Sequence record: PZ540767.1
Origin: a phage
Direction: 5' to 3' (one strand)
DNA length: 64,000 nucleotides
Shown here: in pieces, positions 1 through 64,000 of the stretch
Position numbering within the stretch: position 1 is the stretch's first letter
Layout: each line of letters begins with the position of its first letter
The notes under the pieces: model-generated
The model's database searches: none
What the model saw: the letters and a program-made list of their open reading frames with translations, nothing else
What the model was told of the DNA's origin: nothing
Position numbers and translations under genes: made by a program

Positions 1-185
1 CTATCACCTTCCAGACTTCTGGTAACCGTGTGAAGTTCGAGATCAACAGCCGCAAACCAGGTGAGAACATCGACCGTACTGACCCGTATGGCGAGACTGG
101 CTTCATCTCTATGCGCTGGTTCTATGGCTTCATGGCTCAACGTCCAGAACGCATTGGTCTGATCATGACCACTGCTAAGATGTAA
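1..185 (+). CDS. 3' end of a late structural gene entering from upstream (possibly major capsid protein, by position only)
   Basis: Frame 3 open from window edge to TAA 183-185 (...RWFYGFMAQRPERIGLIMTTAKM*); followed by terminator. Confidence 0.5.
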   Translation, partial: ITFQTSGNRVKFEINSRKPGENIDRTDPYGETGFISMRWFYGFMAQRPERIGLIMTTAKM

Positions 186-222
186 TACTGGTTTATTAAA
201 TCAGTTTGCATTAAGCTTAAAG

Positions 223-248
223 CCGGGGAATTCTCCCCGGTTTTTTAT
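223..248 (+). terminator. Intrinsic terminator
   Basis: ccgggga-attc-tccccgg hairpin (223-240) followed by TTTTTT. Confidence 0.6.
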
Positions 249-268
249 TAATTAAAGGTAGGTAAGAA

Positions 269-811
269 ATGTCACAGTACACTGAACAAGATCGTGAATT
301 ATTGGAAGCTCAAGCTAACCAACTGGGTGTAGATTTCCACCCTAATATCAGCTCTGAAAAACTGGCTGCACGTATTGCAGAAGTTATGGAAGGGCAAGAA
401 CCCCAAGAAAAAGAACGCCCTGTTAAAGGGGAAACCAAAGAACAACGTCGTCAGCGTAAGCATAAAGAAGCTATGGCTCTGGTTCGTTGTCTCATCGTCT
501 GTAATGACCCAAATAAACGTGAGTGGCCTGGTGAATGGTTAGGTGTATCCAATGGTGCTGGCGTCCAAGTTCGTAAATTGGTTCCGTATAACCAACCTGA
601 TAAACCATTCCACTTACCACGTATCATGGTAAACATGCTTCGTGAAAAACAGGTTCAGATCTTTGCTTCTAAACCTGGTAAATATGGCACTACTATTCGA
701 GTGCCTAAATCTATTCCAGCCTATACCATTACTGAGCTGCCTCCACTGACCCAAGCAGAGCTGGATGAATTGGCGCTTAGTCAGCTGCAACGTGGTGCTC
801 TGGACGACTAA
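269..811 (+). CDS. Hypothetical late protein (180 aa)
   Basis: ORF with ATG and upstream aggtaaga RBS; in late + strand operon. Confidence 0.6.
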   Translation: MSQYTEQDRELLEAQANQLGVDFHPNISSEKLAARIAEVMEGQEPQEKERPVKGETKEQRRQRKHKEAMALVRCLIVCNDPNKREWPGEWLGVSNGAGVQVRKLVPYNQPDKPFHLPRIMVNMLREKQVQIFASKPGKYGTTIRVPKSIPAYTITELPPLTQAELDELALSQLQRGALDD

Positions 812-820
812 GGATAAACC

Positions 821-2050
821 ATGGCCGATATCACTATTGATCAAGTAGTAGCTAAAGATCTTCACCTTGAGGATCTGACTACTATTGACCTTCAGGGATC
901 TGGCGTGTGGGATAAGATGCTGCGTAATATGCGTGTTCAACTCAACGATCAGTTTGAGAAGAATCGCATCACTGGCCCTACTTATGGGCAAGTATACGCA
1001 GCTACTTATGAGTCTACTCTTCAAGCTGCTATCACTTTACTTCTGGCTAAAGAACGTCAGGCATTAGAGATTAAGCAGCTTGAATTGCAGAACCAACTCA
1101 CTCAAGCTCAGATTGATCAAATCCATGACCAGATGCAGAAGACGCCTTATGAGATCGAACAGATTAAGGCACAGACAGAGAATATCAAAACTGAGACTGC
1201 ACAGACGCAGTACAATATTGATCATATTCTCCCACTTCAGGCTACTGGTTTAGAACTTGAAAACCAGACTCGTGAGTATAATCTCAACACTGTACTGCCT
1301 ACTCAGGTAGCTCAGACCGAAGCTCAGACTTCACTGACTAAATCTCAGGAAGAACAGATCCGTGCTGAGATGCAGAAAGTACCATATGAGATTGAAGTAC
1401 TTCAGTCCCAGGTGGATGAGTCTAAAATCAAGGTTCTGCAAGAGCAATATAACCTCGATAACCTCATGCCTGCTCAGCTGGGTCAAATCAATGCTCAGAC
1501 TGCTGGTGTGGTTAAAGAGACTGAACTTAAGGACTATCAACTGGTTAATCTGTACCCAGCACAGCTTGCAGGTACATTGGCCCAGACTGAGAATGTCCAA
1601 CAAGATACTGCTCTCAAAGAGTATCAGGTACAGTTCCTCTACCCTGCTCAATTAGCTCAGGCTAATAAGCAGCTTGAGTTAACTGAAGCTCAGATTGCTG
1701 TACAAAATAAGCAACTTGATCTACTTCAGGAACAGGTTAACCAGGCTAAAGCTCAGACTGATTACTATGCTCAGAAGGTTGTTACTGAGAAAGCTCAGAC
1801 TGATGCTACAGTGATTGGGGATGGGTCAGTAATTAATACCCAGGTTCAGCTGATGAATGCGCAGAAGGATGGGTATAAGCGTAATGCTGAACAGCAAGCT
1901 GCTCAGATTATGTCTAATACCTGGAATGTCCGTCGTCAAACTGATGAGGATACTTCTGCAAACAGTACCAACTTACTGGATGATGCTACTGTGGGTAAAA
2001 CCATTCAGACCTTGCTGTCTGGTGTAGGCGTAAATGTTAGCCCGTCCTAA
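821..2050 (+). CDS. Repeat-rich coiled-coil virion protein (409 aa)
   Basis: Seven or more tandem ~25-aa repeats of type Y(N/Q)L(D/N)xL(Y/M)PAQLAQT...; Q/E/A-rich. Confidence 0.65.
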   Translation: MADITIDQVVAKDLHLEDLTTIDLQGSGVWDKMLRNMRVQLNDQFEKNRITGPTYGQVYAATYESTLQAAITLLLAKERQALEIKQLELQNQLTQAQIDQIHDQMQKTPYEIEQIKAQTENIKTETAQTQYNIDHILPLQATGLELENQTREYNLNTVLPTQVAQTEAQTSLTKSQEEQIRAEMQKVPYEIEVLQSQVDESKIKVLQEQYNLDNLMPAQLGQINAQTAGVVKETELKDYQLVNLYPAQLAGTLAQTENVQQDTALKEYQVQFLYPAQLAQANKQLELTEAQIAVQNKQLDLLQEQVNQAKAQTDYYAQKVVTEKAQTDATVIGDGSVINTQVQLMNAQKDGYKRNAEQQAAQIMSNTWNVRRQTDEDTSANSTNLLDDATVGKTIQTLLSGVGVNVSPS

Positions 2051-2069
2051 TCGACTGGTATACTATATA

Positions 2070-2093
2070 GGGAGCCTTGTGCTCCCTTTTTTA
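2070..2093 (+). terminator. Intrinsic terminator/attenuator
   Basis: gggagc-cttgt-gctccc hairpin followed by TTTTTT; precedes RBS gaggt and ATG 2107. Confidence 0.6.
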
Positions 2094-2106
2094 TTATGAG
2101 GTCACC

Positions 2107-4854
2107 ATGGGACTCTTTAGCGGAAAGAAGAAAACGTACCGAGACTTTAGCTACTCTCGCCTAATTGAAGATGATTACCTGCCTGATGTTATGGGTCAGG
2201 CAGTTACTACGTATGTGCTGGATAAAGATAATACCAAATCACTTACTGATCTGATGCTGGAATATGGGTGGTCAGCTAACAATGTTAAGTGGGATGCTGC
2301 ATATCGCTGGGCCAAAAAAGGTAAGTATTTTTATGGCCTCCCTACTACCACTACTGTTACTGCTACTGACTTCACTGGTTCAGAGTCCTTAGAAGATGTT
2401 CTGCAATCACTCACAGGTCGTACAGATCTTACCTATGTATATAGTAAGTTTGTGCCTGGGAATTTCAGGCATGGTATGTGGCAGCAACTGATCTCAACTC
2501 AAAATTATAATGCCACTACTAATATCCTGGGATCTCTGACTTCATCTTTGGGCACTACGTGCTGGCTTCATAATGCTACTAACTATTTAACCAGTGAAAC
2601 CAGGGAAGCTGTAGAAGACACCATGCTGGAGCATTGGGGCTTGTCACCTAAGAGTGGAGCTACCAATATTCGAAGCCAGGATTTGAATGCTGCTGATACT
2701 CCTGATGGGGTTAGTGCCACTGGTTCCAATTATGTCCGTGTGGAGTATGCGTGTAGCTTTGCTGGGGTAGAACGAATTAAGACCGTGGAAACCACTAAGG
2801 TAACCACTACAATTAAAACCCCAGATCCCAATGAGGAAGGTAGCTACACAGAAGAGACTTCATCTACTTCTTCAGATACCACTACTAACACGACTAACTG
2901 GAATGGGGTAACTCTACCTAATAACGTGATCAGTGCAGTGGATGTAGGTACAGGTACTTCAGAGGTTACTGAAAGTGATCCTGTCGATACGCAAACTACA
3001 ACTGATGAAACTACTGGGGTAATTACAGAAGTCGTTACAGAGGTCACCAGAGTTATCACAACAAACACTGTTTCGATCAATGTTATTGCTTACTTCAATA
3101 TGTCGTTTGGGATCTATGACTACAACCCTGATTCTGAAACCATTGACACTACCACTGTGTTGGATGACCGAGATTCTGGGGATTATGATCCTACTGCTCC
3201 TCTGGTTCCAAGTGGGGAAGATACCGATGATTCCCCAGATTACTTCATGGTGTGTTATGAATATACCTCAGGGGGTACTCTCCATATTGGTTACTTTACC
3301 TATCAATATGGGTCTGGGAATTATCCTGCATTGGATGGGATCACAGGTACTGAGGTTGCCGACTTCGGACAACACTTCCCTCGTATGTATTTCCGTCTGG
3401 ATGGTAAACGCCTCATTTCAGATGAGTACTCACAAACTGAAGGCTATAAGACCAGTAAAAAGTTAGGTAATAAGCTGGACTTAGGTTGGTTAGATGTAGG
3501 AGAAGAAATTTATAATAGCTTGAGTTCTTTGGGCAAAATCAGAGATGTAATGATGATTCTTATGGTTCCTGCCAATACTGAAAATGCTATTGAACAGGAA
3601 TATCTCTATAACTATTTTCATACCCTCTGTATGTTACGTCCCCAGTACACTGAAAAAAACTGGACAATCTACTCAACTGAGTCTTCACAATCTGGTTCAG
3701 CTACAGTACCCCCATCAGATCTGGATACTTTTGATATGCGTTTAGGGGCTTTCATGGAGTCCTCTGACACATTTATTGCAACATCAAACCAGATGGACTG
3801 CCTGGGGTATGCTCGTATCACAGGCTCAATAGGTAACATTGGTGCCGTGGCTTCAGGGAGGGGTACAGGTAAGCTTCCCTTTAGATATGAATACAGACAG
3901 GATAATCAGCTTAAATACCGTTATGGTGTGAAAGATGTAGATTATCATTACTACAGAGTTCAGGTATCCAGCACTCAGTATGATGAAGTCAGGGTGTATA
4001 ACCTAAGCCACCAGGTTCGTGTAGGCGGTAAACAGGTTAACCGGAGTGGTTCCAGTGATGAACTCATGGTGCCTTTGGATCATGCTTTCAGAAAGCTGTT
4101 TAGTACTCATGAAAGAGAAACATTATATGCAAGGGCTGCTCAGATTTTAATCTGCACTGAGTATACAGTTAAGACTAAGTGGTATCAGACTAGCATTTTC
4201 AAGGCAATTACCGTTGTAATAGCTGTAGCTGTTTCTTGGTGGACTGGGGGAGCTTCTTTATCCATGATTAGTGTGTTAACTGCTGTAGCAACAACGGCAG
4301 CAACAATGATAGCTTTCTCACTATTGAGTAAGTATGTGTTCAGTAAACTGGGAAGTTGGGCTTCTATTCTGGCTACTGTAGTTGCTGTGGTCGCTGCTGT
4401 TTATGGGGGATATCTTGCTTATACAGGAACTACAGGCCCATATAGTTTAACTGCCCAAAATCTTATGCAGGCATCCAATGTTGCATTTAAAACTGCTGAT
4501 GCTTCCCTAAAAGGACAGCAAATAGCTATGCAGCAAAAGTTTGGATCTCTTCAGAAAGAGTTAGAAGAAAAGCAGGAAGTACTACAGCAAGCTCAAGATG
4601 AGTTAAACCAGGGTTCTAATACTATTTCTGACTGGATATTCCTACAGGCTACAAATGGCTATGTTAACTTAGGTGAAACACCTGATCAGATGATAACCCG
4701 TACTTTGAATACAAATATTGGAACACTGGCTTTACAGCTACCTGACGTATACCTAAGTCAGGCATTGTCTTTACCTTCACCTGTAGAGATCATGCAGTTT
4801 ATGCAACAAAAACTGTATACTGTTCCAGATGACGAACTCAATCCACTTACATGA
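2107..4854 (+). CDS. Large virion protein, Thr-rich with C-terminal transmembrane helices (putative ejection/internal protein)
   Basis: Track ORF 2077-4854 begins with TTG; first ATG at 2107 follows RBS gaggt; Thr-rich low-complexity region; two or more hydrophobic helices near C-terminus followed by coiled coil. Confidence 0.6.
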   Translation: MGLFSGKKKTYRDFSYSRLIEDDYLPDVMGQAVTTYVLDKDNTKSLTDLMLEYGWSANNVKWDAAYRWAKKGKYFYGLPTTTTVTATDFTGSESLEDVLQSLTGRTDLTYVYSKFVPGNFRHGMWQQLISTQNYNATTNILGSLTSSLGTTCWLHNATNYLTSETREAVEDTMLEHWGLSPKSGATNIRSQDLNAADTPDGVSATGSNYVRVEYACSFAGVERIKTVETTKVTTTIKTPDPNEEGSYTEETSSTSSDTTTNTTNWNGVTLPNNVISAVDVGTGTSEVTESDPVDTQTTTDETTGVITEVVTEVTRVITTNTVSINVIAYFNMSFGIYDYNPDSETIDTTTVLDDRDSGDYDPTAPLVPSGEDTDDSPDYFMVCYEYTSGGTLHIGYFTYQYGSGNYPALDGITGTEVADFGQHFPRMYFRLDGKRLISDEYSQTEGYKTSKKLGNKLDLGWLDVGEEIYNSLSSLGKIRDVMMILMVPANTENAIEQEYLYNYFHTLCMLRPQYTEKNWTIYSTESSQSGSATVPPSDLDTFDMRLGAFMESSDTFIATSNQMDCLGYARITGSIGNIGAVASGRGTGKLPFRYEYRQDNQLKYRYGVKDVDYHYYRVQVSSTQYDEVRVYNLSHQVRVGGKQVNRSGSSDELMVPLDHAFRKLFSTHERETLYARAAQILICTEYTVKTKWYQTSIFKAITVVIAVAVSWWTGGASLSMISVLTAVATTAATMIAFSLLSKYVFSKLGSWASILATVVAVVAAVYGGYLAYTGTTGPYSLTAQNLMQASNVAFKTADASLKGQQIAMQQKFGSLQKELEEKQEVLQQAQDELNQGSNTISDWIFLQATNGYVNLGETPDQMITRTLNTNIGTLALQLPDVYLSQALSLPSPVEIMQFMQQKLYTVPDDELNPLT

Positions 4855-4862
4855 GGTGACTA

Positions 4863-5288
4863 ATGGCTGGATTATCGATGTATCCAAGTCTGTGGGATCA
4901 GGGGTCTATGTCCCCATCTCTAGACTCTCTGAGTTCTGGTTTTACCAACTCAGCAAATACTTTTAACAATACGGCCCTTACTGGTTCAGGTGGTTCAGGT
5001 AGTTTCCTGGATAGTATCCTGGGAGGCTCTGGTGAAATGTCTGGTTTGCAGATGGGCCAGCTTGGTCTGGGGGGTGTAACCAGTTTGCTTAATGGTTATC
5101 TTGGTTTCCAGAACCTGGGCCTTGCTAAGAAACAATACCAGTCTCAGCTTGACCAGTTTAATAAGCAGTGGGATGCCAACAAGAAGTTAACCAATGCTTC
5201 TCTGGCAGACCGTCAGGCTGCTCGTGTTGCAAGTAACCCTAATGCATATCAGTCTGTTGATGACTATATGAAAAAATATGGGATCTAA
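4863..5288 (+). CDS. Gly/Ser-rich small virion-module protein (141 aa)
   Basis: ORF, tight spacing in late operon; GSGGSGSF low-complexity stretch. Confidence 0.55.
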   Translation: MAGLSMYPSLWDQGSMSPSLDSLSSGFTNSANTFNNTALTGSGGSGSFLDSILGGSGEMSGLQMGQLGLGGVTSLLNGYLGFQNLGLAKKQYQSQLDQFNKQWDANKKLTNASLADRQAARVASNPNAYQSVDDYMKKYGI

Positions 5289-5291
5289 ACC

Positions 5292-6368
5292 ATGGCTATT
5301 AGACTGCAACAAATTGCTGCACCTAACTTTGCTGGTTCTAACCAATTACTGCTGGCAGCAAACCAGCAGATTGGTAATGCTCTCCAGGGGCTACAAGGCA
5401 CCCTGGGGCAGTATCGTGATGAAGTAGTACGCCGTAATACAGCTCAGGCTGTAGGACTGCTTACTGGGGCTACAGATGCTAATGATCTGGCCCAGCGTCA
5501 ACAGCAAGTAGCACAGTTGGTTCAGCAAGGGGATATTGACCCCACTCGTGTATCTGAAGTGGCAGCAACCATGCCAGATACTTTGTTAGGACGTCAGACT
5601 AATCAGCTAAAGCTGAACCAGATTCAGACTGCACAGCATGATGCACCATTAATGGGTGCTTATATGCAAGCTGTTATGTCTGGGGATCAGAATGCAGCTA
5701 AAGGTATTTTGTCGCAATTCCAGGGGGATGCTTCAGATGCTCTGAAGTTTGCCTCTGATTGGGATATCAAAAACCAGCAGTTGAATCTTCAACGGTCTGA
5801 ACTGGCACAGCGTCAAGCTCAGTTTGCTGCAACTCAGGCAGCAGCTAAGGCAAGAGCCGGGCAGAGTAATGCACTGCTTAAAGCCTTACCTGGTTTGCTT
5901 AACACAGGTAATGATATTCAGGGGAAGGCTGAAGCCAGGGATTTACAGGCTAATGCTCAGGATGCTCAACAACGTGTTGCTATGGATCCTATAAACAACC
6001 CTAAGCTTAATGTTGCTGGGTGGGCTGATGCTAACAGTGATGTTTGGTTTAGGGGCTGGGGAAGACAGGCAGACTCTGACAGAATTTTTAATGCTCTGAA
6101 GGATCAACCAGCTTTTAAAGCACTTAATCCTCAACAGCAGATAAATATCCTAGACGGTGCCCTTGCTAATGAAAACTCCCGCGAAGATAAGGGAAATGTT
6201 TCTACTGTAAATGCTGCTACTAAGTATCTGACTGATGCAACGAAGCGCTTAAATACCCTGAAGATTACTTCACGGCAAGCAGAGGATGCAAAAGATCAGC
6301 AATCTGTTATGCAAGAGCAAAGGGATCGTTTAAATAAGCTGCTTCTGCCCTTACTTTTCCAACAGTAA
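5292..6368 (+). CDS. Gln/Ala-rich coiled-coil protein (358 aa), virion module
   Basis: ORF; stop overlaps start of the giant ORF (ATGA-type coupling geometry). Confidence 0.6.
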   Translation: MAIRLQQIAAPNFAGSNQLLLAANQQIGNALQGLQGTLGQYRDEVVRRNTAQAVGLLTGATDANDLAQRQQQVAQLVQQGDIDPTRVSEVAATMPDTLLGRQTNQLKLNQIQTAQHDAPLMGAYMQAVMSGDQNAAKGILSQFQGDASDALKFASDWDIKNQQLNLQRSELAQRQAQFAATQAAAKARAGQSNALLKALPGLLNTGNDIQGKAEARDLQANAQDAQQRVAMDPINNPKLNVAGWADANSDVWFRGWGRQADSDRIFNALKDQPAFKALNPQQQINILDGALANENSREDKGNVSTVNAATKYLTDATKRLNTLKITSRQAEDAKDQQSVMQEQRDRLNKLLLPLLFQQ

Positions 6369-9300
6369 TGAGGTTACAATCTGGGTACTCCACAATACTA
6401 AGGAATACTCAGATGGCTGGTAACTCATCTCCTCTGGACAAGTTTCTTGTCCCACAACAGGTAACAGGTCAGGAAGCTGCTCAGGCACTTCCTGCACCTA
6501 CCCAACCAACTATCGCCCAGCGTGTGAATGATGCTTCTACTCGTATCCTGAATAACCTCACAGGACAGGGTATGTATCCTACAGAAGAAGGCGAGATTGC
6601 TCGACTCAAACGAATTAATAACGAACAGTCGGCATATGCTAAAGAAGTAGCTGCAAAAGATTCAGATTACGGTTGGTCTTCTACCAACTTCTTAGATCCT
6701 GAAACGTCTTCATTGACTGATCGTACAGCTTCTACCTTTGTTAACTATGGCAAAGCTCTTACTGATGCTGTTAATGGTCTTGCAGGCAAAACAGATAAGA
6801 CTTTCAAAACACTGGGTAATGTGCTGGATCAGGCTTCTATTCCTAACGATGCACTGGATGCTTATCGTCGTGTGCAAGCTGGTAAAGGCACCGAAGCTGA
6901 TAATGCCCTGTTAGATCGTCAGGGTGCCTGGTGGACACAGCCTATTGAAGTAAATCAATATGGTGTACCAGAGATGGGTAACCAGACTCTTCGTCAACGT
7001 CTGGATGCTATCAACGAACGTCAGAAAACCCAAAACCAGAGTAGCTATGACAATCTTGAGAAACTAGCTAACCCTGTTCAAATGCAGCAAGCTGCTGCTG
7101 ATATTGAGAAATCAATTGAAGGTAAATCAGGACTTGATAAATTTGCTGCTGGTTTAGCTGCTATTGCTCGTAACCCTGGTGCTGCTGGTCAGACTATGGT
7201 GGAGTCTGCTCCATACATGGTTGGTGGTATCCCGGGTATGCTTGCTTCCTCTGCTATGCAGGGTGGCTCAGTATTGTCTCAGTATCTGGATACCCAACGT
7301 AAAGCTTCTGATGGTCAGATCCCTACAGCTAAAGATGTAGCTATCGGTACTGGTTTGGGTGTTGTTGATGGTGCTCTGAACTTTGCAGAAAGTATCATTA
7401 ACCGTACTGCTATGCTTCCAGGATCTAAAGTATTACCTGCCGGAGTTGCTGATCGTCTGGTGAACGCAGCACAGCGCATCGCACCACGCAGCTCTACGGC
7501 TGCTGCTGCTCTTGCGCGTGTGACTGCTCCTACCCTTGACCTTGCTAAGAATGCCTTAACTGAAGGTCTGGTATCTGGTGCTCAAAACCAGATTGAGGAG
7601 AACTATGCGAAGGGTAAAAATGAATGGGATACCAAAGGTAATGATGTTGCTTTCTTCCAGGGGATTGCTGCTGCTACTGGTTTTGGTGCTCCTCGTGCTG
7701 CACTTAGTACTGCTGGTGAAGTAGCTAATACTGCTGCTCAGGCTATGCAGAAACGTACTGAAGCACAAGATCCTGTAGGCCAAGCTGCTCGTAATACCAC
7801 CCCAGAAGACTTAATGAATCCACAGTCAGAAGGATATAACCCAGCTGCTGCAATTCGTCGTGCTGGTATGGAGTGGACTCGTAACACTGATGCTACTACT
7901 GATGAACAAAAGGCTGAGATTCAATCTCAGGCTCAGTCAGCTATGGATGCTGCACAGAATGATCACCAGAATAACCTGGATATGATTAACCAGAGGGCTA
8001 CTGCTGAACGTACTCTTGCTGACGCTGGTAAGTTTATTCCTGCTATTCAGGAGAGACTGGATCAACTTAGTAATGATCCTAATGCAGATCCTGATGCTGT
8101 TAATCAGTTACAAACCATTCTGGCTCAACAGACTGAAGCTCGTGATGCTGCACAGCAACAACTGGATGCTATGCCTTCTCAGGAGGAACTGGCACAGTCT
8201 GCTACCCGTTCTGCTGAAGTACTGGATCAGGCTAAGTCTGAGTTTGGTAAGTTCTCGTCAGCTACTGGTATGAATACCAATACAGCTAAACCAGAGAACC
8301 CAACAGCTTCTGACATTATCAGCCACCCAATGTCTTATACCAATGAAGACCTGCAAGAGTTTGTGCGTAATGCTCCTGCTAATGCTACCCCTGCTGAATT
8401 GGGTACGCTTCGTGCATTAGCTGATGCCAAAGTTGCAGAGAATGCTGTTAAGACTGGTTCTAAGGTTAATAGTGAGATCTTCAAATCCACTTCTAATAAC
8501 CTGTCACTGGGTGATTACCAACAGGGTATTAACACTGCTGTACAAGCTGGTGATACTAACCGTATCCAATCCCTGATGACTGGTATCAACAACTTTGAAA
8601 CTTCCCATACTGCTAAAGCAGATATTGCTCAACAGTACCTTAATGAAGCTAAACAGAATGGTAAGTCTTACCAGATCCTGAAAACTTCTAATGGCTGGGA
8701 GTTAAATACTGGCAAACGTCTGGATGCTAAAGCACAGGCTAAGAATGGTGGCTTTACTATCCACAAAGGCTCTACTGGTCTGGTTAACAATATTGTTAAT
8801 GAGGCCAAAGCTATTACAGCCACTCGTCAGTATATGGAAGGCATTGCTACCCCATCTACTAACCAGAATGTGACTGGCTCGACTGAGCAAGTAGCAAGCC
8901 CGGAGGCGCAGCCCGAGGGTGCAGCTACTGTAGCAGGAGAGACAGGAGCACAAGAACAACAAGCACAACCAACAATCAGCCCACTGACCACACGAGATAT
9001 TCGTGCAATGGATCAGGCAACGCTGGAAAAGGTTATGGCTACTACTCAGCAGGCTATGTCTTCTGACACTAATCCTGTACTGGCTCGTAACCTGGATGCA
9101 CTTGACCGTGAGTGGACTCGCCGTGCTGATGTGGCTACTAACCAGAATCGTGGTGTTGATGCTCCTCACCGTAAACTGGATGACTCCTTTAAGCCTAAAG
9201 CTCAGGAGAATGAGATCCAGCGTTCACAGGCTGAGACTACTACTCAAACTGAGCACACCCAGGCTGACATTGACAATGAGTCTACTGGTTCAGAATCTCA

Positions 9301-12300
9301 ACAAACTGCCCCAGTTAACGTAGATGATGTTGTTACCAACACTGATACTTTGACTGAGACTCAACAAGATAATGTAGCTCATGGTGCTCTGAGTATCTTT
9401 GGTAAAGTTGGTGAGTCCCTGAAAGCTCTGCGTGAGAAAGCTTTGGCTGAACCTAAAGGCTTACAGAACCTTGTGCTTACTGGTTTCAACCAGCGAGTTC
9501 GTCCAGGTTTTGGTAGCCCACTGGTAGCAGTGAAAGACTTTATCAATACTCTGAAAACTGCTGTGGATACTGGTAGCTTCACTGAAGTTAACCGTTTCCT
9601 GAAACAGCATATCAGTGAGTCGAAAGCTGAAGGTGCTAAACAGAAAGCTCTGCTGAAACAGTTTGTGGAATTCCATGATCACATCACAGCTAACCTGGAT
9701 AACATCATCCGTACTAAAGCCCCTGAGTATCGTTATCAGGACTTTGCTCAGTTTATCTTGGATGAGAATGGTAACTTTGACTCCAATACTAAAACTGGTA
9801 TTGCAGCAGGTATCTTCTCCTGGCTTGGTGAGAATGGGGATAAGATGTTCCTGAACCAGAGTGAAGTAGCTAAAACTCTGCGTATCAAAGAAGATCAGTT
9901 AACTCCACAAGCCATGTCTCGTATGGCTGATATTGGCTATCGCCAAGACTTGATCATGTCCCAACTTGGTCAACGTATTTATCAGGCTATGGGCTTTGCT
10001 AAACGTGCTGACGTTGATCCTAACCGTGCCAGCAAATTGCAGAATGCTCTGGGTGCTTATGCTCTCCATGCCATGTATTCCAATGGCTATATGGAACAGT
10101 CTTTAATGACTGCTAAAGAGTACTTCGATCTGCAAACCATGGGTCTGGATGAACAATCAGCTAAAGAAGCTGCACAAGCTTTCCAGAATGACTTTGGTGT
10201 TTCCCCTAACGATGCCAAGCACAAGATTGTGTTTAGCCGTCCTGCACGTAACTTTGATGCAGAAGGTAAACCAGTAGCTATTGAAGCTATCTCTGACATT
10301 AAGAATGGAATGAAAGATACCCGTTCTCTCATGTCTAAGCTGTTCGGTTATGATCCTGCTGTACGTGAGGTTCTGACCACTAAGCCTGCTGGTTTCAAAC
10401 AGAAAGTCTTCGGTAAAATGAATCGTGAAGTTCCTTCTGTTTTGGCTGCTCGTATCAGCAAAGCAATGCAATATGACTACACCATTGATCAGGGTGTAGT
10501 GAATGCTATGCGTACTATGTCCACTGTAGATAATGCTGCTCTGCAACATATCTTTGGTGTACGTACTGATGCTGATGTGCCCAATGAAATGGAGATCTTC
10601 AAGAAAGGACGTGAAGCCAAGAATGCTGATATCCAACGTTCTATGGAAATGGGTTTAGACTTTGCTAACCGTAGGGGTACTAACCCATTCTGGATGCCTA
10701 TGGAAGTCTGGACTAACCAACGTATTGGTGATCTGGCTTCAGAGTTCAACCCACAGGGTTCCAAAGTACACCGTGCTATGGGTGGCTTGAGTGCTCACCA
10801 GGTAGAGATTTCTGTAGCCCGTAATGCTCCTGTGCTGGACGCAGATGGTAAGCCTACTCAGTATGGCCTGTTCCTTGTATCCCTGGCTCAGGGTATGGAA
10901 GAAGCTCCTGTAATTGGTGCTGATGGTAAGAAACTGAAGTCTGTTGATAAGCAGACCTATGCTACCTTCTTACCTGCTTTCCAGAATTACCTGCGTAAAC
11001 CAGAGAACATTAAGGCTGTACGTGCTATGCAGAAAGTGATCGCTGGTTCAGCTACTACTGCTGATACCAACGTCATTAAGAATGCTGTGGCTGAGTATGG
11101 TATGAATGGTCAGTCTTTTGCTGCCCTGCATAACCTGGCTCAGTATGCTACTGCTCTGGAATCTGGTAAGTCTTCTGTTAAGCTGCTGGCTCAAATGGAA
11201 TCGGACGGTGTTACTAACGGCCCTATCCTGACTAACATCCTGAATGGCTCTGCTGACTTCGATCTACTGAAGCGTGGTGGTATTTATCGTGAAGGTGACA
11301 ATATTACCAACATGCCTACTTATCGTGAGTTGGGTGGTCAGGATTACTACGAGCTGCTGGGTGATGCTATGCGTCAGCATTGGGCTGATTACAAAACCAA
11401 TGCACCTGCTAGTCAGCAAGGTCAGATTCAGGCTCTGGAATATTTCTCTACTGGTTATGGTGCTCGTTCTAAGGCCAAGACTCTGGCTACCCCATTCAAC
11501 TACTCTGCTGGTATTCCAGCACTGAAAGCTGCTATGGGCCGAGCTACTGTAGAGGATGTTTACTCTAAGATTGGTTCCCTGATCCCACTGGCTAAAAGCA
11601 ATAACAAAGCAGACTTTGCCAAGGCTTATGCTGAGGTGAGTAAAAACCTTTCTGTACTCCTGGGTCAGAAAGTAAATCTGCCACGTACTGCTGATGGTCT
11701 GGTTAAGTTCAGCCTTAACCCGGCTCAAACTAAACGCATCATTGATGTGGATTCTCAGACTCGCGGTGTTGCTACAGAGACTGCTGTTAATGAGGTTGCT
11801 GCTGACTTCATTGCATCTCGTGATGCTAATACCAGTCTGGTTAACACAACCTTTACCCTGGCTAACCTTCGCTACAATGCTGCTAAAGCTGCACTGCTGA
11901 AGAAGCGTATTGCTGAGGGTAAAATCCCTGTGGATGCTAAAGGTGCTCCATTGGAAGGACTCACTCAGGCAGATCTGGATAAGCTATCCCGCATGATTCC
12001 TAACATGCCTTCTGCAACTGGTGTTCTGTCTGAGAATACCAAAGCTTCTGGTTACCCAATGGCTAAGGTGGAGAAAGCTTTTACTGCTAAGTCTCCTGCC
12101 ACCAGCATTGATATCTACTTCAAAGAAGCTGCTAACCCTAAACCAGCAATGGATGCTAATGGGATGCTGCTGAGTCAAGGTCTGGTAGGTGGATACAAAT
12201 CTACCCAGTCTACTGTGACTGAGACTAAGCTGACTAACCCTGGTGTTGCTATGGGTGCTAACGTTACTCAGGGTACTGATGCTGCAATCAGCTCTGATGT

Positions 12301-15300
12301 AATCAGCAAGATCGAAAGCCAGAACGTGCATGATGCTAACATCCTGTCTCCTGACAATGTGCTGAAAGGTGCTCGTATCCAGAACAAAGCTATGTTTGAT
12401 GCTGTGGTTTCTTATCATCCTCAACATCTGGCTGCTTCTGCACTGCTGACTGAAGTTCGTAGTCTGGCTGGTGCTAACCTGTCTACCAACGACAAGGTTG
12501 CAGCGAAGAAAGCTCTGGAAGCCATGAAGACTAAGATCCTGGGTAAAGACTTCAAGGGCAACATGAAAGCTGCTCTGAACACTATCCTTAACCAGGCATA
12601 TGATCGTGACATTAAGAAACTGGAGACTCTCTCTGAAGTCTATGCTGTTAACCAGTATGGTACTGAGGGGGGTGAATACCTGATCACTGATACTGATCGT
12701 AAGAAAATTGGTGATGAGATTGCACGTCTGAAACGTAGTCGTGCTGCTGGCTTACAACGTATCTCTGCTATGTTCTCTAAGGGTAATGCCCCAAAGGCTG
12801 AGGCCAACCAGTATCCTGATAAGATGAGACAATACCTGTATGAGGCTTCGGCCTCTACAGGCTCTGTGTCAGCTTCTGAGGTGATGGCTCGTACCAAAGG
12901 TAAGTTTGCTAACCCAGTATATAACGAACTCCACAATCTCATTTCTGGTTTGATTCCAGCTGATGCTGTGGTGAACGTACTGGATGGGCAGACTATGCCT
13001 AAGAATGTTAAGGGGCAGTCACTGCCCCAGAACCGTGATGCCATTGCATGGTCTTATCAAGATAAAAACACTGCACAGGTTAACCTGTCACTCAGCAAAG
13101 AGGCTTCACCTGAAGTCTTGCTGCATGAACTGACTCACATTGCTCTGGGACGTGCAATTGCTACTGCTGATTCAAATCCAAAAGTAAAAGCTGTACTGGC
13201 CCGTACAGAGAAGCTAATGGGTAGAGTGACCAAGCTGGTTTCAGCTGATCCTCAATTGACTCAGAAGTTTGCCCCTGCTTTGGCTAACGTGGATGAATTT
13301 ATCTCCTGGGGTATGACTAACCCAGAATTCCAACGTTACCTTGATACCATCACTGGTGTGCCTGAAATCTCAGGTCGTAACCGTGGATGGTTGGGTACTG
13401 CCTTTAAACAGTTTGTGGATCAAATGTCAGGCATCTTTGCTGCTGTAACTGGTCGAGCTATTAATGCTCGGGTTACTACTGCTCTGGAAGCTCTGACCTT
13501 CGATACTGCACATCTGGTTCAGGCTATTAATCCTACTGCTATTGAGAGTCCTGTATCTTCTATCAGCCACCCTATGAGCAACACTAACAGTGCTGCTGAT
13601 CAGGTAGCTAAGTTTAGCCATGTGGATATCTTTGATAACCTGGCTTCAACAGGTGGCAAGACTAACTCAGCACAGTTCACAGGTAACCTCCGTAATGTAA
13701 TATCCACTGTGGCGGATCAGCTTTACGGTGCTTTAGGCTCCAGAGTCACCCAGAATGCCAATGAGAATTATACTCCTGGTCAAGTCTGGAATGAGGCTGT
13801 AGCCACTGGGAAAGCCCCTGTCAGCACCGAAGCACTGAGCAATGGGTTTGTACTGACTAATCAGGAAGCCTTTGCTGTGGAGGCCATTGAGGCTGCTGTA
13901 TCTGAATCTCTGGCTTCTGGTTTCACTTCACCAGTTAACCGGGAGATTCGTCGTACTTGGCAAGCTGCTAAACAATCCCTGAAACCAGAAGACTTCCATA
14001 ATGGAAACTGGAATCAGGCAACTCAAGCAGAAAAACGAGCTGCTCAACAGAAATGGAATTATCTGTTTGATGTAACGAATGACTCTGGTGAGTCCCAGCA
14101 TCTGTCTCGTTTCGTTGCTATGGCTATTGGGCATGAAGACACCAGTAACTTACTTGGCTTCCAGATGGAAGATGGTAAGGACTCTGGTAATACTGCCTTT
14201 GAACAGGCTACTGCTTACTTTAACCAGGCTGTTAATACAGTCTCTGGCATGTTGACCAATACCCATCAAGGACAAGCTGCAAATGCTCGTGCTCAAGCAC
14301 TAGCTGAAAAGCTGATCCAGATTGAACTTAAGAACCGTGATACCACCATGAATATTCTTACTGGTGGGATCGACAAAGTAGAGAATGCCTTAGATACGGC
14401 TGCTGCTAAGTCTAAACAGTTCCTGGGTAAAATCGTTAAAGCTACTGGTATTGATCAGTCCTCCAACAATGCTCTGAATGCTATGGGCAAAGTTGCAGGA
14501 TTGGCTGCTCGTGATCAGCTGGGTAGCCTGAAAGAAACTATTAAAGAGTTCCGGGACTTTAATGCCCCTAGTACTCCAGAAGGTTCTCTGGCTTCCATTC
14601 TGACTGAAGCAACGAATGCTGATGATGTTCGTGCTCTGCATGAATCTCTGTTACGTTCTACTAAACGTATTGAACAGGATCGTGCAACCTTAGCTGCTGT
14701 TACTGCTAAGAACTTAAATGAGATGTTTGATAACAATGGTCAAGACCTGACTAAAGAAGATCGTACAGCAATGACTTACTCACTGCTTCGTACTGATCTT
14801 CAGTCTGTGTTGCACATTGAAGGTATGAACCTGAATAACTTACATAAACTGGTTTCTAATACTGGTTATCGTAAGCAGCAGATCAATAACCTTGAGAAAA
14901 CCATTAGCCAGTATGCTAACGGTAATGATAAGATCATTCGTGCCAAGGCTCTGGGATTCTGGATGGCTACTGGCAGAAATACCCTGGGACGTGATTTAGT
15001 TCTGAATGCAAAAGCTATTGCTACCGGAGCTGCTACTCACTATTCCACAGTAGGTATCGAACCGACTCTTGATGAAGTGAACGCCATTGATGCTCTGGCT
15101 TCAATGTACGCTCTAAGCTACACCAAGACCGAAAACCGTGTTCGCACTGCTGCTGTAATGGAACGTGAGCTTGCACGAGGTAAAGACAATGGCATTAAAA
15201 TGCTGATGGCTACTTATGCGAACCTGATTGAGGATTCTGCTAATACGCTGTTTGCTGGTAACCAGTTGTCTCGCATTAAAGGCTATTTGCCTGAAGATAC

Positions 15301-17050
15301 CAATCCTCATCATGACTTACGTGCGGTTGAGTCGGGGAGTGCAGATGAAGCAGCACTGGTGAACATGGGATACCAAAAAGTATCCCCACTGTCCCAGGAC
15401 TCTTTGTCAAAACACTCTGGACGTGTACTGTATGTGACCAAAGAGAATGGGTATCAACGAACCGTCTCTGGTACTTTCAGTTTAACTGGAAGCCAGCGTA
15501 AAGGTTCTTCCCTAAGTGGGGATCGTGCTGTTGCTGATCGTGTTCGAGCTGACGAGTTAGAACAGTTAAGGCAAGCGTCCTATGCAGACGTGCGAGGGCG
15601 TGAAGCACTGTCCCACACTGCCTTTGATCCTACTCAGATCCAGGATAACCATGTAGTGCCTGTATTAAGCACTGATGGTCATATCATGGACTTCCGTTAC
15701 ATGGCTACCCACAATACTCGTGACACGTTCCTTGATCGTAATAATGACTTTGCTGACCTTGTTGGTCGTCTGGCTGGTCAGAATATCGATAAGGGTGATG
15801 CCCCAAGCCAGAATGCTAAGATCCTGGAAGCTCTGCATGAAGACTCTAAGGCTAATATCCTGAAGAATCCTAATGCTTACTTTGAGATTGGGCCTAATGC
15901 ACCTACTGAGCGAGGACGTGAGATCTGGGCAATGATGCCTTATGAAGCACGTACTAAAGCTACTTCTCTGTGGGGTGCTGATCGTATGTATATTCGAAAC
16001 GATCTGGTTAACCTTACTTTTGGCTTCCGTAAGTATTCACTGGCTAACATTTTTGATGTTGATCCAGAACAGCGTAATATTGCTCAGGGTGTTGCTGCTG
16101 GTTTACTTGAAGCTGCTTTTGGTGATAAGGCTAAAGCTTATGTAATTAAGGGTGAGCGTGGCATTCAGGAATTTATGCAGTCCTATAAGGACGTGATCGT
16201 TATTCGTAACCTGAAAACCCAGTTCAGTAATATTATGTCTAATACTGCTCTACTGGCTGCTTATGGCGTTAACCCGGTACGTATGGTTAAAGATATCCGT
16301 ACTGCTCTGGTTGCTGGGATTGACTACCGTAAACAGTACTCGCTGCTACTCAAGTATCAGCAACAGCAACGTGCTGGTATTGGTAACTTTGCTCAGATGG
16401 AGTCCCTGATCAATGAGACGCAGGATCGCTTGAATGCTAACCCTCTGGCTAAGTTTATTCAGGCAGGTATGATGCCTACCATCGTAGAAGACGTTCAGCC
16501 TGATGCTGATGGTTACACTTATGGTTCTAAGATCCGTAAGAAATTTAATGAGGTATCTGCCCATCTGCCAGCTTCTGCTGTAACAGCTGCTCGCTGGGCT
16601 GTGATTGATAAAGGTACTGCACCTCATAAATTCTTAAGTGATGCTGCTCAGTTCAGTGACTTTGCTGCTAAGTATGCTCTGTATAAGCACCTGACAGAAC
16701 ATGCCCGAGATCGCCTGAGTCATACTGAGGCTTTACAACGTGCATCTGATGCTTTTGTTAACTATGACATTCCAGCTACAGCTACTCGCCAATATCTGGA
16801 TGATATGGGGATTACCATGTTTACGAAGTATCGTGTTCGTATCCAACGTGCAATGTTCTACTTGATGGATAAACGTCCAGCATCTGTTATGGCACATATG
16901 GCAATTACAGGGCAGTTTACTCATGCACCTGATGCTATGGAGCCACTGTTTGCACGTAACTTAGGTAACCCATTCACACCTTCAGTATTGCAGGGTGGGA
17001 GTTTGTTGAATGTCCCAATGCCTTGGAACTTATTCAGAATGGCATACTAA
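6368..17050 (+). CDS. Giant virion-associated RNA polymerase (vRNAP-like, 3560 aa)
   Basis: Single uninterrupted 10.7-kb ORF; size class matches N4 vRNAP (~3500 aa); sits at the end of the structural operon; followed by a strong terminator. Confidence 0.8.
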   Translation: MRLQSGYSTILRNTQMAGNSSPLDKFLVPQQVTGQEAAQALPAPTQPTIAQRVNDASTRILNNLTGQGMYPTEEGEIARLKRINNEQSAYAKEVAAKDSDYGWSSTNFLDPETSSLTDRTASTFVNYGKALTDAVNGLAGKTDKTFKTLGNVLDQASIPNDALDAYRRVQAGKGTEADNALLDRQGAWWTQPIEVNQYGVPEMGNQTLRQRLDAINERQKTQNQSSYDNLEKLANPVQMQQAAADIEKSIEGKSGLDKFAAGLAAIARNPGAAGQTMVESAPYMVGGIPGMLASSAMQGGSVLSQYLDTQRKASDGQIPTAKDVAIGTGLGVVDGALNFAESIINRTAMLPGSKVLPAGVADRLVNAAQRIAPRSSTAAAALARVTAPTLDLAKNALTEGLVSGAQNQIEENYAKGKNEWDTKGNDVAFFQGIAAATGFGAPRAALSTAGEVANTAAQAMQKRTEAQDPVGQAARNTTPEDLMNPQSEGYNPAAAIRRAGMEWTRNTDATTDEQKAEIQSQAQSAMDAAQNDHQNNLDMINQRATAERTLADAGKFIPAIQERLDQLSNDPNADPDAVNQLQTILAQQTEARDAAQQQLDAMPSQEELAQSATRSAEVLDQAKSEFGKFSSATGMNTNTAKPENPTASDIISHPMSYTNEDLQEFVRNAPANATPAELGTLRALADAKVAENAVKTGSKVNSEIFKSTSNNLSLGDYQQGINTAVQAGDTNRIQSLMTGINNFETSHTAKADIAQQYLNEAKQNGKSYQILKTSNGWELNTGKRLDAKAQAKNGGFTIHKGSTGLVNNIVNEAKAITATRQYMEGIATPSTNQNVTGSTEQVASPEAQPEGAATVAGETGAQEQQAQPTISPLTTRDIRAMDQATLEKVMATTQQAMSSDTNPVLARNLDALDREWTRRADVATNQNRGVDAPHRKLDDSFKPKAQENEIQRSQAETTTQTEHTQADIDNESTGSESQQTAPVNVDDVVTNTDTLTETQQDNVAHGALSIFGKVGESLKALREKALAEPKGLQNLVLTGFNQRVRPGFGSPLVAVKDFINTLKTAVDTGSFTEVNRFLKQHISESKAEGAKQKALLKQFVEFHDHITANLDNIIRTKAPEYRYQDFAQFILDENGNFDSNTKTGIAAGIFSWLGENGDKMFLNQSEVAKTLRIKEDQLTPQAMSRMADIGYRQDLIMSQLGQRIYQAMGFAKRADVDPNRASKLQNALGAYALHAMYSNGYMEQSLMTAKEYFDLQTMGLDEQSAKEAAQAFQNDFGVSPNDAKHKIVFSRPARNFDAEGKPVAIEAISDIKNGMKDTRSLMSKLFGYDPAVREVLTTKPAGFKQKVFGKMNREVPSVLAARISKAMQYDYTIDQGVVNAMRTMSTVDNAALQHIFGVRTDADVPNEMEIFKKGREAKNADIQRSMEMGLDFANRRGTNPFWMPMEVWTNQRIGDLASEFNPQGSKVHRAMGGLSAHQVEISVARNAPVLDADGKPTQYGLFLVSLAQGMEEAPVIGADGKKLKSVDKQTYATFLPAFQNYLRKPENIKAVRAMQKVIAGSATTADTNVIKNAVAEYGMNGQSFAALHNLAQYATALESGKSSVKLLAQMESDGVTNGPILTNILNGSADFDLLKRGGIYREGDNITNMPTYRELGGQDYYELLGDAMRQHWADYKTNAPASQQGQIQALEYFSTGYGARSKAKTLATPFNYSAGIPALKAAMGRATVEDVYSKIGSLIPLAKSNNKADFAKAYAEVSKNLSVLLGQKVNLPRTADGLVKFSLNPAQTKRIIDVDSQTRGVATETAVNEVAADFIASRDANTSLVNTTFTLANLRYNAAKAALLKKRIAEGKIPVDAKGAPLEGLTQADLDKLSRMIPNMPSATGVLSENTKASGYPMAKVEKAFTAKSPATSIDIYFKEAANPKPAMDANGMLLSQGLVGGYKSTQSTVTETKLTNPGVAMGANVTQGTDAAISSDVISKIESQNVHDANILSPDNVLKGARIQNKAMFDAVVSYHPQHLAASALLTEVRSLAGANLSTNDKVAAKKALEAMKTKILGKDFKGNMKAALNTILNQAYDRDIKKLETLSEVYAVNQYGTEGGEYLITDTDRKKIGDEIARLKRSRAAGLQRISAMFSKGNAPKAEANQYPDKMRQYLYEASASTGSVSASEVMARTKGKFANPVYNELHNLISGLIPADAVVNVLDGQTMPKNVKGQSLPQNRDAIAWSYQDKNTAQVNLSLSKEASPEVLLHELTHIALGRAIATADSNPKVKAVLARTEKLMGRVTKLVSADPQLTQKFAPALANVDEFISWGMTNPEFQRYLDTITGVPEISGRNRGWLGTAFKQFVDQMSGIFAAVTGRAINARVTTALEALTFDTAHLVQAINPTAIESPVSSISHPMSNTNSAADQVAKFSHVDIFDNLASTGGKTNSAQFTGNLRNVISTVADQLYGALGSRVTQNANENYTPGQVWNEAVATGKAPVSTEALSNGFVLTNQEAFAVEAIEAAVSESLASGFTSPVNREIRRTWQAAKQSLKPEDFHNGNWNQATQAEKRAAQQKWNYLFDVTNDSGESQHLSRFVAMAIGHEDTSNLLGFQMEDGKDSGNTAFEQATAYFNQAVNTVSGMLTNTHQGQAANARAQALAEKLIQIELKNRDTTMNILTGGIDKVENALDTAAAKSKQFLGKIVKATGIDQSSNNALNAMGKVAGLAARDQLGSLKETIKEFRDFNAPSTPEGSLASILTEATNADDVRALHESLLRSTKRIEQDRATLAAVTAKNLNEMFDNNGQDLTKEDRTAMTYSLLRTDLQSVLHIEGMNLNNLHKLVSNTGYRKQQINNLEKTISQYANGNDKIIRAKALGFWMATGRNTLGRDLVLNAKAIATGAATHYSTVGIEPTLDEVNAIDALASMYALSYTKTENRVRTAAVMERELARGKDNGIKMLMATYANLIEDSANTLFAGNQLSRIKGYLPEDTNPHHDLRAVESGSADEAALVNMGYQKVSPLSQDSLSKHSGRVLYVTKENGYQRTVSGTFSLTGSQRKGSSLSGDRAVADRVRADELEQLRQASYADVRGREALSHTAFDPTQIQDNHVVPVLSTDGHIMDFRYMATHNTRDTFLDRNNDFADLVGRLAGQNIDKGDAPSQNAKILEALHEDSKANILKNPNAYFEIGPNAPTERGREIWAMMPYEARTKATSLWGADRMYIRNDLVNLTFGFRKYSLANIFDVDPEQRNIAQGVAAGLLEAAFGDKAKAYVIKGERGIQEFMQSYKDVIVIRNLKTQFSNIMSNTALLAAYGVNPVRMVKDIRTALVAGIDYRKQYSLLLKYQQQQRAGIGNFAQMESLINETQDRLNANPLAKFIQAGMMPTIVEDVQPDADGYTYGSKIRKKFNEVSAHLPASAVTAARWAVIDKGTAPHKFLSDAAQFSDFAAKYALYKHLTEHARDRLSHTEALQRASDAFVNYDIPATATRQYLDDMGITMFTKYRVRIQRAMFYLMDKRPASVMAHMAITGQFTHAPDAMEPLFARNLGNPFTPSVLQGGSLLNVPMPWNLFRMAY

Positions 17051-17054
17051 TAAA

Positions 17055-17082
17055 AAGCCCCTCAATGAGGGGCTTCTTTTTG
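17055..17082. terminator. Bidirectional intrinsic terminator at convergence of + and - operons
   Basis: aagcccctc-aat-gaggggctt 9-bp stem, T-tract on + side (ctttttgg) and A/T-rich on - side. Confidence 0.6.
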
Positions 17083-17086
17083 GCTC

Positions 17087-17260
17087 TTATGAGTCACGCT
17101 TTTCCTGGATGACTGCTCCAATGAGGCAAGCAATAAAAATTACAGCCACAAAGAACCAGAAGAAGCTAAGTAACCAGAAAGCTACCTTCATTAAAGCCAG
17201 TACAGCAATGGCTGCAATCACACAGAACAGGCCAATAAAGCCATTAATAACGTGTCTCAT
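17087..17260 (-). CDS. Small hydrophobic membrane protein (57 aa), not in ORF track
   Basis: Hand-translated: MRHVINGFIGLFCVIAAIAVLALMKVAFWLLSFFWFFVAVIFIACLIGAVIQEKRDS*; ATG 17260 with aggtga RBS; two predicted TM segments. Confidence 0.4.
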   Translation of the reverse strand: MRHVINGFIGLFCVIAAIAVLALMKVAFWLLSFFWFFVAVIFIACLIGAVIQEKRDS

Positions 17261-17270
17261 AGATCACCTG

Positions 17271-17975
17271 TTAGTCGAAGTTAGCAAATGGGTCGTCTTC
17301 AGTATCTGCTGGTTTAGCAAAGCCAGCCTCACTGGTTTCAACTACTTTGGTTACCGGAGTATCTGCCTGAGCAAACAGCTCGTCACCTTCAGATGAAGCC
17401 AGCCCAGCGTCTGCGAATGGATCGACTTCTTCTGCTACAGCAGCATCTTTGGCTTCTGGCAGCAGTTCATTTTCAGCACGCAGGTTTGCACCTTCGTCAA
17501 TGTCGAATGGGGCAGCATTGTCTGCATCACTGGTTTCAGCAAAGAGATCTTCTTCACTTTCAGTTTGAGTTTCTGCTTCAGCTTTTACTTCAGCCTGTGC
17601 TGCGGCTTCTTCGGCAGCTTTATCAGCTTCGATTTCAGCTTTAGTACGACGTTTACGACGCTTAGGCTTATCGTCACCAGGTTCGTTACTGGTTTCCTCA
17701 GCTGAATCTTCTTCAGCCTCTTCCTCTTCCACTACTGGAGGCTCTGCGAAGAGTTGTTTAGCAACTTCAGACACAGAACCAGAACTAAGAGGGCCAGTTA
17801 AATCAGCAACAGATTTCAGGCGGAAGTTATCTTCGCCTACAGCTACAGCTGCCACGATCTGACCATCCAGAATACCTACTGTAACATCAGCCCCTTTAGC
17901 TGTAGGTACGAGACTGGAAAACGCATGTTTGGTCACCAGTTCGATCAGATCTTCAGTAGAAAGCAAAATACGCAT
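17271..17975 (-). CDS. Highly acidic protein with repeated D-P-F motifs (234 aa)
   Basis: ATG with aagga RBS; Glu/Asp-rich, KPKRRKRR basic patch; internal 'EEVDPFADAG' and C-terminal 'EDDPFANFD'. Confidence 0.6.
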   Translation of the reverse strand: MRILLSTEDLIELVTKHAFSSLVPTAKGADVTVGILDGQIVAAVAVGEDNFRLKSVADLTGPLSSGSVSEVAKQLFAEPPVVEEEEAEEDSAEETSNEPGDDKPKRRKRRTKAEIEADKAAEEAAAQAEVKAEAETQTESEEDLFAETSDADNAAPFDIDEGANLRAENELLPEAKDAAVAEEVDPFADAGLASSEGDELFAQADTPVTKVVETSEAGFAKPADTEDDPFANFD

Positions 17976-17977
17976 AG

Positions 17978-18541
17978 TTAATCCTTAGTAGCTAACATGG
18001 TTAGCATTTTGAAAGTTTCAGTTTTAATTCCAGCATGTACGGCTGCTACAGCGTCTGCCATGTGCTCTGCTTTACTGGCAATGATCTGGCCATTAAGTTT
18101 GGGCCAGTTAGCATCAGGATATAAACCAGATGCCCAATCAATACCTTGCTGCTTTGTTGCAGAGGATTTACCAGTGATTTCCATTCTGGTTTCAGTAGCA
18201 TTTACACAGATCACAGGTTTAGCACCATGACTGTTTCGTATGGCTGCTATTAACCCAATACAGGCACCTGCACCCAGTGAAGCTCTGGCATTCTGACTGC
18301 CATGAGGAACTTCAATACAGATGGCATCTATGTAAGGCATATAGCTCATTACCTTCTCAAACAGGTATTCAGCTCTGGCTAAGTCCTGAGAAGATTTCCG
18401 TACTTGCTTGGAATTATCTTTGGGTGGTTGGATAACATCCAGCTTGGCAACACTAAGAGATCTGGCTTCAGTGTCATATAACATTGCAGCCAGTCCCCAG
18501 TTACTAAAGCTTGGATCCATCCCCAGCAGTTTGAGTTTCAT
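17978..18541 (-). CDS. RuvC-like Holliday junction resolvase
   Basis: N-terminal 'LGMDPSFSNWG' resembles RuvC-family G(I/L)DPG motif; ~187 aa. Confidence 0.5.
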   Translation of the reverse strand: MKLKLLGMDPSFSNWGLAAMLYDTEARSLSVAKLDVIQPPKDNSKQVRKSSQDLARAEYLFEKVMSYMPYIDAICIEVPHGSQNARASLGAGACIGLIAAIRNSHGAKPVICVNATETRMEITGKSSATKQQGIDWASGLYPDANWPKLNGQIIASKAEHMADAVAAVHAGIKTETFKMLTMLATKD

Positions 18542-18827
18542 TAGGATCCTCTTCCATGGTGAAGGGCAGTTTTAAGAACTGGTTCAGAGCATACTCTACA
18601 CCCAGTTTAAATAAAGCACGTTCACGAGGATCAGTAATCAACTCAGGTTGATCAGCACCATCGAATTGGACGTTAAGATCGATATCGTCCGGGGCTTGAA
18701 TTACAGCCAACAGGTGATGGCCAATGTTACGATGCCAATCTGCTACCAGGAAACCTAACTGAAGGTGGTTCTCTACTGGCAGAATGTTTTCAGGTTGATC
18801 CTGTACTACGGTTGAATCTTGGGTCAT
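18504..18827 (-). CDS. Hypothetical protein (107 aa)
   Basis: ORF with ATG preceded by gaggt RBS; overlaps resolvase start by 38 nt. Confidence 0.45.
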   Translation of the reverse strand: MTQDSTVVQDQPENILPVENHLQLGFLVADWHRNIGHHLLAVIQAPDDIDLNVQFDGADQPELITDPRERALFKLGVEYALNQFLKLPFTMEEDPNETQTAGDGSKL

Positions 18828-18869
18828 GGTAACCTCAGAATAAGCCCCCTGGTTTAGGGGGCTAAGTTA

Positions 18870-19610
18870 TTACATGGTAAATGGATCATCACCAGTGGTG
18901 GCATTGTCAGATCCTGGGTTGAAACCAGCACCTGCAAAGTTACCACCCGGAGCACCAGCGTTACCCTGACCAGTCACTTCTTTGAAGCGATCCCATACCT
19001 GGCCTTTGTTAGCTTCGAGCCACTTATCTTTGAAAGTAGCGACTTCCTGCTTACCACGAATTTCCTGTTCAGTCTTATCGTCTTTACTACGGAAGACTTT
19101 TGCAATGGCATTGATCTCACGAGCTTCATTGATCGGCTCATACTGACCATCATCGTTGCGTTTCTGCTTGTTCTCTTTAATACGCTGGATAGCGAAGGTG
19201 ATCGGTTTACCACACAGATCCACCAGCATAGGAACATCAGTCGGAACTTCGGCTTTCTTCTCGAAGTTATACAGGTTGATGGTTTTGGTTTCTGGTTCCA
19301 GTTTAACCAGAGGCTTACCGCAGGCCAGCAGGCAGATCGAGTTTGCTTTCAGGAAGTTCTTGGTGTACTCGCCTTTATCGTTGACGACTTTACCCTGACC
19401 GTTCATGAACCAGATCTGCTCTTTGTAGATGCCGTGATCATCTTCGAATTCGATGTTCATGGCTTGAGCTTTGGACTTTTCCGACTTGGTGATGTAAGCC
19501 AGTTTGATGATGCCCGGATAGACGTCAGTGTCACGAATGCGCATACCAGTGCCCAGGGTATCTTTCTCTACTGCTTTTTCTGCATCATAGTTAAAATCAA
19601 AATAAGACAT
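18870..19610 (-). CDS. ssb: Single-stranded DNA-binding protein (phage SSB-like)
   Basis: 246 aa with Gly-rich linker (GNAGAPGGNFAGAGFNPG) and acidic tail 'GDDPFTM', reminiscent of SSB C-terminal tails; position in replication/recombination module. Confidence 0.5.
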   Translation of the reverse strand: MSYFDFNYDAEKAVEKDTLGTGMRIRDTDVYPGIIKLAYITKSEKSKAQAMNIEFEDDHGIYKEQIWFMNGQGKVVNDKGEYTKNFLKANSICLLACGKPLVKLEPETKTINLYNFEKKAEVPTDVPMLVDLCGKPITFAIQRIKENKQKRNDDGQYEPINEAREINAIAKVFRSKDDKTEQEIRGKQEVATFKDKWLEANKGQVWDRFKEVTGQGNAGAPGGNFAGAGFNPGSDNATTGDDPFTM

Positions 19611-19611
19611 G

Positions 19612-20142
19612 TTAGTTACCTTTTGTTTCTAGGCCATGGTTCTCATGGAAGCCTAATTCAATTAATTTCTCAGCCCGGCAGATAGCTGCTTCATTGGCTG
19701 TTTTGAAGGTACGTTGCCATACCTTCTTACGGTTCATCGTGATTTCTGCTACATAGCGATCACGACGTTTGCAGTACCAAATACCTTGGTGTCCAGTAAT
19801 GGTATTGCTGATTGCACCCCTGTTTCGCATATTCTGAAGCATCGTAGTGTCCTTCAGATTTACTGCCCTGTTGTCATCACGAATATGGTTATCGTGGTCT
19901 ACGTGCCCTTTAGGCCACTGCCTGTTGTGCATGTAGTAACAGATGATATGCTCTCCATAGGTAGTGCCGAAGATTGTTATATGGCGGTAGCCGCTAGCCT
20001 TGTGGAGACTCCCAGCGCGACTACCGATAACAATTCTCTTATTACAAGACTTGCTAATCCAAGTAAGATGTCCAGTAAGAGCATCATATTTTAGTACCTT
20101 TTCAAGCATTTCAAGGGTGAGATCTTTTTTGGGAATTTTCAT
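19612..20142 (-). CDS. HNH homing endonuclease with AP2-like DNA-binding domain
   Basis: 'HVDHDNHIRDDNRAVNL' HNH motif; C-terminal 'GIWYCKRRDRYVAEITMNRKKVWQRTFKTANEAAICRAEKL' AP2-like; free-standing between ssb and ATPase. Confidence 0.7.
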   Translation of the reverse strand: MKIPKKDLTLEMLEKVLKYDALTGHLTWISKSCNKRIVIGSRAGSLHKASGYRHITIFGTTYGEHIICYYMHNRQWPKGHVDHDNHIRDDNRAVNLKDTTMLQNMRNRGAISNTITGHQGIWYCKRRDRYVAEITMNRKKVWQRTFKTANEAAICRAEKLIELGFHENHGLETKGN

Positions 20143-20870
20143 GCGTAATACTCATGCAAACGGTCTAAGACCAACTGCATGTCATTATCGATGAAGGTTT
20201 CCTTGATATCAAATAAGTCCTCTGGGCCACGTAAACGCTCGTTAATGGTGTTCTTAGTAACCTGGGTCTGGTAAACATGCTTGTACCCGAGCATCTCCTC
20301 GCGCTCGTTAATGTGAAGTAACCCGTTCTGGTATTCTTCCAGATCCGTAAGCTTCACTTTCTTACAGGCAATAACCAGACTGAAGTATGACTCAATGCCC
20401 TGGTTCTTCAGTGCCCCTTTAACAGGTACACAGGTTTCACGAACCATGTCATCGTTAACTTCATCCTTCGTGTGAGCTAAGAAGATCACGTTCTTGGTAG
20501 ACGTGGCTACCAGCACCTGCATCAGGTGTTTGAACTGCTGGGCAAATTGGCCCCATGCAGCTTGGGTATTCGAGCTAGTAAGTACGAGCTGGCTCTCTAC
20601 CATGTCCATGTAGTACGTCAGTGAATCAACTACAATGGTGTGAATATTCGGCTGGGTTTCAGCCCACTGAAACGCTTTAGGGAGGATATCCCAACGTGCA
20701 ATGGTACGTTCCAGGAAACCTGATTTGAACGGCAGCTTTTTACCTGATTCACAGTTAAGGTACAGCACACCTTCCGGGTTCTTCAGGTTCTTCAGTGACC
20801 GTGATTTACCACTTGCTGATTTACCTACAAGCAGTACAAGGTTGTCATTAACGCTGATTTGATCGGACAT
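20139..20870 (-). CDS. RecA-fold P-loop ATPase (Sak4/AAA_24-like recombination ATPase)
   Basis: Walker A 'GKSASGKS', Walker B-like 'IVVDSL'; start set to internal ATG 20870 (MSDQ...). Confidence 0.5.
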   Translation of the reverse strand: MSDQISVNDNLVLLVGKSASGKSRSLKNLKNPEGVLYLNCESGKKLPFKSGFLERTIARWDILPKAFQWAETQPNIHTIVVDSLTYYMDMVESQLVLTSSNTQAAWGQFAQQFKHLMQVLVATSTKNVIFLAHTKDEVNDDMVRETCVPVKGALKNQGIESYFSLVIACKKVKLTDLEEYQNGLLHINEREEMLGYKHVYQTQVTKNTINERLRGPEDLFDIKETFIDNDMQLVLDRLHEYYA

Positions 20871-20939
20871 AATTACCTCTTTTGAAATGCCCCCGAAGGG
20901 GCAAACCCACAAAGGGAACGGAAGTTCCCCAACACACAA

Positions 20940-23099
20940 TTACTTAACTTTCTTGGCAATGGTGAGCATGATGCTGCCATCAATTTCACTCTCGTCCAGC
21001 TTACCGGGAAGCTTGTTGTTCAGTTCCTTCACCTGGCTTCTGATACGATCCAGAGAGAACCCTGCATCTACCAGTACCATGGCATAGTTGAACAGCTGCT
21101 TATTACGGTTACCATCACCAGTGTTGTTAAGTACCCAACGTTCCAGATTATCCAGTTGATGCTGATCAGTAAGCATTTGCTTACGATCCTCGTTCTTACT
21201 GGTTTTAGGAATGAAGGGGAGCACATCGAATAGCTGACCATCCGTATACTCATAATGCCCTTTATGTGTTAACCATTTCTTAGAACGGTGTGAACACTGG
21301 TCATCAGCTTTAAATGGCAAGCCTTCAAGGACGTTGTTATAAAACTCCTTGTAGTCTTTGGCATCCAGCTTCAGCTCATAGTTAATAGGCAAAATGATAC
21401 GGAAACGGTTAGTCTCTTCGGTATGTCGTTTAGTGGTGTAATACAAAGCCCTGTAGTCTTTCAGCAGTAACTTAGCTGTAGACAACTGACAGGTTCCATC
21501 CACATCAATAACCAGAAGGTTAAAGCCAGGAATGGCATTCTCTTCATTACGATAACCGTTCATCACTTTATGGGTCAGCCAGTGAAGATCAGGCTGATTT
21601 ACCAGTCTGTGCAGTTGATCGAATGGTACGTCTTTAGGTACGAAACCAGTGGTTAAATCCTTGCTGTATGACAAGATCATCTCATCAAGGTTAGTTGGTT
21701 TCAGAGATTCACCACTCAGGAATAAGATGCCATCAGTGTAGCTTCGCTTCACAATGATGTTGTTTTTATAACCATAAGCAATAGCCAGGTTAATCATCTC
21801 ATCCTTCTGGTTTTTACCACCACGGAAATAAGGCAGATCCTCATCCATGTCAGCCAAAGTAACGTCTGTGCCTACATCAGCTAAATACTTAGCCAACTTG
21901 GCATAGTTACGTTCAGGCGTAAGCAGCTTGGCAAAAGCTTCACCACATTCTTCAGTAAGCTTAATGGCGTTCTCCAGATGATCCTGAGAAAGCACAGGTG
22001 AACCATCTACGAAAGCATAAGCAGCAGCCAACTTCATGCACTTAAAGTAACGGTTCTCAAGTTCACCCTTTTGGATAGTTTGATACTCGTTTAAGTGTTT
22101 GGATTTGGCTTCGCAGTCCAGACGGTACTGCAAGATGTTACGTAGTACTTCGCGTGGGATAGTGATAGCTTTACGAAGGTTAGAGATATCTGCCAGCTTC
22201 TCCAGCTTCTTACCTAGATCGGTAATGAAGGTATCAGCATTGGCATCAAACATCTGCTTCATAATGTCATCAGCTGTAATCCCTTCTGGTTTCTTAGCTT
22301 TCAGCAGGAAACCAAAGTGACAACGACGTGCATAGCCCATCTCCAGCATGTCATACAGACGACGTTCAGTTACATCCCCATCAAACAGCTTGGTTGGAGT
22401 ACCAAACAACAACATGTTAGTTGGAGTACTACCTACCAGCTTCTCATGGCGAACGTTTTCAGCAGACGATTTGATCAGCTTATCTTTTACTAAACCGAGG
22501 TCATAGAGTTCCAGGAAAGTATCCAGTACCTCAGTCTGACCTACCAGGTTTGCACCGATTTCATCAATCTGCAAGTTAACAGCACCTGCATTACCCATAA
22601 GCAGTTTATGACGCATCTGCTTAACTGCTGGGGTAGTACCAGAGTCAAAGCTAAACAGAAGACTGCCTAAGCTTTCAAACTCTTTACGCACCTTCTCCAG
22701 CTCATCTTCTGGGTCAACCAGATTAGACGCTGTGGATTTACGTTGAGCACGTTTCTGAGCAAGCTCAAACATGTTCTGTTCAGCTACTGTAGGGAAAGTT
22801 ACTTCCAGGAATCGTTCACGGAATCCTGCAAGCAATTCACGTTCGATCAGGCTGGTGGAATAGCCTTTACCAGTACCTGACGGAGACAGGTTCAGAGCGT
22901 AGATATTGATAGGCAGATCGTTACGATCATATCCTTTAATGACTGCTCGCATAGACGAGGCCATTACACCCCAGTAGTAAGCCAGAACTACCCTGAAAAA
23001 GAGTCGTTCTTCGTTAAGGGTTTTAGCATTGAGAAAATCAACGATCTTCTCACTGGTGGGATGATATTTCATCTCACTCACTGGTTTGATGGAGATCAT
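20940..23099 (-). CDS. Large replication protein, putative primase (719 aa)
   Basis: 'LLVIDVDGTC' DxD-type motif and glycine-rich 'SPSGTGKGYS'; position in replication module. Confidence 0.4.
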   Translation of the reverse strand: MISIKPVSEMKYHPTSEKIVDFLNAKTLNEERLFFRVVLAYYWGVMASSMRAVIKGYDRNDLPINIYALNLSPSGTGKGYSTSLIERELLAGFRERFLEVTFPTVAEQNMFELAQKRAQRKSTASNLVDPEDELEKVRKEFESLGSLLFSFDSGTTPAVKQMRHKLLMGNAGAVNLQIDEIGANLVGQTEVLDTFLELYDLGLVKDKLIKSSAENVRHEKLVGSTPTNMLLFGTPTKLFDGDVTERRLYDMLEMGYARRCHFGFLLKAKKPEGITADDIMKQMFDANADTFITDLGKKLEKLADISNLRKAITIPREVLRNILQYRLDCEAKSKHLNEYQTIQKGELENRYFKCMKLAAAYAFVDGSPVLSQDHLENAIKLTEECGEAFAKLLTPERNYAKLAKYLADVGTDVTLADMDEDLPYFRGGKNQKDEMINLAIAYGYKNNIIVKRSYTDGILFLSGESLKPTNLDEMILSYSKDLTTGFVPKDVPFDQLHRLVNQPDLHWLTHKVMNGYRNEENAIPGFNLLVIDVDGTCQLSTAKLLLKDYRALYYTTKRHTEETNRFRIILPINYELKLDAKDYKEFYNNVLEGLPFKADDQCSHRSKKWLTHKGHYEYTDGQLFDVLPFIPKTSKNEDRKQMLTDQHQLDNLERWVLNNTGDGNRNKQLFNYAMVLVDAGFSLDRIRSQVKELNNKLPGKLDESEIDGSIMLTIAKKVK

Positions 23100-23107
23100 A
23101 CTTGTCC

Positions 23108-24082
23108 TTATACTTCGAGATGACCAGAACGAATTAGCTCATCTTTTTGTTTACAGATTGGAAAGGCTGGGCAGTATGCACAAGCTTTAACTTGACCAGG
23201 GTTATGTACGATCATACCCACGTTGCCATCGTCAGCTAGACGCTTATAAGCTTCAGCCTCAGTGTCAAAGTTTTTGGTTGATCGGGTCATGTTTGCCGGG
23301 TTCTTGTAGTACTTCCAGACCGGAGCATCACGCCATAACTCTTCATCGGTACATTCAGGAATGTCTTCGTCTTTGGCCTGTTTATATTTCTCATACAGGG
23401 CAATACGACCTTCAACATACTTCTGAGTTTCTTCCAGAGAGAGCAACTGATAACGCTTGGTTTCAGTCTTTCGCTGTGGGTAGTTAGGGTTAGCTCTGGC
23501 TTGAGCACGTTGCCAGTCAGTAAAGATAAACTGGATAGACATTACATCTTTAGTAATGATATCCGGGTTAAGCCAGCGATAGATACTACCTTGCAGGGCA
23601 TAGTCCAGATCCTTACTACCCTTCATATAGCTGAAGGTTGAGGTGGACTTAAAGTCCTCTAAGGCACCATTACCTACAAAGTCAAACTTACCAGTAACAC
23701 GGTAACCCATGACTTCTTTCTCAGATCGGATTTCCATATACACTGGGATATCCCCAGCCTTCAATTCCCATGGTTTAGGGTTCACCTTAACCTTGGCAAT
23801 CAGATCAGGTGAGTAACCTAGCTTCTCCATAGCTTTAGGGAAGTTTTCCGGTGACCAAGCCAGCTCAATACCCGAGTGAATAGCTGTACCCATACGAGAC
23901 GCTACCAGGTCTTCCAGGTCAGCTGTTTGCAGCTCTGGAGGAACACGGGGAGTCAGTATCAACTGACGAATAGGCTTCAGCAGTTTGGTTGCTGAGAAGG
24001 TTCCAGGGATATAATCGTAATGATCAGTAGCCAGGAACACTGCCATAGATAATGGGATCTTAGTGTTGTTTGTGTAAATCAT
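23108..24082 (-). CDS. PD-(D/E)xK nuclease with C-terminal Cys cluster (Cas4/RecB-like exonuclease)
   Basis: C-terminal 'CAYCPAFPIC' cluster; track start is GTG 24091, first ATG at 24082. Confidence 0.45.
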   Translation of the reverse strand: MIYTNNTKIPLSMAVFLATDHYDYIPGTFSATKLLKPIRQLILTPRVPPELQTADLEDLVASRMGTAIHSGIELAWSPENFPKAMEKLGYSPDLIAKVKVNPKPWELKAGDIPVYMEIRSEKEVMGYRVTGKFDFVGNGALEDFKSTSTFSYMKGSKDLDYALQGSIYRWLNPDIITKDVMSIQFIFTDWQRAQARANPNYPQRKTETKRYQLLSLEETQKYVEGRIALYEKYKQAKDEDIPECTDEELWRDAPVWKYYKNPANMTRSTKNFDTEAEAYKRLADDGNVGMIVHNPGQVKACAYCPAFPICKQKDELIRSGHLEV

Positions 24083-24193
24083 AACAACCACCCAGTAAGG
24101 TTTGTGATCAGTTTAGCTACACCAAAGTACATGAAGAAACCTGCTGTAGCTCCCCAGGCTGCAAATGCTGCAAACACAAAGGTAGACATTAAC

Positions 24194-24661
24194 TTACTTA
24201 GCATTGGCTGATTCCTCGCCCCATAAGGCTGCATATGCTGCCAGATCTTCAAAGTTATCCAGCTTAAATTCACCCTGGTTTGCACGGACAATTTTCAGTA
24301 GGACTTGAATGAGCCACCCATCAGCCGGGGTAAGATCCTTACCACGAATCTTATTGAACAGCTCAATGACCAGTGGAATGGAACGTTCACCTTCTGCATT
24401 ATCATAGGTAACTGCACGATCCTCTAAATGCCCAGCAGCAGCCAGTAGTACCTTGTGGGCACTGACTGTTGTATCTACTGGTTTAGGTTTAAGATCTTCA
24501 AGCTGTGCCTTTAGGTCAGTTATAGCTTGCTCATACTTTTTAACCTGGTTTCCCCAGTAAACTTTTTTATGCTCTGCACAAGACATACCTAAGTAGTTCT
24601 TAGCCTCATGCAGACACTTTTCTGCATAAGCAAGAGAGCGTTTTAATGATCTTTTACTCAT
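24194..24661 (-). CDS. Hypothetical protein (155 aa)
   Basis: Internal ATG 24661 preceded by aaggaaa RBS and a GC hairpin. Confidence 0.5.
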   Translation of the reverse strand: MSKRSLKRSLAYAEKCLHEAKNYLGMSCAEHKKVYWGNQVKKYEQAITDLKAQLEDLKPKPVDTTVSAHKVLLAAAGHLEDRAVTYDNAEGERSIPLVIELFNKIRGKDLTPADGWLIQVLLKIVRANQGEFKLDNFEDLAAYAALWGEESANAK

Positions 24662-24718
24662 TTGGATTTCCTTTGCAAAGAATTCACAGAGTGCCCGGAA
24701 GGGCACCCCACAAAACAC

Positions 24719-26449
24719 TTAAGCCTGACAGCTTAAGCATTCATCCTTAACAACCACACCACTTCGTGAGTAGACGTAGTAAACAGACAGGATTTCTTCA
24801 TCCAGTACACAACGAGTCATCAACTCTGAGATCAGATCTTCTGATCCATCTTCAGGTACGAAGAAGTTCAGGGACTGACCTTGGCAGATATGTTTCTGAC
24901 GTAAGCTGGCACGACGTAACAGGACTCGCTGATCCATTTCAAAGGCAGTCTTAAATACCTGCTTCTCGTGGTCATCAAGCCAGTCAACGTGTTGTACTGA
25001 GCCTACATGGTTAATGATATCGTTGATGGTTTCTGCTGAGTACACTCCACGTTCCTGCATGAGTTTGTAAATCTCAGGCACGATACGACTGAGCTGCCCA
25101 GCAGCAGAGCTGGCTTCAAATACCATTCCAGGATCCGGGAACCAGGATTCAGATACACCACCCATTAACAGGGCTGTGCTCTTGGTAGGTGCAATGGCTG
25201 TACGGTGAGTATTACGTACACCATGACCTTCACACCATTCTGGTTCACCCATGACTTCTGCCATCCACTGAGAAGCTTTGAGGCTTTCATCATGGATATG
25301 CTTGAAGATCTCTTGGTCGATAAATTGAGCTTCCAGTGACTCGTAGGGAATACGCTTCGATTGGAAATAGGTACTGAGTCCCATTACACCTAAGCCAATT
25401 GCTCGGCCTTTGATGGTAAAGTCTCGTACTTTTTCTAAGCCCTCAATACCATCACTAACTTCGATGAACTCTGAGCACAAGCAGTCCAGGAAAATAGTGG
25501 AATAGAATACTGCTTTGCTGGTTTTAATCTTATCCCAGTGAACCAGGTTCAATGAGGACAGAATACAGCTATAGGTCAGATCCTTGGATGAATGCAGCAT
25601 GATTTCGGTACACAGATTGCTTGCCTTAAGCATCAGGTCACGGTCTTTGTACATTGCAGGACGATGGCGGTTAGCCTTGTCTATGAAGTACAGATAACCC
25701 TTACCTGTCAGCATTTTGACATGCACAGCATCTTCGAATCGCTGGTTTGCTTCTGCATCACCAGCTTTCAGTTTCTCAACGAAACTATCTTTAATGATCC
25801 AGCCATAGTTCTTACCATTAGGATCGGTCTTCAGTGAGTTAAGGCACTCATAGAAATCCCCATGCTCGATATCGAGATAGGCACCAACAGAACCACGTCT
25901 GTTACCTCCCTGGCTTACCTTGCTGGTACAAGTGAAGAAGTCATCAATAACTTCCTTAGCACCATTAGCAATGCCACCAGTGCTGATCTTGGCACCACGA
26001 GGTCGGATATCCGAGAAGTCTGCTGAAGTACCAAATCCATATTTGGACAGGATTGCAGTCTCTCGTAAGGCTGAGTAGAAGCCATCAATGCTATCTGCCA
26101 CTACCTGCCCAGAGCAGGACACAGGCATACCACGATCGGTTCCTGTATTAGCCAGTGCTGGTGTAGCGGGTGACAAGATGCCATTCCACATAAGATCGAA
26201 GAATGCTTTTTCAAGTTCACCACGATAAAGCTGTGGTACATGACGTGCCAGAGTGTGTGCAATCTTCTGGTGACGTGCTCTTAATGAGCCTTCACTCTCG
26301 ACGATGTACTTACTCTTGAACATTTGCCATGCTTGAGTTGTATACCAATCAGGGAGTAATCCCTGTGCTTGTAACTTCTTACGCTCGGCACTAAGTGCTT
26401 CGAACTCAGTAGCGACTGAAGTTTCTACTCCTGTAGGTTTAAACGACAT
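24719..26449 (-). CDS. nrdA: Ribonucleotide reductase large subunit-like
   Basis: 'SNLCTEIML' active-site Cys motif; C-terminal CxxC (CLSCQA); adjacent to NrdB-like gene. Confidence 0.55.
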   Translation of the reverse strand: MSFKPTGVETSVATEFEALSAERKKLQAQGLLPDWYTTQAWQMFKSKYIVESEGSLRARHQKIAHTLARHVPQLYRGELEKAFFDLMWNGILSPATPALANTGTDRGMPVSCSGQVVADSIDGFYSALRETAILSKYGFGTSADFSDIRPRGAKISTGGIANGAKEVIDDFFTCTSKVSQGGNRRGSVGAYLDIEHGDFYECLNSLKTDPNGKNYGWIIKDSFVEKLKAGDAEANQRFEDAVHVKMLTGKGYLYFIDKANRHRPAMYKDRDLMLKASNLCTEIMLHSSKDLTYSCILSSLNLVHWDKIKTSKAVFYSTIFLDCLCSEFIEVSDGIEGLEKVRDFTIKGRAIGLGVMGLSTYFQSKRIPYESLEAQFIDQEIFKHIHDESLKASQWMAEVMGEPEWCEGHGVRNTHRTAIAPTKSTALLMGGVSESWFPDPGMVFEASSAAGQLSRIVPEIYKLMQERGVYSAETINDIINHVGSVQHVDWLDDHEKQVFKTAFEMDQRVLLRRASLRQKHICQGQSLNFFVPEDGSEDLISELMTRCVLDEEILSVYYVYSRSGVVVKDECLSCQA

Positions 26450-26451
26450 GC

Positions 26452-27516
26452 TTACTCTCCTGGTTTCAATAAAGCTGACAGATCACGGGCACCAGATAGC
26501 TCAGTAGCTAAGTTCTGGTTAAAGCCTAATTTATGCTTGGCCCAGTTACGGGTGTACTGCAACTGAGTACCAGCAAAGAAATCTGCAAACTTATAGGAAG
26601 ACAAGGAGGTATAGAACCAACTGGAGATAACGCCTGATTCCTGCTCGAACATGTTCGGCATACCCAGACGATTCAGCACCACGTTCACACGATCACGAAT
26701 GAAGTGCTGCATTTCTTCTTTGGTTACTACACGGATGGTTTCAGGAGCCTTGGCAAAGATACGTTCGATCATAGCGAACTCATGATCATGAACATCTTTA
26801 GCCATCTTCCAGATAGCATCAGCTAATGCTTCCTGTTTGGCTTCATCCATATTGCCAGCTTCAATACGTTCCTTTTTACAGGTGTTATGAAGCCAGGCAG
26901 AGAACATGCTGTGATAGTTTTCATCTTTGGCTGAACCGTCGATACCTGCCACAAAATGGGGGATCAACTTAAAGCCAGGACGGCTGAATGATTTGAAGAA
27001 TGCAAATGCTGAGAACAGCATCACACCTTCGAGGAATGCTAACGCTGCTGTAGCTTCCAGAGCATCACCAGAAGACGCTTGTTCGTCGATCCATGCAATA
27101 TGCTTGGACAGGTCTTCGTCACGCTTCCAGGTGGTGTAGAACTCATCTGTAGCCAGATCCAATGACTGATTAATCAGATCATAGAATGGGGCATGAGAGT
27201 TAAGCTCAACCATAGCGAATACAGCACAGGCACGTTGAACGTGAGGACGAGGGAACAGACGCTGGATACGTCCACCCCACATCTCTTCACCACCGATCAT
27301 TAACTCATACTGAGTCAGGACGGTCTGGAGAGTGAGGATACCTTCACGTTCACCTTCAGTTAGTTTGTTGTGGAAGTCACCAACGTCTTCCTCTACACCC
27401 AGTTCTTCAGCAGGCCAGAAGATAGCCATCTGGCTAGTGGCTGCTTCGATAGCTTGGGGGTAGTCGATGACGTAAGACTCTGTTGGAGTCTCAATACGTG
27501 AGAGAGGTTTAGTCAT
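26452..27516 (-). CDS. nrdB: Ribonucleotide reductase small subunit-like
   Basis: 'IFWPAEELGVEED' matches NrdB FWxPEE motif; E..H iron-ligand pairs. Confidence 0.6.
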   Translation of the reverse strand: MTKPLSRIETPTESYVIDYPQAIEAATSQMAIFWPAEELGVEEDVGDFHNKLTEGEREGILTLQTVLTQYELMIGGEEMWGGRIQRLFPRPHVQRACAVFAMVELNSHAPFYDLINQSLDLATDEFYTTWKRDEDLSKHIAWIDEQASSGDALEATAALAFLEGVMLFSAFAFFKSFSRPGFKLIPHFVAGIDGSAKDENYHSMFSAWLHNTCKKERIEAGNMDEAKQEALADAIWKMAKDVHDHEFAMIERIFAKAPETIRVVTKEEMQHFIRDRVNVVLNRLGMPNMFEQESGVISSWFYTSLSSYKFADFFAGTQLQYTRNWAKHKLGFNQNLATELSGARDLSALLKPGE

Positions 27517-27602
27517 AATTTACCCAAAGAATATTGAGTTGGTTGAAAAGGGTAGTGAGCATAACTCACTTCCCCGGATTCTGTAATCTGGTTATTTAAC
27601 CA

Positions 27603-28361
27603 TTATGACTTGGTGAGTGCTGCCCAGCTAACCGGGAACAGAGGTTCCACAATAGCTGCTACAGCATGGGCCAGATCCTGAATTTCCTGCTGTGCATGAG
27701 AATCAGAACGCTTGTTGAAGAAATTAGCAAAGGCCAGCAAGTTACCTGTCCAAATCCAGTTAACCATAGCACCTTGAGGCAGTACGAAACGTGCTTGCTC
27801 AGGGGCAACACCATCTTCAATCATCTTCTCATAAAGAGCTACTGCCTCTTGAGTATGGTAGATGTATTGGCGTTTCCAGTAGTCGTTTGCTTCATGGATA
27901 CCAGCACTACCTTGCTTGATTGAGCCTTCTGGTTTCTGGCGGAATTCAGGGATGAAGATCTCAGGAGTACTGCTGATATAACGACGAGACTCTTCATTCT
28001 CAACCAGTCCCTGCTTATGTTTGAAGCACTGGGTACGGATAGGAATTGGAGCCTTCATACGCAACGTGATTGCAGTATGGGCAAATGGTGTCCAGTGAAC
28101 AGCCTGATGACGGATACGATCATAAAGCCATTCTGCTTCTTCTTTGCCAGAAGTAGAGTAGTTATCTGATCCCTCTTGGATCATGTTGATAATTACAGCT
28201 TTATCTTTACTGGTTACACCATTAGCCAGGAAACGGATAAGACTGGCATCCTGTTCAGGGGTAGTGACCTTTTTCAGTGGGCCAAATGAAATACGAGCTA
28301 CATCTACTACACGTTGATCATCACCCATGTGATCAATGTACTCTGCTACTTGTTGGATCAT
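27603..28361 (-). CDS. thyX: Flavin-dependent thymidylate synthase (ThyX-like)
   Basis: 'EESRRY' and 'RSDSHAQQEIQ' resemble ThyX signature segments. Confidence 0.5.
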   Translation of the reverse strand: MIQQVAEYIDHMGDDQRVVDVARISFGPLKKVTTPEQDASLIRFLANGVTSKDKAVIINMIQEGSDNYSTSGKEEAEWLYDRIRHQAVHWTPFAHTAITLRMKAPIPIRTQCFKHKQGLVENEESRRYISSTPEIFIPEFRQKPEGSIKQGSAGIHEANDYWKRQYIYHTQEAVALYEKMIEDGVAPEQARFVLPQGAMVNWIWTGNLLAFANFFNKRSDSHAQQEIQDLAHAVAAIVEPLFPVSWAALTKS

Positions 28362-28443
28362 TATACTTACCTCAGTAAAGGGCTATGCTGCCCATTGTTT
28401 AAAAAACAGTTATCATGTCTGTATTCATATACAGGAGACTCCC

Positions 28444-29163
28444 ATGAATATTCGAACCACTAAGGTAGATGTGTACCTGGTTAATCCAGATGGATCGCCA
28501 GCTACTAATTTACGTTTTTACGTTAAACCATTGCGAGCAAGCTTCTGGTCAACCTACCCAGGGGTTGCTATAGATGTGGAGCTTTGTGAAACTACGGACA
28601 GTACAGGGCATTGTATTTTAGATCTCGTTGCTCTGCCTTATCCATATGAGCTTACCTATGATGACTCTGATGATTCAATCCCTGGTAGCTTCTTGTTCTA
28701 TGTCCCGGATGTAGACTTCACAGTTAATTTCCAGGATCTGATCGTTACCCGAGCTGATTCTCAGGATAAGTATGTAGATAATGCTCTTAACCAGATTATT
28801 GATGGTGTGGTTAAATCTAAGCATTATAGCGAAGTGGCTCAAGCAGCTTCTGAAGCTGCGAAGCAAGCGGAAGAAGCCATTGAGACACAAGCTCAAGTAC
28901 TCGCACCACAGATTACACAAACTGAACAGATGTTAACAGAAGCTCAAGAGGCTTTGACTGAAGTTCAGCAAGCCAAATCAGACTTTGAAAGTACCAATGC
29001 TTCCATTGTTACTGCTGCGGGTATTATTCAAAACAGTGCTATTACTGGAAAGTTACCTATTGGGGAATACACCCTCTGGGTTGATGCTGATGGATTACTT
29101 CGTATTATCCATGGCAACCCAACAGGGGACAAAGATGGGGTTGTTGTGGGATCTCAATCATAA
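28444..29163 (+). CDS. Tail-fibre-associated protein with coiled coil (240 aa)
   Basis: Internal ATG 28444 after aggag RBS; divergent from thyX; precedes tail fibre gene. Confidence 0.55.
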   Translation: MNIRTTKVDVYLVNPDGSPATNLRFYVKPLRASFWSTYPGVAIDVELCETTDSTGHCILDLVALPYPYELTYDDSDDSIPGSFLFYVPDVDFTVNFQDLIVTRADSQDKYVDNALNQIIDGVVKSKHYSEVAQAASEAAKQAEEAIETQAQVLAPQITQTEQMLTEAQEALTEVQQAKSDFESTNASIVTAAGIIQNSAITGKLPIGEYTLWVDADGLLRIIHGNPTGDKDGVVVGSQS

Positions 29164-29241
29164 CGGGTAATTTCGATAGCCTTATAGTAAGATCTTCCAT
29201 TAAGATTAGGGTAGTGACTTATTTTTGATGGGAGATCTTCT

Positions 29242-31479
29242 ATGTCTTGTAATTGCACCAACAATTGCAATTGTGGTGATCCATGTTCAGATACCCAGAT
29301 TCGTCGCATTGTTGATGATGCTGTAGCAGACCGCGTAGAGGACTTGGAAGGTATTGCTTCTGACGCCCAAGGTTCTGCTACTGCTTCTGCAAACTCTGCA
29401 AACCAATCTGCACAATCTGCTACACAATCACAGCAATTTGCAACCACTGCTGGTAACAATGCCACTTCTGCTGCCCAGTCAGCACAGCAAGCTGCTGTAT
29501 CTGCTACTGCTGCGGCTGAATCCGCGTCAGCAGCTGTTCAGGTTACTACTGGTTTAAAACAAGTAGCTGATGAGCTGACTGCTACTGCTTCTGGTTTATC
29601 TTCTAAGGTTGATCAGGCAAACCAGAATGCTGAATTAGCTGAGACTGCTCGTGATGAGGCTGTTGCTGCTGCTTCCAGTGCTCAAAATAGTGCTGCTACT
29701 TCCACAGCATCTGCCAGTGCTGCTAATGTGGCTGCTTCGGCTGCTGCTTCGTCGTCAGGCACTGCACAAACTGCTGCGGGTCAAGCAGGTGAGTACGCTG
29801 TACAAGCTGCTGAGTTAGTTTCTAATCTTGATACTAAGATTGATACTGCTGTATCTACTGCACTGGATAATGCAACCGAAGATGTAATTAATGCTGCTAC
29901 TGAACAGGCTACTTCAGCTGCAAACTCTGCATCTGCTGCTGCCAGTTCTTTAGAAACTATGTCCAGCACTCTCGCAGCTGCAACTACTAGTGCGGTTGCT
30001 CAAGCTACTGAAGATGCTGAAGCTGCACGAGATGCTGCTGAGTTAGCTCGTGATCAGGCTAATGCAATAGCAACCTCTGTGGGACTGGTGCCTGATGAGG
30101 CTACTGGTTTAGCAAATACCACTGAAGGGCAGTATTTTACTGTAGGTCAGGGTACAGAATCTGATGCTGCAACTATCACCTACCGTAATGTTGGCGGGGT
30201 TGCTGTGCCAGTATTTACTTCTGTGGGTACGGCTGCTTTTACCAAACTGTCTACTAAGTTCTTAAACCTGGTAACCCAGGTAGACTATGGAAATGCTGTT
30301 GCTGGTTTTATCGATGATGCAAACATGTCTCCTCTGTTTATTAATCCAGAAGGGTATGTGATCATTAACAACCTCAATTTCCTTGAGCAAGTGCAAGCTC
30401 TGCTTAATAAAATTGATGCTTTCTATAACTTCTTTAATAGCTATCCATCTGATGAGTATGTCCAGAAGGGTGGCTTTATTGATGATGAAGGCAAACTTCC
30501 CCTGTACTTTGACCAGTATGGGGATGTTTGGTTGGGTGATGGCCCGGTTAACCTCAGCAAATTTGTGCAGGATTACTCAGCACTGGTTACTAAGGTTAAT
30601 GATGCAGTTTATGAGATCAATGGAACAGGTAATATTGTCTGTCATGGTGACTCATTAACTGCTGGTGCAGGTTCTGCTACAGGTCGTGGGTATGTTGAAC
30701 GTTTACGTACTCGTCTTGCCCCACAGGGTATTACTGTAACTAAACGTGCTGTAGGTGGGCAGGGTGCCCAGGCTATCGCTACTCGACAAGGTGGTTATGT
30801 TAACCTGTTAACGCTGGAGAATAACATTCTTCCTGCTGCTGTTCAGCCAGTTAACATTGTATCCAGTTCCCAAAATCCAATCACCAGCCAAGGTGGTGGG
30901 CCTATCTCAGGTATGCTTAATGGTATTCGTGGTACTGTAGCTGCTACTTTCAATGGCACTACCCGCCTTACTTATACCTTTACCCGAGCAGAGGCTGGAA
31001 CTGCTGATGTCTATATTGATCCTGAATCTCCGTTTATCAAAACTGAAGACGGTCATGAATACGATATTGACATTATCTGGCTTGGTCGTAATAACACCTC
31101 AAGCCCTGACTTGGCTCAAATTTGTTTAGATGCTCTGGATGCTTGTGTTAAGCATCTTAAAGCTAAAAATAAACGTTTTGTGGTAATGTCCATCCTCAAT
31201 GGTGCGTACTCCACTGAGTACAAGGGAGGCGAGGTTTACCAGCGTATTATTAATGCAAACAATGCCATTAAGTACAAATACCCTGAGAACTATTTGGAAG
31301 TTCGTGGGCCATTGGTGCGTTCTTATAACCCATCTGTTCCTCAAGATGTGGTTGATTTTAACAATGATATTGTTCCTTCAAGTCTCCGTAATGATGCTAT
31401 CCACTTAAATGACAGTGGGTATGATATCCTTGAAGAACTGGTTTACAACTTTTTGAAAAGTAAAGGATGGGTAGCCTAA
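29242..31479 (+). CDS. Tail fibre/spike with C-terminal SGNH (GDSL) hydrolase domain
   Basis: Cys-rich N-terminus 'CNCTNNCNCGDPC'; long Ala/Ser-rich coiled coil; 'CHGDSLTAGAG' GDSL motif in C-terminal third. Confidence 0.6.
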   Translation: MSCNCTNNCNCGDPCSDTQIRRIVDDAVADRVEDLEGIASDAQGSATASANSANQSAQSATQSQQFATTAGNNATSAAQSAQQAAVSATAAAESASAAVQVTTGLKQVADELTATASGLSSKVDQANQNAELAETARDEAVAAASSAQNSAATSTASASAANVAASAAASSSGTAQTAAGQAGEYAVQAAELVSNLDTKIDTAVSTALDNATEDVINAATEQATSAANSASAAASSLETMSSTLAAATTSAVAQATEDAEAARDAAELARDQANAIATSVGLVPDEATGLANTTEGQYFTVGQGTESDAATITYRNVGGVAVPVFTSVGTAAFTKLSTKFLNLVTQVDYGNAVAGFIDDANMSPLFINPEGYVIINNLNFLEQVQALLNKIDAFYNFFNSYPSDEYVQKGGFIDDEGKLPLYFDQYGDVWLGDGPVNLSKFVQDYSALVTKVNDAVYEINGTGNIVCHGDSLTAGAGSATGRGYVERLRTRLAPQGITVTKRAVGGQGAQAIATRQGGYVNLLTLENNILPAAVQPVNIVSSSQNPITSQGGGPISGMLNGIRGTVAATFNGTTRLTYTFTRAEAGTADVYIDPESPFIKTEDGHEYDIDIIWLGRNNTSSPDLAQICLDALDACVKHLKAKNKRFVVMSILNGAYSTEYKGGEVYQRIINANNAIKYKYPENYLEVRGPLVRSYNPSVPQDVVDFNNDIVPSSLRNDAIHLNDSGYDILEELVYNFLKSKGWVA

Positions 31480-32255
31480 TGGGTAACTTCATTAAAATGG
31501 GCACTACGCTGAGTAATGCCAACCTGACTAAATTAACTGCTGATGCGACCATCGATAACAGCACTGTAATGCTGATTGACTTTGGGCGTAAAACTTCAGT
31601 GCCTAACCAAACAGATCTGGTTAACGGTGATACTGTTGGCAACCTGGTTGAAGGTCAAGCAGGGGGTTCTGTAATTACCGGAACCAAATTCCTCTTCTCT
31701 GCTGCTGGTAAGTACATTACTAAGCAAGAAGGCGATATCTCAACCCGAATCCAGTTGCCTGATGTTTGTAAGGTTAAATCTACTGATCGTAGCTTCCAAT
31801 TTAGCCTGTGGTTTACCCACATTGATAAAACGGATACTCAGGGTAGCCAAGCATTGGGTGGTTATGCATCTAACTCCAGTAACCAGATGCCTTTTGCATT
31901 TTACTGGTATGATGGTCAATACAACTTGGGTTGTGCTGGTTCACGTACTGCATTTGCTACTCCAGCGGCGGGAACAGTACACCAGTTGTCTGTTGCTTGT
32001 GACCTAGATCTGGGTATTCGTAAGTTCTATCACAACAATGAACTGATCCGTACTGAGACTAATATTGGTCTTAGTGAAATGACTCAGCCTGCTGCTGGAT
32101 CTCTGCCTTGGTTGTTCTACCTGGGTGGTGGTTTTAACAGCCGTGGTAACGTTAAGATGCACCGAGCATGGCTTGATATTAACGGTGGTGGTGCTAAGTT
32201 CGATGCAAAAGTAGCTGCGGACTACAACACCAACTACAGCCGATTTGCGGCTTAA
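31479..32255 (+). CDS. Beta-rich protein, possible receptor-binding/lectin-like partner of the tail fibre
   Basis: ATG overlaps upstream stop (TAATG); aagga RBS; Gly/Ser/Thr/Asn-rich. Confidence 0.5.
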   Translation: MGNFIKMGTTLSNANLTKLTADATIDNSTVMLIDFGRKTSVPNQTDLVNGDTVGNLVEGQAGGSVITGTKFLFSAAGKYITKQEGDISTRIQLPDVCKVKSTDRSFQFSLWFTHIDKTDTQGSQALGGYASNSSNQMPFAFYWYDGQYNLGCAGSRTAFATPAAGTVHQLSVACDLDLGIRKFYHNNELIRTETNIGLSEMTQPAAGSLPWLFYLGGGFNSRGNVKMHRAWLDINGGGAKFDAKVAADYNTNYSRFAA

Positions 32256-32272
32256 GTTAGTAACTTAGAACT

Positions 32273-32298
32273 AAGCCCCTTTATTAGGGGCTTTTTTA
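32273..32298 (+). terminator. Intrinsic terminator (partial), before lysis cassette
   Basis: aagcccct-ttatt-aggggctt hairpin followed by TTTT. Confidence 0.55.
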
Positions 32299-32313
32299 TA
32301 TATGAGGTTTATT

Positions 32314-32802
32314 ATGAAAATGTCGAATGAAGGACGCAAAGTAACTAAGTATTTTGAGTCCCTTAAATTACGTGCTTACCCTGATCCTGCTACTGGGGGT
32401 AAACCATGGACTATTGGGTATGGTCATACTGGCCCAGATGTTTATCCTGGTTTGGCAATTTCGCAAACCAGAGCTGAACAGTTGCTTGATGCTGACCTTG
32501 CTAAGGCTGAAGCAGAAGTAAACAAGTATGGGCATAACCTTACCCAAGGTCAGTTCGATTGCCTTGTGGACATGGTATTTAATATGGGATCTGGTTTTAT
32601 CCGGCCTGACAACATCAAGGGTGATTTTGATGACTTTGTTGCATCGGGTAATACTGCTGAGATGCGTAAACGTATTCCTCAATTCCGTATGGCCAACGGT
32701 AAAGTTATGAGAGGTTTAGTACGTCGTCGTGCTGCTAACCTTGCTACATGGGACGGTAAGTCTGGTGATGAAGCAATTAAAATAGGGGTAAATGCTGCAT
32801 GA
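32314..32802 (+). CDS. Endolysin, T4-lysozyme-like (GH24)
   Basis: 'ESLKLRAYPDPATGGKPWTIGYGH' matches the T4 lysozyme E-D-T catalytic region ([21 protein letters not shown]). Confidence 0.8.
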   Translation: MKMSNEGRKVTKYFESLKLRAYPDPATGGKPWTIGYGHTGPDVYPGLAISQTRAEQLLDADLAKAEAEVNKYGHNLTQGQFDCLVDMVFNMGSGFIRPDNIKGDFDDFVASGNTAEMRKRIPQFRMANGKVMRGLVRRRAANLATWDGKSGDEAIKIGVNAA

Positions 32803-33020
32803 AACTTGTAGAAAACTGGAAGTCAGCATGGAAGTGGTATTCTGTGCATATTATGGTAGTGATCGTTGCACTTCCTGAAATCTGGAGTTACTTTCCACAG
32901 GAGTTTAAGGATTCATTACCTCCACATGCTCTTGCTGGATTAACAACTTTCCTGGGTATCTCAGCGATTGTTGCTCGTCTGGTTTCTCAGGAGAAACGTA
33001 ATGATCAAGGATCTAATTAA
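32799..33020 (+). CDS. Putative holin (73 aa)
   Basis: ATG overlaps endolysin stop (ATGA); one or two hydrophobic helices; position between endolysin and spanins. Confidence 0.45.
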   Translation: MKLVENWKSAWKWYSVHIMVVIVALPEIWSYFPQEFKDSLPPHALAGLTTFLGISAIVARLVSQEKRNDQGSN

Positions 33021-33510
33021 ACAGTATGCTGTTTTGTTAGGTTCTGTTCTGGCCCTGGCTTTACTTGCCGGGGCTTGTTACTTAACCTATGTTGTAACAG
33101 ATAACCACTGGTCTGCTAAGTATTCTGGATTAGAACAGAAGTATAGTGATGCTTCTGCCAAAGCTACTCAGGAGGCCAGAGTCAAAGAATGGGAGTACCA
33201 AAACAATGTTGATGCAATCGCACAGCAAGGGGCTAAAGACCTCGCACAAGCTCGCTCTGACGCTGATATTGCCAATGCTTCTGTTAGCAGGTTGCAGCAA
33301 CGGATCAACCGTTTACTTGCCAACACCAGCTCCGAAGATTCCGGCACTACCCAAAGAGGCAAGACAGCCAGAGAAGCCCTCGATCTGCTTGCCAACGTGC
33401 TCGAAAAATCTCTCGAACGAAACAGACAGTTGGCTGACTACGCCGACAAAGCCAGTAGTGCTGGATTCACCTGTGAAAAAGCCTACGACGCCATCCAATC
33501 AGGCAAGTAA
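33001..33510 (+). CDS. i-spanin (Rz-like)
   Basis: Internal ATG 33001 after aggag RBS; N-terminal TM helix then coiled-coil periplasmic domain. Confidence 0.6.
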   Translation: MIKDLIKQYAVLLGSVLALALLAGACYLTYVVTDNHWSAKYSGLEQKYSDASAKATQEARVKEWEYQNNVDAIAQQGAKDLAQARSDADIANASVSRLQQRINRLLANTSSEDSGTTQRGKTAREALDLLANVLEKSLERNRQLADYADKASSAGFTCEKAYDAIQSGK

Positions 33511-33535
33511 TACTAAGTTGGTTTATTTCGTATAA
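33206..33535 (+). CDS. o-spanin (Rz1-like lipoprotein) overlapping i-spanin in +1 frame
   Basis: Signal peptide with lipobox 'LLAGC', Pro-rich mature region; embedded in or overlapping the Rz gene. Confidence 0.55.
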   Translation: MLMQSHSKGLKTSHKLALTLILPMLLLAGCSNGSTVYLPTPAPKIPALPKEARQPEKPSICLPTCSKNLSNETDSWLTTPTKPVVLDSPVKKPTTPSNQASNTKLVYFV

Positions 33536-33586
33536 ACCAGTAGAATGATGTACATTAACTAGACTTTTCATGAAGAGGAAACACCT

Positions 33587-34030
33587 ATGTCTAAAGTCCC
33601 CTCTATCGGTGCTGGTGTTATCACTACCGATGATGTGCTGGCACAAGGCTATGATTTTATCCCCCTGAAAATGGGTGGTATGGCTAAAGTGCCTGCTGAT
33701 GTAGCCGCTGCTCAATCTAAAGACGTCACTGGTGCTGCTTATACTAAACCAGCAGCTCTGAGTCTGACTACTGATCTGACTGCTACTAAATCTGTTGCTG
33801 AAGGTGCTGCCCTGGAACTGAAAGTAGTTCCTGCTGGCGGTGTTGCACCTTACAGCGTTACCTGGTTTAAAGGTGGCTCTGCTATCCAGACTCTGGGTAG
33901 TTCTACCCTTAACCTGGGTGCAGCTACTCTGGATATGGCTGGCTCTTACCATGCTGAAGTCTACGACGCAGCTGGTAAAGAGATTCAGTCTACTACCTGC
34001 GTAGTGACTGTCACTGAAGCTGGTGGTTAA
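33587..34030 (+). CDS. Ig-like (Big-type) domain protein, candidate capsid decoration protein
   Basis: gaggaaa RBS; 'YSVTWFKGGSAIQ...AGSYHAEVYDAAG' Ig-like signature; own terminator downstream. Confidence 0.55.
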   Translation: MSKVPSIGAGVITTDDVLAQGYDFIPLKMGGMAKVPADVAAAQSKDVTGAAYTKPAALSLTTDLTATKSVAEGAALELKVVPAGGVAPYSVTWFKGGSAIQTLGSSTLNLGAATLDMAGSYHAEVYDAAGKEIQSTTCVVTVTEAGG

Positions 34031-34048
34031 TAGCTACCAGCATGAATA

Positions 34049-34073
34049 AGCCCCCATTTGGGGGCTTTTTTAT
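34049..34073 (+). terminator. Intrinsic terminator
   Basis: agccccc-attt-gggggct hairpin followed by TTTTTT. Confidence 0.65.
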
Positions 34074-34254
34074 TACCCTGTTAAACCTAAAAGGTTATCA
34101 GGATCCTTTACCGCCGTATCTTTGATAAAGGCAAAGGGAACGATGATCTTCCCGAAATGGAAGGCATTAGCACTTTCTACAATTTTATTTGCTTTGAAAG
34201 TGAGTGCACCATTATTTCTGAAAAAGATAGTTATCTCAGCTGGAATTTTGTCTG

Positions 34255-34485
34255 TCATAGAGAGGCAATCCTGTGAGTTGCAGCCCTGATACGACTAATA
34301 CGCTTAGTGTGTATTGTCTCATTTCTGTCGTAGCCTCGGGCATTTCTACGAATGGTTTCACACTCTGCCCTATAGGCAGGAGTCTGAGTTTGTTTTTGTA
34401 GGATCTTAGAACATTTAGAGTGAACTCGTTTATTTCGTAAGATCCCACAGATTGGACATACGTTAAATGTTGGACTGAAAATCAT
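34255..34485 (-). CDS. Small basic Cys-containing protein (possible zinc ribbon), coupled to dam
   Basis: ATG overlaps dam stop (ATGA); 'CPICG...HSKC' motif. Confidence 0.35.
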   Translation of the reverse strand: MIFSPTFNVCPICGILRNKRVHSKCSKILQKQTQTPAYRAECETIRRNARGYDRNETIHTKRISRIRAATHRIASL

Positions 34486-35288
34486 GGTTTTAGTACAGCA
34501 ATGATATCTTTGGCTACTTCTCGTGATTCAGCTTTAGCTGAGATGCTACGAGTTGCAGTTAATGGGTGAATGTCAAAACCAGCTTTGGTATAGAGATCAA
34601 CTAAACGTGGAGCACTACTATTTGTAATGACCACTCTTACACCTCTGGCTTTAAGCTCAAGAGCTTTACCTACCAGACGTTTCTGATCTCCCCACTTAAA
34701 GCTGGTGCCACTATAGCTTGTGAACCCCTGATGTTTAGGCATAGGCTCATAAGGTGGATCACAAAATACAACATTACCTTCCTCAGCAGTGTTCATAAAT
34801 AACATGAAGTCTGTATTTGCTACTGTTGGTTTCAAACCAGAATTGATGAAATCTCTGAGTTCCTGTTCAGGGAAGTAAGGTTGTTCTTTCTGGCCCCAAG
34901 GAACATTGAATTCCTTTTTCTTGTTGTAACGACACAGGCCATTAAAGCCAGTACGATTGAGCACCAGGAAGAACACGGCTTTAGACAGGGAATTGAACTT
35001 ACCACTGTTAAAGTTAGCCCTGAGCTGATTGTAGCGAGCTTCTGAGTTACACCACTCATGCAGTTTCTTTGCCTGGTTCAATACATAATCACCATTATGG
35101 ATGAGGGCTAAGTAGAGCTGGCATAGATCAGGATTTACATCATTGATAGCCACCTTATCGAAACCAGCATTCATAAATACTGATCCTGCACCCACAAAAG
35201 GTTCAATGAGACGATTACCAACTAAGAATGGTTGGATTTGAGGAAGCTGGCGATACTTGCCACCTGCCCACTTAAGCCAAGGTTTCAT
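34482..35288 (-). CDS. dam: DNA N6-adenine methyltransferase (Dam-like)
   Basis: 'KWAGGKY' N-terminus, 'EPFVGAGSVF' AdoMet motif, 'FCDPPY' catalytic motif. Confidence 0.8.
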   Translation of the reverse strand: MKPWLKWAGGKYRQLPQIQPFLVGNRLIEPFVGAGSVFMNAGFDKVAINDVNPDLCQLYLALIHNGDYVLNQAKKLHEWCNSEARYNQLRANFNSGKFNSLSKAVFFLVLNRTGFNGLCRYNKKKEFNVPWGQKEQPYFPEQELRDFINSGLKPTVANTDFMLFMNTAEEGNVVFCDPPYEPMPKHQGFTSYSGTSFKWGDQKRLVGKALELKARGVRVVITNSSAPRLVDLYTKAGFDIHPLTATRSISAKAESREVAKDIIAVLKP

Positions 35289-35397
35289 TTGAGCACCAAT
35301 GCTAACAGGTTCATAACGAGTTCATTGGCTTGATAGGCCAAGAACCAGAAGGCACCCAGCAGTATTGCCAGTATGCACCACACTTTTCCGCGAAAGC

Positions 35398-35736
35398 TCA
35401 TAAAATTCCTATCCTCTTTTTGAGTAAAATTTCAGCAGTTAAAGGGACTGATACTTGAACTTTGATGGGTAATACAACATCATCATAGATATCCCAGGCA
35501 TCCCCTTCAGTAAGTGCTATCGTCCCTTCCCCTAACTCATTTAATACAATGACTTGATCATGAGGGCAGTACCAGCTATCACTACGTTCTCGGAACATAA
35601 TTACTGTTTTTTCTACTTCAATGAATTGGTCATTGAATATTGTAAAAGTGTCGTCTACCTCTACTCCTACTTCCCTGTTATTTAGCAGGATGATAATACC
35701 TGTAATAGTAGTTAGATCCATTGCAGTAATCTGCAT
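35398..35736 (-). CDS. Hypothetical protein (112 aa)
   Basis: Track start is TTG; first ATG 35736 follows ggaggg RBS. Confidence 0.45.
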   Translation of the reverse strand: MQITAMDLTTITGIIILLNNREVGVEVDDTFTIFNDQFIEVEKTVIMFRERSDSWYCPHDQVIVLNELGEGTIALTEGDAWDIYDDVVLPIKVQVSVPLTAEILLKKRIGIL

Positions 35737-35748
35737 GATCCCCTCCAA

Positions 35749-35773
35749 TGAAAAAGCCCTCCGAAGAGGGCTT
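35749..35773 (-). terminator. C(UUCG)G tetraloop terminator/attenuator
   Basis: On - strand: 8-bp stem with UUCG loop then UUUU, immediately followed by RBS of next gene. Confidence 0.5.
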
Positions 35774-35777
35774 GAGG

Positions 35778-36101
35778 TTACTTAGGTGAACCTGTGTAGG
35801 ACGTCTTGCCTTCAAACAGCCTTTCTACATACTGGAAGATCTTAATCCCCAGATAGGCAGATGCTGAAGTGAATATGGGTTGCGTAATCCCAGTAGGCAA
35901 CTGACTTGCCACTACAGGGTAGGCATCCCATGCCAAATAGCCTGCGAGTAGAGCTGCTGACATTTCTGTAGCTGCTGCAACGAAGGTTACCTGACCATAG
36001 CGTAGGATTCGTCTCCCAACGGAGATTGCACCACTGACAGTACTAATCAGGAGAGCACCCAGTAGCTGAACATAAAAGTTCTGTTGCTGATCTGGGGTCA
36101 T
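35778..36101 (-). CDS. Membrane protein (107 aa)
   Basis: ATG 36101 after ggag RBS; two or three hydrophobic helices. Confidence 0.45.
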   Translation of the reverse strand: MTPDQQQNFYVQLLGALLISTVSGAISVGRRILRYGQVTFVAAATEMSAALLAGYLAWDAYPVVASQLPTGITQPIFTSASAYLGIKIFQYVERLFEGKTSYTGSPK

Positions 36102-36146
36102 GACACTACTCCAATTCACTTACATGAAATGGATTGTAACGTTAAT

Positions 36147-36521
36147 TTACTTTGAATGCTCAGAATTATCTGACCATAAACTAGCAAATTTAGCGTTGAT
36201 CGCTTTCATGAACCCTTTCTGGTTATGGTTACGAAGACGTAGACGACTAAAGTTAATCTCATGAAGACCTTTAGTAATCCCTTTAAGGTTCTCAACAAAG
36301 ATAGCCTTGTCAGGTTCTTCTTGTACCAATGTGACTTTCTGGTTTAGAAAGTACAACTGACCATTAAGCAACGTCCAGAAACCAGTGCATTGATACACAC
36401 TCTCAGCCACTGGAGCACCCATAATTATCTGGCTTGCCAGTGATGTGATGCTCTCAGGGCATTCAAGGTATAACCCTACCTCTGGTTTAAGGTACTTGAG
36501 TTCAATGTTAAGTTTTACCAT
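36147..36521 (-). CDS. Hypothetical protein (124 aa)
   Basis: ORF with ATG; overlaps upstream gene end by 7 nt. Confidence 0.5.
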   Translation of the reverse strand: MVKLNIELKYLKPEVGLYLECPESITSLASQIIMGAPVAESVYQCTGFWTLLNGQLYFLNQKVTLVQEEPDKAIFVENLKGITKGLHEINFSRLRLRNHNQKGFMKAINAKFASLWSDNSEHSK

Positions 36522-37015
36522 GGATCCTCTACGCTAAACTTGGGCACCAAGATAGCGCTGACGTTAGGCAGGTATTTTCTGACTTTATTAATGACAGATT
36601 TGTCATCATCGATCAGGAAAATTTCTACTTTATCCATCGTAGTCATGGCACCCATGCAAAACATTGGGATCAGTGACAGCAATGCTTCCAGTTTGAAGTT
36701 AGCTGCACTTCCACCCAGATTTTCACTGCGGTTATGGAGTAAGTCGAAGATAAGATTACCTTCTTCTTTGAAACGATCGTTTGTTTCTTTATCCAGAACT
36801 TTGCTACGGTTAGACAGACTAATCAGAACTGAATCCTGATTAATCAGCGATTTAACCATTTCAATACCTTTATGGTTCAAAGGCTCTAAGATCCAGGCTT
36901 TATGCCAATCAAGCCACTCGTGCTGGTTTGATGGGTCTTTGGGGATGTACTGCTTTCGAAACTCACTGTTACCGTTTAGAACTCCGTCCAGGTCACAGAA
37001 GATCAGTCTACGCAT
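36515..37015 (-). CDS. HAD-superfamily phosphatase-like protein
   Basis: N-terminal 'FCDLDGVLNG' (HAD motif I DxDG). Confidence 0.5.
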   Translation of the reverse strand: MRRLIFCDLDGVLNGNSEFRKQYIPKDPSNQHEWLDWHKAWILEPLNHKGIEMVKSLINQDSVLISLSNRSKVLDKETNDRFKEEGNLIFDLLHNRSENLGGSAANFKLEALLSLIPMFCMGAMTTMDKVEIFLIDDDKSVINKVRKYLPNVSAILVPKFSVEDPW

Positions 37016-39632
37016 GTGATGCCTCTTTTTGTTTTAGCTTATCCAGTGCTTTAGCCACAAAGGGCTTTATATCATCTTCTGCGAGGTTGTTAGGCAGAGT
37101 GATAGCATTGGCCCAGTTGGGATAATACAAGTCCAGTTCAGCTGGCAGAGGGATTCGTGGATCAGCAATTTCAGGTAAACCTTTCCATGCCATACACTCG
37201 ATCAAGTTGTCATTAACAAACTTGATTACCCTTACGTTGTTACGCATCAGCACATAGATAGCATCATGAATCAGAGCCACAGGCAGAATGTCATAACGAA
37301 ACTCTGAAGCCCACACACGCTCCATGAACTCATTAGCAGCACGGTTGGTTAACAGACCATAAGACTGACCTGAGATAGCATTGCCTAATGTACGTCCCTC
37401 AGCTTCAGCTTCACGTAGCGTCTTGGTGGTATCCAGGATCGAACGTGCAAGGAGCGGGGTACGAATACGCAGCCCAAAGGCAGCAGTGGCATAGCCGTCA
37501 TTACAGGCTTGTCTGATGCGTTCTTTAACCCATTCACCCGATACAGCATAGAGTGCATGGAAACTGGCTTCAGTTTCTTTGGCTTCCTCTTCAGAGAAAC
37601 CACAGTTCTTAACCAGGGTAATCCAGGTGCCTTGATACTGAAGTGCAAAGCTTGGTGCTTTAGACTTATTACGTAGCGGGTAGTATGGGTGATCCTTTTC
37701 AGCTATCTGGTTTACAGAAGCTGGATCATTAATGTCGATATCCGGCATTAACTTGGCACCCCAATAGCCCACAGCACGTAACGAGTGACCGTCGAAGCCA
37801 TCCGTGAACACTTTGACCTTGTTAGGATCTTGTGTTAACAGTGCATTGATACGATCTTCCAGAGCATTAAAGTCTGCTCCACCGAATACCCAACCATCGG
37901 GTGCAGCAAAGCATTTCTTGATGAGTTTACCGAAGGTACTCCCAGAAGGTAGCTGCTGTAGGTTTGGATCCGATGAGCTTAATCGCCCTGATACTGTACC
38001 ACCCAGGTTGAAGTTACCATGAAGGTAAGATCTTCCATTACCTTTGTTGAAGGCATTTTTAAAGGTGGGTATAAAACTGGTGAGGATCTTCTCACCGTCT
38101 CCAAACTCACGAAGAGTTTTGAGTACTATCTTTCCACTTTCAGTAGCATGGTTTTCCAGCTTCTTAAGTGTTGCACCAGCCGTAGATGGCTGCTTGGTTT
38201 TGGTTCTGTCCAGCACAGGAAGTTTCATCACTTCATAAAGTAAAGTGATCAGATGGTTGCCACTATTAGGGTTAAACTTAAGGTGACTGAAAGCACTGAG
38301 AGGGTACTGTTTAGTCTTCAGAGTGGCATTCTTAGCTTCCATTGCTCTGGTTTGAATAAGCAATTCTGCTTTCTGAACCAGGGGGTGTGCATACAAAGTT
38401 TTAAGACTTCGATCATGCAATTCCTGTAATTGCTTCTCTGCCTTATCCACCATAGCGGGGATCATAGGCATACCAGTAAGTTCAATCTGGGTGATTGTCT
38501 TCTGGCTTGGCATCATCAGGTATTTATACAGCTCAAGCTGCATATCACGAACCATAACAGGGTAATACTTGTTATAGACGTACCAGGTAGACATGGTATC
38601 GATGATGTTATAGCGGAGCAGTTCAGGCAGGGGGATCACCAGGATATTGGTAATATCAGACATAGCCCAGTTACCTGCAAATTCATGAGCAAGCTGTTTC
38701 AAGCTCAGTTCATTTTTTGCAGTATTGTTCAGTGCGAGATAAGCAATGATGCGAGTATCATCACAATCTCGATAGAGACAATCCAGGCCACGCAGTAAAC
38801 CTTCATTATCCAGGGGATCTTTCATCCAGAGGTTATAGATCAGGACTTTGGTATCAAAGTTAGCCCTGTGGAATTTCAGGTTACCCTTATATTCCTCAAA
38901 GAACTTACGCAGCTTAATACGAAAGCCTTCGTTAAACCAACGGTAGTTTTCCCCTTCACTTACTGCAAGGTCACAGGTAAATGCTATACCGCCTGTATTA
39001 TCAGGGCTGAAAGCAATAGTACCAATGCCAGCAGTAAAGATATCAAGACTGAAAGTTTCGATATCACAGGTCAGCTTAGGGTAAGACATTAACTTGGCAA
39101 ATGCCTCGTCAATTTCCTTTTCAGTCTGGGGATACAAAGCCCATTTCAGGATATCAGCACCCAAAGCTTTATAGCTGTTGGTTACCTTACCTGCTAAGGC
39201 TTGCACAGACATTTCCAGTTTATCTGCCTGGTTTGGGTTATAGAGTAGAGCCTGATAGTTAATACCTACCAGTATTTCAATATCCTCGTACCCCGGTATT
39301 GAACAGGGAGTGCCATAACCGATCATTGCATCGATCTTGGCATTCTTAACCAGACACTTAAAGTAAGTGGAGTCAGCACAGTAAATGTACTTAACACCCA
39401 TCTTCTTAAGCTGAGGGAGAATTTTAGCCAGATAATCCTTACAGAACTTGGCTGGAGCTTTACCATTGGATTCATACTCTAGCGAAAACGCCAGAATGTT
39501 CTCTTTGGCATAGCCAGCTTCGACTAAAGGATTAACGTAGTGACGCTCAATCTGATCCTGATAGAAAGCAGACTCTTTGATGAGTATTGCTGTCTCGAAT
39601 TCAGGTTTATGAGCGAACATGATATGACGCAT
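37008..39632 (-). CDS. DNA polymerase, family A
   Basis: 874 aa; exonuclease-like 'CDIETFSLD', polymerase region with 'LIHDAIYV'; N4 gp39-like position. Confidence 0.8.
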   Translation of the reverse strand: MRHIMFAHKPEFETAILIKESAFYQDQIERHYVNPLVEAGYAKENILAFSLEYESNGKAPAKFCKDYLAKILPQLKKMGVKYIYCADSTYFKCLVKNAKIDAMIGYGTPCSIPGYEDIEILVGINYQALLYNPNQADKLEMSVQALAGKVTNSYKALGADILKWALYPQTEKEIDEAFAKLMSYPKLTCDIETFSLDIFTAGIGTIAFSPDNTGGIAFTCDLAVSEGENYRWFNEGFRIKLRKFFEEYKGNLKFHRANFDTKVLIYNLWMKDPLDNEGLLRGLDCLYRDCDDTRIIAYLALNNTAKNELSLKQLAHEFAGNWAMSDITNILVIPLPELLRYNIIDTMSTWYVYNKYYPVMVRDMQLELYKYLMMPSQKTITQIELTGMPMIPAMVDKAEKQLQELHDRSLKTLYAHPLVQKAELLIQTRAMEAKNATLKTKQYPLSAFSHLKFNPNSGNHLITLLYEVMKLPVLDRTKTKQPSTAGATLKKLENHATESGKIVLKTLREFGDGEKILTSFIPTFKNAFNKGNGRSYLHGNFNLGGTVSGRLSSSDPNLQQLPSGSTFGKLIKKCFAAPDGWVFGGADFNALEDRINALLTQDPNKVKVFTDGFDGHSLRAVGYWGAKLMPDIDINDPASVNQIAEKDHPYYPLRNKSKAPSFALQYQGTWITLVKNCGFSEEEAKETEASFHALYAVSGEWVKERIRQACNDGYATAAFGLRIRTPLLARSILDTTKTLREAEAEGRTLGNAISGQSYGLLTNRAANEFMERVWASEFRYDILPVALIHDAIYVLMRNNVRVIKFVNDNLIECMAWKGLPEIADPRIPLPAELDLYYPNWANAITLPNNLAEDDIKPFVAKALDKLKQKEASHA

Positions 39633-39649
39633 AGCCTACCTCTCTAGTG

Positions 39650-39679
39650 GCATACGAAAGAAAAGGGGCCGAAGCCCCT
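39650..39679 (-). terminator. C(UUCG)G tetraloop terminator/attenuator upstream of DNA polymerase
   Basis: On - strand: aggggc-uucg-gcccct followed by UUUUCUUUC, then RBS and ATG 39632. Confidence 0.5.
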
Positions 39680-39684
39680 CGGTA

Positions 39685-41562
39685 CTACTTAAGCCAGGTT
39701 TTCAGTTCATCACTGACTTTCGGATCAAGTCCGAATGCTTTTGGCCCTTTCTTACGAGAGGACATGAAGAACTGGAGTTCCCCTGCTGCATCTTTGGTGT
39801 CAGCACGGTTACCTTTGGCTTTAGTCTCTTTGAAGACACGATACAGCTCTTGTGCCTGCTCTTTGACTGTCATAGCCTTACCTTCTGGTTTAGCTGGAGA
39901 TTCAGCTTTTGTTTCAGGAGTAGTGACTTTGATATCACTGGCTTCACGAATGGACAGGATCAGCTCTGCATCTTCATCAGAGATGCCCAGTTTAGCCCAG
40001 CCTTTCTTAGCTTTCTGTTTGGCAGAGATTAATTCCTCTGCAAACTTCTGGGCAGTAGCCAGATCTTCAGCCAGATAAGCAGCTTCAAATTGCTCCCAAA
40101 GGAGGTCAATTTTAGTCTTCTTGATTTCAGGGGCAATAACTGGGGCAGGTTCTTTCAGATCAGCAGCCAACACTGGCGATACTTTTTCAGTAGGTGCTGC
40201 TTCTGACAGATCAGATTGTTCCAGTGTTTCCTTAACCAGATCTACTTTTACTTCTTCAGCTTTTGCTGTTTCAGTATTTTCGACCTTGGTATAGGTTACA
40301 TTGCTGCCATTGTGACCACCCACTTCAACCAGTTCAGTAATGCCCACATGAGCACCACGCAGAACTTTGTTCAGCAGCTCTTTACCCTCTGGGATAGAAG
40401 AAATAGAGCCACCACTGTTAACGTGGTTACGCAGCGATTCAGGCAGTACAGCAAGGATGTGGTAACCACATACACGCATTTTAGTGCGGCTGTATTCTGG
40501 TACAGCAAAGACGTCTTCAGGACGTACTTTAGCCATCACAGTGACGTTACCAGGGAAGCTGCTGAGATAGCCCAGGGAAGCTACATGGAGGCCATTAGAG
40601 CAGTCCTGACGGCGGTTAGGATCTACCAGACCTGGTTTCATGAAGACATAGGAACCCACATTCTGTTTGATGTTCCCGGAATGAACATCCACGAAAGTTC
40701 CATGCTTCTCTTTGAGACGTTTGTAGATAACGATACAGCCGTCATCTGCAATAGGAAGATCACCATGTTCGATGAACTTCATCAGGTCTTCAGCAGAGTG
40801 ACCACGATCTTTCAGAACAGGTTCCAGACGGTTCAGGAAGTTTACGAAGCCACGGAAATCCTTCAGCTTACTTGCTGCTTTCATCTGAGATGATAGCTTG
40901 TGAGCATGAGGAATCACACTACCTGTCTTGGTGTTGACTGCCACAATGGTATCAGGATCTTCATCCGTGATAGGTTTGTGGAAATCAGGATCATCAACAG
41001 TACTACCTTTGCCTGCAAGCTCGCGCATACGGGCTGTAGCCAGATCGATTTTCTGATCATTGGTGAGTTCTGCTGGTTTGGTTACCTCATTTGCAGGGGC
41101 TTCAACTACTTCTTTCAATGCTTCTAGGGCTTCTTCTGCTTCTACTGCCGCAGATGGAGCTTCCAAAGCATAAGTGAGGTCATCAGCTTCCTCTACATCC
41201 AGAATGGTCTGGCCTGGCTTGATACCCAGTTCCAGTGGCGAGATGTGAGCAACACTCTCATCCACCTTTTCAGGGGATTCAGTGTCGATGAACTTTTTGA
41301 CGAAACTTTTGGCAACACGGAAGAACTTGATAAGTCCCCCAGTGCCTTCTTCAGTTTCTTTGAACTCATTGCGTACCTTGATAGGTTCTGCAATGTCTAC
41401 AACCGCAGAGCCATCCACAGGGATGTACTTTTTGGCTGTTTCGACGATGTTCGGCAAACGAGGATCACCCTGTGCAATGGTCACAGTACTGCCATCCTCT
41501 AAATAGAGGACAGCATTCTGAGCATCGACAGAGATTCCTACGATGGTCACTAGTTTTTTCAT
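39685..41562 (-). CDS. rIIB: rIIB-like protein (by position downstream of rIIA-like gene), 625 aa
   Basis: Start overlaps rIIA-like stop; acidic/Lys-rich C-terminal half; no catalytic motif recognised. Confidence 0.4.
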   Translation of the reverse strand: MKKLVTIVGISVDAQNAVLYLEDGSTVTIAQGDPRLPNIVETAKKYIPVDGSAVVDIAEPIKVRNEFKETEEGTGGLIKFFRVAKSFVKKFIDTESPEKVDESVAHISPLELGIKPGQTILDVEEADDLTYALEAPSAAVEAEEALEALKEVVEAPANEVTKPAELTNDQKIDLATARMRELAGKGSTVDDPDFHKPITDEDPDTIVAVNTKTGSVIPHAHKLSSQMKAASKLKDFRGFVNFLNRLEPVLKDRGHSAEDLMKFIEHGDLPIADDGCIVIYKRLKEKHGTFVDVHSGNIKQNVGSYVFMKPGLVDPNRRQDCSNGLHVASLGYLSSFPGNVTVMAKVRPEDVFAVPEYSRTKMRVCGYHILAVLPESLRNHVNSGGSISSIPEGKELLNKVLRGAHVGITELVEVGGHNGSNVTYTKVENTETAKAEEVKVDLVKETLEQSDLSEAAPTEKVSPVLAADLKEPAPVIAPEIKKTKIDLLWEQFEAAYLAEDLATAQKFAEELISAKQKAKKGWAKLGISDEDAELILSIREASDIKVTTPETKAESPAKPEGKAMTVKEQAQELYRVFKETKAKGNRADTKDAAGELQFFMSSRKKGPKAFGLDPKVSDELKTWLK

Positions 41563-44036
41563 GGTTTAGTTCCGTTTTTGAGTGCACTTAAAACGATGGT
41601 TTTCAGAGCAGAAGCTCGCTCTGGGTATTGAATGAGCCACTGAAGGACACTTCCGTCACCATGCCCAAGGGCACGTAACATAGGGTCTTTACGCAGCACT
41701 TTCAATTTCTTGATAAAGGGTAACTCTTCCAGCCTACCCCGCATGATGGTTTGGATAGGATCCCAGTTTTCATCTGCGTTGAGTTTCTCATACTCTTCTG
41801 GAGTATAAGCATAGACAGCCACCACAGACGGAGTAAGAGTGAGAATACGCTCAAAGTAAGGATCATACCGTAGTTTCTCTAAACCAGGCAGTTTAATGCC
41901 GAGTTTAGTACACAGCTTGATATCCTGAGATGAGATACGATGCTGAGTAGCCAAGGCTTTCTGGCGTTCTTTGGTAACATACTTTGCAAATGCTTTACTC
42001 AATACCACTTGTTTAACACGCGGTATAAAATAGGCATCTACATCGATAGCACCACGGTTCTCAGCCATACGGCGTTCGATACCATTACGAACAACTACCC
42101 CATCAAACAAGTCCTCTGGTGTAGCATCCTTCAGATGAATAAAGCTTCCCAGCATACCCCCATGGATATCATCAATAGAGATGAAATACTTAGGGTTTTG
42201 GTTCACCTGGGTTGGCTCTTTACAGGCAGTAATTTCACCTTTAAGTTTCCAGTTACCGTTTTTCAGATAAGCAGAGACAGTACCCAGATTATTGCCTGGT
42301 TTTTCAGCTTTAATCTTGGCTTTTTTCTCACGCTTTTCCTTTGCTTCAAGGATTTCTTGATAGGCAGGATCCCATTCTACACCTGGGGTTAGATCCACTA
42401 CAGTAAACCCAAGCTTTTCCAGTTTTGCTGTGACAGCAGCAATCTCAGGAGCTTTAGCTCGTGGATCCACTTTCAGTGCCCATGCAGCATTGGAAGTTCC
42501 CTGAACATAACCCTTATATGCTGACTTACTCGCAGCAATACCTTTCAAACGGGAAGTAAGAAACACTACCTGGTTTTCAAGGTAAGTTACGATTTGAGTT
42601 CCTGAGAATGGAATACGACGCATAAAGCCATCGCTATAGACATTACGGCCCCACCAGGTATTTTCCTGGGTACTAAAGCGTAAACTCTTAACCGAGATAA
42701 AATCAGCCCCAGCAATACCTCGCATAATACGTTTGATAGTATGTTTGCGAAGGAATGCATAGATAGCTTCACGGGTTCTGTGAGTGCCATATGTGGTAGC
42801 TTTACGTAAATCCCACAGAGCCTGGTTAGCATATAGCCATTCTGGATTAGTAAACTGGTATAACTTTTTGAAGCCAACATGTTCGGCTTCTTTGAGTTCT
42901 TTCCAGTACTTCATACGAATAGAGGATCCCAGGTTACTACCAAGATAGCGTTTAACTACGTTAGGTTGGATTTCCTCCAGAATGTTGGCAGTACTGCCAA
43001 TAGCAGGTTGTCCCTTATAAAACTTACCTTCACGCATACGCTTGCAAGTAGCAGCAATAGAAGAAGGAATCTGAGCAATGATATCCTTTTCCATGGTTGC
43101 AACTAATTGCACACAGAGATCGGTAAGACCATCTTCAGTCAGTTTCTGACTGGAGAGGGCTTCACGAGCTGGGGTTAATGCCAGAGTATCAGGGGCTGCT
43201 TGAACCAGCAGACGTTGAATACCAACGATCTCCATAAACTCTGAGAGCATTCCAGTGGCTTTGCTGGTGGCTTCTGTAAACAGCATTGGGTAGATGACAG
43301 CACCATAACGCACAAAGATTCTGTGGTTACCCATGTACTTGTTGTACCAGACTTCATCATCTGTATTCCATGAACCAGGCTCCTGGGACATACCCAGTTT
43401 AGCCATAGGCTCAAATTCGCCACCCATCCAACTGAGTTCTGCATTCATTTCACCATGCATAACCAGATACTTCAGGTAGGTATGAGCTGTCTGGGCCTGA
43501 TCCAGGGTTAAACGAAAGCTGACAGTTAAACCAGAGCGGGTAGTAGGGACGCTAACCATAGGTGTAATACCTGGTTTGCCCCGGTTCTCTACTACTGAAC
43601 GAGCCATGTTATAGACTGTCTTCGTTCCGTTGTGCTCAGAAGTCACACGGAAGGCATCCACAAGTGCCCATGGAGCTTTACTACCCAAACCAAAGCCACC
43701 GGTAGTCTTACTGTCGTTACGCTTGGTGGAAGCACCATAGGTGCCATAGATTTGGGCGATCTTCTCCGGGGGAATACCCAGACCGTTATCCTGAATGATC
43801 AGTTCACCATCAGTGGTGATGGAGATCTTCAGGGGTTGATCGGTAGTACCAGCTTCGATATTAGCATCCCATGCATTACACAGTGGCTCACGAATAGCTG
43901 CCAGCAGCTGGTTTGAATACAGGTTAGATGACAGCATCATCAGAAATGCAGCATCCTCTACCATAGATACAGCGAGAGTTTCCCCAGCACCCAGAGAGGC
44001 AGAGGTCGATTTGTTTTGCATATCCGCAACTTGCAT
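41559..44036 (-). CDS. rIIA: rIIA-like protein with N-terminal GHKL (Bergerat-fold) ATPase domain
   Basis: 'EPLCNAWDA' (N-box), 'DNGLGIP' (G1), 'GGFGLGSK' (G2) in the first 130 aa; 825 aa. Confidence 0.6.
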   Translation of the reverse strand: MQVADMQNKSTSASLGAGETLAVSMVEDAAFLMMLSSNLYSNQLLAAIREPLCNAWDANIEAGTTDQPLKISITTDGELIIQDNGLGIPPEKIAQIYGTYGASTKRNDSKTTGGFGLGSKAPWALVDAFRVTSEHNGTKTVYNMARSVVENRGKPGITPMVSVPTTRSGLTVSFRLTLDQAQTAHTYLKYLVMHGEMNAELSWMGGEFEPMAKLGMSQEPGSWNTDDEVWYNKYMGNHRIFVRYGAVIYPMLFTEATSKATGMLSEFMEIVGIQRLLVQAAPDTLALTPAREALSSQKLTEDGLTDLCVQLVATMEKDIIAQIPSSIAATCKRMREGKFYKGQPAIGSTANILEEIQPNVVKRYLGSNLGSSIRMKYWKELKEAEHVGFKKLYQFTNPEWLYANQALWDLRKATTYGTHRTREAIYAFLRKHTIKRIMRGIAGADFISVKSLRFSTQENTWWGRNVYSDGFMRRIPFSGTQIVTYLENQVVFLTSRLKGIAASKSAYKGYVQGTSNAAWALKVDPRAKAPEIAAVTAKLEKLGFTVVDLTPGVEWDPAYQEILEAKEKREKKAKIKAEKPGNNLGTVSAYLKNGNWKLKGEITACKEPTQVNQNPKYFISIDDIHGGMLGSFIHLKDATPEDLFDGVVVRNGIERRMAENRGAIDVDAYFIPRVKQVVLSKAFAKYVTKERQKALATQHRISSQDIKLCTKLGIKLPGLEKLRYDPYFERILTLTPSVVAVYAYTPEEYEKLNADENWDPIQTIMRGRLEELPFIKKLKVLRKDPMLRALGHGDGSVLQWLIQYPERASALKTIVLSALKNGTKP

Positions 44037-44242
44037 TTGAATATCCTCAAGTAAGATTTACTAAGACTTTTAATAAGAAAAAGCCAGAATAAATCTGGCT
44101 TATTTGTTAGGCAGCTTGATTTAAGGCTTCAATACCTTGTGGTGTGAGGTGCCAGCCATACATCTGATTAAACTTGATAAGGCCAGCTTTAGCTAAAGCA
44201 GTCCCTGTACGGTTTTTATTAGAACGAGGGGCAGTACCAGAC

Positions 44243-44611
44243 TTAGCCATCTTGAGGAAGACGACTTGTTGCTTCGAGAGCGGCATTTCTTTTCCTTTCA
44301 AAACGTAGGTTTTTGAGTCCTCCCGGATAGCTATCAGCTATACGTCTGGCAAGACGATGGGAGATATTAAAGTGAGCTTCGGCCTGTTCCAGCGTGTGAT
44401 CAAAGAGATAATCCAGGATTTTAATTCTGGTTTCATCTCTGATCTCTTTACGCAATTCAGAAAGTCCAAGCACCCTGATTGCAGAGTCTATTGAGTTAAT
44501 AGATCTCCCCAAACAGACAGCAAGTCTTTTAATGGGCATACCTCGTAGGTAGTTATCAATCAGGAAGCTTTTTTCTTCTTTAGTCCATGGCCTCCTAATT
44601 GATGAGGCCAT
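44243..44611 (-). CDS. Putative HTH DNA-binding protein (122 aa)
   Basis: 'IKRLAVCLGRSINSIDSAIRVLGL' helix-turn-helix-like. Confidence 0.4.
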   Translation of the reverse strand: MASSIRRPWTKEEKSFLIDNYLRGMPIKRLAVCLGRSINSIDSAIRVLGLSELRKEIRDETRIKILDYLFDHTLEQAEAHFNISHRLARRIADSYPGGLKNLRFERKRNAALEATSRLPQDG

Positions 44612-44976
44612 TAGTCAGGCTCTTTAGGCAACTTGCTTGCCATAGCTTGCAGGGTGAATACAGCCATATCAGATGCCTGATCATCGCTGATTTCAGCTAA
44701 ATCAAAGTCCCAGGATTCATCCCACTCTTCAGCGATTCGTTGAACTTCACCTAGACCGGCATTCACCATGTCTTTGGTAGGCTCTATCCAGAGCTTTTCC
44801 AACTGTTCAATACGATCCAGCAAGACTGTGATCATTGCTGGTGAAGTGAGTTCACGCCATTGACTGATAGCTGTAACACGCTCATCCAGTTTCATGGTTT
44901 GAGTACTCAATGCCTGTTCAGCTACTGGAAGCAGCTTACGAAGGTCATGCATAACATCTTTGACTACTGGTTTCAT
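44611..44976 (-). CDS. Hypothetical acidic protein (121 aa)
   Basis: ORF with ATG; start/stop overlaps with neighbours. Confidence 0.45.
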   Translation of the reverse strand: MKPVVKDVMHDLRKLLPVAEQALSTQTMKLDERVTAISQWRELTSPAMITVLLDRIEQLEKLWIEPTKDMVNAGLGEVQRIAEEWDESWDFDLAEISDDQASDMAVFTLQAMASKLPKEPD

Positions 44977-45494
44977 ATGATTGATCCTTTGTTAACCCCA
45001 ATGCTTTCCATCGTTTTACGACGTTTAAACATTGAGATTGCTTTTGCATGTTCTTTACGGAATTCTACGATTTGCTCTGAAGATACCGAAGTGGGTTCAT
45101 CATGAGCTTTTAATCCTATTGACCTGATAGTTTCATGCATAGCTTCAGGCAGAAGGACAAAAAAGTCAGATAGACTGCCACTATTAGCTACGAGATCCCT
45201 CAGAAGGTATTCGTAGTAATTACCCTCAAGTTCTTCCATTTGACGTAACTGGTCATACCGTTCGTCAAAGGCTTCACATAATGAAGGGTGTAGTTGAACT
45301 ACAGGGGCATCCTCTATTACGTAAGTTGGGTGATGCTCCCCATTTCTGGTGAAATACTTAGAACCTGTTAAAGCTGTGTGTTTAGGCACTATCTCTTCGA
45401 ACACCCAAACTTTAAAGTCTGTTTTGGCTTTATCAAACATAGCCTGTTTGAAACACCGACAAAAAAGATCCATTTCAGTGGTCTTAATTATCAT
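44973..45494 (-). CDS. Hypothetical protein (173 aa)
   Basis: Track start is TTG; first ATG 45494 after ggggga RBS; stop overlaps next gene. Confidence 0.45.
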   Translation of the reverse strand: MIIKTTEMDLFCRCFKQAMFDKAKTDFKVWVFEEIVPKHTALTGSKYFTRNGEHHPTYVIEDAPVVQLHPSLCEAFDERYDQLRQMEELEGNYYEYLLRDLVANSGSLSDFFVLLPEAMHETIRSIGLKAHDEPTSVSSEQIVEFRKEHAKAISMFKRRKTMESIGVNKGSII

Positions 45495-46888
45495 GGTATA
45501 TCCCCCGTAAGTACTACCTGCAAACGAGCACGAGAAATAGCTACGTAGAGCAGGCGACGAAGCTGATCGATATCCCGGCAACGATTGAGGTCACCCAAGT
45601 CCACATAGACACGACGGAAGGTGGAACCTTGTGCTTTATGGATAGTGCATCCGAACACTGGACGTAGATCGATCCAGGTACTTTTAACCTTATCCAAGGC
45701 ATTTTTGATTGCGGTGAACTCTTCTGGGTTTTCTGCGAAAACCATTCCCTGAAGCTTCTTGGAGTAACGTCTTAACAGCTTATCTTTGGCCTTTTTATCA
45801 TTAGGCATAAAATAAGCTTGAACTTTCTCACCTGATTTAAAATCCTTTGAACCTTTACGGTTACGGTCGGTATAAACCCAGTGCCCTTCTTCCCCCAACT
45901 GTTTACCTCGTTCTAAACCAGTAAGGTAAACGAGACGGTCTGTGCCAATAGCAGGTAGGACATTCTTAATGCCCCCTACATAGCTGTTACAGATCGCATA
46001 GTCACCTTCTCTGAGCGTCTGAGAGCCAGTAACCTGAGAATAAATCTTATGGTTTACTTCGTTCACACGCTTGTTGGTAAAGGCCAGGAATTTGCTGGTG
46101 GAGTATTCCCATTCATCACGGGACATATCCCTGATCATCCCTGCTTCGAACTTACTACGTTCTACCCAGATGATGTTCTTACCGTCCACATTACATGGAG
46201 GAGTAGGGCCACCTTCAAGCACCCATTGACGAAGACGCTTAGATAACGCCTGTACAGGGTTATCGTCAGACTGTCTCATGATCTGGGTTAACTCGACCAT
46301 GGGGAAGCGTCCTTCTTCGAATACAGGCAAGTCACCTTCAGCAGTCTTACATTGGGCTTTGTCACCCATGAAGATTACTTTGGTGCCTTTACCCAGCTTC
46401 ATATAGATATGCTCTAACAAGGTCATATCGATGTAGCTGGCTTCATCAACAAAGACGAAGGTATTCCACAGCAATTCATCTGGTTTATGGGATACGAGAA
46501 CATCCTTATAAGTCTTAGGATCTTCTTCCATACCCAACCGAAGCAAGCTATGGATCGTCTTTGCAGTACAACCCATAGCATGTTCGAAGGCTTCAGCAGC
46601 CTTATTGGTGGTAGCTGTGAATTCGACGCGGGGATTACGCTGTACTTTAATCCCCAGTGCTTCCATCGTCTTTTGTACTTTTTCCAGATGTTCAAGCACA
46701 TACTTAATGACGGTGGTTTTCCCTGTACCAGCAGCACCAGATAAGACCATTACCTGATTACTGTTGAATATCATGGGATCTTCATCCCCCTTAAAGCGGG
46801 GGACATAGATATCATGAGGTTGATGTTTGTTAAGCAGAAAGTCCGTGATGAACTCACAGGCTTTCTGTTGACCTTGGGATAGCTGCAT
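45491..46888 (-). CDS. SF1 DNA helicase (Dda/RecD-like)
   Basis: Walker A 'GAAGTGKTT', 'VFVDEASY' Walker B, C-terminal 'TIHKAQGSTF' motif. Confidence 0.8.
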   Translation of the reverse strand: MQLSQGQQKACEFITDFLLNKHQPHDIYVPRFKGDEDPMIFNSNQVMVLSGAAGTGKTTVIKYVLEHLEKVQKTMEALGIKVQRNPRVEFTATTNKAAEAFEHAMGCTAKTIHSLLRLGMEEDPKTYKDVLVSHKPDELLWNTFVFVDEASYIDMTLLEHIYMKLGKGTKVIFMGDKAQCKTAEGDLPVFEEGRFPMVELTQIMRQSDDNPVQALSKRLRQWVLEGGPTPPCNVDGKNIIWVERSKFEAGMIRDMSRDEWEYSTSKFLAFTNKRVNEVNHKIYSQVTGSQTLREGDYAICNSYVGGIKNVLPAIGTDRLVYLTGLERGKQLGEEGHWVYTDRNRKGSKDFKSGEKVQAYFMPNDKKAKDKLLRRYSKKLQGMVFAENPEEFTAIKNALDKVKSTWIDLRPVFGCTIHKAQGSTFRRVYVDLGDLNRCRDIDQLRRLLYVAISRARLQVVLTGDIP

Positions 46889-46912
46889 AAATGCTCCTGG
46901 TTAAGGGGGCTT

Positions 46913-48094
46913 CTATACAAGCCCTTCCATTGTAAAGTGAACCACTTTGCCAAATTTTGGTACAAAGTTGGGGTTATCATAAACGAACCAGATTACAGGA
47001 CGTTTAGGATCTACCAGATTGTGCTGGCTGAGGTAACCATCAGTCAGGATAAACATCCCCAGTGATGCTTTATCACGGGCGAAGTCTTCGATGGTACTGT
47101 CGATGCAAGTACCGCCACCACCACTGAATTTAACATTGAGCAGATCACGTACTGTACATATACGAGAGATATCCTTGATATCAGTATCAAACTGATACAG
47201 CTTTATCTCGTCTGGTTTAAACAGTTTCAGTACCTGATAAACACCACCTAAGAAGATGGTGAACTCTTTCTTGCCAATGGAACCAGATACGTCAATAGCC
47301 CATGAAATACGTCCCAGGGACTTACCACGGCGTTCTGGAGCAGTGATATCGTGTACCAGCATACGACGACGAAGACGTGACCATGTACGGCCAGGCTTAC
47401 GTGTGACCTTCTCACAGAAGATCTTCAGATAGTGCTGCCAAGGAATTGGAGGATTCAGGAGATCCTCAATACGGCGAGCCATATCCTTAGTACCACGCCC
47501 AAACTGTTTACCAGTCTGGTTTGCCTCAGCCATTTCAGCTGCCATGTTAGCACCCAGTAAGATGCTATCAATTTGCTGCTTCTGGCTATCCTGTTCTTCT
47601 TGGGTCAGGGACTGTTTATTGAAATCAGGCATAGGGTTTTTACCCTTGTGAGTGCCTGGTTTCTTAGCCTCTTCCTGTTGAAGAATCCGGTATACCTGCA
47701 TGGTGGTCATACCATCAAAGCGGGAGTCTACCAATACCTTAATAGTTGTAGGCATTGGCATTCCAGACTTTTTCAATTCCAGGTTGATTACATAGTCACC
47801 AGCCTGGTTCCACAGATCTTCATCCAGATCGGCAGGGAAAGTAGTGCAGTGTTCATGCACAATATGCCCAACTTCATGAGCCACCACAAAAGGGTGTTCA
47901 GCAGGTTTGAGCATCTCCATGAATTTCTGGTTGTAATACACGGTTAAAGAATCCGTGTAAGCAGAATCACAAGGGTGCCCAGCGGGCACTTCCTTATGTT
48001 TTAATCTGAGGATCATTGAAGCCCAGAACACATACTTCTCATCCAAAGCCAGGGTAGTAAAGGCTTTGTCGAGGATCTTCTCAAGTGGTGACAT
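46913..48094 (-). CDS. vWA-domain protein with N-terminal HExxH metallopeptidase-like domain
   Basis: 'HEVGHIVHEH' zinc-binding-like motif; 'IDVSGSIG' MIDAS motif. Confidence 0.6.
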   Translation of the reverse strand: MSPLEKILDKAFTTLALDEKYVFWASMILRLKHKEVPAGHPCDSAYTDSLTVYYNQKFMEMLKPAEHPFVVAHEVGHIVHEHCTTFPADLDEDLWNQAGDYVINLELKKSGMPMPTTIKVLVDSRFDGMTTMQVYRILQQEEAKKPGTHKGKNPMPDFNKQSLTQEEQDSQKQQIDSILLGANMAAEMAEANQTGKQFGRGTKDMARRIEDLLNPPIPWQHYLKIFCEKVTRKPGRTWSRLRRRMLVHDITAPERRGKSLGRISWAIDVSGSIGKKEFTIFLGGVYQVLKLFKPDEIKLYQFDTDIKDISRICTVRDLLNVKFSGGGGTCIDSTIEDFARDKASLGMFILTDGYLSQHNLVDPKRPVIWFVYDNPNFVPKFGKVVHFTMEGLV

Positions 48095-48103
48095 TGTAAT
48101 TCC

Positions 48104-49156
48104 TTAGAAAAGTTCGTCAGCGTGGCGAGTACACCAGTTGCTTACCTCAGCATTACTGCCGAGTTTAGGGTTACGTGCAATGATGCTGCGCATTGAGATT
48201 ACCTGGTAGGACGCTGGCATACGCTCAATGAAGGTCATTGCTTTAGCAATGTTATCTTCAGCTACACCACGAGCCAGTACACCAGTCAGCGCATACATCC
48301 AGGATGGTTCATTAGTAGGGATACGAGCACCTTCAGGATCTTTGAGGATCTGTTCCATAGTTACTACTTTAGAGAAGTAGGTAACGAAGGTACGGAAGCT
48401 ACGTCCAGTGGCTACACCTACAGTGCCGTCGATCATCGGTTCCCAGCCTTCAATAGATTCCAGCGGGGTGATGAGCTTGGACAGCATAGACCAGGTACGA
48501 GCACACGCATGGGTATACTCGTTGGCATCCGGGTTGAATTTGTTGAATGCATCTGGCTCGTAGTTGAGGAATGCCACAATACGAGGATCCAGAGTTGCAG
48601 TGAACAGTTTCAGCCAGTACTTCAGGTTTTCTTTGATGGTCAGGTTGACCACACGAGAACCCAGAGCAGTACCCAGAGAGGATGCAATTGCACCATCATC
48701 TTCACGGTTACCAGCAGCCATGATCCACATACGTTTGTGTACGTGTTTCTGGCCTACTTTCTTGTCCAGAATGAACTTGTAGCTTGCAGCTTTGGTGTCG
48801 TCAGCAGCAGAGGTCAGTTCGTCCAGCAGTACCAGGAAACCAGCGTACTGCTTGCCAGTTTTAGGGTTAACCGGGATAGGATCACCTTCCAGCGGGATTT
48901 CATCCAGAGGGATGTATTTACCCTTGGTTTTGTCATCGTTGAAGCCCAGTACGCCATTCATGTCTACTGGTTCCATACCAGCCAAACGCAGGTCGATCAG
49001 CAGCAGGTTGTAAGTATCAGCTACTTCCTGCGCAATAGAGGATTTACCGAAGCCAGGAGCACCATACAGCATTGGTACAAGACCCTGCTTCATGATGTGG
49101 GCTACGGTAGTAGCAGCTTTGGAAATGTCGAGCGGAGTTGTCAGAGTCGTTGCCAT
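48104..49156 (-). CDS. MoxR-like AAA+ ATPase
   Basis: Walker A 'GAPGFGKSS', Walker B 'LVLLDELT'; adjacent to vWA gene. Confidence 0.6.
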   Translation of the reverse strand: MATTLTTPLDISKAATTVAHIMKQGLVPMLYGAPGFGKSSIAQEVADTYNLLLIDLRLAGMEPVDMNGVLGFNDDKTKGKYIPLDEIPLEGDPIPVNPKTGKQYAGFLVLLDELTSAADDTKAASYKFILDKKVGQKHVHKRMWIMAAGNREDDGAIASSLGTALGSRVVNLTIKENLKYWLKLFTATLDPRIVAFLNYEPDAFNKFNPDANEYTHACARTWSMLSKLITPLESIEGWEPMIDGTVGVATGRSFRTFVTYFSKVVTMEQILKDPEGARIPTNEPSWMYALTGVLARGVAEDNIAKAMTFIERMPASYQVISMRSIIARNPKLGSNAEVSNWCTRHADELF

Positions 49157-49157
49157 G

Positions 49158-49397
49158 TTAGATAGTCTCTACTTTAGATGCGGTGAATTTAATACGGTCG
49201 CCTAAGCTACCGTCTTTATTGATCATATAACCAATACCCTTACCACCTTGGGCAAGGATCTTGTTTGATACAGCAGACATTACTTCAGCAGTAATGACTT
49301 GAGGATCCATGATAGGCACACCATCAAGGATCACTTGAACAGTAATTTCTGGGGTAGTGTCGGTAGTGACACCGATTGCTAATGCAACATCGAACAT
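49158..49397 (-). CDS. Hypothetical protein (79 aa)
   Basis: ORF with ATG, tightly packed upstream of MoxR-like gene. Confidence 0.45.
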   Translation of the reverse strand: MFDVALAIGVTTDTTPEITVQVILDGVPIMDPQVITAEVMSAVSNKILAQGGKGIGYMINKDGSLGDRIKFTASKVETI

Positions 49398-49406
49398 GTG
49401 AATTCC

Positions 49407-50090
49407 TTAGCAGGAGCAGGAGAAGAAGTTAGGTTTCTCAACATTAGTGAGATCACGATTAAGCAATACAGACATTGCTTCCCAAAATTCAGCAGAAGGT
49501 CGTTCACCTTCCATAGAGGAACCACCCACCAGGTAGTTATATCCGTTAGGATCCTCAATGGCTTCTAACCCCTGATCAAAAAGTTGTTCAGCAGTTATGT
49601 CACCCTCATAGTCTGAGAGTTCTTCAGCATAGTTTTCCATGAACTCCCATGCTTTACCTAACTCAGTACCGATAGCTACATGGGTTTTACGTTCAGCATC
49701 ATTGAGATCATCCCATGCTTTGGATACTGCTACTTCATGGCTGGTTTCACGAGAATCAGGAAAATCAGGATGTTCCCAGACGTGGCGAAGGGAAGTGATC
49801 ATACGTGGGGCCATGACGAACCAAAACGCTTCCCCTGGTAATGGGCCTTTAGGAAGGAATGGGTCAACAATACCGTGATACGGTACAATTTTACCATCCC
49901 ATTCAATACCAGTGGCATATGCATGACCGTCAATAATGCCAATACGCTGACCTGGGTATAGGCCAGCACTTGCTGCTATTACTGGCTCAACACCCAAGTG
50001 AATAGCATCACGTTTTTCATCGTGTTGATGGATCATGCCCAGAGTTTCCAGAGCATCAGTATGGGGAGTACGTTTGTCATTATGGGACAT
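49407..50090 (-). CDS. Hypothetical protein (227 aa)
   Basis: ORF with ATG; no recognised motif. Confidence 0.5.
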   Translation of the reverse strand: MSHNDKRTPHTDALETLGMIHQHDEKRDAIHLGVEPVIAASAGLYPGQRIGIIDGHAYATGIEWDGKIVPYHGIVDPFLPKGPLPGEAFWFVMAPRMITSLRHVWEHPDFPDSRETSHEVAVSKAWDDLNDAERKTHVAIGTELGKAWEFMENYAEELSDYEGDITAEQLFDQGLEAIEDPNGYNYLVGGSSMEGERPSAEFWEAMSVLLNRDLTNVEKPNFFSCSC

Positions 50091-50114
50091 GATTAATTCC
50101 TTAATAGGTTGAAG

Positions 50115-50300
50115 TTACTTAATAGGTTTAAACGCATTAGCAGGTAATTTTTTAGCTCCTGCTACAGCATTCTGAATTGCTTTGATTCTCCCAAATAGGG
50201 TGTCAGGTTCACCTGGATAGGATCGGGCAAATTCAAAGCCAGAATGTTCAAGTTGCCCCTCTTTGGTAACAACCATGTATCCGAATTTAGTTACGATCAT
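50115..50300 (-). CDS. Small protein (61 aa)
   Basis: ATG preceded by strong ggagga RBS. Confidence 0.45.
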   Translation of the reverse strand: MIVTKFGYMVVTKEGQLEHSGFEFARSYPGEPDTLFGRIKAIQNAVAGAKKLPANAFKPIK

Positions 50301-50384
50301 TAATCCTCCAGATTTTCTGAATAATTAGGGAATAGTGTGAATAACTTTCACAAACCTGGCTTACATGAAACCAGGTTTAGGAAG

Positions 50385-51221
50385 TTACTTAACAGGGACG
50401 AAAGGTACAGAAGCACCTGGCACCATAGTGGTAGGCATTACACCGTTCCACTTAGCAATGGCATCCAGTTGAATTACGTTCGGGTTAGCAGCGAGTGCTT
50501 CACCACGCAATTTGATAGCATCAGCTTCACCTTGGGCACGGATACGTGCAGAGTCGGATTCACCACGAGCTTTCGCACGTTCTTTCTCCGCTTCAGCTTC
50601 AGATTGTTTGATCTCTTGTTCACGCTGCAATGTAACCTGGTTTGCAGTTACTTTGGCGTTAATGGAAGCAATGACGGTTGGTGGGTATTCAGGCTTGCCC
50701 ACATAGGACAGACTGATCACCTCAATACCAACTGGGGTCATTTCAGCCTGGATCATACTGAGTGCTTGGGTCAAGAGATCAGATTTACCACCATCAATGA
50801 ACTTGTCAGTAGTCATACGTGAGGCCAGACGGTTCAGGCTGTCAGCAATCTTCTGTTGCAGATCGCTGTCGGTGATTTCATCCACACCTTTACGATAGGT
50901 CTGGAAGACTGTCGCTACTTTAGTCGGGTTGACTTTATAAGCCACACCGATGTGATAGCCGATGGTTGTACCGTCAGACATTTGGAACGTAAAGATCCCG
51001 TCGTAGGTTTTCATCTGCTTGAAGGTCGGGAACGTGTACAGGTCTTCGTTCCAGCCGATCCAGTAACGGCCTACACCTTTCACTTGCTGTTCAACACCCT
51101 TCTCGTCACCGAGACGGTTAACGATAATACCCACGTTACCTGGTTCGACACGCTCATAGCAGCCTGTCAGCGAGGTCATTGCAACGACTGCCAGAATGCA
51201 GCCCATGATAAATTTACGCAT
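50385..51221 (-). CDS. SPFH/band-7 (stomatin/prohibitin-like) lipoprotein
   Basis: Start at internal ATG 51221: signal peptide with 'LTGC' lipobox; SPFH-like core and Ala/Glu-rich coiled coil (QREQEIKQSEAEAEKERAKA...). Confidence 0.6.
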   Translation of the reverse strand: MRKFIMGCILAVVAMTSLTGCYERVEPGNVGIIVNRLGDEKGVEQQVKGVGRYWIGWNEDLYTFPTFKQMKTYDGIFTFQMSDGTTIGYHIGVAYKVNPTKVATVFQTYRKGVDEITDSDLQQKIADSLNRLASRMTTDKFIDGGKSDLLTQALSMIQAEMTPVGIEVISLSYVGKPEYPPTVIASINAKVTANQVTLQREQEIKQSEAEAEKERAKARGESDSARIRAQGEADAIKLRGEALAANPNVIQLDAIAKWNGVMPTTMVPGASVPFVPVK

Positions 51222-51417
51222 GTTTGATCTTCTTTTTGATTTGACGATAAACGAAAGTGACCACCAGAGCAGGCCACACCAGAGCACCAGCAATGCCGAT
51301 GAACACGAGGATGGTATCTTTAGCTGATACCAATGAAGGCAATATGCCTCCATACAGGACACCTGACAGGAGTAAGATCACTACTCCATACAGGTAGAGT
51401 TTCAGATATTTATTCAT
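51214..51417 (-). CDS. Small two-TM membrane protein, partner of SPFH protein
   Basis: 67 aa, two hydrophobic helices, KKKIKHA tail; stop overlaps SPFH start. Confidence 0.45.
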   Translation of the reverse strand: MNKYLKLYLYGVVILLLSGVLYGGILPSLVSAKDTILVFIGIAGALVWPALVVTFVYRQIKKKIKHA

Positions 51418-51736
51418 CTGTTTTGCGATTCCTTAAACCAGGGATTGTGTAGGCTTTGGAGATATACTCCCCAATATAGAAATACTCATGAATTTCACTT
51501 TCAATCATTCGTACTTCAGAGCCTGCATCAGTCAGTACGGTGTAACAGGGTTCTGGCTTAAAGTCGGCAATGCTCATTGTGGATCCGATTTTGGTAATGA
51601 AAGCATTACCTAACCGACGTCCATCTTTTGTGCATAGCTGACGATGTAATTCCAGAGTCCCGGACGGATCGTAACGTTCAGCCCAGTCAGGCAGGACTTC
51701 ACGTTTAAACTGTTCGTCATACTCTTCGTCTGTCAT
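51410..51736 (-). CDS. Hypothetical protein (108 aa)
   Basis: ORF with ATG; stop overlaps next start. Confidence 0.45.
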   Translation of the reverse strand: MTDEEYDEQFKREVLPDWAERYDPSGTLELHRQLCTKDGRRLGNAFITKIGSTMSIADFKPEPCYTVLTDAGSEVRMIESEIHEYFYIGEYISKAYTIPGLRNRKTDE

Positions 51737-52098
51737 GAAGCCTCCTTTAAAGCTTTGTCACGACGCTTACAGTTTTCTTTCTGGCTTACCATTTCCAGAT
51801 GTGCAGGGTTACAGCACAAGCGATTACGACACTTATGGTCTATCTGCTTCTTGGATGGGATATAGCCATAGAAGTGGGTATATACAACGAGGTGAGTAGC
51901 TACAGTCTGGCTATTGAGACTCATACGCCCATAGCCTCCACCACGTCCAGTCCCTGAATCAGGGCCAGTCCATATGAAGCAAGGGCTAGGTAAGCCTTCA
52001 AGTTTAAAGCCCAGATCTCTGATATCTACTCGTTCGAATACACGCTGGAGTATTTCTTCCCTACGATTGGGAAGTTCCTCCAGTATCTTGTCGAGCAT
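51733..52098 (-). CDS. HNH endonuclease
   Basis: 'QIDHKCRNRLCCNPAHLEMVSQKEN' HNH/zinc motif. Confidence 0.65.
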   Translation of the reverse strand: MLDKILEELPNRREEILQRVFERVDIRDLGFKLEGLPSPCFIWTGPDSGTGRGGGYGRMSLNSQTVATHLVVYTHFYGYIPSKKQIDHKCRNRLCCNPAHLEMVSQKENCKRRDKALKEAS

Positions 52099-52232
52099 TG
52101 AGCATCTCTTTGATCAGGGTATTGTGGTAGCACATGACAGCAGCATGTACATCGTTAGGGGAACAACCATACAGACTGGCTTTAGCACGATTCATTGCAT
52201 CGTCCAGACTGTCGGCTGTAGGGTAGAGGCTA

Positions 52233-52775
52233 TTAACTACTGGCTTCATCTTTTCCATAATAGCGTTTTTGCAGTTCGTTCATCCCTACCTGAAGCAAAT
52301 ACATCAGATCTTCATCTTCCAGGTGTTGGACGTAGGTTAATGGGTTAATGGAATCGACTACTTCTTTAGCCTTTTCCAGTGATTTTTTAGCAGCCAGAAT
52401 GGCAGCAGTATCCTGAGCTACTTTCAGATACTCCGTAGGAGTCAGCTTAGGCTTTGCTGGTTTAACTTCTGGGTTACCCCAGGCATTTTCACCAGAAGCC
52501 ATAAGAGCATGGATACGTTCTTCCAGCTTGCCATAGTCCATAGGAGGCACTTGAGGGTACTGCCAGGCACGAGAAGCCAGAATTGCAGGGTTATGGGACA
52601 ACTGACGTTTAGTAGGTGACAGATGCAGGGCAGCATCAAATTCACCATTCTGGTTTGCAGCACGGAGAATGCCCCGTACAGTTTCCAGTTTAACCCCAGA
52701 TACTGTAGAGATCTGGTGGATACAGTAGCCTTCACGAGCCATAGCCAGAAGTGCAGCAGATTTGATAGCTGTCAT
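52233..52775 (-). CDS. Hypothetical protein (180 aa), possible N-terminal HTH
   Basis: ORF with ATG; N-terminal 'CIHQISTVSGVKLETVRGILRAA' HTH-like. Confidence 0.45.
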   Translation of the reverse strand: MTAIKSAALLAMAREGYCIHQISTVSGVKLETVRGILRAANQNGEFDAALHLSPTKRQLSHNPAILASRAWQYPQVPPMDYGKLEERIHALMASGENAWGNPEVKPAKPKLTPTEYLKVAQDTAAILAAKKSLEKAKEVVDSINPLTYVQHLEDEDLMYLLQVGMNELQKRYYGKDEASS

Positions 52776-52962
52776 TTGGATTCCTTATTTTCTAACTTTT
52801 TCAATAAGCACTCAGCATCATTAATGTCGAGTACTGCGTTTTTTACTTTATTAGACAAGTGAGCTAATTCCCTATTGGGAGGGTTAAACTCACATGCCTT
52901 TTGAAGAAGTTCATCTTTGTAAGTAGTGAGTAGCTTCTTCATCAGAGTAATTTCTGACTTTT

Positions 52963-53625
52963 TCAAAAAGTCCCCCACACTTTAGGGTTGATCAAATACT
53001 GTTCCCAGACCTTATCGAAATAGCAATTGTCTGGGGCATTTTTGAACATAGGAGCAATGTCGCTGTCTTTTAAGCCAGCAAGACCACACCCCACACGAGT
53101 GACCATGAAGTTCAGTTCACCATGTTCCCGTGCATAAGCCAGGAAGGTATCCACATACTCATGGATCACTTGACCACGTAGGGTGCGTAAGCCAGGAGAC
53201 TTAGTGGGCAGAGCGTAGCTATTGCCATAGTGACCATGACCTTTACCCAGTACAGCACCATAGAGCTGTAGGGCTGTTTTAGCAGCACCAGCACCGTGGA
53301 TACCTGCTTCATTGGACCCGAATACGAATACCATTGGTTTGCCTTCAAGGCAGCGTTGAATAGTCACTTCGACTGTCTCCATTGGAAGAGTTTCACGGTG
53401 AGGTTTACTTCGGTACACCTCAATACCATCTTCCCAGTGCATACCCCATTTACCTTGTCGCCATAGAGTTAATGCCTGTGAAGCATTCCGTTTAGCTAAT
53501 AACAGGCGAGGTGATCCTCTGAACCCTGGTTCATGCTTGGTATAAGAATTACTCTGGCTTATGGATCGGCATTCAGGAAGGTAGGCATGGGTTTCAGGAT
53601 CACGATTGATCCACCATGTCTTCAT
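52963..53625 (-). CDS. Hypothetical protein with Gly-rich motif (220 aa)
   Basis: 'VFVFGSNEAGIHGAGAAKTALQLYGAVLGKGHG' looks like a conserved nucleotide-binding-type loop; family not recognised. Confidence 0.5.
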   Translation of the reverse strand: MKTWWINRDPETHAYLPECRSISQSNSYTKHEPGFRGSPRLLLAKRNASQALTLWRQGKWGMHWEDGIEVYRSKPHRETLPMETVEVTIQRCLEGKPMVFVFGSNEAGIHGAGAAKTALQLYGAVLGKGHGHYGNSYALPTKSPGLRTLRGQVIHEYVDTFLAYAREHGELNFMVTRVGCGLAGLKDSDIAPMFKNAPDNCYFDKVWEQYLINPKVWGTF

Positions 53626-53908
53626 TACTGGATTCCTTATTATTTAGGGAATGTAAATAACCCTATCGTGTATGACATTGCACTTTGAAGCCCTACAACA
53701 TAGGGTACTTCCCAGTGTAAGAAGGTGAACACCAGGTAACTAATGAAGATTGAAGCACCATTAATTAGTACAGAGATCATCACTAGTTTCCTTATTCAGG
53801 TTGTATTGATTGATGAACTCACGACGAAGTTCTTGCAGACGAGCTACCTCAGCCTCTGCTTTGTCGATAGCTTCGTCGAAGTCTTTCATCGTTTCATTGA
53901 TTTTGTCT

Positions 53909-54157
53909 TTATCCATTGTACATACAGCTCCAGACAAGGGCACAGATGAACGCTGAGATTCCCCAGAACCCGTGCCACATTTGTTGACGGTGAAGTTTTG
54001 CCTCATAACCACAGAGACGTAAGTGAGCTTTGACTGTCTGGGTAGCTTCGTACTCATACTCAGCTTTCTCCAGTTCAGCTTTTGAGATCCTTACCAGGTG
54101 TGTCCACCAGATAAAGTTGATGCAGCAAATGGCTAAAGCAATTAATACGTAGATCAT
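53909..54157 (-). CDS. Small membrane protein (82 aa)
   Basis: ATG; N- and C-terminal hydrophobic helices with central coiled coil. Confidence 0.4.
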   Translation of the reverse strand: MIYVLIALAICCINFIWWTHLVRISKAELEKAEYEYEATQTVKAHLRLCGYEAKLHRQQMWHGFWGISAFICALVWSCMYNG

Positions 54158-54412
54158 AGGAGCCTCTTTAGGATATAGGTTAAGACTGTCTTAAACCCCG
54201 TTAGCCTATAGGTTACTTTAGTCAAAATGGGGATTTTTGGTAAATTTAGAATATAGGTTGAAAGCGTACTAGTAGTACTAAGAAGTACTACCAGAACACT
54301 CTGAACTACTAAAAATGAGGGGAGACTAGCTCCCCTGCCAAAGGCATAGATAAGAATTAAGTGATGGTAATGAGTCGAGCGACTCACAGAAGTGACCGGA
54401 GGTCACAAAGGC

Positions 54413-54697
54413 TTAAGCCCACTTCAGCATATACTTGTGGAAGTTGTCAGCAGTAATGCCACACAAGATGATATGTGCTGTACCTACTCCTCCTTTCTGC
54501 TTACCGAGAAACTCAATACCTTTTGAGACATCAGTTATGGCTTGAACACCACTGGCATCGACTGTGCCTTTGGTTGGGTAATACATGAGTTTACCAGCCC
54601 AAAATACTGATTTAACTGCTACATGCCCTTGAGTAGGCACTTCTGCTGTAAAACCAGGGAATTTATTGATGAAATCTGCTGCTTCAGATGCGTTCAT
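54413..54697 (-). CDS. Hypothetical protein (94 aa)
   Basis: ATG after agagga RBS. Confidence 0.45.
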   Translation of the reverse strand: MNASEAADFINKFPGFTAEVPTQGHVAVKSVFWAGKLMYYPTKGTVDASGVQAITDVSKGIEFLGKQKGGVGTAHIILCGITADNFHKYMLKWA

Positions 54698-54748
54698 AAG
54701 ATCCTCTTTACCGTTGATGGAAACACTCGCAAAGATGCCCGGAGGGCA

Positions 54749-55156
54749 TCAACGCTTAGTATTATCGCTATATATTTTATTGAAGAAGTTAAAAGCATCA
54801 GCGATATCAGATGTACTTTTAGGTTCCTGAATAGACCGATCATAGATAAATTGTTTAGGGTTGTTTATTTCCTGTCTTCTGAGCACTTCCTCTAGCATCT
54901 TACGTTGAAAATCTTTCATAGAGTTGTACACAGGTTGCTCCTCATTGCCTGGTTTCCAGTAGATCCAGCCTAATGGGGCAGACTCTAAGTCCATTTCAAT
55001 TCCTGGGATGGAATTTTTATGAATGACTTCAAATTGCCCTTCTACTGCTGCTATGACAGTAACTGGTTTCAGCTCCAGTTCTTGTATGCCTATGGCATTA
55101 GCTGTTTTGATTCTCTTAACAGTGCCCCTTGGCACCATGTATTTTATTGTGTCCAT
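54749..55156 (-). CDS. Paralogue 3 of 'KxIKTxxAIG' family (135 aa)
   Basis: N-terminal 'GTVKRIKTANAIGIQELELKP'; first ATG 55156. Confidence 0.5.
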   Translation of the reverse strand: MDTIKYMVPRGTVKRIKTANAIGIQELELKPVTVIAAVEGQFEVIHKNSIPGIEMDLESAPLGWIYWKPGNEEQPVYNSMKDFQRKMLEEVLRRQEINNPKQFIYDRSIQEPKSTSDIADAFNFFNKIYSDNTKR

Positions 55157-55392
55157 ATTGCAGTCCACTTTTTAAAGATAGTTGGCACATCAGATACTAG
55201 TTCAACCCTTGTCATGGTTTGCCAGACTTGGATCCCTTTGGGTAAATCAGCTTTGAAATAGAGTCCCATTTTACAGTTAGAAGGTACTTCAATTTCTGTT
55301 CTGGTTAACCCTATAGCTTTGCTGGTTTTGATCAGTTTAAACAGGGATTCCGGGAATAAAGCTTGGGTATCACCTACCCCTGTTATGGCCAT
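55144..55392 (-). CDS. Paralogue 2 of 'KLIKTxxAIGL' family (82 aa)
   Basis: 'LFKLIKTSKAIGLTRTEIEVP'. Confidence 0.5.
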   Translation of the reverse strand: MAITGVGDTQALFPESLFKLIKTSKAIGLTRTEIEVPSNCKMGLYFKADLPKGIQVWQTMTRVELVSDVPTIFKKWTAIWTQ

Positions 55393-55604
55393 TTAGCCTC
55401 CCATATGATCATGTTAGTTTTCATGCTCCTGTGAGCACTACAATGGGTTCCTGGGGGTACACCTTGAGGTACTGTAGGATTCGTTGGATCATCATAGGGA
55501 ATTTCCAATCGTGCTTCTTTAAGCCCAATAGCTGCTCTGGTTTTGATTAACTTAACCAGCTCTAGTGGTACATACCGCGCATTGGGGGTGTTGAAATTAG
55601 CCAT
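55383..55604 (-). CDS. Paralogue 1 of 'KLIKTxxAIGL' family (73 aa)
   Basis: 'LVKLIKTRAAIGLKEARLEIP'; ATG 55604 after gagga RBS. Confidence 0.5.
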   Translation of the reverse strand: MANFNTPNARYVPLELVKLIKTRAAIGLKEARLEIPYDDPTNPTVPQGVPPGTHCSAHRSMKTNMIIWEAKWP

Positions 55605-55610
55605 AGTATT

Positions 55611-55642
55611 CCTCAAAAAATAAACCTACCCCGAAGGGTAGG
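55611..55642 (-). terminator. C(UUCG)G tetraloop intrinsic terminator after RNAP II genes
   Basis: On - strand: 7-bp stem cctaccc/gggtagg with UUCG loop followed by UUUAUUUUUU. Confidence 0.6.
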
Positions 55643-55649
55643 TGTTTGG

Positions 55650-56924
55650 TTAGCTTAATGCATAGTTGGAACCACGGATTTTATCTCCGAGGTTGTTAGA
55701 CAGTTTGGTATATACCCCATCAGTGCTTCCATACAGCTGGTTCATCAGGGATTGCAGAATGGTGCTATCAGCGAATTCTGCCAGCATCTCTTTGTACCAG
55801 TACCGTACTTCATTACAGTTGTTTGGATGGGAACCAAAGGCATCGTGAACAGTAGCCACAGGGAATGGTTTGTAGGTCAGCATGAAGTTAACTTTACGCA
55901 TTACATCACGAGCTAAGTCGATAGGTAACTGCATGTAGTTGCTCCAGTTGATATCGTTGAGAATAACCATAGAAGACTGCTTATTCTCATTCCACAGACG
56001 GATACGACGTACCATATCACCAGTAGCTTCTTCAGCCTGCATACCCATGCTATTAGCCAGCAGACGTGCTTCCAGCATCTTCTGCACCTCTGCTACCAGT
56101 TCTGGATCGTAGTTGCACAGACGCTCCAGCTCACGCAGCAGATAGGCATCACAGCAGTGAATGGTATTGGCTACGTTAGCTCGGCCTTTCTCTGTACCCC
56201 GGTTCTCTTTGTATTCCATGGTGAAAGTAGCGTGATCAAGCTCATCTACTTCAATTCTGGTTTCCAGAGTTTCCATGACTTTCATCTTAGCGATGAAGCC
56301 ATCAGGCAGCTCCAGAACGTGTTCCAGAGCATACGGACGCCAGGAACCCAGGAGTTCATCCATGAGGTTGAACGCACCAGGAGCGATGATGTGGGCTGCT
56401 TCGTAGAAGTAGTCCAGCATCTCGCCCTCACCGAATACCTTCTTAGGCACAGCCTTAGAACCGTAACCAGAGGTCATTACAGCTTGTTTGATATGGCTAC
56501 GAGGTACTTGGATACTATCCAGACCTTTACGCTTCAGAACGCCATTCATGGCGTCTGTAGTGTTGCTGTAGGCATCCATACGCTTCTCTGGGTCAATACA
56601 ACCAGTGTTGTATGCACCTCTCTCACAGCCTGTGAGGGCACTCATAATCTGAATTCCAGAGCAGCAACCATCCCAGTAGGTGATGTTGCCTACAGCTTCC
56701 CCACGCTGTACACGACGTAAAGTCATAACAGCTTTGTGGTACAGCTCAGGGGTTTCAGCATCTTGAACCTTAGATTCCAGATCCTTGATGTTGTCGTATA
56801 CCCACTGAATACGTTCTTCGAACAGTTTCTTGTCCAGACCGTAATAGTTGGCTACGTCGATGCACATGTATTCCCAACCAGACATATATTTGAAGTTTGG
56901 GCCATAAGCGGTGTTGATTACCAT
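55650..56924 (-). CDS. Phage RNA polymerase II, large (catalytic) subunit; T7-like single-subunit RNAP C-terminal half
   Basis: 'DGCCSGIQIMSALTG' (T7 RNAP motif A-like DGSCSGIQ) and 'VHDAFGSHP' (motif C-like HDSFG). Confidence 0.85.
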   Translation of the reverse strand: MVINTAYGPNFKYMSGWEYMCIDVANYYGLDKKLFEERIQWVYDNIKDLESKVQDAETPELYHKAVMTLRRVQRGEAVGNITYWDGCCSGIQIMSALTGCERGAYNTGCIDPEKRMDAYSNTTDAMNGVLKRKGLDSIQVPRSHIKQAVMTSGYGSKAVPKKVFGEGEMLDYFYEAAHIIAPGAFNLMDELLGSWRPYALEHVLELPDGFIAKMKVMETLETRIEVDELDHATFTMEYKENRGTEKGRANVANTIHCCDAYLLRELERLCNYDPELVAEVQKMLEARLLANSMGMQAEEATGDMVRRIRLWNENKQSSMVILNDINWSNYMQLPIDLARDVMRKVNFMLTYKPFPVATVHDAFGSHPNNCNEVRYWYKEMLAEFADSTILQSLMNQLYGSTDGVYTKLSNNLGDKIRGSNYALS

Positions 56925-56941
56925 TAGTTAAGTCTCTCTAT

Positions 56942-57949
56942 TTAAAGTTTAAATTCATCAGGCACACCAGTTACTTGCTCTTTATTGGCAAAGTTTAAAC
57001 TGGCTTTCTTGAAGGGAGTGCCTTGAAGGTTGATGTGATAACCCTGGGTATACAGACGTCCACGTTTGTCAGGTTTATTGCCAAAGTAGAACTTATTACC
57101 CTGGTTTACCATCAGGCTATAGAAGTAGTACGACTGACGTTTGTAACGCATCCAGTTGTCTTTCTGTTTACGTACCAGATCAGCCTTCTCCCACGGTGTG
57201 AGAGGTTTCTTACGGTGTTTCTGGAGCTTCTCTTCATCGATCTCATTGAGATCAAATGTAGGTTCTTCTTCGTAGTTACAGAGGAATTCTACGTCCAGAG
57301 AGTAAGGCACAGCATTACGGCTGTTGATTACATCCAGACAGATATCCTCATTATGGTGATTGAATGATCCCCCTAGAATAAGGCTATCAGATGAATAAGT
57401 AAGGTAAGGAGTATCCATGTTATGGGTAAGCTTCTTGGGTGGGCAAACCAGTGGTGGTAGATAACACGAACGCTCAATGAATTGAGCCAACTGGTCAGGC
57501 AACCCAATATTGCTAACGATATACAGAGATGCTTTAGGATGAGGCTTGTTAATGTCATATACATCAGTATCCGTAAGGACAGCAACGATTTCAGCCATAG
57601 TCTGAATGCTGTCACGTTTATCATCGAAACCCAGTCTGGAAGCCAGCTGGCCTACTACGTTGACCATTGGAGTAGGTTCAGGGAAATACATAATTCCCAC
57701 GAACACTTCTTTCACAATAGCTTCCAGATCAAGGGATTTGAGGTGGTTAAGGCGTACAGCTTTAGAGTCGTAATACTCACCCTCAAGCCACTGGTTTAAC
57801 AGAGATACACCCTGTTCTACCTTGTCTAACAGGTTGCAATCAGGGTCTTCAAACAGCTCTTTACGGATATAACCATCAATATGTTTCCTGTTGAACTGAC
57901 GTTCATTGATGGCCTGAAGTTCCTCAACTGGTAACCATTTATGCTGCAT
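56942..57949 (-). CDS. Phage RNA polymerase II, small subunit (N-terminal half of split T7-like RNAP)
   Basis: Immediately upstream of catalytic subunit in same orientation; 335 aa; N4 gp15/gp16-like split arrangement. Confidence 0.65.
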   Translation of the reverse strand: MQHKWLPVEELQAINERQFNRKHIDGYIRKELFEDPDCNLLDKVEQGVSLLNQWLEGEYYDSKAVRLNHLKSLDLEAIVKEVFVGIMYFPEPTPMVNVVGQLASRLGFDDKRDSIQTMAEIVAVLTDTDVYDINKPHPKASLYIVSNIGLPDQLAQFIERSCYLPPLVCPPKKLTHNMDTPYLTYSSDSLILGGSFNHHNEDICLDVINSRNAVPYSLDVEFLCNYEEEPTFDLNEIDEEKLQKHRKKPLTPWEKADLVRKQKDNWMRYKRQSYYFYSLMVNQGNKFYFGNKPDKRGRLYTQGYHINLQGTPFKKASLNFANKEQVTGVPDEFKL

Positions 57950-58251
57950 TAGTTAGTTCCTCGTATTACTCGTAATTGCCATTCACAGCCAGGTTCATTG
58001 ATCCTGTTAGCTATTATTCTTGGTTTAGAACTGGCTATTCCTTCAGGGAAGTAACCAGTATTAATCATGTACTCACTGTTGGTTTTATATTTACCCAACA
58101 CCCCTGGAAGCCTGAGTAAAGGTTCCTCAATGCCCAGCATATATTGGGTACGTAGCTGTTTAATCCATGACTCTTCAAGGACGATATAAACATGTCCATC
58201 AAAGCCAGCAGTAATGCTCTTGCCTACAAGGGCTTCCCATGAATCATTCAA
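57949..58251 (-). CDS. Hypothetical early protein (100 aa), TTG start
   Basis: No in-frame ATG near 5' end; gggag RBS 8 nt upstream of TTG. Confidence 0.4.
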   Translation of the reverse strand: MNDSWEALVGKSITAGFDGHVYIVLEESWIKQLRTQYMLGIEEPLLRLPGVLGKYKTNSEYMINTGYFPEGIASSKPRIIANRINEPGCEWQLRVIRGTN

Positions 58252-58594
58252 GATAGAACTCCCATACGTCTTTGTTGATGTACTTGGCAGATACCCAGAT
58301 ACTCTGGTTTATTAGCACATTGGGCATTGGGTATTTAGGTAGCTGCTCACCATTACAGGTGATCATCTTGTTCAGTCTAAATTCCTTTAATCCCAGTGCT
58401 TTACGCATGAGTATCTGCTTAACCAGAGTCTTAGTGATAAGTACACAGAGACTGCTATTACTGCCTTTGCTGGCAATATGGGTAGAGGTATCAGTATCCT
58501 GAAACTCTTTAATACTCCAACGATATCTGGAGCCTCGTCTACGTGATTTAGCTTCATTACCCCAACGATCATTCCAGTTCTTTTCTTTAGCCAT
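58244..58594 (-). CDS. Hypothetical early basic protein (116 aa)
   Basis: ATG after gagga RBS. Confidence 0.45.
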   Translation of the reverse strand: MAKEKNWNDRWGNEAKSRRRGSRYRWSIKEFQDTDTSTHIASKGSNSSLCVLITKTLVKQILMRKALGLKEFRLNKMITCNGEQLPKYPMPNVLINQSIWVSAKYINKDVWEFYLE

Positions 58595-58640
58595 GGTATA
58601 TCCTCAATTAAATAGCCCAGCACTAGGCTGGGCATATGAA

Positions 58641-58931
58641 TTACAGTTCGAAGTTTTCGAGTGCCTTGGCATCACCGAAGGTGACTGACAGACGCTCTCC
58701 CAGAGCCTCTACGCCGTGCTCACGAATGAAGGCCAGTACTGCACCTTCAACCGGGTGATCTTCACGCAGAGCGATGCCACGGCCACCCTGACCCAGGCGA
58801 CGAACCTGACCGTCACGGCCTTTGACGCCGATGTTCAGATAGCCACCAATGTTACGCTCAACAGGAGCAGCAGCATTGTTAGCAGAGGAATTGGAAGTGT
58901 TGTTTGCAGCAGTGTTTTTCTGATAAGCCAT
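58641..58931 (-). CDS. Early protein (96 aa), first gene after a hairpin promoter; possible RNAP II cofactor by position only
   Basis: ATG 58931 (MAYQKN...) after gaggt RBS; Asn/Ala-rich N-terminus, Gly/Arg-rich core. Confidence 0.45.
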   Translation of the reverse strand: MAYQKNTAANNTSNSSANNAAAPVERNIGGYLNIGVKGRDGQVRRLGQGGRGIALREDHPVEGAVLAFIREHGVEALGERLSVTFGDAKALENFEL

Positions 58932-58992
58932 GATAAATACCTCGATAGTTAATATGAAATGAAGAACGAACAGGCAGGATTGCCTTTGCATT

Positions 58993-59011
58993 CATTGCCC
59001 TGTGGGCAATG
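58993..59011 (-). promoter_or_regulatory. Hairpin promoter candidate (N4 vRNAP-type), instance 1
   Basis: + strand gcaTTCATTgccc-TGT-gggcaatg: 8-bp stem, 3-nt loop; ~60 nt upstream of ATG 58931. Confidence 0.5.
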
Positions 59012-59014
59012 TTT

Positions 59015-59275
59015 TTACAGAAGAAAGATGGACGAGATAACATCTTCATAGGCAGCATGTTCTGCCGGATCAGAGATAATGAGAGCCTGATATTCATGAA
59101 GAGTATCAATACAGTCTTCAGTGAGGATTTCAGCTACTACATTGAGTGCTTCAGCCTCACCCACATTTGCACACAAATGGCTTACAGCACGGGTGAATAG
59201 CTTCAAAGCTAACTCATCCATACCACCTTCATAAGCCAGTTGGCATTGTTCCAGAGTAATATTTACATCGATCAT
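59015..59275 (-). CDS. Small strongly acidic early protein (86 aa)
   Basis: ATG; 16 Asp+Glu versus 2 Lys+Arg. Confidence 0.45.
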   Translation of the reverse strand: MIDVNITLEQCQLAYEGGMDELALKLFTRAVSHLCANVGEAEALNVVAEILTEDCIDTLHEYQALIISDPAEHAAYEDVISSIFLL

Positions 59276-59565
59276 GAGAATGAGATCCGTTGTTCAAGGA
59301 TAACTGGGACTCCAATGGCTACTTTAGCCATCAGAGCTTTAATTTCACGCATATCTACTTTGATAGTGAAGTTCTTTTTATAAAAACCATCTAGCGAAGC
59401 TGGGAAGTCTACCACTGCAATACGTGGAAACTTCTCCAGTGCTACATTGAATTTGGTAATAGTGATAGTGGCATTAATGCCAATGTTGAAGTCACTATAA
59501 TAAGATATAGTACCTTCACCCAGCATCTTAGAATGCCAGTTAAATACTTGGTTAGAATTGGTCAT
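59272..59565 (-). CDS. Hypothetical early protein (97 aa)
   Basis: ATG after ggaga RBS. Confidence 0.4.
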   Translation of the reverse strand: MTNSNQVFNWHSKMLGEGTISYYSDFNIGINATITITKFNVALEKFPRIAVVDFPASLDGFYKKNFTIKVDMREIKALMAKVAIGVPVILEQRISFS

Positions 59566-59806
59566 CGTCTAGTTTCTCCAGACACAGATACTGACCTTTG
59601 CTCATAATTGCATAGTCAATACCATTAAGAGTTAGATAGTCTTCAGTCCCCAGATTTCTGCTACCATCACGCATCTTGTTCTGTAGTCTTATGTCCTCTG
59701 GTTTAATACCAATGGCTAGTTTAGTTTGAATAGTTTTAGCTTCAGCTTCATCTACCCTAACCATCAATGAGGGATGAATATCCCCAAATACAGCATAGTA
59801 GCTCAT
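59552..59806 (-). CDS. Hypothetical early protein (84 aa)
   Basis: ATG; acidic. Confidence 0.4.
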   Translation of the reverse strand: MSYYAVFGDIHPSLMVRVDEAEAKTIQTKLAIGIKPEDIRLQNKMRDGSRNLGTEDYLTLNGIDYAIMSKGQYLCLEKLDDDQF

Positions 59807-59939
59807 GTTACCCCCATACTGATATTAACCAGTCATACTCCTCCTGGGTTAATACAGGTTTATATTGCTCAATTACATTGAGTGCATTATTGAAGTTCTC
59901 ATTGCAGAAGAATGAGATGATTGCAAAGTATTTCATTGG

Positions 59940-60278
59940 TTATACCTTGGGTAAGTTTTGGATGCTTCCAGCATTACTTGACCAACGCCCACTAACTACG
60001 CCATGGAGCCTCTCTTTAGGTACATACTTCTTAAATTCCCACATACCATTTTTATTAAGGAATACATCAAATCCCATAAACATTTCATCAGCATGACCAC
60101 GATTGGTAGAAGTATGTTTTTGGTTTTTACGTTTAATACGAGAACCATCAATACAGTACCCATCAAGGGTACAGCCAATGGCTAAAGCCATCTTTACTTT
60201 CTTGAGCCATGCATCAGTAACACGGATATGAATACACTTTTGCATAGCAGGTGCATAGACATAGATTATTTTACTCAT
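59940..60278 (-). CDS. Hypothetical early protein (112 aa)
   Basis: ATG; downstream of hairpin promoter instance 2. Confidence 0.45.
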   Translation of the reverse strand: MSKIIYVYAPAMQKCIHIRVTDAWLKKVKMALAIGCTLDGYCIDGSRIKRKNQKHTSTNRGHADEMFMGFDVFLNKNGMWEFKKYVPKERLHGVVSGRWSSNAGSIQNLPKV

Positions 60279-60344
60279 AGTAATCTTCCCATAATAAATA
60301 GAGGATTAAGATAAAACCAGATATGTAAGCAAGCAATAACATAT

Positions 60345-60566
60345 TCATTTATTGTCCTGTGGACAATATACCTCCCAATCTGTCCATTTTTGAGCTAGGA
60401 AGCCTTCTACAGTATCTGTGATAGTATGGCCATCAAGAAATCTTACAAGTATTATACTATCCTGGGACAATGTTATATAAGAACCACTATCCCATACTGA
60501 TCTTTTTATCTTAGCCCCTAGTTTCAGCATTAATAATGCTTCTTTAGCAGTCATATAATGTACCAT
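60345..60566 (-). CDS. DUF2829/Tad2-like small protein, copy 1
   Basis: N-terminus 'MTAKEALLMLKLGAKIKRSVW'. Confidence 0.5.
   Translation of the reverse strand: MVHYMTAKEALLMLKLGAKIKRSVWDSGSYITLSQDSIILVRFLDGHTITDTVEGFLAQKWTDWEVYCPQDNK
60350..60368 (-). promoter_or_regulatory. Hairpin promoter candidate, instance 2
   Basis: + strand ataTTCATTtattgtcc-TGT-ggacaata; overlaps 3' end of the preceding small ORF; ~75 nt upstream of ATG 60278. Confidence 0.5.
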
Positions 60567-60742
60567 TCATGTGATTCATCGAAGAATGAACAGAATTCAG
60601 ATACTTTAATAAGCCCAGGTGGGATAGTGTTATCACAACATACATTATCCCCTTTGATATAATAAAAGAGTTCTGGTTTCATCCAGTCAGCTCTGATCTT
60701 ACATCCGATCTTCATTGCTAACAGGGCTTCCTGAGTCGTCAT
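60551..60742 (-). CDS. DUF2829/Tad2-like small protein, copy 2
   Basis: Start at internal ATG 60742: 'MTTQEALLAMKIGCKIRADW'. Confidence 0.5.
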   Translation of the reverse strand: MTTQEALLAMKIGCKIRADWMKPELFYYIKGDNVCCDNTIPPGLIKVSEFCSFFDESHEWYII

Positions 60743-60938
60743 ATAATTTCCACTCCATATCTGCATATTCTTCAGTAAACTTATTAACAGCACAGGCTAG
60801 ACTGACAAAGTTTAATGGTTTATGTACATAGCAAATACAGTTGCCTTGTAAATCATAATAGTTAGTATAATCAGTCCAGGTAGCAGGAATAACCTTGCAA
60901 CCTATTTTCATTGCAAGCAATGCTTCAGCTGTTGTCAT
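60699..60938 (-). CDS. DUF2829/Tad2-like small protein, copy 3
   Basis: 'MTTAEALLAMKIGCKVIPATW'. Confidence 0.5.
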   Translation of the reverse strand: MTTAEALLAMKIGCKVIPATWTDYTNYYDLQGNCICYVHKPLNFVSLACAVNKFTEEYADMEWKLYDDSGSPVSNEDRM

Positions 60939-61128
60939 TGAATAACTCCCAATTATCTACGTCACCATAACAAGGTATATAGTCTTCAAGTACCAAATGG
61001 GGAGTACCATCTTCATTAACTGTTATATCATCTATAGGATCATATTGTACCCAATCACCTGGTGCCCATGTTTCCCTTCGTACTTTGCATCCTAGTTTAA
61101 GAGCTAGTACTGCTTCTTTGGTTTTCAT
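60925..61128 (-). CDS. DUF2829/Tad2-like small protein, copy 4
   Basis: Start at internal ATG 61128: 'MKTKEAVLALKLGCKVRRETW'. Confidence 0.5.
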   Translation of the reverse strand: MKTKEAVLALKLGCKVRRETWAPGDWVQYDPIDDITVNEDGTPHLVLEDYIPCYGDVDNWELFNDNS

Positions 61129-61174
61129 CCCCTGTCTCCAGTAGACCGATTCACAAGAGTGTTCGGAGAACACG

Positions 61175-61204
61175 TTAATAAACTAAGCCCTCCAGTGAGG
61201 GCTT
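61175..61204 (-). terminator. Hairpin, terminator-like, upstream of the paralogue array
   Basis: aagccctc-cagt-gagggctt 8-bp stem; U/A-rich downstream on - strand. Confidence 0.4.
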
Positions 61205-61208
61205 TTGT

Positions 61209-61481
61209 TTAATATGAATATTCAATACGTTTCCAGTGCTCAAGGTTGAGTACACCACCATCTTTGATATGTTTGAGCATAGTAAGCAGTAAAACATACA
61301 GCTTATCTTTCTCACCTTTAATCTCTGATTTAACGTGATAGAACTCTTCACCCATGATGGTTATTTCAATACGATTGACATACCACTGCTGACCTAAATG
61401 ATCTTGAATCAGTCTACGAGTGATATGAGGATATGATGCTTCTTTGACAGCTTTACGATGCAGCTCTAATTCAAGATCCAT
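61209..61481 (-). CDS. Hypothetical early protein (90 aa)
   Basis: ORF with ATG. Confidence 0.45.
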   Translation of the reverse strand: MDLELELHRKAVKEASYPHITRRLIQDHLGQQWYVNRIEITIMGEEFYHVKSEIKGEKDKLYVLLLTMLKHIKDGGVLNLEHWKRIEYSY

Positions 61482-61670
61482 AGTTATAGTCCTACATTTA
61501 CCCAGCCTACACTGGGTATAAGAATTGAACGGATATTTAATGTTTTCAGAGAGCGTATGAAGTAATGGTTATCCCTCAACTTATACGTCTCATAGATATG
61601 AAAGTTCATGATATTTCTAACACGTGCAGCAAAGTGATCATACCCTTTACCTTTCTTAATCATAAATACC

Positions 61671-61922
61671 TCAATTGTAGTTTTCGTACATGTCGTAGCA
61701 CACTTTGAAGTGTTTACGAGCTTTACGTATTTGCTTACGAGTAGGCTTAGTTACAAACGTATAATAACGTTCGTAGGGCAGACCATAGTTATGATTAGTT
61801 ACCGATTGTTGACTGAATACCAGTTGCCAGAAACTTGGCACTGATTCAATGATGCCATTACCAATACTAAACTTGTATGCGGATACAAATACAACATCGG
61901 TATAGATTGTAGTAGTGCTCAT
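61671..61922 (-). CDS. Early protein, paralogue A of 'TKPTxKQ(I/V)R' pair (83 aa)
   Basis: 'YTFVTKPTRKQIRKARKH'. Confidence 0.45.
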   Translation of the reverse strand: MSTTTIYTDVVFVSAYKFSIGNGIIESVPSFWQLVFSQQSVTNHNYGLPYERYYTFVTKPTRKQIRKARKHFKVCYDMYENYN

Positions 61923-61935
61923 AATTACCTCTGGT

Positions 61936-62127
61936 TTAATGTACTGGGATTACTAAAGTATTATGACCAGCAAAGCTGACTTTATTACTATCTTTGATGA
62001 GCACACAGTTATGGTTATCACCATCTTCTGTGGCTTTCTGCCATACATTACGGTCACCATATGCCCATGTCTGAGCAAACATGAACTGAGCACCATCTTC
62101 TAATTCATGGAATTTAATTACTTGCAT
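61936..62127 (-). CDS. Hypothetical early protein (63 aa)
   Basis: ATG after agagga RBS. Confidence 0.4.
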   Translation of the reverse strand: MQVIKFHELEDGAQFMFAQTWAYGDRNVWQKATEDGDNHNCVLIKDSNKVSFAGHNTLVIPVH

Positions 62128-62192
62128 GATTTAATCCTCTAATTCAGCATATTGATTAATAGCCCTGGTTTCACAGGGCTTATTAAATAGGG

Positions 62193-62477
62193 TTAGAACC
62201 AATGTGGGTAATCAGCCATGAACTGGGCTAATTCACGCTCATGCTCACTGATAGCTGTACGCTTACAACGACGTACTTGCTTAGCTGTAGGCTTGGCTGT
62301 AAATGCATACTGGTGCATTGATGAGGACATGGGATTGTTATCCACTACCAATTCAACAGCTACACACCATTGAGCAGGTTGAACCATATCATCAGGGAAA
62401 CCGCTACGTTTAGTGATTTCGTTAACTGCACAAGGGTCAGCAGGTAAGAACATTACGGAGGTTTTAATAACACGCAT
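62193..62477 (-). CDS. Early protein, paralogue B of 'TKPTxKQ(I/V)R' pair (94 aa)
   Basis: 'YAFTAKPTAKQVRRCKRT'. Confidence 0.45.
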   Translation of the reverse strand: MRVIKTSVMFLPADPCAVNEITKRSGFPDDMVQPAQWCVAVELVVDNNPMSSSMHQYAFTAKPTAKQVRRCKRTAISEHERELAQFMADYPHWF

Positions 62478-62529
62478 AGTTAATACTCCAATAGGTTATA
62501 TACCCTGGCTTACACCAGGGCTTGAGTGA

Positions 62530-62745
62530 TTAGAATGGGCAACCAGTTTCAGCTTCGAGCTTGTCCATGAAGTAGCCTTCATTGTGCAAGCGAGCGTGCA
62601 GCTCTACATGACTTTGCATACGATAGTTATCGAGTAATGACAGGAAGTCTGCATACTCGGTATCAGTTGCCCTACGAGCATTACTCATGTCTACAGGCTT
62701 AGTGCTAAAGCAATTCTCAATCATACGAATGTCAGAAGTACGCAT
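62530..62745 (-). CDS. Hypothetical early protein (71 aa)
   Basis: ATG after ggag RBS; ~40 nt downstream of hairpin promoter instance 3. Confidence 0.45.
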   Translation of the reverse strand: MRTSDIRMIENCFSTKPVDMSNARRATDTEYADFLSLLDNYRMQSHVELHARLHNEGYFMDKLEAETGCPF

Positions 62746-62782
62746 AGGTATATCTCCAATAGATTAAGTGGACACTTCTATT

Positions 62783-62800
62783 CATTGCCTGTAGGCAATG
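62783..62800 (-). promoter_or_regulatory. Hairpin promoter candidate, instance 3
   Basis: + strand cttctaTTCATTgcc-TGTA-ggcaatg; 7-bp stem. Confidence 0.5.
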
Positions 62801-62930
62801 CATGGTCGTAGTACTGTCGCTGTCGCTTCGTACTACTCCCTGTGTAATACCAGTGTTCATTAGAATGGCTTACAGAGACTGTGACTATTAGTTATTATTT
62901 TAAAGGCAACCCGTTAGGGTTGCCTCTATT

Positions 62931-63152
62931 TCAAAACGGAATCTCATCACTGAATCCTGACAGATTCACTGGATAAAACTCATGCCAGTAATAAGACTGA
63001 TCATGAGCCTCAATGGACTCTGCACGGATTTCCTTATACATACCACTGTTACGAACTTCTTGCAGGGCAGCTTCCGCTTCCTCAAGAGTTCCAAAGGTAT
63101 CTACAAAGGTATCTGCATAGAGATCCCCAGGTACAACAGTAAGTAAGAACAT
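62931..63152 (-). CDS. Acidic early protein with SSB-tail-like C-terminus (73 aa)
   Basis: ATG after ggaga RBS; ends '...NLSGFSDEIPF'; first gene after hairpin promoter instance 4. Confidence 0.5.
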   Translation of the reverse strand: MFLLTVVPGDLYADTFVDTFGTLEEAEAALQEVRNSGMYKEIRAESIEAHDQSYYWHEFYPVNLSGFSDEIPF

Positions 63153-63203
63153 AATATGTTCTCCAAATCAATGATAGGACACCATGTCCTATCTCTTCTA
63201 TTC

Positions 63204-63220
63204 ATTCTCCTGTGGAGAAT
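63204..63220 (-). promoter_or_regulatory. Hairpin promoter candidate, instance 4
   Basis: + strand cttctaTTCATTctcc-TGT-ggagaat; 7-bp stem, 3-nt loop; ~52 nt upstream of ATG 63152. Confidence 0.5.
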
Positions 63221-63769
63221 ACCACTGATGCTTAAGTGCAAGAGAACTACGTAGTAGTTCTCCTTGCATACTTCCACTGAAGGTATAGGTACACTTTGTG
63301 TGTAAGATATAGGTTGGTTTAGGTATGAGGTAGGTGGATGATAGGATATAGGGTGAGTATAGAAACATTACCAAAGTAGTAATTTGACACTCAATTCCCA
63401 TCATTTCCTATATAAGTTAACTGGTCACGGTACTGAGTGATTAGGTTATCGGAGTACACCGTTAGGGTGTACGGAGATAACTGGTGATTCTACATAGAAT
63501 AGATCTATAGCTATGTGATGACTGAGGGTGGGTTAGTGAGGGATTGTGTTAAGGGATTGAGTGAGATAGTAACACTGTGTCAAGTGGTTTGTCTTATATC
63601 ATTTTGTTATAAGCATATTCAGAATTGATATATAGATTAATCTGGACTGGTTTATCAGTAACTTACTGTATACAGGAAGTAGTACAGAGTTAGACTGACA
63701 TACGCCAGAGAGTAAGTTTGCCACAAGTTTTGAAACGGAGTAGCGCACCTGTACTGTCATGTAGCACAG

Positions 63770-63801
63770 TGTGTATTGTGTATGATGTGTATTGTGTATG
63801 A
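63770..63801. repeat. Perfect 16-bp tandem duplication (tgtgtattgtgtatga x2)
   Basis: Read directly: 63770-63785 identical to 63786-63801, in non-coding C-poor region. Confidence 0.8.
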
Positions 63802-63840
63802 GTCGAAGACACCGCAACACCGAAGCGAAGCGAGTGTGTA

Positions 63841-63871
63841 AGGTAATTAAATAGCTCACCCGAAGGTGAGC
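63841..63871 (-). terminator. C(UUCG)G tetraloop terminator after the partial gene at window end
   Basis: On - strand: gctcacc-uucg-ggtgagc followed by UAUUUAAUU. Confidence 0.5.
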
Positions 63872-63878
63872 ATATTTA

Positions 63879-64000
63879 TTACTTATCATCATCATCCAGT
63901 GATACACCAAGTGCAGCCAGCTGATTCTCCAGCTGCTTCTTGGTGCTGATGTATTCAGCTTTATCCTTCAGCTCTACCATCTCACTGAAGCGCTTGGCTT
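63879..64000 (-). CDS. 3' end of a minus-strand gene entering from beyond the window
   Basis: Hand-translated open frame ...AKRFSEMVELKDKAEYISTKKQLENQLAALGVSLDDDDK*, stop at 63879-63881. Confidence 0.45.
   Translation of the reverse strand, partial: AKRFSEMVELKDKAEYISTKKQLENQLAALGVSLDDDDK

What the first reader, a model, noticed from the sequence alone, without database searches (positions are those of the whole stretch)
19612..20142. Free-standing HNH-AP2 homing endonuclease between ssb and the recombination ATPase, with a second HNH gene at 51733-52098
Two HNH endonuclease genes sit between conserved replication/early genes. Such genes are usually mobile and mark sites of intron-less homing; their presence or absence is expected to vary among close relatives and they can cleave related co-infecting genomes.
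Basis: partly seen in the sequence, partly recalled or inferred. Interest (0 to 1): 0.4.

Follow-up and report, generated by a model that had tools for sequence, protein, structure and literature searches.

The report
Two fixed HNH endonuclease genes
Both genes are real HNH endonuclease genes of a Klebsiella N4-like phage, but they are old, fixed residents already annotated in published relatives rather than variable mobile inserts, so the finding is ordinary.

Summary
The window is an N4-like Klebsiella phage (Schitoviridae, Efbeekayvirus), about 97% identical to FBKp27 and P184.

**Observation.** Both ORFs are confirmed. HNH1 (19612-20142, minus strand, 176 aa) has an I-HmuI-like HNH_3 catalytic domain and an AP2-like DNA-binding domain. 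It sits exactly between the Sak4-like ATPase and ssb. HNH2 (51733-52098, minus strand, 121 aa) is a small Cys-containing HNH_3 nuclease in the early/middle region.

**Interpretation.** It is only partly right.
- Neither gene varies among close relatives. Both are present at the same place in all 11 GenBank genus members, and in every close IMG/VR contig sampled at each locus.
- A pattern scan of IMG/VR and JGI metagenomes found no insert-free HNH1 allele with these flanks.
- HNH1 orthologues (39-99% identity) lie only at the Sak4|ssb junction. They mark one primase-tree clade (bootstrap 100) with a single loss, in phage Presley.
- HNH1 has co-diverged with its neighbours, keeps its catalytic residues, and has dN/dS of 0.04-0.19.
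- Insert-free junctions exist only in deeper relatives such as LIT1, Ka3 and most metagenomic N4-likes.

**Homing ancestry.** It is nevertheless supported. Family members sit in group I introns in Sak4 (L089) and in RNAPII (Erwinia phage MIF8), and other HNH families occupy the same junction polymorphically.

The orthologues are already annotated and discussed in the literature.

The parts
19612..20142 (-). HNH1: free-standing HNH(HNN)-AP2 endonuclease gene, 176 aa
   Evidence: ORF; Pfam HNH_3 and AP2, PHROG 99; family profile hits I-HmuI 1U3E at E 4e-7; two-domain AF2 model, pLDDT 82.
19825..19950 (-). HNH_3 catalytic domain of HNH1 (residues 65-106; catalytic Asp82-His83 at 19894-19899)
   Evidence: Pfam stretch. 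D82, H83, N91, N95, L96, N104 and N107 are invariant in 13 N4-like family members and in 41 database homologues.
19657..19794 (-). AP2-like DNA-binding domain of HNH1 (residues 117-162: three strands plus a helix), followed by the conserved ELGFHENHG tail
   Evidence: Pfam AP2 below threshold at 24.1 bits and in 6 of 13 members. The model has strands 121-124, 129-136, 139-146 and helix 149-162. Foldseek hits AP2 structures 7ET4, 3IGM and 1GCC.
20139..20142 (-). ATGA overlap: the HNH1 start codon overlaps the Sak4 stop codon (probable translational coupling)
   Evidence: Sequence read directly. The same abutting or overlapping arrangement is seen in CB1, XC38, At2 and MIF8.
20139..20870 (-). 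Sak4-like ssDNA-annealing ATPase (N4 gp44-like), upstream neighbour and probable target gene of the HNH1 family
   Evidence: Pfam AAA_24 and phrog_124. Relatives annotate the 732-bp version. The gene is split by HNH-bearing inserts in L089.
18870..19610 (-). ssb (N4 gp45-like), downstream neighbour. Its conserved ribosome-binding motif ACAAAAGGTAA lies inside the last codons of HNH1 (19613-19626).
   Evidence: phrog_743; sequence; the same motif precedes ssb in L159 and L167.
51733..52098 (-). HNH2: small single-domain Cys-containing HNH_3 nuclease gene, 121 aa
   Evidence: ORF; Pfam HNH_3 at 59.8 bits, phrog_1872; 87-99% identical in all 11 genus members; dN/dS 0.07-0.15.
51772..51900 (-). 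HNH_3 domain of HNH2 (residues 67-109; motif QIDHKCxNRxCCNPxHLE...N)
   Evidence: Pfam stretch; motif conserved in 34 IMG/VR homologues.
50395..51750 (-). Variable gene cassette directly downstream of HNH2 (small ORFs D1 and D2, and an SPFH/Band_7 gene at 50385-51221)
   Evidence: Homology to close relatives breaks inside the HNH2 3' end (about 51750-51793) in L224, L225 and L226, or after D1 in FBKp27. Band_7 domain.
50339..50394 (-). Conserved 56-bp element with a 7-bp inverted repeat (AACCTGG/CCAGGTT) where homology resumes in all relatives; function unknown
   Evidence: blastn pieces; sequence.

Best explanation
These are two free-standing His-Me-finger (HNH_3) endonuclease genes that are long-established, fixed parts of this phage lineage.

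HNH1:
- It is a two-domain enzyme. The N-terminal part is an I-HmuI-like HNN-type catalytic domain (Asp82-His83, with Asn91, Asn95, Asn104 and Asn107). The C-terminal part is an AP2-like DNA-binding domain with an ELGFHENHG tail.
- The gene was inserted once, exactly between the Sak4 stop codon and the ssb ribosome-binding site, in the ancestor of a deep Schitoviridae clade. That clade covers Efbeekayvirus, SABI, Cbunavirus, Kc283, MIF8 and Acinetobacter Exceevirus-type phages.
- Since then it has been inherited vertically under purifying selection, with one loss in phage Presley.
- It has no spacer of its own and is probably translated by coupling to Sak4 (ATGA overlap).
- It descends from homing endonucleases. 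Relatives are intron-encoded in Sak4 and in the RNAPII gene of other N4-like phages.
- Inferred, not shown: it still acts as a site-specific nicking or cleaving enzyme on related co-infecting genomes that lack it, probably in or near Sak4/ssb. That would favour its own region in mixed infections, and such a competitive benefit would explain why it stayed intact after fixation.

HNH2:
- It is a compact nuclease without a separate DNA-binding domain.
- It is conserved in many N4-like genera and in some unrelated phages.
- It is fixed in this genus at the upstream edge of a hypervariable gene cassette.
- Its cellular role is not established. The likeliest reading is a free-standing endonuclease of the same selfish or competitive kind.
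For: Identity and domains.

Fixation among close relatives:
- HNH1 lies between ssb and Sak4 in all Klebsiella relatives (100% query coverage in 12 of the 13 records, 86-97% nt; the GADU21 record starts inside the region). Protein identity is 88.6-99.4% across those relatives; the GADU21 record begins inside the gene, so only residues 1-95 were compared there, at 97.9%.
- The same holds in 8 IMG/VR loci.
- HNH2 is in all of them too.
- There is no insert-free allele in 2.9 M viral contigs or 241 M metagenome records. The anchors are validated in 10 of 11 relatives.

Site specificity and single origin:
- Every homologue at or above 39% identity lies at the Sak4|ssb junction; in the one exception, L089 (39%), it lies inside Sak4 itself. 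Homologues below that level are in unrelated contexts.
- In the primase NJ tree, HNH1-positive taxa form one clade with bootstrap 100, and Presley is the only empty member.
- The HNH1 tree shows no supported conflict.
- HNH1 identity (47-62%) tracks primase (49-70%) and Sak4 (44-75%) identity.

Selection:
- dN/dS is 0.04-0.19, with dS similar to the flanks.
- Catalytic residues are invariant.
- GC content matches the genome.

Insert-free state in deeper relatives: Ka3 has a 17-bp gap and LIT1 a 26-bp gap (by the census; 14 and 26 bp by the records' own CDS coordinates). 64 of 126 junctions examined have gaps under 150 bp.

Homing ancestry:
- L089 Sak4 is split in three, with an HNH1-family ORF in the second insert and Intron_gpI hits at E 4e-7.
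- MIF8 has a group I intron at 94.4 bits followed by an HNH-AP2 ORF inside RNAPII.
- L159 and L167 are an insert/no-insert pair at the same junction.

No intron RNA surrounds either window gene.

Literature: the CB1_71 orthologue is listed as a homing endonuclease (PMC6027278). HNN-AP2 is described as a known phage endonuclease class (PMC2248197).
Against: - No biochemical evidence of cleavage or of a target exists.
- Comparing the Sak4 region homologous to the L089 intron site showed no diagnostic difference between HNH1-positive and HNH1-negative lineages. The proposed target is therefore unsupported by sequence.
- Classical homing-endonuclease theory predicts decay after fixation. Long-term purifying selection fits a co-opted function for the phage equally well.
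- Trees are neighbour-joining only, and the HNH1 tree is weakly resolved at depth.
- HNH2 identity is nearly flat (52-74%) whatever the genome distance. For example it is 73.7% to Pseudomonas phage CRC2, whose Sak4 is only 37% identical. This could mean horizontal transfer or simply strong constraint, and I could not separate the two.
Confidence: 0.7

Rival explanations
1. Actively mobile homing endonucleases: both genes are recent, sporadically distributed inserts that currently home into insert-free alleles of close relatives.
For: - The family has homing credentials: an I-HmuI match and intron-borne relatives.
- Other HNH genes come and go in the same neighbourhoods. L159 and L167 differ at the same junction. 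GADU21 has an extra HNH next to HNH2.
- CB1 differs from CB3 and CB4 by two HNH genes (PMC6027278).
Against: - Both genes are present at identical positions in all 11 genus genomes and in every close metagenomic contig sampled at each locus (7 for HNH1, 5 for HNH2), and HNH1 also in the sister genera.
- No empty allele was found in large collections.
- dS equals that of the flanks, and the phylogeny is congruent.
- Composition is fully ameliorated.
Confidence: 0.1
2. Domesticated nuclease: HNH1 has been co-opted into the phage's own replication-recombination module (primase, Sak4, HNH1, SSB, Gam-like, RuvC-like). For example, it might make nicks or ends that start recombination-dependent replication, and it is kept for that reason.
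For: - It is embedded in, and translationally coupled within, the replication/recombination operon.
- It has been retained with intact catalytic residues and low dN/dS across a deep clade.
- There is only one loss among the clade's 13 non-redundant lineages in the primase tree.
Against: - Most N4-like phages, N4 itself included, lack it and replicate normally. Empty junctions. N4 has no HNH genes: PMC3670811.
- Presley lost it.
- Other lineages carry unrelated cargo at the same junction: MazG-like, dUTPase_2 and other HNH genes. That marks the site as an accessory slot.
Confidence: 0.2
3. HNH2 is a packaging-associated HNH that assists the terminase, as in HK97-like phages.
For: Only its small size (121 aa) and its wide conservation across phage groups. 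The HK97-type system is recalled from my own knowledge (Kala et al. 2014), not read here.
Against: - HNH2 lies in the early/middle region between RNAPII and the ATPase/vWA genes, not beside terminase.
- In Vibrio VBM1 and Pseudomonas Skulduggery its homologues sit among small hypothetical genes with no terminase gene annotated in the 4-5 kb fetched on either side.
- N4 and XC38 lack it.
- It belongs to HNH_3, not the HK97 gp74-type HNH family.
Confidence: 0.05

Closest known systems
I-HmuI (Bacillus phage SPO1 intron-encoded HNH homing endonuclease, PDB 1U3E)
   Same: The catalytic domain is homologous. The HNH1-family profile matches I-HmuI residues 34-105 at E 4e-7, and it is the top Foldseek hit with probability 1.0. 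Both are HNN-type, lacking Cys dyads.
   Different: I-HmuI is intron-encoded and uses different C-terminal DNA-binding modules. HNH1 is free-standing and carries an AP2-like domain. I-HmuI's nicking activity is known from the literature and is untested for HNH1.
HNN/HNH-AP2 free-standing phage endonucleases (Magnani et al. 2004 class; Xanthomonas phages Xp10, OP1, Xop411; T1; T5; RB16/RB43)
   Same: Same two-domain architecture and motifs: the WP box, DH, DNR, NL, EN, then the AP2 domain. T1-type endonucleases are direct tblastn hits at about 40% identity.
   Different: In the Xanthomonas phages these genes are multi-copy, dispersed, variable in position and often degenerate (PMC2248197). HNH1 here is single-copy, at a fixed position, intact, and vertically inherited through a deep clade.
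Orthologues already annotated in relatives: FBKp27 gp09 'putative HNH endonuclease' and gp56 'endonuclease'; Pectobacterium phage CB1_71
   Same: 98-99% protein identity at identical positions for FBKp27. CB1 gp71 is 57% identical at the same Sak4|ssb position and is listed among the homing endonucleases of CB1.
   Different: None of substance. The window genes are the same genes in another isolate of the genus.
Free-standing homing endonucleases of T4-like phages (Seg and Mob proteins) and 'collaborative homing' of free-standing endonucleases with intron sites
   Same: An intergenic endonuclease gene lies next to a conserved DNA-metabolism gene, and a related endonuclease is intron-borne inside that same gene in another lineage (L089).
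   Different: T4 seg and mob genes are sporadic among close relatives (PMC2993671), whereas HNH1 is fixed. Cleavage, target and marker exclusion are untested here.

Membership tests
HNH_3 / His-Me finger endonucleases (Pfam PF13392) | Sequence match above the curated Pfam gathering score | tested here: met
   HNH1 scores 32.6 bits and HNH2 59.8 bits against a cutoff of 24.8. All 13 HNH1 family members match.
HNH_3 / His-Me finger endonucleases (Pfam PF13392) | Conserved catalytic His with preceding Asp and downstream Asn metal ligands (HNN/HNH motif) | tested here: met
   HNH1 residues D82, H83, N91, N95, N104 and N107 are invariant in 13 and in 41 homologues. The HNH2 motif IDHKC..R.C.NP.HLE...N is conserved in 34 homologues.
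HNH_3 / His-Me finger endonucleases (Pfam PF13392) | Metal-dependent DNA nicking or cleavage activity | not testable with these tools
   Requires purified protein and DNA substrates.
AP2 DNA-binding domain (Pfam PF00847), i.e. the HNH-AP2 architecture | Sequence match above the Pfam gathering score | tested here: inconclusive
   HNH1 scores 24.1 bits, below the 33.3 cutoff, at E 4.6e-5. 6 of 13 family members match at E below 0.01. Many database homologues carry a precomputed PF00847 hit.
AP2 DNA-binding domain (Pfam PF00847), i.e. the HNH-AP2 architecture | Three-stranded antiparallel sheet packed on one helix (AP2/ERF fold) | tested here: met
   The AF2 model has strands 121-124, 129-136 and 139-146 plus helix 149-162 at pLDDT 82-87. 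Foldseek hits TEM1 AP2 7ET4 (probability 0.97), PfAP2 3IGM, and AtERF1 1GCC (TM 0.61, rmsd 2.6 A). E-values are weak at 0.1-0.9.
Free-standing homing endonuclease gene (functional class) | Endonuclease ORF lying between, not within, conserved genes and not inside an intron or intein | tested here: met
   Sak4 and ssb are intact on either side. No group I intron signal surrounds either gene.
Free-standing homing endonuclease gene (functional class) | Sporadic presence or absence among closely related genomes, with an insert-free cognate allele | tested here: not met
   Both genes are present in all 11 GenBank genus members; HNH1 in all 7 further close IMG/VR contigs and HNH2 in all 5 fetched for its locus. 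No empty allele was found in IMG/VR or JGI metagenomes. Empty junctions occur only in distant lineages and in Presley.
Free-standing homing endonuclease gene (functional class) | Gene phylogeny incongruent with the host genome (horizontal spread) | tested here: not met
   For HNH1, the positive taxa are monophyletic in the primase tree (bootstrap 100), and the HNH1 tree has no supported conflict. For HNH2 the test is inconclusive: identity is flat at 52-74% regardless of genome distance, and about 69%-identical homologues occur in unrelated Vibrio myophages.
Free-standing homing endonuclease gene (functional class) | Homology to proven or intron-encoded homing endonucleases | tested here: met
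   I-HmuI match. L089 has an intron-associated family member inside Sak4. MIF8 has a group I intron at 94 bits plus an HNH-AP2 ORF in RNAPII.
Free-standing homing endonuclease gene (functional class) | Cleavage of the insert-free allele and biased inheritance in mixed infection | not testable with these tools
   Needs in vitro cleavage assays and co-infection crosses.
Terminase-associated packaging HNH (HK97 gp74 type), considered for HNH2 | Gene adjacent to the terminase/portal packaging module | tested here: not met
   HNH2 lies between RNAPII and the ATPase/vWA genes. Homologues in VBM1 and Skulduggery lie among small hypothetical genes.

The most novel reading that the evidence does not exclude
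HNH1 is a domesticated homing endonuclease. After a single ancient insertion at the Sak4|ssb junction it has been kept functional across a whole deep clade of Schitoviridae. The reason would be that it serves the phage, either as a weapon that cuts the Sak4/ssb region of competing N4-like phages lacking it, or as a nicking enzyme feeding the Sak4-SSB-RuvC recombination machinery. Together with its intron-borne relatives, it would mark Sak4 as a recurrent, family-wide endonuclease target.
Probability: 0.2. Interest if true: 0.45.

Novelty: already known. Interest (0 to 1): 0.2.

Why it matters
It matters little for discovery. The same genes are deposited and annotated as HNH endonucleases in FBKp27, Tribble_ER49, Halo_KS_7 and GADU21. 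The CB1 orthologue is discussed as a homing endonuclease in the literature.

The modest added value is evolutionary. HNH1 is an HNH-AP2 endonuclease that behaves like a stably inherited, selected gene rather than a transient selfish insert. Meanwhile, close family members in sister lineages are still intron-borne. That contrast makes the Sak4|ssb junction of N4-like phages a convenient natural system for asking how homing endonucleases persist after fixation.

For phage-therapy genomics of Klebsiella N4-like phages, the genes are harmless accessory nucleases.

Tried and rejected
1. **Target-site signature.** I aligned the Sak4 codons homologous to the L089 intron insertion site (the GIESYF region) across 60 lineages. 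I found no nucleotide difference separating HNH1-positive from HNH1-negative genomes, so no target could be inferred.
2. **Relic of HNH1 in Presley.** The 118-bp Sak4-ssb spacer shows no similarity to XC38, At2 or L077 HNH1 at protein or DNA level. It encodes a 30-aa hydrophobic peptide.
3. **NCBIfam.** No match for either protein.
4. **PDB sequence search for HNH2.** No match at E below 1.
5. **Control pattern.** My first positive-control pattern for the collection scan carried an extra base and found nothing. I replaced it with a local check showing both anchors match 10 of 11 close relatives, always 546 nt apart.
6. **Group I intron around the window genes.** None found, so an intron-encoded status is rejected for this window.
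7. **Third HNH gene.** Relatives annotate the vWA protein (window 46913-48094) as 'HNH endonuclease', but HNH1 and HNH2 profile searches of all window ORFs find nothing there.
8. **Compositional foreignness.** The GC and GC3 values of both genes lie within the range of their neighbours.
9. **HNH2 structure.** I did not predict a structure for HNH2 or build a joint HNH2/core-gene phylogeny. Its mode of inheritance at depth remains open.

Full report
**What the window is.** The 3560-aa ORF at 6368-17050 is a virion RNA polymerase. The region around the finding is 94-97% identical at nucleotide level to ten Klebsiella phages of the genus Efbeekayvirus (Schitoviridae), including FBKp27, P184 and Tribble_ER49, and 86% identical to Halo_KS_7. 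The window is therefore an N4-like Klebsiella phage.

- HNH1 (19612-20142, minus strand, 176 aa) matches Pfam HNH_3 above threshold and AP2 below threshold. It also matches PHROG 99 'HNH endonuclease'.
- It lies between ssb (18870-19610, phrog_743) and a Sak4-like AAA_24 ATPase (20139-20870), which is followed by the primase.
- HNH2 (51733-52098, minus strand, 121 aa) matches HNH_3 strongly, and phrog_1872.
- HNH2 does not sit between replication genes. Its neighbours are small early/middle genes of unknown function, between the RNAPII genes and the ATPase/vWA genes.
- No other HNH_3-type ORF exists in the window.

**Anatomy of HNH1.**
- A profile of 13 family members hits the catalytic domain of the SPO1 homing endonuclease I-HmuI (1U3E, E 4e-7).
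- D82, H83, N91, N95, L96, N104 and N107 are invariant in 13 N4-like members and in 41 database homologues. The enzyme is of the HNN type and has no Cys dyads.
- An AlphaFold model built from 41 sequences (mean pLDDT 82) has two domains joined by a low-confidence linker. The C-terminal domain has three strands and one helix.
- After I-HmuI, its best PDB matches are AP2 domains: TEM1 7ET4, PfAP2 3IGM and AtERF1 1GCC. Probabilities are high but E-values are weak.
- With AP2 hits in 6 of 13 members and precomputed AP2 domains on many homologues, the 'HNH-AP2' label is justified. This is a known class of phage endonucleases (PMC2248197).
- The HNH1 ATG overlaps the Sak4 stop codon (ATGA). Its own stop is one base before the ssb ATG, and its last codons overlie the conserved ssb ribosome-binding motif ACAAAAGGTAA.
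- There is no room for a promoter of its own. Translational coupling to Sak4 is inferred.

**Distribution among close relatives.**
- HNH1 is present at the same place in all 11 distinct GenBank genus members. Protein identity is 88.6-99.4% in ten of them. GADU21's record begins inside the gene, so only residues 1-95 were compared there, at 97.9%. It is also present in 7 further IMG/VR contigs.
- HNH2 is likewise present in all 11 genus members, at 87-99% identity, and in all 5 further close IMG/VR contigs fetched for its locus.
- I searched 2.9 million viral contigs and 241 million metagenome records for a Sak4 end joined to the ssb start within 0-30 bases, using this genus's flanks. Nothing was found.
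- As a control, the two anchors match 10 of 11 close relatives exactly, always 546 bases apart.

**Distribution at depth.**
- Every HNH1 homologue at or above 39% identity that I could retrieve lies at the Sak4|ssb junction of an N4-like genome; in the one exception, L089 (39%), it lies inside Sak4 itself. This covers 26 IMG/VR loci plus SABI, EK8, the Cbunavirus phages, Kc283, MIF8, XC38, At2 and nACB1. Homologues below that level are in unrelated phages.
- I examined 126 Sak4|ssb junctions. Of these, 64 have gaps under 150 bp, including Pseudomonas phages Ka3 (17 bp) and LIT1 (26 bp).
- In a primase neighbour-joining tree of 60 non-redundant lineages, HNH1-positive taxa form one clade with bootstrap 100. 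Acinetobacter phage Presley is the only empty member. Its 118-bp spacer shows no relic of the gene.
- The HNH1 tree has no supported conflict with the primase tree.
- HNH1 identity to the window (47-62%) falls between that of ssb (30-46%) and that of primase/Sak4 (44-75%) in the same genomes.
- Within the genus, dN/dS is 0.04-0.19 and dS is similar to the flanking genes. GC content is unremarkable.
- The simplest history is one ancient insertion, vertical descent under purifying selection, and one loss.

**Evidence that the family is nevertheless of homing type.**
- In L089, a distant N4-like contig, Sak4 is split into three pieces. The second insert carries a 39%-identical HNH1-family ORF and has sub-threshold group I intron hits (36 bits, E 4e-7). 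The first insert carries another HNH ORF and a weaker intron hit.
- In Erwinia phage MIF8, labelled Efbeekayvirus, a clear group I intron (94.4 bits, gathering score 50) followed by an HNH-AP2 ORF interrupts the RNAPII large-subunit gene. That gene is uninterrupted in the window at 55650-56924.
- The Sak4|ssb junction is also an accessory-gene slot in other lineages. It holds MazG-like genes, a dUTPase_2 gene, a lipoprotein, and phrog_374 HNH genes.
- L159 and L167 are about 88% identical in the flanks and differ by a 547-bp insert carrying such an HNH gene. Its ATG again overlaps the Sak4 stop.

**HNH2.**
- The protein has a very conserved core: W.G..SG.GRGGGY.RM...GQTVA.H....Y..GY.P.KKQIDHKC.NR.C.NP.HLE.V....N.
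- It is under purifying selection, with dN/dS of 0.07-0.15.
- It occurs in the same general region in many N4-like genera. It is absent from XC38, and N4 has no HNH genes at all (PMC3670811).
- Homologues about 65-69% identical occur in unrelated phages (Vibrio VBM1, Pseudomonas Skulduggery), among small hypothetical genes.
- Its identity to the window is nearly flat with genome distance. This may reflect constraint or horizontal transfer, and I could not separate the two.
- Homology between the window and several genus members breaks inside the last 13-20 codons of HNH2. It resumes at a conserved 56-bp element at 50339-50394.
- The genes in between differ from genome to genome. GADU21 carries a different HNH gene there.
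- HNH2 itself is constant, but it borders a hypervariable cassette.

**Mechanism.**
- Shown: both genes encode intact, selected His-Me-finger nucleases. HNH1 has a DNA-binding domain and is embedded in the replication/recombination operon.
- Inferred: HNH1 acts as a site-specific endonuclease on related genomes lacking it, probably near Sak4/ssb. That would give its bearer an advantage in mixed infection and so explain its retention.
- The main rival is co-option into the phage's own recombination-dependent replication. Weighing against it are the many N4-like phages that lack the gene, the Presley loss, and the accessory nature of the slot.

**Novelty.** The orthologues are annotated in the public records: FBKp27 gp09 and gp56, Tribble_ER49, Halo_KS_7 and GADU21. 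CB1_71 is listed among homing endonucleases in PMC6027278. HNH genes in N4-like phages are a recognised feature (PMC3670811). The finding is real but already known.

Noticed in passing
L089:3428-5968 (IMGVR_UViG_3300033072_000573): The Sak4 gene of a distant N4-like contig is split into three exons (3428-3550, 4522-~4905, 5720-5962) by two inserts. Each insert carries an HNH ORF (3756-4373 and 4995-5522) and a sub-threshold Rfam group I intron hit (27 and 36 bits). The second ORF belongs to the HNH1 family (39% identity).
   Followed up: partly
L229:11838-14056 (Erwinia phage MIF8, PP700702.1); window 55650-56924: The MIF8 RNAPII large-subunit gene is interrupted by a clear group I intron (Rfam 94.4 bits, L229:12747-12994) followed by an HNH-AP2 ORF (12055-12702). 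The window's orthologue (55650-56924) is uninterrupted, so the window holds the intron-less allele.
   Followed up: partly
L230:27708-29773 (Acinetobacter phage XC38, NC_055823.1): The RNAPII large-subunit homologue is in two pieces (aa 11-151 and 152-423), with an annotated 'endonuclease' gp86 between them. XC38 also has HNH genes next to its primase and DNA polymerase, but no HNH2 orthologue.
   Followed up: no
L159:5491-6037 versus L167:5733-5770: Two metagenomic N4-like contigs about 88% identical in the flanks differ by a 547-bp insert at the Sak4|ssb junction. The insert carries a phrog_374 HNH endonuclease whose ATG overlaps the Sak4 stop. This is a true insert/no-insert pair at the same site, for another HNH family.
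   Followed up: yes
L019:5783-6439, L020:4156-4674, L194:5739-6110, L185:2497-3162, L206:5623-6387, L174:5735-6145, L006:4707-5180: In other N4-like lineages the same Sak4|ssb junction carries MazG-like pyrophosphatase genes (L020 and L194 confirmed by phrog_229; L019 by resemblance), a dUTPase_2 gene in L185 and a similar untested ORF in L206, a putative lipoprotein in L174 (by inspection only), or an unrelated HNH in L006. It is a general accessory-gene slot.
   Followed up: partly
window 50339-51793: A hypervariable cassette lies downstream of HNH2. Homology to genus members breaks inside the HNH2 3' end and resumes at a conserved 56-bp element (50339-50394) with a 7-bp inverted repeat. The SPFH/Band_7 gene (50385-51221) and the small ORFs between are present, absent or replaced in relatives, and GADU21 has another HNH there.
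   Followed up: partly
window 46913-48094: The orthologues of this 393-aa protein are labelled 'HNH endonuclease' in the FBKp27, Halo_KS_7 and XC38 records, but 'putative metallopeptidase domain protein' in GADU21. My HNH profiles find nothing there, so the HNH label looks like a mis-annotation.
   Followed up: no
window 20871-20939: The mechanical ORF for Sak4 starts at a TTG at 20939 (266 aa). Relatives annotate the 243-aa version starting at the ATG at 20870, and homology to other phages begins there.
   Followed up: partly
PQ850623.1:38383-39931 (Escherichia phage RudolfBernhard_Bas96): The Sak4 homologue matches in two pieces spanning 1.5 kb, with a gene annotated 'restriction endonuclease' under the match. 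This is another possible endonuclease insertion in Sak4.
   Followed up: no
L226:3501-3854 (Halo_KS_7, PV026551.1); L222 (K17alpha62, OY979417.1): Halo_KS_7 has an intact 117-aa HNH2 ORF that is not annotated in the record. The K17alpha62 record's feature table is out of register with the sequence: rIIA, rIIB and DNA polymerase labels lie over the primase to ssb region.
   Followed up: no
window 19612-20870 and 51733-52098 versus Halo_KS_7 (L221, L226): Against the most divergent genus member, dS is lower for Sak4 (0.30), HNH1 (0.42) and HNH2 (0.19) than for adjacent genes (0.40-0.70). This suggests mosaic recombination in these regions.
   Followed up: no

What the first reader, a model, noticed from the sequence alone, without database searches (positions are those of the whole stretch)
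20889..63871. Recurrent C(UUCG)G tetraloop hairpins as intergenic punctuation on minus-strand transcripts
Five intergenic hairpins on the minus strand have the extra-stable C(UUCG)G tetraloop: 20889-20902, 35754-35773, 39664-39679, 55625-55642 and 63854-63871. Most are followed by a U-rich tract and then directly by the RBS and start of the next gene. Related GC hairpins with UUCC loops sit at 20914-20929 and 24691-24706. The + strand terminators (223, 2070, 17055, 32273, 34049) use different loops. This looks like a deliberate family of partial terminators or RNA-stability elements setting expression ratios within the middle operons.
Basis: seen in the sequence. Interest (0 to 1): 0.5.

Follow-up and report, generated by a model that had tools for sequence, protein, structure and literature searches.

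The report
UUCG-capped terminator hairpins in an N4-like phage
The five C(UUCG)G hairpins are real, non-random and conserved, but they are ordinary terminator-type RNA hairpins of a long-known kind, and the two "related" UUCC hairpins belong to a different, promoter-like hairpin family.

Summary
The window is an N4-like Klebsiella phage (Schitoviridae, Efbeekayvirus; 93-95% identical to FBKp27). All five C(UUCG)G hairpins sit at the stated coordinates. Each follows a stop codon and precedes the next ribosome-binding site. Five GC-rich UUCG-capped stems compare with 0.04 expected by chance, and all lie in the 4.4% of sequence that is non-coding.

They are conserved in relatives. Where the stem has diverged completely, the loop stays UUCG or becomes GAAA or UACG. 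Among 207 unique post-stop hairpins from the family, the sense-strand loop is UUCG 22 times and CGAA once, so they act as RNA.

Three (35754, 39664, 55625) have good U-tracts and score as intrinsic terminators. Two (20889, 63854) have weak tails.

UUCG is not specific to the minus strand. The window's plus-strand terminator at 32273 carries a UUCG loop in sister phages.

The two UUCC hairpins belong to a five-member T(T)CC-loop family with a conserved downstream motif. This family resembles N4 hairpin promoters and does not score as terminators.

Verdict: a known kind of element (phage T4 and E. coli UUCG terminators), partly annotated already in FBKp27. Interest is low.

The parts
63854..63871 (-). 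C(UUCG)G hairpin after the first early gene, with a weak U-tail (UAUUUAAUUA). It is followed by about 660 nt of ORF-poor sequence.
   Evidence: Sequence. It passes the loose terminator scan but has a d-score of -8.1. It is conserved in FBKp27 and L002-L008. FBKp27 annotates a terminator at the homologous 40816-40860.
55625..55642 (-). C(UUCG)G hairpin plus UUUAUUUUUUG, directly after the RNAPII large-subunit gene (55650-56924). Terminator-quality.
   Evidence: d-score +24.2. It is retained in close relatives even when different small ORFs are inserted upstream of it. Phage N4 has AAGGCUAUCCC-UACG-GGGGUAGCCUU plus UAUUUUUUU at the same place after gp16. FBKp27 annotates a terminator at 48568-48611.
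39664..39679 (-). C(UUCG)G hairpin plus UUUUCUUUCG, between the rIIB-like gene (39685-41562) and the DNA polymerase gene (37008-39632).
   Evidence: d-score +17 to +26. The syntenic hairpin in relatives with 63% polymerase identity is GGCCACC-UUCG-GGUGGCC. In L020 (59%) it is AGGGCUG-GAAA-CAGCCCU plus U6. N4 has a hairpin after rIIB.
35754..35773 (-). C(UUCG)G hairpin plus UUUUUC, after the 113-aa gene 35778-36119 (annotated 'holin' in FBKp27). It sits exactly at a mosaic junction.
   Evidence: d-score +21.9. It is identical in 7 close relatives, although two different downstream genes follow it. It is conserved in L018, L019 and L020. FBKp27 annotates a terminator at 67832-67870.
20889..20902 (-). 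C(UUCG)G hairpin with a poor U-tail (AUUUCAAAAG). It lies 10 nt downstream of the UUCC hairpin and 18 nt upstream of the ATG of the Sak4-like gene. It is the least terminator-like of the five and may be a 5'-leader hairpin.
   Evidence: It fails the terminator scan and has a d-score of -4.8. It is identical in 8 close relatives.
20914..20929 (-). GGGAAC-UUCC-GUUCCC hairpin followed by TTTGTGGG. Member of the T(T)CC promoter-like family, not a terminator.
   Evidence: d-score -14.
24691..24706 (-). GUGCCC-UUCC-GGGCAC hairpin followed by TCTGTGAA. Member of the T(T)CC promoter-like family.
   Evidence: d-score -23. L060 has a similar element, GGTGCC-TTCC-CGGCAC-TCGGTGAA, placed after a UUCG terminator.
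54734..54750 (-). GAUGCCC-UCC-GGGCAUC hairpin followed by TTTGCGAG. T(T)CC family; the template-strand loop is GGA, as in N4 promoters.
54392..54406 (-). GUGACC-UCC-GGUCAC hairpin followed by TTCTGTGAG. T(T)CC family.
61159..61173 (-). GUGUUC-UCC-GAACAC hairpin followed by TCTTGTGAA. T(T)CC family. It lies 11 nt after the hairpin at 61185-61204.
44081..44101 (-). Non-UUCG terminator hairpin on the same strand (loop UUUAU, tail UUUUUCUUAUUA), before the rIIA-like gene.
   Evidence: d-score +16.4. FBKp27 annotates a terminator at 59532-59571.
18843..18863 (-). Non-UUCG post-stop hairpin (loop AAACC) after the SSB gene.
   Evidence: FBKp27 annotates a terminator at 10204-10245.
32273..32293 (+). 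Late-strand terminator AAGCCCC-UUUAUUA-GGGGCUU plus U6. Its homologue in sister phages has a UUCG loop.
34048..34067 (.). Bidirectional terminator between convergent gene blocks.
   Evidence: d-score +45.6 on the plus strand and +8.0 on the minus strand.
17052..17078 (.). Bidirectional terminator after the vRNAP gene, between convergent blocks.
   Evidence: d-score +19.2 on the plus strand and +25.6 on the minus strand.

Best explanation
The five hairpins are Rho-independent-type terminator or attenuator hairpins. They form in the nascent minus-strand RNA and are capped by the extra-stable C(UUCG)G tetraloop.

Proposed mechanism (inferred):
1. As the polymerase transcribes past a stop codon, the GC stem nucleated by the UUCG loop folds quickly.
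2. Where a U-tract follows (35754, 39664, 55625), the hairpin destabilises the elongation complex, so a fraction of transcripts end there. By analogy with N4, the polymerase is the phage vRNAP or the T7-like RNAPII early and in the middle period, and possibly the host RNAP later.
3. The hairpin then sits at the 3' end of the RNA and should protect it against 3' exonucleases.
4. Read-through transcripts continue into the next gene, whose RBS follows directly. The sites therefore set expression steps within long co-directional operons.

The two hairpins with poor U-tails (20889, 63854) probably terminate weakly and act mainly as RNA-stabilising structures. 20889 lies just downstream of a promoter-like hairpin, so it may form the 5' end of a transcript.

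Shown here: structure, position, non-randomness, orientation bias and conservation with stem turnover. Inferred: termination itself, its efficiency, and which polymerase is involved.
For: - Perfect GC-rich stems sit after stop codons and directly before the next RBS.
- There are 5 such hairpins against 0.039 expected, all in non-coding sequence.
- Four of the five pass an independent hairpin-plus-U-tail scan. Terminator-like sites are enriched over shuffles: 35 against 14.9 +/- 3.7 in 37-57 kb, and 28 against 5.9 +/- 2.0 in 54-64 kb.
- d-scores are +22, +17 to +26 and +24 for 35754, 39664 and 55625. These are comparable with the late-strand terminators, which score +19 to +46.
- Positions are conserved while stems turn over. 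Upstream of the DNA polymerase gene the stem is AGGGGC/GCCCCU in the window and GGCCACC/GGUGGCC in the 63% group, both with UUCG. In L020 it is AGGGCUG-GAAA-CAGCCCU.
- N4 has UACG or other hairpins after RNAPII-L, rIIB and primase.
- Orientation bias: the sense-strand loop is UUCG 22 times and CGAA once among 207 unique post-stop hairpins. As DNA the two strands are equally stable.
- FBKp27 annotates 'terminator' at the homologues of 63854, 55625 and 35754.
- Literature: UUCG and GAAA loops nucleate unusually stable hairpins that serve as Rho-independent terminators and occur in T4 mRNA (PMC3972237, citing Tuerk 1988 and d'Aubenton-Carafa 1990).
- E. coli-type intrinsic terminators stop T7 RNAP with efficiencies from 0.01 to 0.91, and termination is possible with as few as 2 U (PMC8783025).
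- In the N4-like phage LUZ7, mapped terminators are mostly weak and allow read-through (PMC9163698).
Against: - There are no RNA 3'-end data for this phage or any close relative.
- Two of the five (20889, 63854) have poor U-tails and negative d-scores.
- Termination signals for the N4-type vRNAP and RNAPII have not been defined in any source I could read.
- The d-score formula is recalled from memory and was used with modern energy parameters, so it is good for ranking only.
- Many of the family-wide hairpin counts are phylogenetically non-independent.
Confidence: 0.75

Rival explanations
1. The hairpins do not terminate transcription at all. They are purely post-transcriptional elements: barriers that protect 3' ends made by processing, or 5'-leader hairpins that protect transcripts from RNase E or 5'-end-dependent decay. 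They would set expression ratios through differential segment stability of polycistronic RNA.
For: - 20889 and 63854 have weak U-tails and negative d-scores.
- Most early-region post-stop hairpins (58.6-63.5 kb) lack U-tracts altogether.
- 20889 lies 10 nt downstream of a promoter-like hairpin. An RNA started at the GTGGG motif would have the UUCG hairpin at about +7 to +20.
- The selection for extra-stable RNA loops (UUCG, UACG, GAAA) fits a stability role as well as it fits termination.
Against: - 35754, 39664 and 55625 have U4-U6 tracts immediately 3' of the stem, and these tracts are conserved in relatives and in N4. A U-tract is not needed for a stability element.
- The same stem architecture (AAGCCC...GGGCUU plus U-run) is used at convergent gene ends and on the late strand, where termination is the obvious role.
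- The two roles are not mutually exclusive.
Confidence: 0.15
2. The UUCG hairpins are hairpin-type promoters for a phage RNA polymerase, extruded as DNA. This would be like the N4 vRNAP early promoters or the GC-rich hairpin middle promoters reported for LUZ7. On this view they start, rather than end, transcripts for the gene that follows.
For: - Each lies 17-31 nt upstream of a start codon.
- LUZ7 middle promoters are GC-rich hairpins with a stem of at least 6 bp and a 3-4 nt loop, about 15 bp upstream of the TSS (PMC9163698).
- Sigma-70-like promoters are depleted in this region.
Against: - No sequence motif is conserved downstream of the UUCG hairpins except U-richness. The T(T)CC family and the ACA family do have fixed-distance motifs.
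- The template-strand loop would be the 4-nt CGAA, not a 3-nt loop with a central purine.
- A start about 12-15 nt from the loop centre would leave leaders of only about 5-20 nt.
- The same hairpin type occurs on late-strand and bidirectional terminators.
- The 22:1 preference for UUCG over CGAA points to the RNA-specific extra-stable loop, whereas as DNA the strands are equivalent.
Confidence: 0.04
3. They are DNA-level elements (cruciforms, recombination or module-junction signals, replication or packaging signals), or simply chance palindromes.
For: Hairpins coincide with mosaic junctions. Different downstream genes follow an identical 35754 hairpin. Different small ORFs lie upstream of the 55625 hairpin. 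A different gene and stem precede the same U-tract upstream of the polymerase gene in L014.
Against: - Chance is excluded.
- A DNA-level palindrome has no reason to orient its loop, yet the sense-strand loop is UUCG 22 times and CGAA once.
- DNA folding energies are the same for both strands.
- Junction coincidence is expected anyway, because recombination between phages is tolerated only at gene boundaries.
Confidence: 0.03

Closest known systems
C(UUCG)G hairpins in phage T4 intercistronic regions, and UUCG-capped Rho-independent terminators of E. coli (Tuerk et al. 1988 PNAS 85:1364; d'Aubenton-Carafa et al. 1990 JMB 216:835; as summarised in PMC3972237)
   Same: - Same loop and closing pair.
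- GC stem, intercistronic position just after a stop codon, on the transcribed strand, often followed by a U-run.
- Over-representation relative to other tetraloops.
   Different: - The host phage is an N4-like podovirus. By analogy with N4, its early and middle genes are read by single-subunit-type phage polymerases rather than host RNAP.
- Nothing else differs in the element itself.
Experimentally mapped terminators of the N4-like Pseudomonas phage LUZ7 (ONT-cappable-seq, PMC9163698)
   Same: - Same virus family.
- Many stable hairpins at gene ends, mostly weak with read-through, including bidirectional terminators between convergent genes.
   Different: - LUZ7 is distantly related, and loop sequences were not reported in the text I could read.
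- There is no experimental mapping for the Klebsiella phages.
T7 RNAP class I termination at hairpin plus U-tract, used as 'transcriptional valves' (PMC8783025)
   Same: - Hairpin plus U-tract gives graded termination of a single-subunit phage RNAP.
- Efficiency depends on the number of U residues.
   Different: - That work is an engineered in vitro system.
- Whether N4-type vRNAP and RNAPII behave like T7 RNAP at such sites is inferred, not shown.
N4 vRNAP hairpin promoters (Glucksmann 1992; Davydova 2007; Gleghorn 2008; as summarised in PMC3715699). Relevant to the two UUCC hairpins only.
   Same: - 5-7 bp stem with a small loop whose template-strand centre is a purine (GGA or GGAA).
- Sense orientation, upstream of genes.
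- A conserved motif about 11-12 nt from the loop centre. N4 has the same layout at 90, 555 and 4546.
   Different: - The two cited hairpins have 4-nt loops.
- The flanking motif is TYTGYGRR, against TT(A/G)(T/G)G in N4.
- Five copies are spread from the early region into the replication module, rather than three at the genome end.
- The polymerase is unknown.

Membership tests
Intrinsic (Rho-independent) terminator | GC-rich stem (at least 5 bp) with a 3-8 nt loop in the transcript | tested here: met
   All five have perfect stems of 5-8 bp, of which 4-5 are G-C pairs, and predicted stabilities of -11.2 to -13.5 kcal/mol.
Intrinsic (Rho-independent) terminator | U-rich tract immediately 3' of the stem | tested here: inconclusive
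   Met for 35754 (U5), 39664 (U4CU3) and 55625 (U3AU6), with d-scores of +17 to +26. Weak for 63854 (UAUUUAAUUA, d -8) and 20889 (AUUUCAAAAG, d -5).
Intrinsic (Rho-independent) terminator | Located downstream of a gene end, in the sense orientation | tested here: met
   Four start 5-7 nt after a stop codon. 20889 starts 37 nt after one, with the UUCC hairpin in between.
Intrinsic (Rho-independent) terminator | RNA 3' ends and a read-through drop at the site | not testable with these tools
   No transcriptome data are available. Only automated 'terminator' features exist in FBKp27 at 3 of the 5 homologous sites.
C(UUCG)G extra-stable tetraloop hairpin (Tuerk 1988 class) | UUCG loop closed by a C-G pair, on the transcribed strand | tested here: met
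   All five read C-UUCG-G on the coding-sense strand. Family-wide, the sense-strand loop is UUCG 22 times and CGAA once.
C(UUCG)G extra-stable tetraloop hairpin (Tuerk 1988 class) | Loop retained or replaced by another extra-stable loop while the stem diverges | tested here: met
   At the site upstream of the polymerase gene, three unrelated stems carry UUCG, UUCG and GAAA. After RNAPII-L the loop is UUCG here and UACG in N4.
N4-type hairpin promoter, tested for the UUCG hairpins | 3-nt loop with a central purine on the template strand | tested here: not met
   The template-strand loop is the 4-nt CGAA. The C-GAA-G triloop register is incompatible with the stem (sequence).
N4-type hairpin promoter, tested for the UUCG hairpins | Conserved initiation motif at a fixed distance from the loop | tested here: not met
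   Only U-richness is shared downstream.
N4-type or LUZ7-type hairpin promoter, tested for the UUCC hairpins at 20914 and 24691 | Small purine-centred template-strand loop, GC stem of 5-7 bp, conserved start-site motif at a fixed distance, sense orientation upstream of a gene | tested here: inconclusive
   - Stem, orientation and motif (TYTGYGRR, with its G 11-12 nt from the loop centre) are met. They are shared with three UCC-loop hairpins and are the same five sites genome-wide in FBKp27.
- The loops are 4 nt (GGAA on the template strand) rather than 3 nt.
- The motif was defined post hoc.
- No transcription start site data exist.

The most novel reading that the evidence does not exclude
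The minus strand of this enterobacterial N4-like phage may carry three distinct hairpin 'alphabets':
1. ACA-loop hairpins, confined to the early region, as vRNAP early promoters.
2. T(T)CC-loop hairpins with a TYTGYGRR start motif, running from the early region deep into the replication module, as structured-DNA promoters for a phage polymerase. These would resemble the hairpin middle promoters so far reported only for LUZ7 and not for N4.
3. UNCG- or GNRA-capped terminators.

At 20.9 kb a promoter hairpin would be fused to a UUCG hairpin that becomes a 5'-terminal stabiliser of the Sak4/SSB operon mRNA. On this reading the UUCG hairpins are dual-use elements: 3' terminator or stabiliser for upstream RNA, and 5' stabiliser for RNA started just upstream.
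Probability: 0.3. Interest if true: 0.4.

Novelty: already known. Interest (0 to 1): 0.15.

Why it matters
For the finding as stated, it matters little. It confirms that this phage group uses the textbook device of UUCG-capped terminator hairpins to segment its long early and middle operons, and that such sites are conserved module boundaries.

The practical value is for annotation:
- Two terminators missing from the FBKp27 record (homologues of 39664 and 20889) can be added.
- The UUCC and UCC hairpins should not be annotated as terminators.
- The candidate hairpin-promoter families give concrete, testable positions for early and middle transcription starts. This is useful because middle promoters have been hard to define in this family outside N4 and LUZ7 (PMC9163698).

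Tried and rejected
1. The idea that the plus-strand reading of C(UUCG)G gives the super-stable DNA C-GAA-G triloop typical of N4 promoters. Rejected: the complement is C-CGAA-G, a 4-nt loop, and the triloop register does not fit the stem.
2. The idea that UUCG marks early or middle (phage-RNAP) transcripts as opposed to late (host-RNAP) ones. Rejected by UUCG loops on late-strand terminators of sister phages, including the direct homologue of window 32273.
3. The expectation that the T(T)CC motif would also precede the first early gene, which lies outside the window. It was not found: FBKp27 has only the same five copies. So the family is not simply 'the' early promoter set. Instead an ACA-loop family turned up in the early region.
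4. Rfam gave no family at gathering threshold anywhere in the window. ARAGORN found no tRNA genes.
5. Literature. Tuerk 1988, Davydova 2007 and Gleghorn 2008 are not held. The LUZ7 supplements are not held. The FBKp27 genome paper does not discuss terminators or hairpins. Statements about these papers beyond what PMC3972237 and PMC3715699 quote rest on my own knowledge. That includes the sequence of the N4 P2 promoter oligonucleotide and the d-score formula.
6. My crude gene caller misclassified some hairpins. It missed 44081, 63854, and the 35754 homologues in L013 and L016. These were checked by hand.

Full report
**Context**

The window is an N4-like podovirus of Klebsiella (Schitoviridae, genus Efbeekayvirus). 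A 6-kb probe is 93-95% identical to phages cp20, vB_KpP_FBKp27, P184 and others.

Using the FBKp27 annotation and ORFs, the layout is:
- Plus strand, 1-17050: late and structural genes, including the 3560-aa virion RNA polymerase.
- Minus strand, 17.1-28.4 kb: replication genes (SSB, Sak4-like, primase, exonuclease, RNR, ThyX).
- Plus strand, 28.3-34.0 kb: a tail and lysis block.
- Minus strand, 34.1-64 kb: middle genes (DNA polymerase, rIIA/B, RNAPII subunits at 55650-57949) and small early ORFs (58-64 kb).

By analogy with N4, the minus-strand genes are read by the injected vRNAP and the T7-like RNAPII, and the plus-strand genes by host RNAP. This assignment is an inference, based on PMC3715699.

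**Observation**

All five C(UUCG)G hairpins exist exactly where stated, with perfect stems. Four begin 5-7 nt after a stop codon. 20889 begins 37 nt after one, with the UUCC hairpin in between. Four are followed within 17-31 nt by the next start codon.

GC-rich stems of at least 6 bp capped by TTCG occur five times, against 0.039 per simulated sequence (maximum 2 in 1000). All five are on the minus strand, within the 4.4% of the window not covered by crude gene calls. CTTCGG as a bare hexamer is about twofold enriched.

**Conservation**

I pulled 61 related loci from IMG/VR, anchored on RNAPII-L, DNA polymerase and primase. I also used FBKp27 and N4.

All five hairpins are present in the close relatives. 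More telling are the distant ones.

Upstream of the DNA polymerase gene:
- The 63%-identity group has GGCCACC-UUCG-GGUGGCC where the window has AGGGGC-UUCG-GCCCCU.
- L020 (59%) has AGGGCUG-GAAA-CAGCCCU plus U6.
- A close relative with a different upstream gene (L014) has yet another stem in front of the same U-tract.

After the RNAPII large-subunit gene, N4 itself has AAGGCUAUCCC-UACG-GGGGUAGCCUU plus UAUUUUUUU. The window has CCUACCC-UUCG-GGGUAGG plus UUUAUUUUUU. N4 also has hairpins after rIIB and after primase.

So position and structure are conserved, stems turn over, and loops stay within the extra-stable RNA classes UNCG and GNRA.

**RNA or DNA?**

Among 207 unique post-stop hairpins pooled from the window and all loci, 104 are tetraloops. 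UUCG is the commonest (22), followed by GAAA (7) and UACG (4). The reverse-complement loop CGAA occurs once in the sense orientation. Folded as DNA, the two strands of each hairpin are equally stable. The 22:1 orientation bias is what selection on the transcript predicts. It argues against cruciform or other DNA-level roles.

**Terminator quality**

The independent scan tool lists 35754, 39664, 55625 and 63854 as terminator-like, and 20889 fails. Terminator-like sites are enriched two- to five-fold over shuffles in 37-64 kb.

A d'Aubenton-Carafa-style score was used for ranking only, because I recalled the formula from memory:

| Hairpins | d-score |
|---|---|
| Five plus-strand late terminators | +19 to +46 |
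| 35754 | +22 |
| 39664 | +17 to +26 |
| 55625 | +24 |
| 20889 | -5 |
| 63854 | -8 |
| Most early-region hairpins | -1 to -54 |

This is a graded series, compatible with partial termination.

Three published results fit this picture:
- LUZ7 terminators are mostly weak and allow read-through (PMC9163698).
- E. coli-type terminators stop T7 RNAP with efficiencies of 0.01-0.91, depending on U count (PMC8783025).
- UUCG and GAAA hairpins are an established feature of T4 mRNA and of Rho-independent terminators (PMC3972237).

FBKp27's GenBank record already carries 'terminator' features at the homologues of 63854, 55625 and 35754.

**What is not supported**

1. Strand or class specificity. The window's plus-strand terminator at 32273 (AAGCCCC-UUUAUUA-GGGGCUU plus U6) aligns base for base with AAGCCCC-UUCG-GGGGCUU plus U6 in L012 and L015, in front of the same downstream gene. 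Other late-strand UUCG terminators occur in L014, L016, L019, L020, L059 and L062.

2. Relatedness of the UUCC hairpins. The hairpins at 20914 and 24691 group with three UCC-loop hairpins at 54392, 54734 and 61159. All five share a downstream motif T-Y-T(T)-G-Y-G-R-R, whose G lies 11-12 nt from the loop centre. The same five, and only those, occur in the whole FBKp27 genome, all in the sense orientation. Relatives at about 60% identity have T(T)CC hairpins with other stems and a similar CGA(A/T)GA flank, almost all on the sense strand. These hairpins lack U-tails and score -12 to -50 as terminators.

In N4 the hairpins before gp1, gp2 and gp15 have the same layout: GTTGC-ttc-GCAAC-TTATGG, AGAAGAAGC-tcc-GCTTCTTTT-GGATG and AAGCTGC-tcc-GCAGCTT-TTGG. 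The second matches the P2 promoter as I remember it from the vRNAP-promoter crystal structure. PMC3715699 confirms that N4 promoters are small hairpins contacted at the central loop purine of the template strand. I therefore read the T(T)CC hairpins as promoter-type DNA hairpins. Which polymerase uses them is unknown.

In L060 a UUCG terminator is followed by such a hairpin. In the window at 20.9 kb the order is reversed. There the weak-tailed UUCG hairpin at 20889 would sit near the 5' end of any transcript started at GTGGG, and may act as a 5' stabiliser. This is inference.

**Mechanism**

Best explanation (confidence 0.75): these are intrinsic-terminator-type RNA hairpins whose UUCG cap speeds and stabilises folding. 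They give partial termination where a U-tract follows, and they protect the resulting 3' ends. Read-through feeds the next gene.

Rivals:
- Purely post-transcriptional stability elements (0.15; likeliest for 20889 and 63854).
- Hairpin promoters (0.04).
- DNA-level signals or chance (0.03).

**Novelty**

The kind is textbook: T4 intercistronic CUUCGG hairpins and UUCG over-representation in E. coli terminators. Homologous sites are partly annotated already. The specific hairpin census for Efbeekayvirus is not in the FBKp27 paper, but it adds no new principle. Interest is 0.15. The by-product, candidate early (ACA-loop) and T(T)CC-loop hairpin-promoter families, is the more useful lead.

Noticed in passing
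window minus strand 61159-61173, 54734-54750, 54392-54406, 24691-24706, 20914-20929: A five-member family of GC-stem hairpins with T(T)CC loops (GGA or GGAA on the template strand). Each is followed at a fixed distance by T-Y-T(T)-G-Y-G-R-R. All are in the sense orientation, 30-45 nt upstream of start codons. The same five are the only copies in the whole FBKp27 genome. They resemble N4 vRNAP promoters and the LUZ7 hairpin middle promoters, and are candidate phage-RNAP promoters extending into the replication module.
   Followed up: partly
window minus strand 63203-63221, 62783-62800, 60350-60368, 58993-59011 (FBKp27 41388, 43576, 44931): A second hairpin family confined to the early region: YATTSYCC-(T)ACA-GGRSAATR followed by AAT(A/G)(A/C)A. 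The stem is 7-8 bp, and the template-strand loop is TGT (TGTA in the 62783 copy) with a central purine. Compensatory stem differences occur between copies and between phages. These are candidate vRNAP early promoters.
   Followed up: partly
window 63190-63853 (minus-strand sense); FBKp27 40847-41444: About 600-660 nt of ORF-poor, AC-rich sequence with short repeats (CATACACAATACACA...). It lies directly after the first early gene and its UUCG hairpin. FBKp27 annotates no CDS there. The listed 68-aa ORF at 63198-63404 overlaps an ACA hairpin and is probably spurious. The stretch could be a leader, a non-coding RNA or a region of injection or terminal-repeat signals.
   Followed up: no
window 35754-35773, 55625-55642, 39664-39679, and loci L011-L017 and L002-L008: Terminator hairpins coincide with mosaic junctions. 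An identical 35754 hairpin plus U5 is followed by two unrelated downstream gene alleles. Three different small-ORF insertions precede an unchanged 55625 hairpin. L014 has a different gene and stem in front of the same U-tract upstream of the DNA polymerase gene.
   Followed up: partly
window 17000-64000: Sigma-70-like promoter matches are depleted relative to dinucleotide shuffles: 16 against 34.5 +/- 5.6, 23 against 33.9 +/- 6.3, and 16 against 26.2 +/- 5.9. This is consistent with transcription mainly by phage polymerases or with avoidance of host promoters.
   Followed up: no
window 39633-39660 (minus strand); L018 and L020 just upstream of the DNA polymerase gene: The translation-initiation region of the DNA polymerase gene (CCAC(T/G)AGAGAGGT...ATG) is conserved down to 59% protein identity, while the terminator stem just upstream is replaced.
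   Followed up: no
window 61185-61204 versus 35754-35773: Two hairpins share the identical 8-bp stem AAGCCCUC/GAGGGCUU but have different loops (ACUG versus UUCG). The same stem recurs with UACU or UACG loops in N4-like relatives (L023, L026). This suggests recurrent reuse or convergence of a preferred terminator stem.
   Followed up: no

What the first reader, a model, noticed from the sequence alone, without database searches (positions are those of the whole stretch)
28444..34073. Plus-strand island with esterase-bearing tail fibre, lysis cassette and Ig-like protein inside the minus-strand replication block
Between thyX and dam (both minus strand) a + strand island encodes a fibre-associated protein, a 745-aa fibre with a Cys-rich N-terminus and a C-terminal SGNH/GDSL hydrolase motif ('CHGDSLTAG'), a beta-rich partner, endolysin, holin, overlapping Rz/Rz1 spanins and a separately terminated Ig-like protein. 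The SGNH domain suggests the fibre deacylates a surface polysaccharide as receptor-modifying activity. The island position separates host-range and lysis genes from the main structural operon, which may favour modular exchange.
Basis: partly seen in the sequence, partly recalled or inferred. Interest (0 to 1): 0.5.

Follow-up and report, generated by a model that had tools for sequence, protein, structure and literature searches.

The report
Esterase tail fibre cassette, N4-like phage
This is the standard host-attachment, lysis and head-decoration gene block of a Klebsiella N4-like phage, in which the usual capsule-cutting spikes are replaced by a mosaic tail fibre ending in an intact sugar-deacetylating (SGNH) enzyme, plus a small lectin-like partner protein of unknown role that goes with that enzyme in many unrelated phages.

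Summary
A + strand block at 28444-34067 lies between thyX and dam, both on the - strand. It encodes a 239-aa adapter, a 745-aa fibre, a 258-aa partner, an endolysin, a holin, overlapping Rz/Rz1 spanins and a Hoc-like Ig protein.

The window is a Klebsiella N4-like phage resembling Efbeekayvirus, 92-95% identical in DNA to FBKp27, P184 and relatives. The island is a fixed feature of Efbeekayvirus and Cbunavirus. Pectobacterium phage Possum has the same gene order, and its fibre was shown by experiment to deacetylate O-polysaccharide.

Only 28398-32265 is new relative to deposited phages. The fibre is a chimera:
- aa 1-135 form a genus-specific, Cys-rich docking module that goes with one adapter allele.
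- aa ~275-745 and the partner gene are shared with SU10-like, T7-like, lambda-like and P2-like phages.

All SGNH catalytic residues are present (S471, G505/506, N617, D718, H721), and the predicted fold matches GDSL and acetyl-xylan esterases. The closest solved relative is the epsilon15 tailspike esterase domain.

The least ordinary part is the partner. It has a ConA-like jelly-roll fold, belongs to no named family, and lies directly after this esterase module in all 9 contexts that could be read.

Verdict: a new member of a known kind, of modest interest.

The parts
27603..28361 (-). thyX (flavin-dependent thymidylate synthase). Left flank of the island; conserved backbone ends at 28397.
   Evidence: Homologous loci carry PF02511 Thy1 at this position. 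Annotated as thymidylate synthase in FBKp27 and BM327-1.2. Backbone homology to relatives ends at window 28397.
28444..29163 (+). Fibre adapter/collar protein, 239 aa. N-terminal beta-barrel, then coiled coil, then a short beta-rich C-terminus. This is allele A of a gene conserved across Schitoviridae.
   Evidence: - 42% identical over its full length to the Possum gp67 connector, E 6e-55.
- PDB 9COD (DEV gp53 N-terminal barrel plus coiled coil), E 8.5e-9 over aa 6-190.
- phrog_20500 'tail protein', E 5e-34, N-terminal 186 positions only.
- 86-87% identical to BM327-1.2 and L010, but 44-45% to the other deposited Efbeekayvirus phages.
29242..29650 (+). Fibre N-terminal docking module, aa 1 to about 136. 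Cys cluster MSCNCTNNCNCGDPC followed by an Ala/Ser/Gln-rich helix.
   Evidence: - 80-97% identical to the N-termini of at least 7 otherwise unrelated fibres in Efbeekayvirus-like phages.
- DNA homology to BM327-1.2 and L010 ends at 29634-29673.
- It is found only together with adapter allele A.
29242..31479 (+). Tail fibre, 745 aa. Mosaic of docking module, unique coiled coil (aa ~140-265), shaft-distal beta/helix domains (aa ~275-460) and a C-terminal SGNH esterase.
   Evidence: ORF with a GGGAG ribosome-binding site. phrog_11419 'tail fiber protein', E 2e-42. Sliding-window identity profile.
30619..31476 (+). SGNH/GDSL esterase domain, aa 460-745. Catalytic residues S471 (block I), G505/506 (II), N617 (III), D718/H721 (V). 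A beta-strand insertion of about 110 aa lies between blocks II and III.
   Evidence: - Pfam Lipase_GDSL_2, 33.3 bits against a gathering score of 32.9.
- Motif positions and their conservation.
- Model pLDDT mostly 82-96 in this part.
- Foldseek matches to GDSL esterases, acetyl-xylan esterases and TesA.
- phmmer to 9sij/9sim, E 1e-9, aligning N617, D718 and H721.
31479..32255 (+). Fibre partner, 258 aa. ConA-like/LamG jelly-roll with a conserved N-terminal peptide and a C-terminal helix. Translationally coupled to the fibre gene through a TAATG overlap.
   Evidence: - No Pfam, NCBIfam or PDB sequence hit; phrog_19357 'unknown function'.
- Model pLDDT 70.5, pTM 0.77.
- BFVD matches are ConA-like lectin proteins of phages.
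- It always lies directly after the esterase module.
32273..32293 (+). Intrinsic terminator closing the receptor-binding cassette. Conserved backbone resumes at about 32266.
   Evidence: AAGCCCC-TTTATTA-GGGGCTT followed by a T run. Megablast homology to relatives starts at window 32266. A terminator is annotated at the equivalent site in FBKp27.
32314..32802 (+). Endolysin, 162 aa, GH24 phage lysozyme with no signal-anchor.
   Evidence: PF00959, E 8e-30. phrog_7. Start chosen by homology to the 162-aa homologue gene called in L006.
32799..33020 (+). Holin, 73 aa, two hydrophobic segments.
   Evidence: PF25612 DUF7940, E 4e-22. phrog_1356 'holin', E 5e-23.
33001..33510 (+). Rz-type i-spanin, 169 aa, with an N-terminal transmembrane segment.
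   Evidence: PF10721 DUF2514, E 4e-25. phrog_312 'Rz-like spanin', E 3e-40. Start at MIKDLIKQ as in the homologues.
33206..33535 (+). Rz1-type o-spanin lipoprotein in the +1 frame. It starts inside Rz and ends 25 nt after the Rz stop. Lipobox LLAGC, proline-rich mature part.
   Evidence: phrog_11621 'Rz-like spanin', E 6e-23. Sequence and coordinates. The start could be 33206 or 33212.
33587..34030 (+). Hoc-like Ig-domain capsid decoration protein, 147 aa.
   Evidence: phrog_4069, E 5e-20. Weak Pfam Ig_3/Ig_2 hits. PDB 'Decoration protein' 8zvi at E 7e-15 and 5lxk at E 4e-14. Annotated as Hoc-like in FBKp27, Tribble and Possum.
34048..34067 (.). Terminator at the convergence of the + island and the - strand block.
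   Evidence: AAGCCCCC-ATTT-GGGGGCTT followed by a T run. FBKp27 annotates terminators on both strands at the equivalent site.
34482..35288 (-). dam (D12-class DNA adenine methyltransferase). Right flank, separated from the island by two small - strand ORFs at 34073-34485.
   Evidence: PF02086 in homologous loci. Annotated as a DNA adenine methylase in FBKp27 and BM327-1.2.

Best explanation
The region is the late adsorption, lysis and decoration module that is fixed between thyX and dam in Efbeekayvirus and Cbunavirus N4-like phages. In this phage it carries a recombinant receptor-binding cassette.

**Proposed mechanism**
1. The 239-aa adapter forms the collar around the tail through its N-terminal beta-barrel and projects a trimeric coiled coil. 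This is inferred from homology to DEV gp53 and Possum gp67.
2. The 745-aa fibre trimer docks onto the adapter through its Cys-rich, helical N-terminal module. This is inferred from strict co-occurrence of adapter allele and fibre N-terminus.
3. The fibre's C-terminal SGNH domain is an active O-acetyl esterase. It removes acetyl groups from the host O-antigen or capsule, giving reversible, enzyme-assisted binding and passage through the polysaccharide layer without depolymerising it. All catalytic residues and the fold are shown. The activity and the substrate are inferred.
4. The translationally coupled 258-aa ConA-like protein is a dedicated partner of this esterase module. Most likely it is a lectin-type subunit that supplies the carbohydrate-binding tip which this fibre lacks. 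Alternatively it is the fibre's folding chaperone.
5. After the terminator at 32273, the endolysin, holin and the two spanins lyse the cell, and the Ig-domain protein decorates the capsid.
For: **Backbone and island**
- The backbone is 92-95% identical to Klebsiella Efbeekayvirus phages. Only 28398-32265 has no DNA match in the deposited phages.
- The same island order is found in FBKp27, Tribble and Possum.
- Possum gp66 deacetylates O-polysaccharide, and gp67 was proposed as its connector (PMC9569702).

**Adapter and docking**
- The adapter is the gp67 orthologue and is homologous to the DEV gp53 barrel plus coiled coil, which forms a 15-mer collar (PMC11445570).
- Adapter allele A and the Cys-rich fibre N-terminus occur together in 5 of 5 loci: the window, BM327-1.2, L006, L007 and L010.
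- Allele B (44-45% identical) occurs in the other deposited Efbeekayvirus phages, and none of them matched the fibre N-terminus.

**Esterase domain**
- Pfam Lipase_GDSL_2 scores above its gathering threshold.
- S471, G505/506, N617, D718 and H721 are conserved across the GDSL-type homologues and in remote homologues.
- The SGNH fold is predicted with pLDDT mostly 82-96 and matches GDSL and acetyl-xylan esterases.
- Blocks III and V align with N937, D1035 and H1038 of the epsilon15 gp20 petal, where S787A and H1038A abolish deacetylation.
- Esterase receptor-binding proteins are established in Schitoviridae and in Klebsiella phages.

**Partner**
- The start overlaps the fibre stop as TAATG.
- The predicted fold is a ConA-like jelly-roll.
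- All 71 family representatives are standalone proteins of 247-289 aa, apart from one 90-aa fragment.
- In 9 of 9 readable contexts the partner lies 0-4 nt after, or overlapping, a gene that ends in this same esterase module.

**Lysis and decoration genes:**
Against: - Nothing here was tested biochemically.
- The Pfam match barely passes (33.3 against 32.9 bits) and covers only the block I region.
- The closest solved relative aligns over the C-terminal half of the domain only.
- The substrate is unknown: capsule O-acetyl, O-antigen O-acetyl or another ester.
- The host is inferred only from relatives. The distal module's nearest deposited relative is in an E. coli phage.
- Co-occurrence of the adapter allele with the fibre N-terminus could reflect simple linkage of adjacent DNA rather than physical interaction.
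- The partner model is of moderate quality (pLDDT 70.5), and a ConA-like fold does not prove sugar binding.
- No virion proteome is available for this phage.
- The fibre shows no BLAST similarity to Possum gp66, so the functional analogy rests on the domain family and the architecture, not on orthology.
Confidence: 0.75

Rival explanations
1. The 258-aa partner is a tail-fibre assembly chaperone, functionally like P2 gpG or Mu/lambda Tfa. It is needed only to fold or trimerise the esterase fibre and is absent from, or only loosely kept on, the virion.
For: - It lies immediately downstream of the fibre gene with translational coupling.
- In a P2-like baseplate operon (V, W, J, I) the esterase fibre and its partner occupy the gpH and gpG slots.
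- It is always a standalone protein and is never fused to a fibre in any of the 71 representatives.
- A fibre-plus-chaperone module shared across phage families has a precedent in Alteromonas schitovirus A5 (PMC10579305, abstract seen).
Against: - No similarity to any known Tfa/Caudo_TAP family was found.
- The fibre ends in a globular enzyme domain rather than in a beta-structured tip of the kind that usually needs a chaperone.
Confidence: 0.35
2. The SGNH domain is a non-catalytic or vestigial binding domain. The fibre only binds its receptor and does not modify it.
For: One fibre with the same N-terminal module (P0012) aligns 'NGRF' where the others have 'GDSL', so degenerate versions may exist in this group. 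The Pfam score is marginal.
Against: - In the window protein, and in the other homologues that carry this C-terminal esterase module, all four SGNH blocks are intact, including the Ser-Asp-His triad.
- They remain intact at about 30% identity in sipho- and myophage homologues. This argues for selection on catalysis.
Confidence: 0.08
3. The enzyme is a lipase or lysophospholipase-type SGNH hydrolase that acts on lipid esters of the outer membrane or LPS lipid A, not on polysaccharide O-acetyl groups.
For: The Pfam family is named GDSL-like lipase/acylhydrolase. TesA (thioesterase/lysophospholipase L1) is among the structural matches.
Against: - Every phage receptor-binding protein with an SGNH domain tested so far is a polysaccharide O-acetylesterase or a pNP-acetate esterase: G7C gp63.1, Possum gp66, the epsilon15 gp20 petal, Moo19/B2 and Klebsiella prophage fibres.
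- The closest solved relative by sequence is the epsilon15 petal.
- Acetyl-xylan esterases are equally good structural matches.
- A fibre tip far from the membrane fits a polysaccharide substrate better.
Confidence: 0.07

Closest known systems
Pectobacterium phage Possum (Cbunavirus, Schitoviridae): gp67 connector plus gp66 polysaccharide-deacetylating tail fibre (PMC9569702)
   Same: - The island is identical in order: thymidylate synthase | adapter, esterase fibre, endolysin, holin, Rz/Rz1, Hoc-like | DNA methylase.
- The adapter is an orthologue: 239 aa in both, 42% identity, E 6e-55.
- Both fibres start with a Cys motif followed by a helical segment and carry an SGNH domain.
   Different: - The fibres show no BLAST similarity.
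- In gp66 the SGNH domain is central and is followed by a C-terminal receptor-binding domain. Here it is at the very C-terminus.
- Here a separate 258-aa lectin-like gene follows the fibre. Possum has no gene between gp66 and the endolysin.
- The host genus differs.
Salmonella phage epsilon15 tailspike gp20 'petal' esterase domain (PDB 9sij/9sim; bioRxiv 10.64898/2026.07.31.742079)
   Same: - It is the closest solved relative by sequence (E 1e-9).
- It has the same C-terminal SGNH architecture, with a beta subdomain inserted between blocks II and III.
- The block III Asn and block V Asp/His align with the tested catalytic residues.
- It deacetylates O-antigen.
   Different: - Only the C-terminal half or so of the domain aligns by sequence.
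- In epsilon15 the domain protrudes from a beta-helix endorhamnosidase tailspike. Here it ends a coiled-coil fibre that has no depolymerase.
- The assignment of the PDB entries to epsilon15 is my inference. Both chain lengths equal the published constructs plus 34 residues, and the numbering places N937 correctly.
Pseudomonas phage DEV long tail fibre gp53 (PDB 9COD; PMC11445570)
   Same: - The N-terminal beta-barrel plus coiled coil of gp53 is homologous to the 239-aa adapter (E 8.5e-9).
- gp53 also carries a carbohydrate-esterase-like domain, recognises O-antigen and is dispensable on rough strains.
   Different: - DEV has a single 1090-aa polypeptide. Here the anchor and the enzymatic fibre are separate genes.
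- The 15:12 collar model comes from DEV and has not been verified for this genus.
E. coli phage G7C gp63.1/gp66 branched esterase tailspike (Prokhorov et al. 2017, as cited) and Shigella phages Moo19/B2 (PMC11654681)
   Same: These are N4-like phages whose receptor-binding proteins are O-antigen O-acetylesterases. B2 uses a two-protein esterase complex, gp48/gp49.
   Different: - No gp66-type Tail_spike_N domain (PF18668) was found in any protein of this cassette. It is present in the FBKp27-type spike that this cassette replaces.
- 4QNL was not among the top structural matches.
- The attachment logic differs: a gp67-type adapter rather than gp66 branching.
E. coli phage Ptacy1537 (Ahphunavirus, T7-like): tail fibre plus 'putative neuronal pentraxin-1'
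   Same: It is the only deposited phage with the same distal cassette. The fibre C-terminal 470 aa are 49% identical and the downstream gene 64% identical, in the same order.
   Different: The N-terminus is a T7 gp17-type anchor (PF03906). The genome type is unrelated. Neither protein has been characterised.

Membership tests
SGNH/GDSL hydrolase superfamily | Block I G-D-S-(L) with the nucleophilic Ser | tested here: met
   GDSL at aa 469-472, so the Ser is S471. It is conserved in all 13 GDSL-type homologues aligned and in remote homologues.
SGNH/GDSL hydrolase superfamily | Block II Gly and block III G-x-N Asn (oxyanion hole) | tested here: met
   VGGQG at 504-508 and GRNN at 615-618, both conserved. 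N617 aligns with the epsilon15 gp20 block III Asn.
SGNH/GDSL hydrolase superfamily | Block V D-x-x-H (catalytic Asp and His) | tested here: met
   DAIH at 718-721. D444 and H447 of the alignment's first sequence are nearly invariant. They align with the D-x-x-H of 9sij/9sim.
SGNH/GDSL hydrolase superfamily | Three-layer alpha/beta/alpha SGNH fold | tested here: met
   AlphaFold model with pLDDT mostly 82-96 over the domain. Foldseek probability 1.0 to GDSL esterases, acetyl-xylan esterases and TesA, target TM-score 0.63-0.76.
SGNH/GDSL hydrolase superfamily | Pfam gathering score for Lipase_GDSL_2 | tested here: met
   33.3 bits against a cut-off of 32.9, so it passes only marginally. The matched stretch is aa 467-515.
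SGNH/GDSL hydrolase superfamily | Esterase activity on acetyl esters or polysaccharide | not testable with these tools
   This needs recombinant protein, a pNP-acetate assay and NMR of host polysaccharide.
Schitoviridae gp67-type adapter plus enzymatic fibre adsorption apparatus (Possum type) | Small conserved connector protein homologous to gp67, encoded directly upstream of the fibre | tested here: met
   42% identity over 237 aa, E 6e-55, in the same position and orientation.
Schitoviridae gp67-type adapter plus enzymatic fibre adsorption apparatus (Possum type) | Fibre with a helical N-terminus that pairs with the connector | tested here: inconclusive
   The adapter allele and the fibre N-terminal module co-occur in 5 of 5 loci against none of the other deposited genus members. 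Linkage cannot be separated from interaction, and no complex prediction was possible.
Schitoviridae gp67-type adapter plus enzymatic fibre adsorption apparatus (Possum type) | Fibre orthologous to gp66 | tested here: not met
   BLASTP finds nothing significant (best E 1.5). The fibre is an analogue with a different SGNH subfamily and domain order.
G7C-type branched tailspike (gp66/gp63.1) | gp66-type N-terminal particle-binding domain (PF18668 Tail_spike_N) | tested here: not met
   Absent from all three cassette proteins. Present in FBKp27 gp26.
Tail-fibre assembly chaperones (Tfa, P2 gpG, Caudo_TAP) | Sequence membership of a known Tfa family | tested here: not met
   The partner has no Pfam, NCBIfam or PDB sequence hit. 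Its only PHROG is 19357, 'unknown function'.
Tail-fibre assembly chaperones (Tfa, P2 gpG, Caudo_TAP) | Gene immediately downstream of its cognate fibre gene | tested here: met
   TAATG overlap here. The same adjacency holds in 9 of 9 contexts, including the gpG slot of a P2-like operon.
Concanavalin A-like lectin/glucanase fold (partner protein) | Jelly-roll beta-sandwich matching ConA-like, LamG or pentraxin domains | tested here: met
Two-component spanin (Rz/Rz1) | i-spanin with an N-terminal transmembrane segment, plus an o-spanin lipoprotein with a lipobox encoded in the +1 frame within or overlapping it | tested here: met
   phrog_312 and DUF2514 for Rz. phrog_11621 and lipobox LLAGC for Rz1. 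Rz1 starts inside Rz and ends 25 nt beyond it.
Hoc-like Ig capsid decoration proteins | Ig-like domain homologous to known decoration proteins | tested here: met
   phrog_4069 at E 5e-20 and phrog_2973 at E 9e-19. PDB 'Decoration protein' 8zvi and 5lxk at E 7e-15 and 4e-14. Capsid location was not tested.

The most novel reading that the evidence does not exclude
The 258-aa ConA-like protein would define an uncharacterised family of obligate partners for one subfamily of C-terminal SGNH-esterase fibres. The esterase+partner pair would be a self-contained, portable host-recognition cassette that has moved between podo-, sipho- and myophages, with only the N-terminal anchor of the fibre being replaced.

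In the strongest version, the partner is a virion-borne lectin subunit. It reads the acetylated or deacetylated glycan while the fibre edits it, giving a split 'writer-eraser plus reader' receptor-binding complex.
Probability: 0.4. Interest if true: 0.55.

Novelty: new member of a known kind. Interest (0 to 1): 0.35.

Why it matters
For Klebsiella phages, host range is usually explained by capsule depolymerases. This phage keeps an Efbeekayvirus backbone but carries only an esterase fibre and a lectin-like partner. It is therefore a natural example of the 'surface remodeller' strategy in a virulent N4-like phage.

The junctions are mapped to within about 20-50 nt (about 29650, 30060-30106 and 32265). 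This shows which pieces can be swapped when engineering host range: the adapter allele together with the fibre's first 135 residues form the platform-specific part, and the esterase plus partner form the portable part.

The partner family has no name or function in any library searched. It is always next to this esterase, which makes it a tractable target for co-expression, virion proteomics and structural work.

Apart from the partner, the region is an ordinary and already understood module.

Tried and rejected
- **Adapter against the FBKp27 gp26 N-terminus.** No similarity. The small protein is not a truncated gp66-like spike. It is a separate conserved gene, present in FBKp27 as a 44%-identical allele.
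- **The 258-aa gene downstream of the SASA-esterase fibre in L010.** It is the same length and in the same position, but it is not related to the partner by BLAST or by hhalign. The partner is therefore specific to this SGNH subfamily and not to esterase fibres in general.
- **Possum gp66 against the fibre.** No detectable similarity, so orthology was rejected.
- **NCBIfam scan of the adapter, fibre, partner and Ig protein.** Nothing meaningful.
- **PDB sequence search with the partner.** Nothing found.
- **Literature search for the Pan3 tailspike gp15 paper.** It is not in the library, so the role of the best viral structural match could not be read.
- **Exact-sequence look-up.** The fibre and partner of this window are not in the 15-billion-protein collection. 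Only the adapter is, on a 76,219-bp Logan contig.
- **Sigma-70 promoter scan.** Fewer hits than in shuffled sequence, so it is uninformative.
- **P0118 context.** The contig was too short to show the upstream gene, so it was not counted.

Full report
**1. What is in the sequence**

The window has a + strand block from 28444 to about 34067, between - strand genes. On the left is thyX (27603-28361). On the right are two small ORFs (34073-34485) and then dam (34482-35288). The genes in the block are:

| Gene | Coordinates | Size | Key evidence |
|---|---|---|---|
| Adapter | 28444-29163 | 239 aa | AGGAG 6 nt upstream |
| Fibre | 29242-31479 | 745 aa | Cys at 3, 5, 9, 11, 15; GDSL at 469-472 |
| Partner | 31479-32255 | 258 aa | ATG overlaps the fibre's TAA as TAATG; homologues are 256-258 aa |
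| Terminator | 32273-32293 | | |
| Endolysin | 32314-32802 | 162 aa | PF00959 |
| Holin | 32799-33020 | 73 aa | DUF7940/phrog_1356 |
| Rz | 33001-33510 | 169 aa | DUF2514/phrog_312 |
| Rz1 | 33206 or 33212 to 33535 | 109 or 107 aa | +1 frame, lipobox LLAGC, phrog_11621, ends 25 nt past the Rz stop |
| Ig-domain protein | 33587-34030 | 147 aa | see section 6 |
| Terminator | 34048-34067 | | |

**2. What genome this is**

- Window 8000-28397 matches Klebsiella phages FBKp27, P184, Tribble_ER49, pKP-BM327-1.2 and others at about 95% DNA identity.
- Window 32266-34100 matches the same phages at 91-95%. These are N4-like podophages of the genus Efbeekayvirus, family Schitoviridae. The window also holds the 3560-aa virion RNA polymerase at 6368-17050.
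- All these phages have the same + strand island between thymidylate synthase and the adenine methylase.
- So does Pectobacterium phage Possum of the genus Cbunavirus. Its order is adapter gp67, fibre gp66, endolysin, holin, Rz/Rz1, Hoc-like.

The island is a fixed, known feature of this lineage, not a peculiarity of this window.

**3. What differs: the receptor-binding cassette**

No deposited phage matches 28398-32265 at the DNA level. FBKp27-type phages carry other genes in this slot. They have a 228-aa adapter allele, an 861-aa spike with the gp66-type Tail_spike_N domain and a pectate-lyase beta-helix, a 615-aa second tail protein with a CBM, and two small ORFs. Here the slot holds the adapter, one fibre and the partner.

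*Adapter.*
- It is a full-length orthologue of Possum gp67 (42% identity, E 6e-55). The Possum authors proposed gp67 as the connector between the virion and the deacetylating fibre (PMC9569702).
- Its first 190 residues are homologous to the N-terminal barrel plus coiled coil of DEV gp53 (PDB 9COD, E 8.5e-9). In DEV this part forms a 15-subunit collar around the tail, from which five trimeric fibres emerge (PMC11445570).
- It exists as two alleles. Allele A (239 aa) is 86-87% identical between the window, pKP-BM327-1.2 and L010. Allele B is 44-45% identical and occurs in the other deposited genus members.

*Fibre.* A sliding-window comparison and DNA alignments show three segments.
- **aa 1 to about 135.** The Cys cluster and a helical Ala/Ser/Gln-rich stretch are 80-97% identical to the N-termini of at least seven otherwise unrelated fibres in Efbeekayvirus-like genomes.
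  - These include SASA-type esterases (PF03629: P0013-17, P0019), a GDSL type (P0018) and the fibre of more than 1140 aa in pKP-BM327-1.2.
  - Homology to BM327-1.2 and L010 stops at 29634-29673.
  - This module occurs only with adapter allele A: 5 of 5 loci, against none of the allele-B phages.
  - That fits a docking interface, although linkage of adjacent DNA would give the same pattern.
- **aa about 140-265.** A coiled coil found only in this phage and its 96%-identical relative P0001.
- **aa about 275-745 together with the partner gene.** This part is shared with several unrelated phages:
  - SU10-like podophages of 72 kb (74% DNA identity over 30106-32224);
  - a 62-kb phage carrying an SU10-type adaptor gene;
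  - T7-like Ahphunavirus phages such as E. coli phage Ptacy1537 (fibre 49%, partner 64% identity).

**4. The esterase domain**

- Pfam Lipase_GDSL_2 is just above threshold (33.3 against 32.9 bits).
- All four diagnostic blocks are present: S471, G505/506, N617, D718 and H721. They are conserved in every GDSL-type homologue aligned. They are also conserved in homologues at about 30% identity from sipho-, myo- and temperate phages.
- The AlphaFold model of aa 275-745 has pLDDT mostly 82-96 over the enzyme domain. It matches GDSL esterases, acetyl-xylan esterases and TesA with Foldseek probability 1.0 and target TM-score 0.63-0.76. The alignments are about 280-315 columns long against targets of about 200 residues. 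This reflects a beta-strand insertion between blocks II and III.
- The closest solved relatives by sequence are 9sij and 9sim, both named 'Tail spike protein' (E 1e-9). I assign them to the epsilon15 gp20 petal domain for two reasons:
  - Both chain lengths equal the published constructs, gp20(734-1070) and gp20(248-1070), plus 34 residues.
  - That offset places the aligned Asn at N937, the published block III residue.
- In that protein, S787A and H1038A abolish deacetylation of O-antigen galactose. The domain also has a beta-barrel inserted in the same place.
- Esterase receptor-binding proteins are established in N4-like phages (G7C, Possum, Moo19/B2; DEV carries an esterase-like domain). 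Klebsiella prophage fibres also show esterase activity.

The activity and the substrate (capsule or O-antigen) remain inferred.

**5. The partner protein**

- It has no Pfam, NCBIfam or PDB sequence match. Its only PHROG is a family of unknown function.
- The model (pLDDT 70.5, pTM 0.77) is a jelly-roll beta-sandwich with a C-terminal helix.
- BFVD matches are phage 'ConA-like lectin/glucanase' proteins.
- A profile search of 1.84 billion representatives found 71 members. All are standalone proteins of 247-289 aa, apart from one 90-aa fragment.
- I could read nine distinct contexts. They are N4-like, two SU10-like, T7-like, a lambda-like siphophage downstream of gpJ, a P2-like baseplate operon, a temperate phage next to a lysis cassette, one unclassified phage and the window itself.
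- In every one, the partner follows, with 0-4 nt spacing or an overlap, a gene whose product ends in this same esterase module (hhalign probability 100%, E 1e-42 to 1e-68).
- The unrelated SASA-esterase fibre of L010 is followed by a different 258-aa protein. The association is therefore specific to this esterase subfamily.
- Partner identity tracks esterase identity across lineages.
- The pair is clearly a functional unit, but two roles remain open:
  - A virion-borne lectin subunit would supply the binding tip that this fibre lacks, since the fibre ends in the enzyme. Possum gp66 and DEV gp53, by contrast, continue into receptor-binding domains.
  - A dedicated chaperone is the alternative, because the partner occupies the gpG slot in the P2-like operon.
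- I favour the lectin-subunit reading slightly, on fold and size. The tools available could not decide between them.

**6. Lysis and decoration genes**

These are conventional and 91-95% identical in DNA to relatives.
- The lysis genes are a GH24 endolysin without a signal-anchor, a small two-transmembrane holin, and an overlapped Rz/Rz1 pair.
- The Ig-domain protein matches Hoc-like PHROGs and solved 'Decoration protein' chains 8zvi and 5lxk (E 7e-15 and 4e-14). It is annotated as head decoration in relatives.

**7. The modular-exchange idea**

Exchange is real and sharply bounded, but the unit is the cassette and modules within the fibre gene, not the island. The same esterase+partner cassette sits inside ordinary structural operons in other phage types. 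The island position is therefore not what makes it mobile. In L010 the endolysin has also been replaced: homology resumes only at 32797, and the replacement is 157 aa with no Pfam hit.

**8. Verdict**

- The architecture is a known kind: a gp67-type adapter plus a deacetylating fibre in Schitoviridae, and SGNH receptor-binding proteins in Klebsiella phages.
- This is a new member of that kind, with a new chimeric fibre. The exact fibre and partner sequences are absent from a 15-billion-protein collection.
- The part worth following up is the uncharacterised, strictly esterase-linked, ConA-like partner family.

Noticed in passing
window 29242-29290; L001 1-40; L013 around 7531 (- strand): A short N-terminal Cys cluster recurs in the fibres or spikes encoded right after gp67-type adapters. 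Here it is MSCNCTNNCNCGDPC, with all five Cys conserved in the six relatives whose N-termini were read. FBKp27 gp26 has MHNGCSPC and Possum gp66 has CNCEPWNC. Each is followed by an Ala/Ser/Gln-rich helix. It may be a metal or disulfide lock at the adapter-fibre junction.
   Followed up: partly
L010 5001-8726; proteins P0013-P0019: In Efbeekayvirus-like genomes, the same N-terminal docking module carries several different esterase types (SASA PF03629 and GDSL PF13472/PF00657). This adapter allele therefore seems to be used mostly by deacetylase fibres rather than by beta-helix depolymerases. L010 also has a different endolysin (157 aa, no Pfam hit).
   Followed up: partly
OP413827.1 (L003/L004), record positions about 76003 to 3419 across the origin: The receptor-binding gene of pKP-BM327-1.2 is not annotated in GenBank. 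It spans the record origin and reads as two overlapping ORFs of 1140 and 377 aa. This suggests a frameshift or a sequencing error in a spike of about 1470 aa.
   Followed up: partly
protein P0012 (914 aa), alignment A1 columns 830-845: This fibre has the same docking module and an epsilon15-like C-terminal esterase region, but it aligns 'NGRF' where the others have the block I 'GDSL'. It may be a catalytically dead variant, or the alignment may be wrong there.
   Followed up: no
window 28336-28443: An upstream in-frame ATG at 28336 would give a 275-aa product that overlaps thyX on the opposite strand. One NCBI nr entry in the adapter cluster (DAE61151.1, 275 aa) appears to use such a start. 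The 239-aa start at 28444 has the ribosome-binding site and is the length of all the other listed members.
   Followed up: partly
L006 5203-5922, L010 4203-4922 (precomputed Pfam labels): The adapter homologues are labelled PF26986 'Cap_depo' in the precomputed hits. This family was not reported by the local Pfam scan of the adapter, so its definition could not be checked.
   Followed up: no
L019 2366-4792: In a P2-like prophage or myophage, the esterase-module protein (543 aa) and the partner homologue (263 aa) lie after baseplate genes V, W, J and I. That is the position of tail fibre H and chaperone G. A second conventional fibre gene (PF12571, Collar) follows them.
   Followed up: partly
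window 6368-17050: A 3560-aa ORF on the + strand is the giant virion RNA polymerase typical of N4-like phages. It is followed by a switch to the - strand at about 17.3 kb.
   Followed up: no
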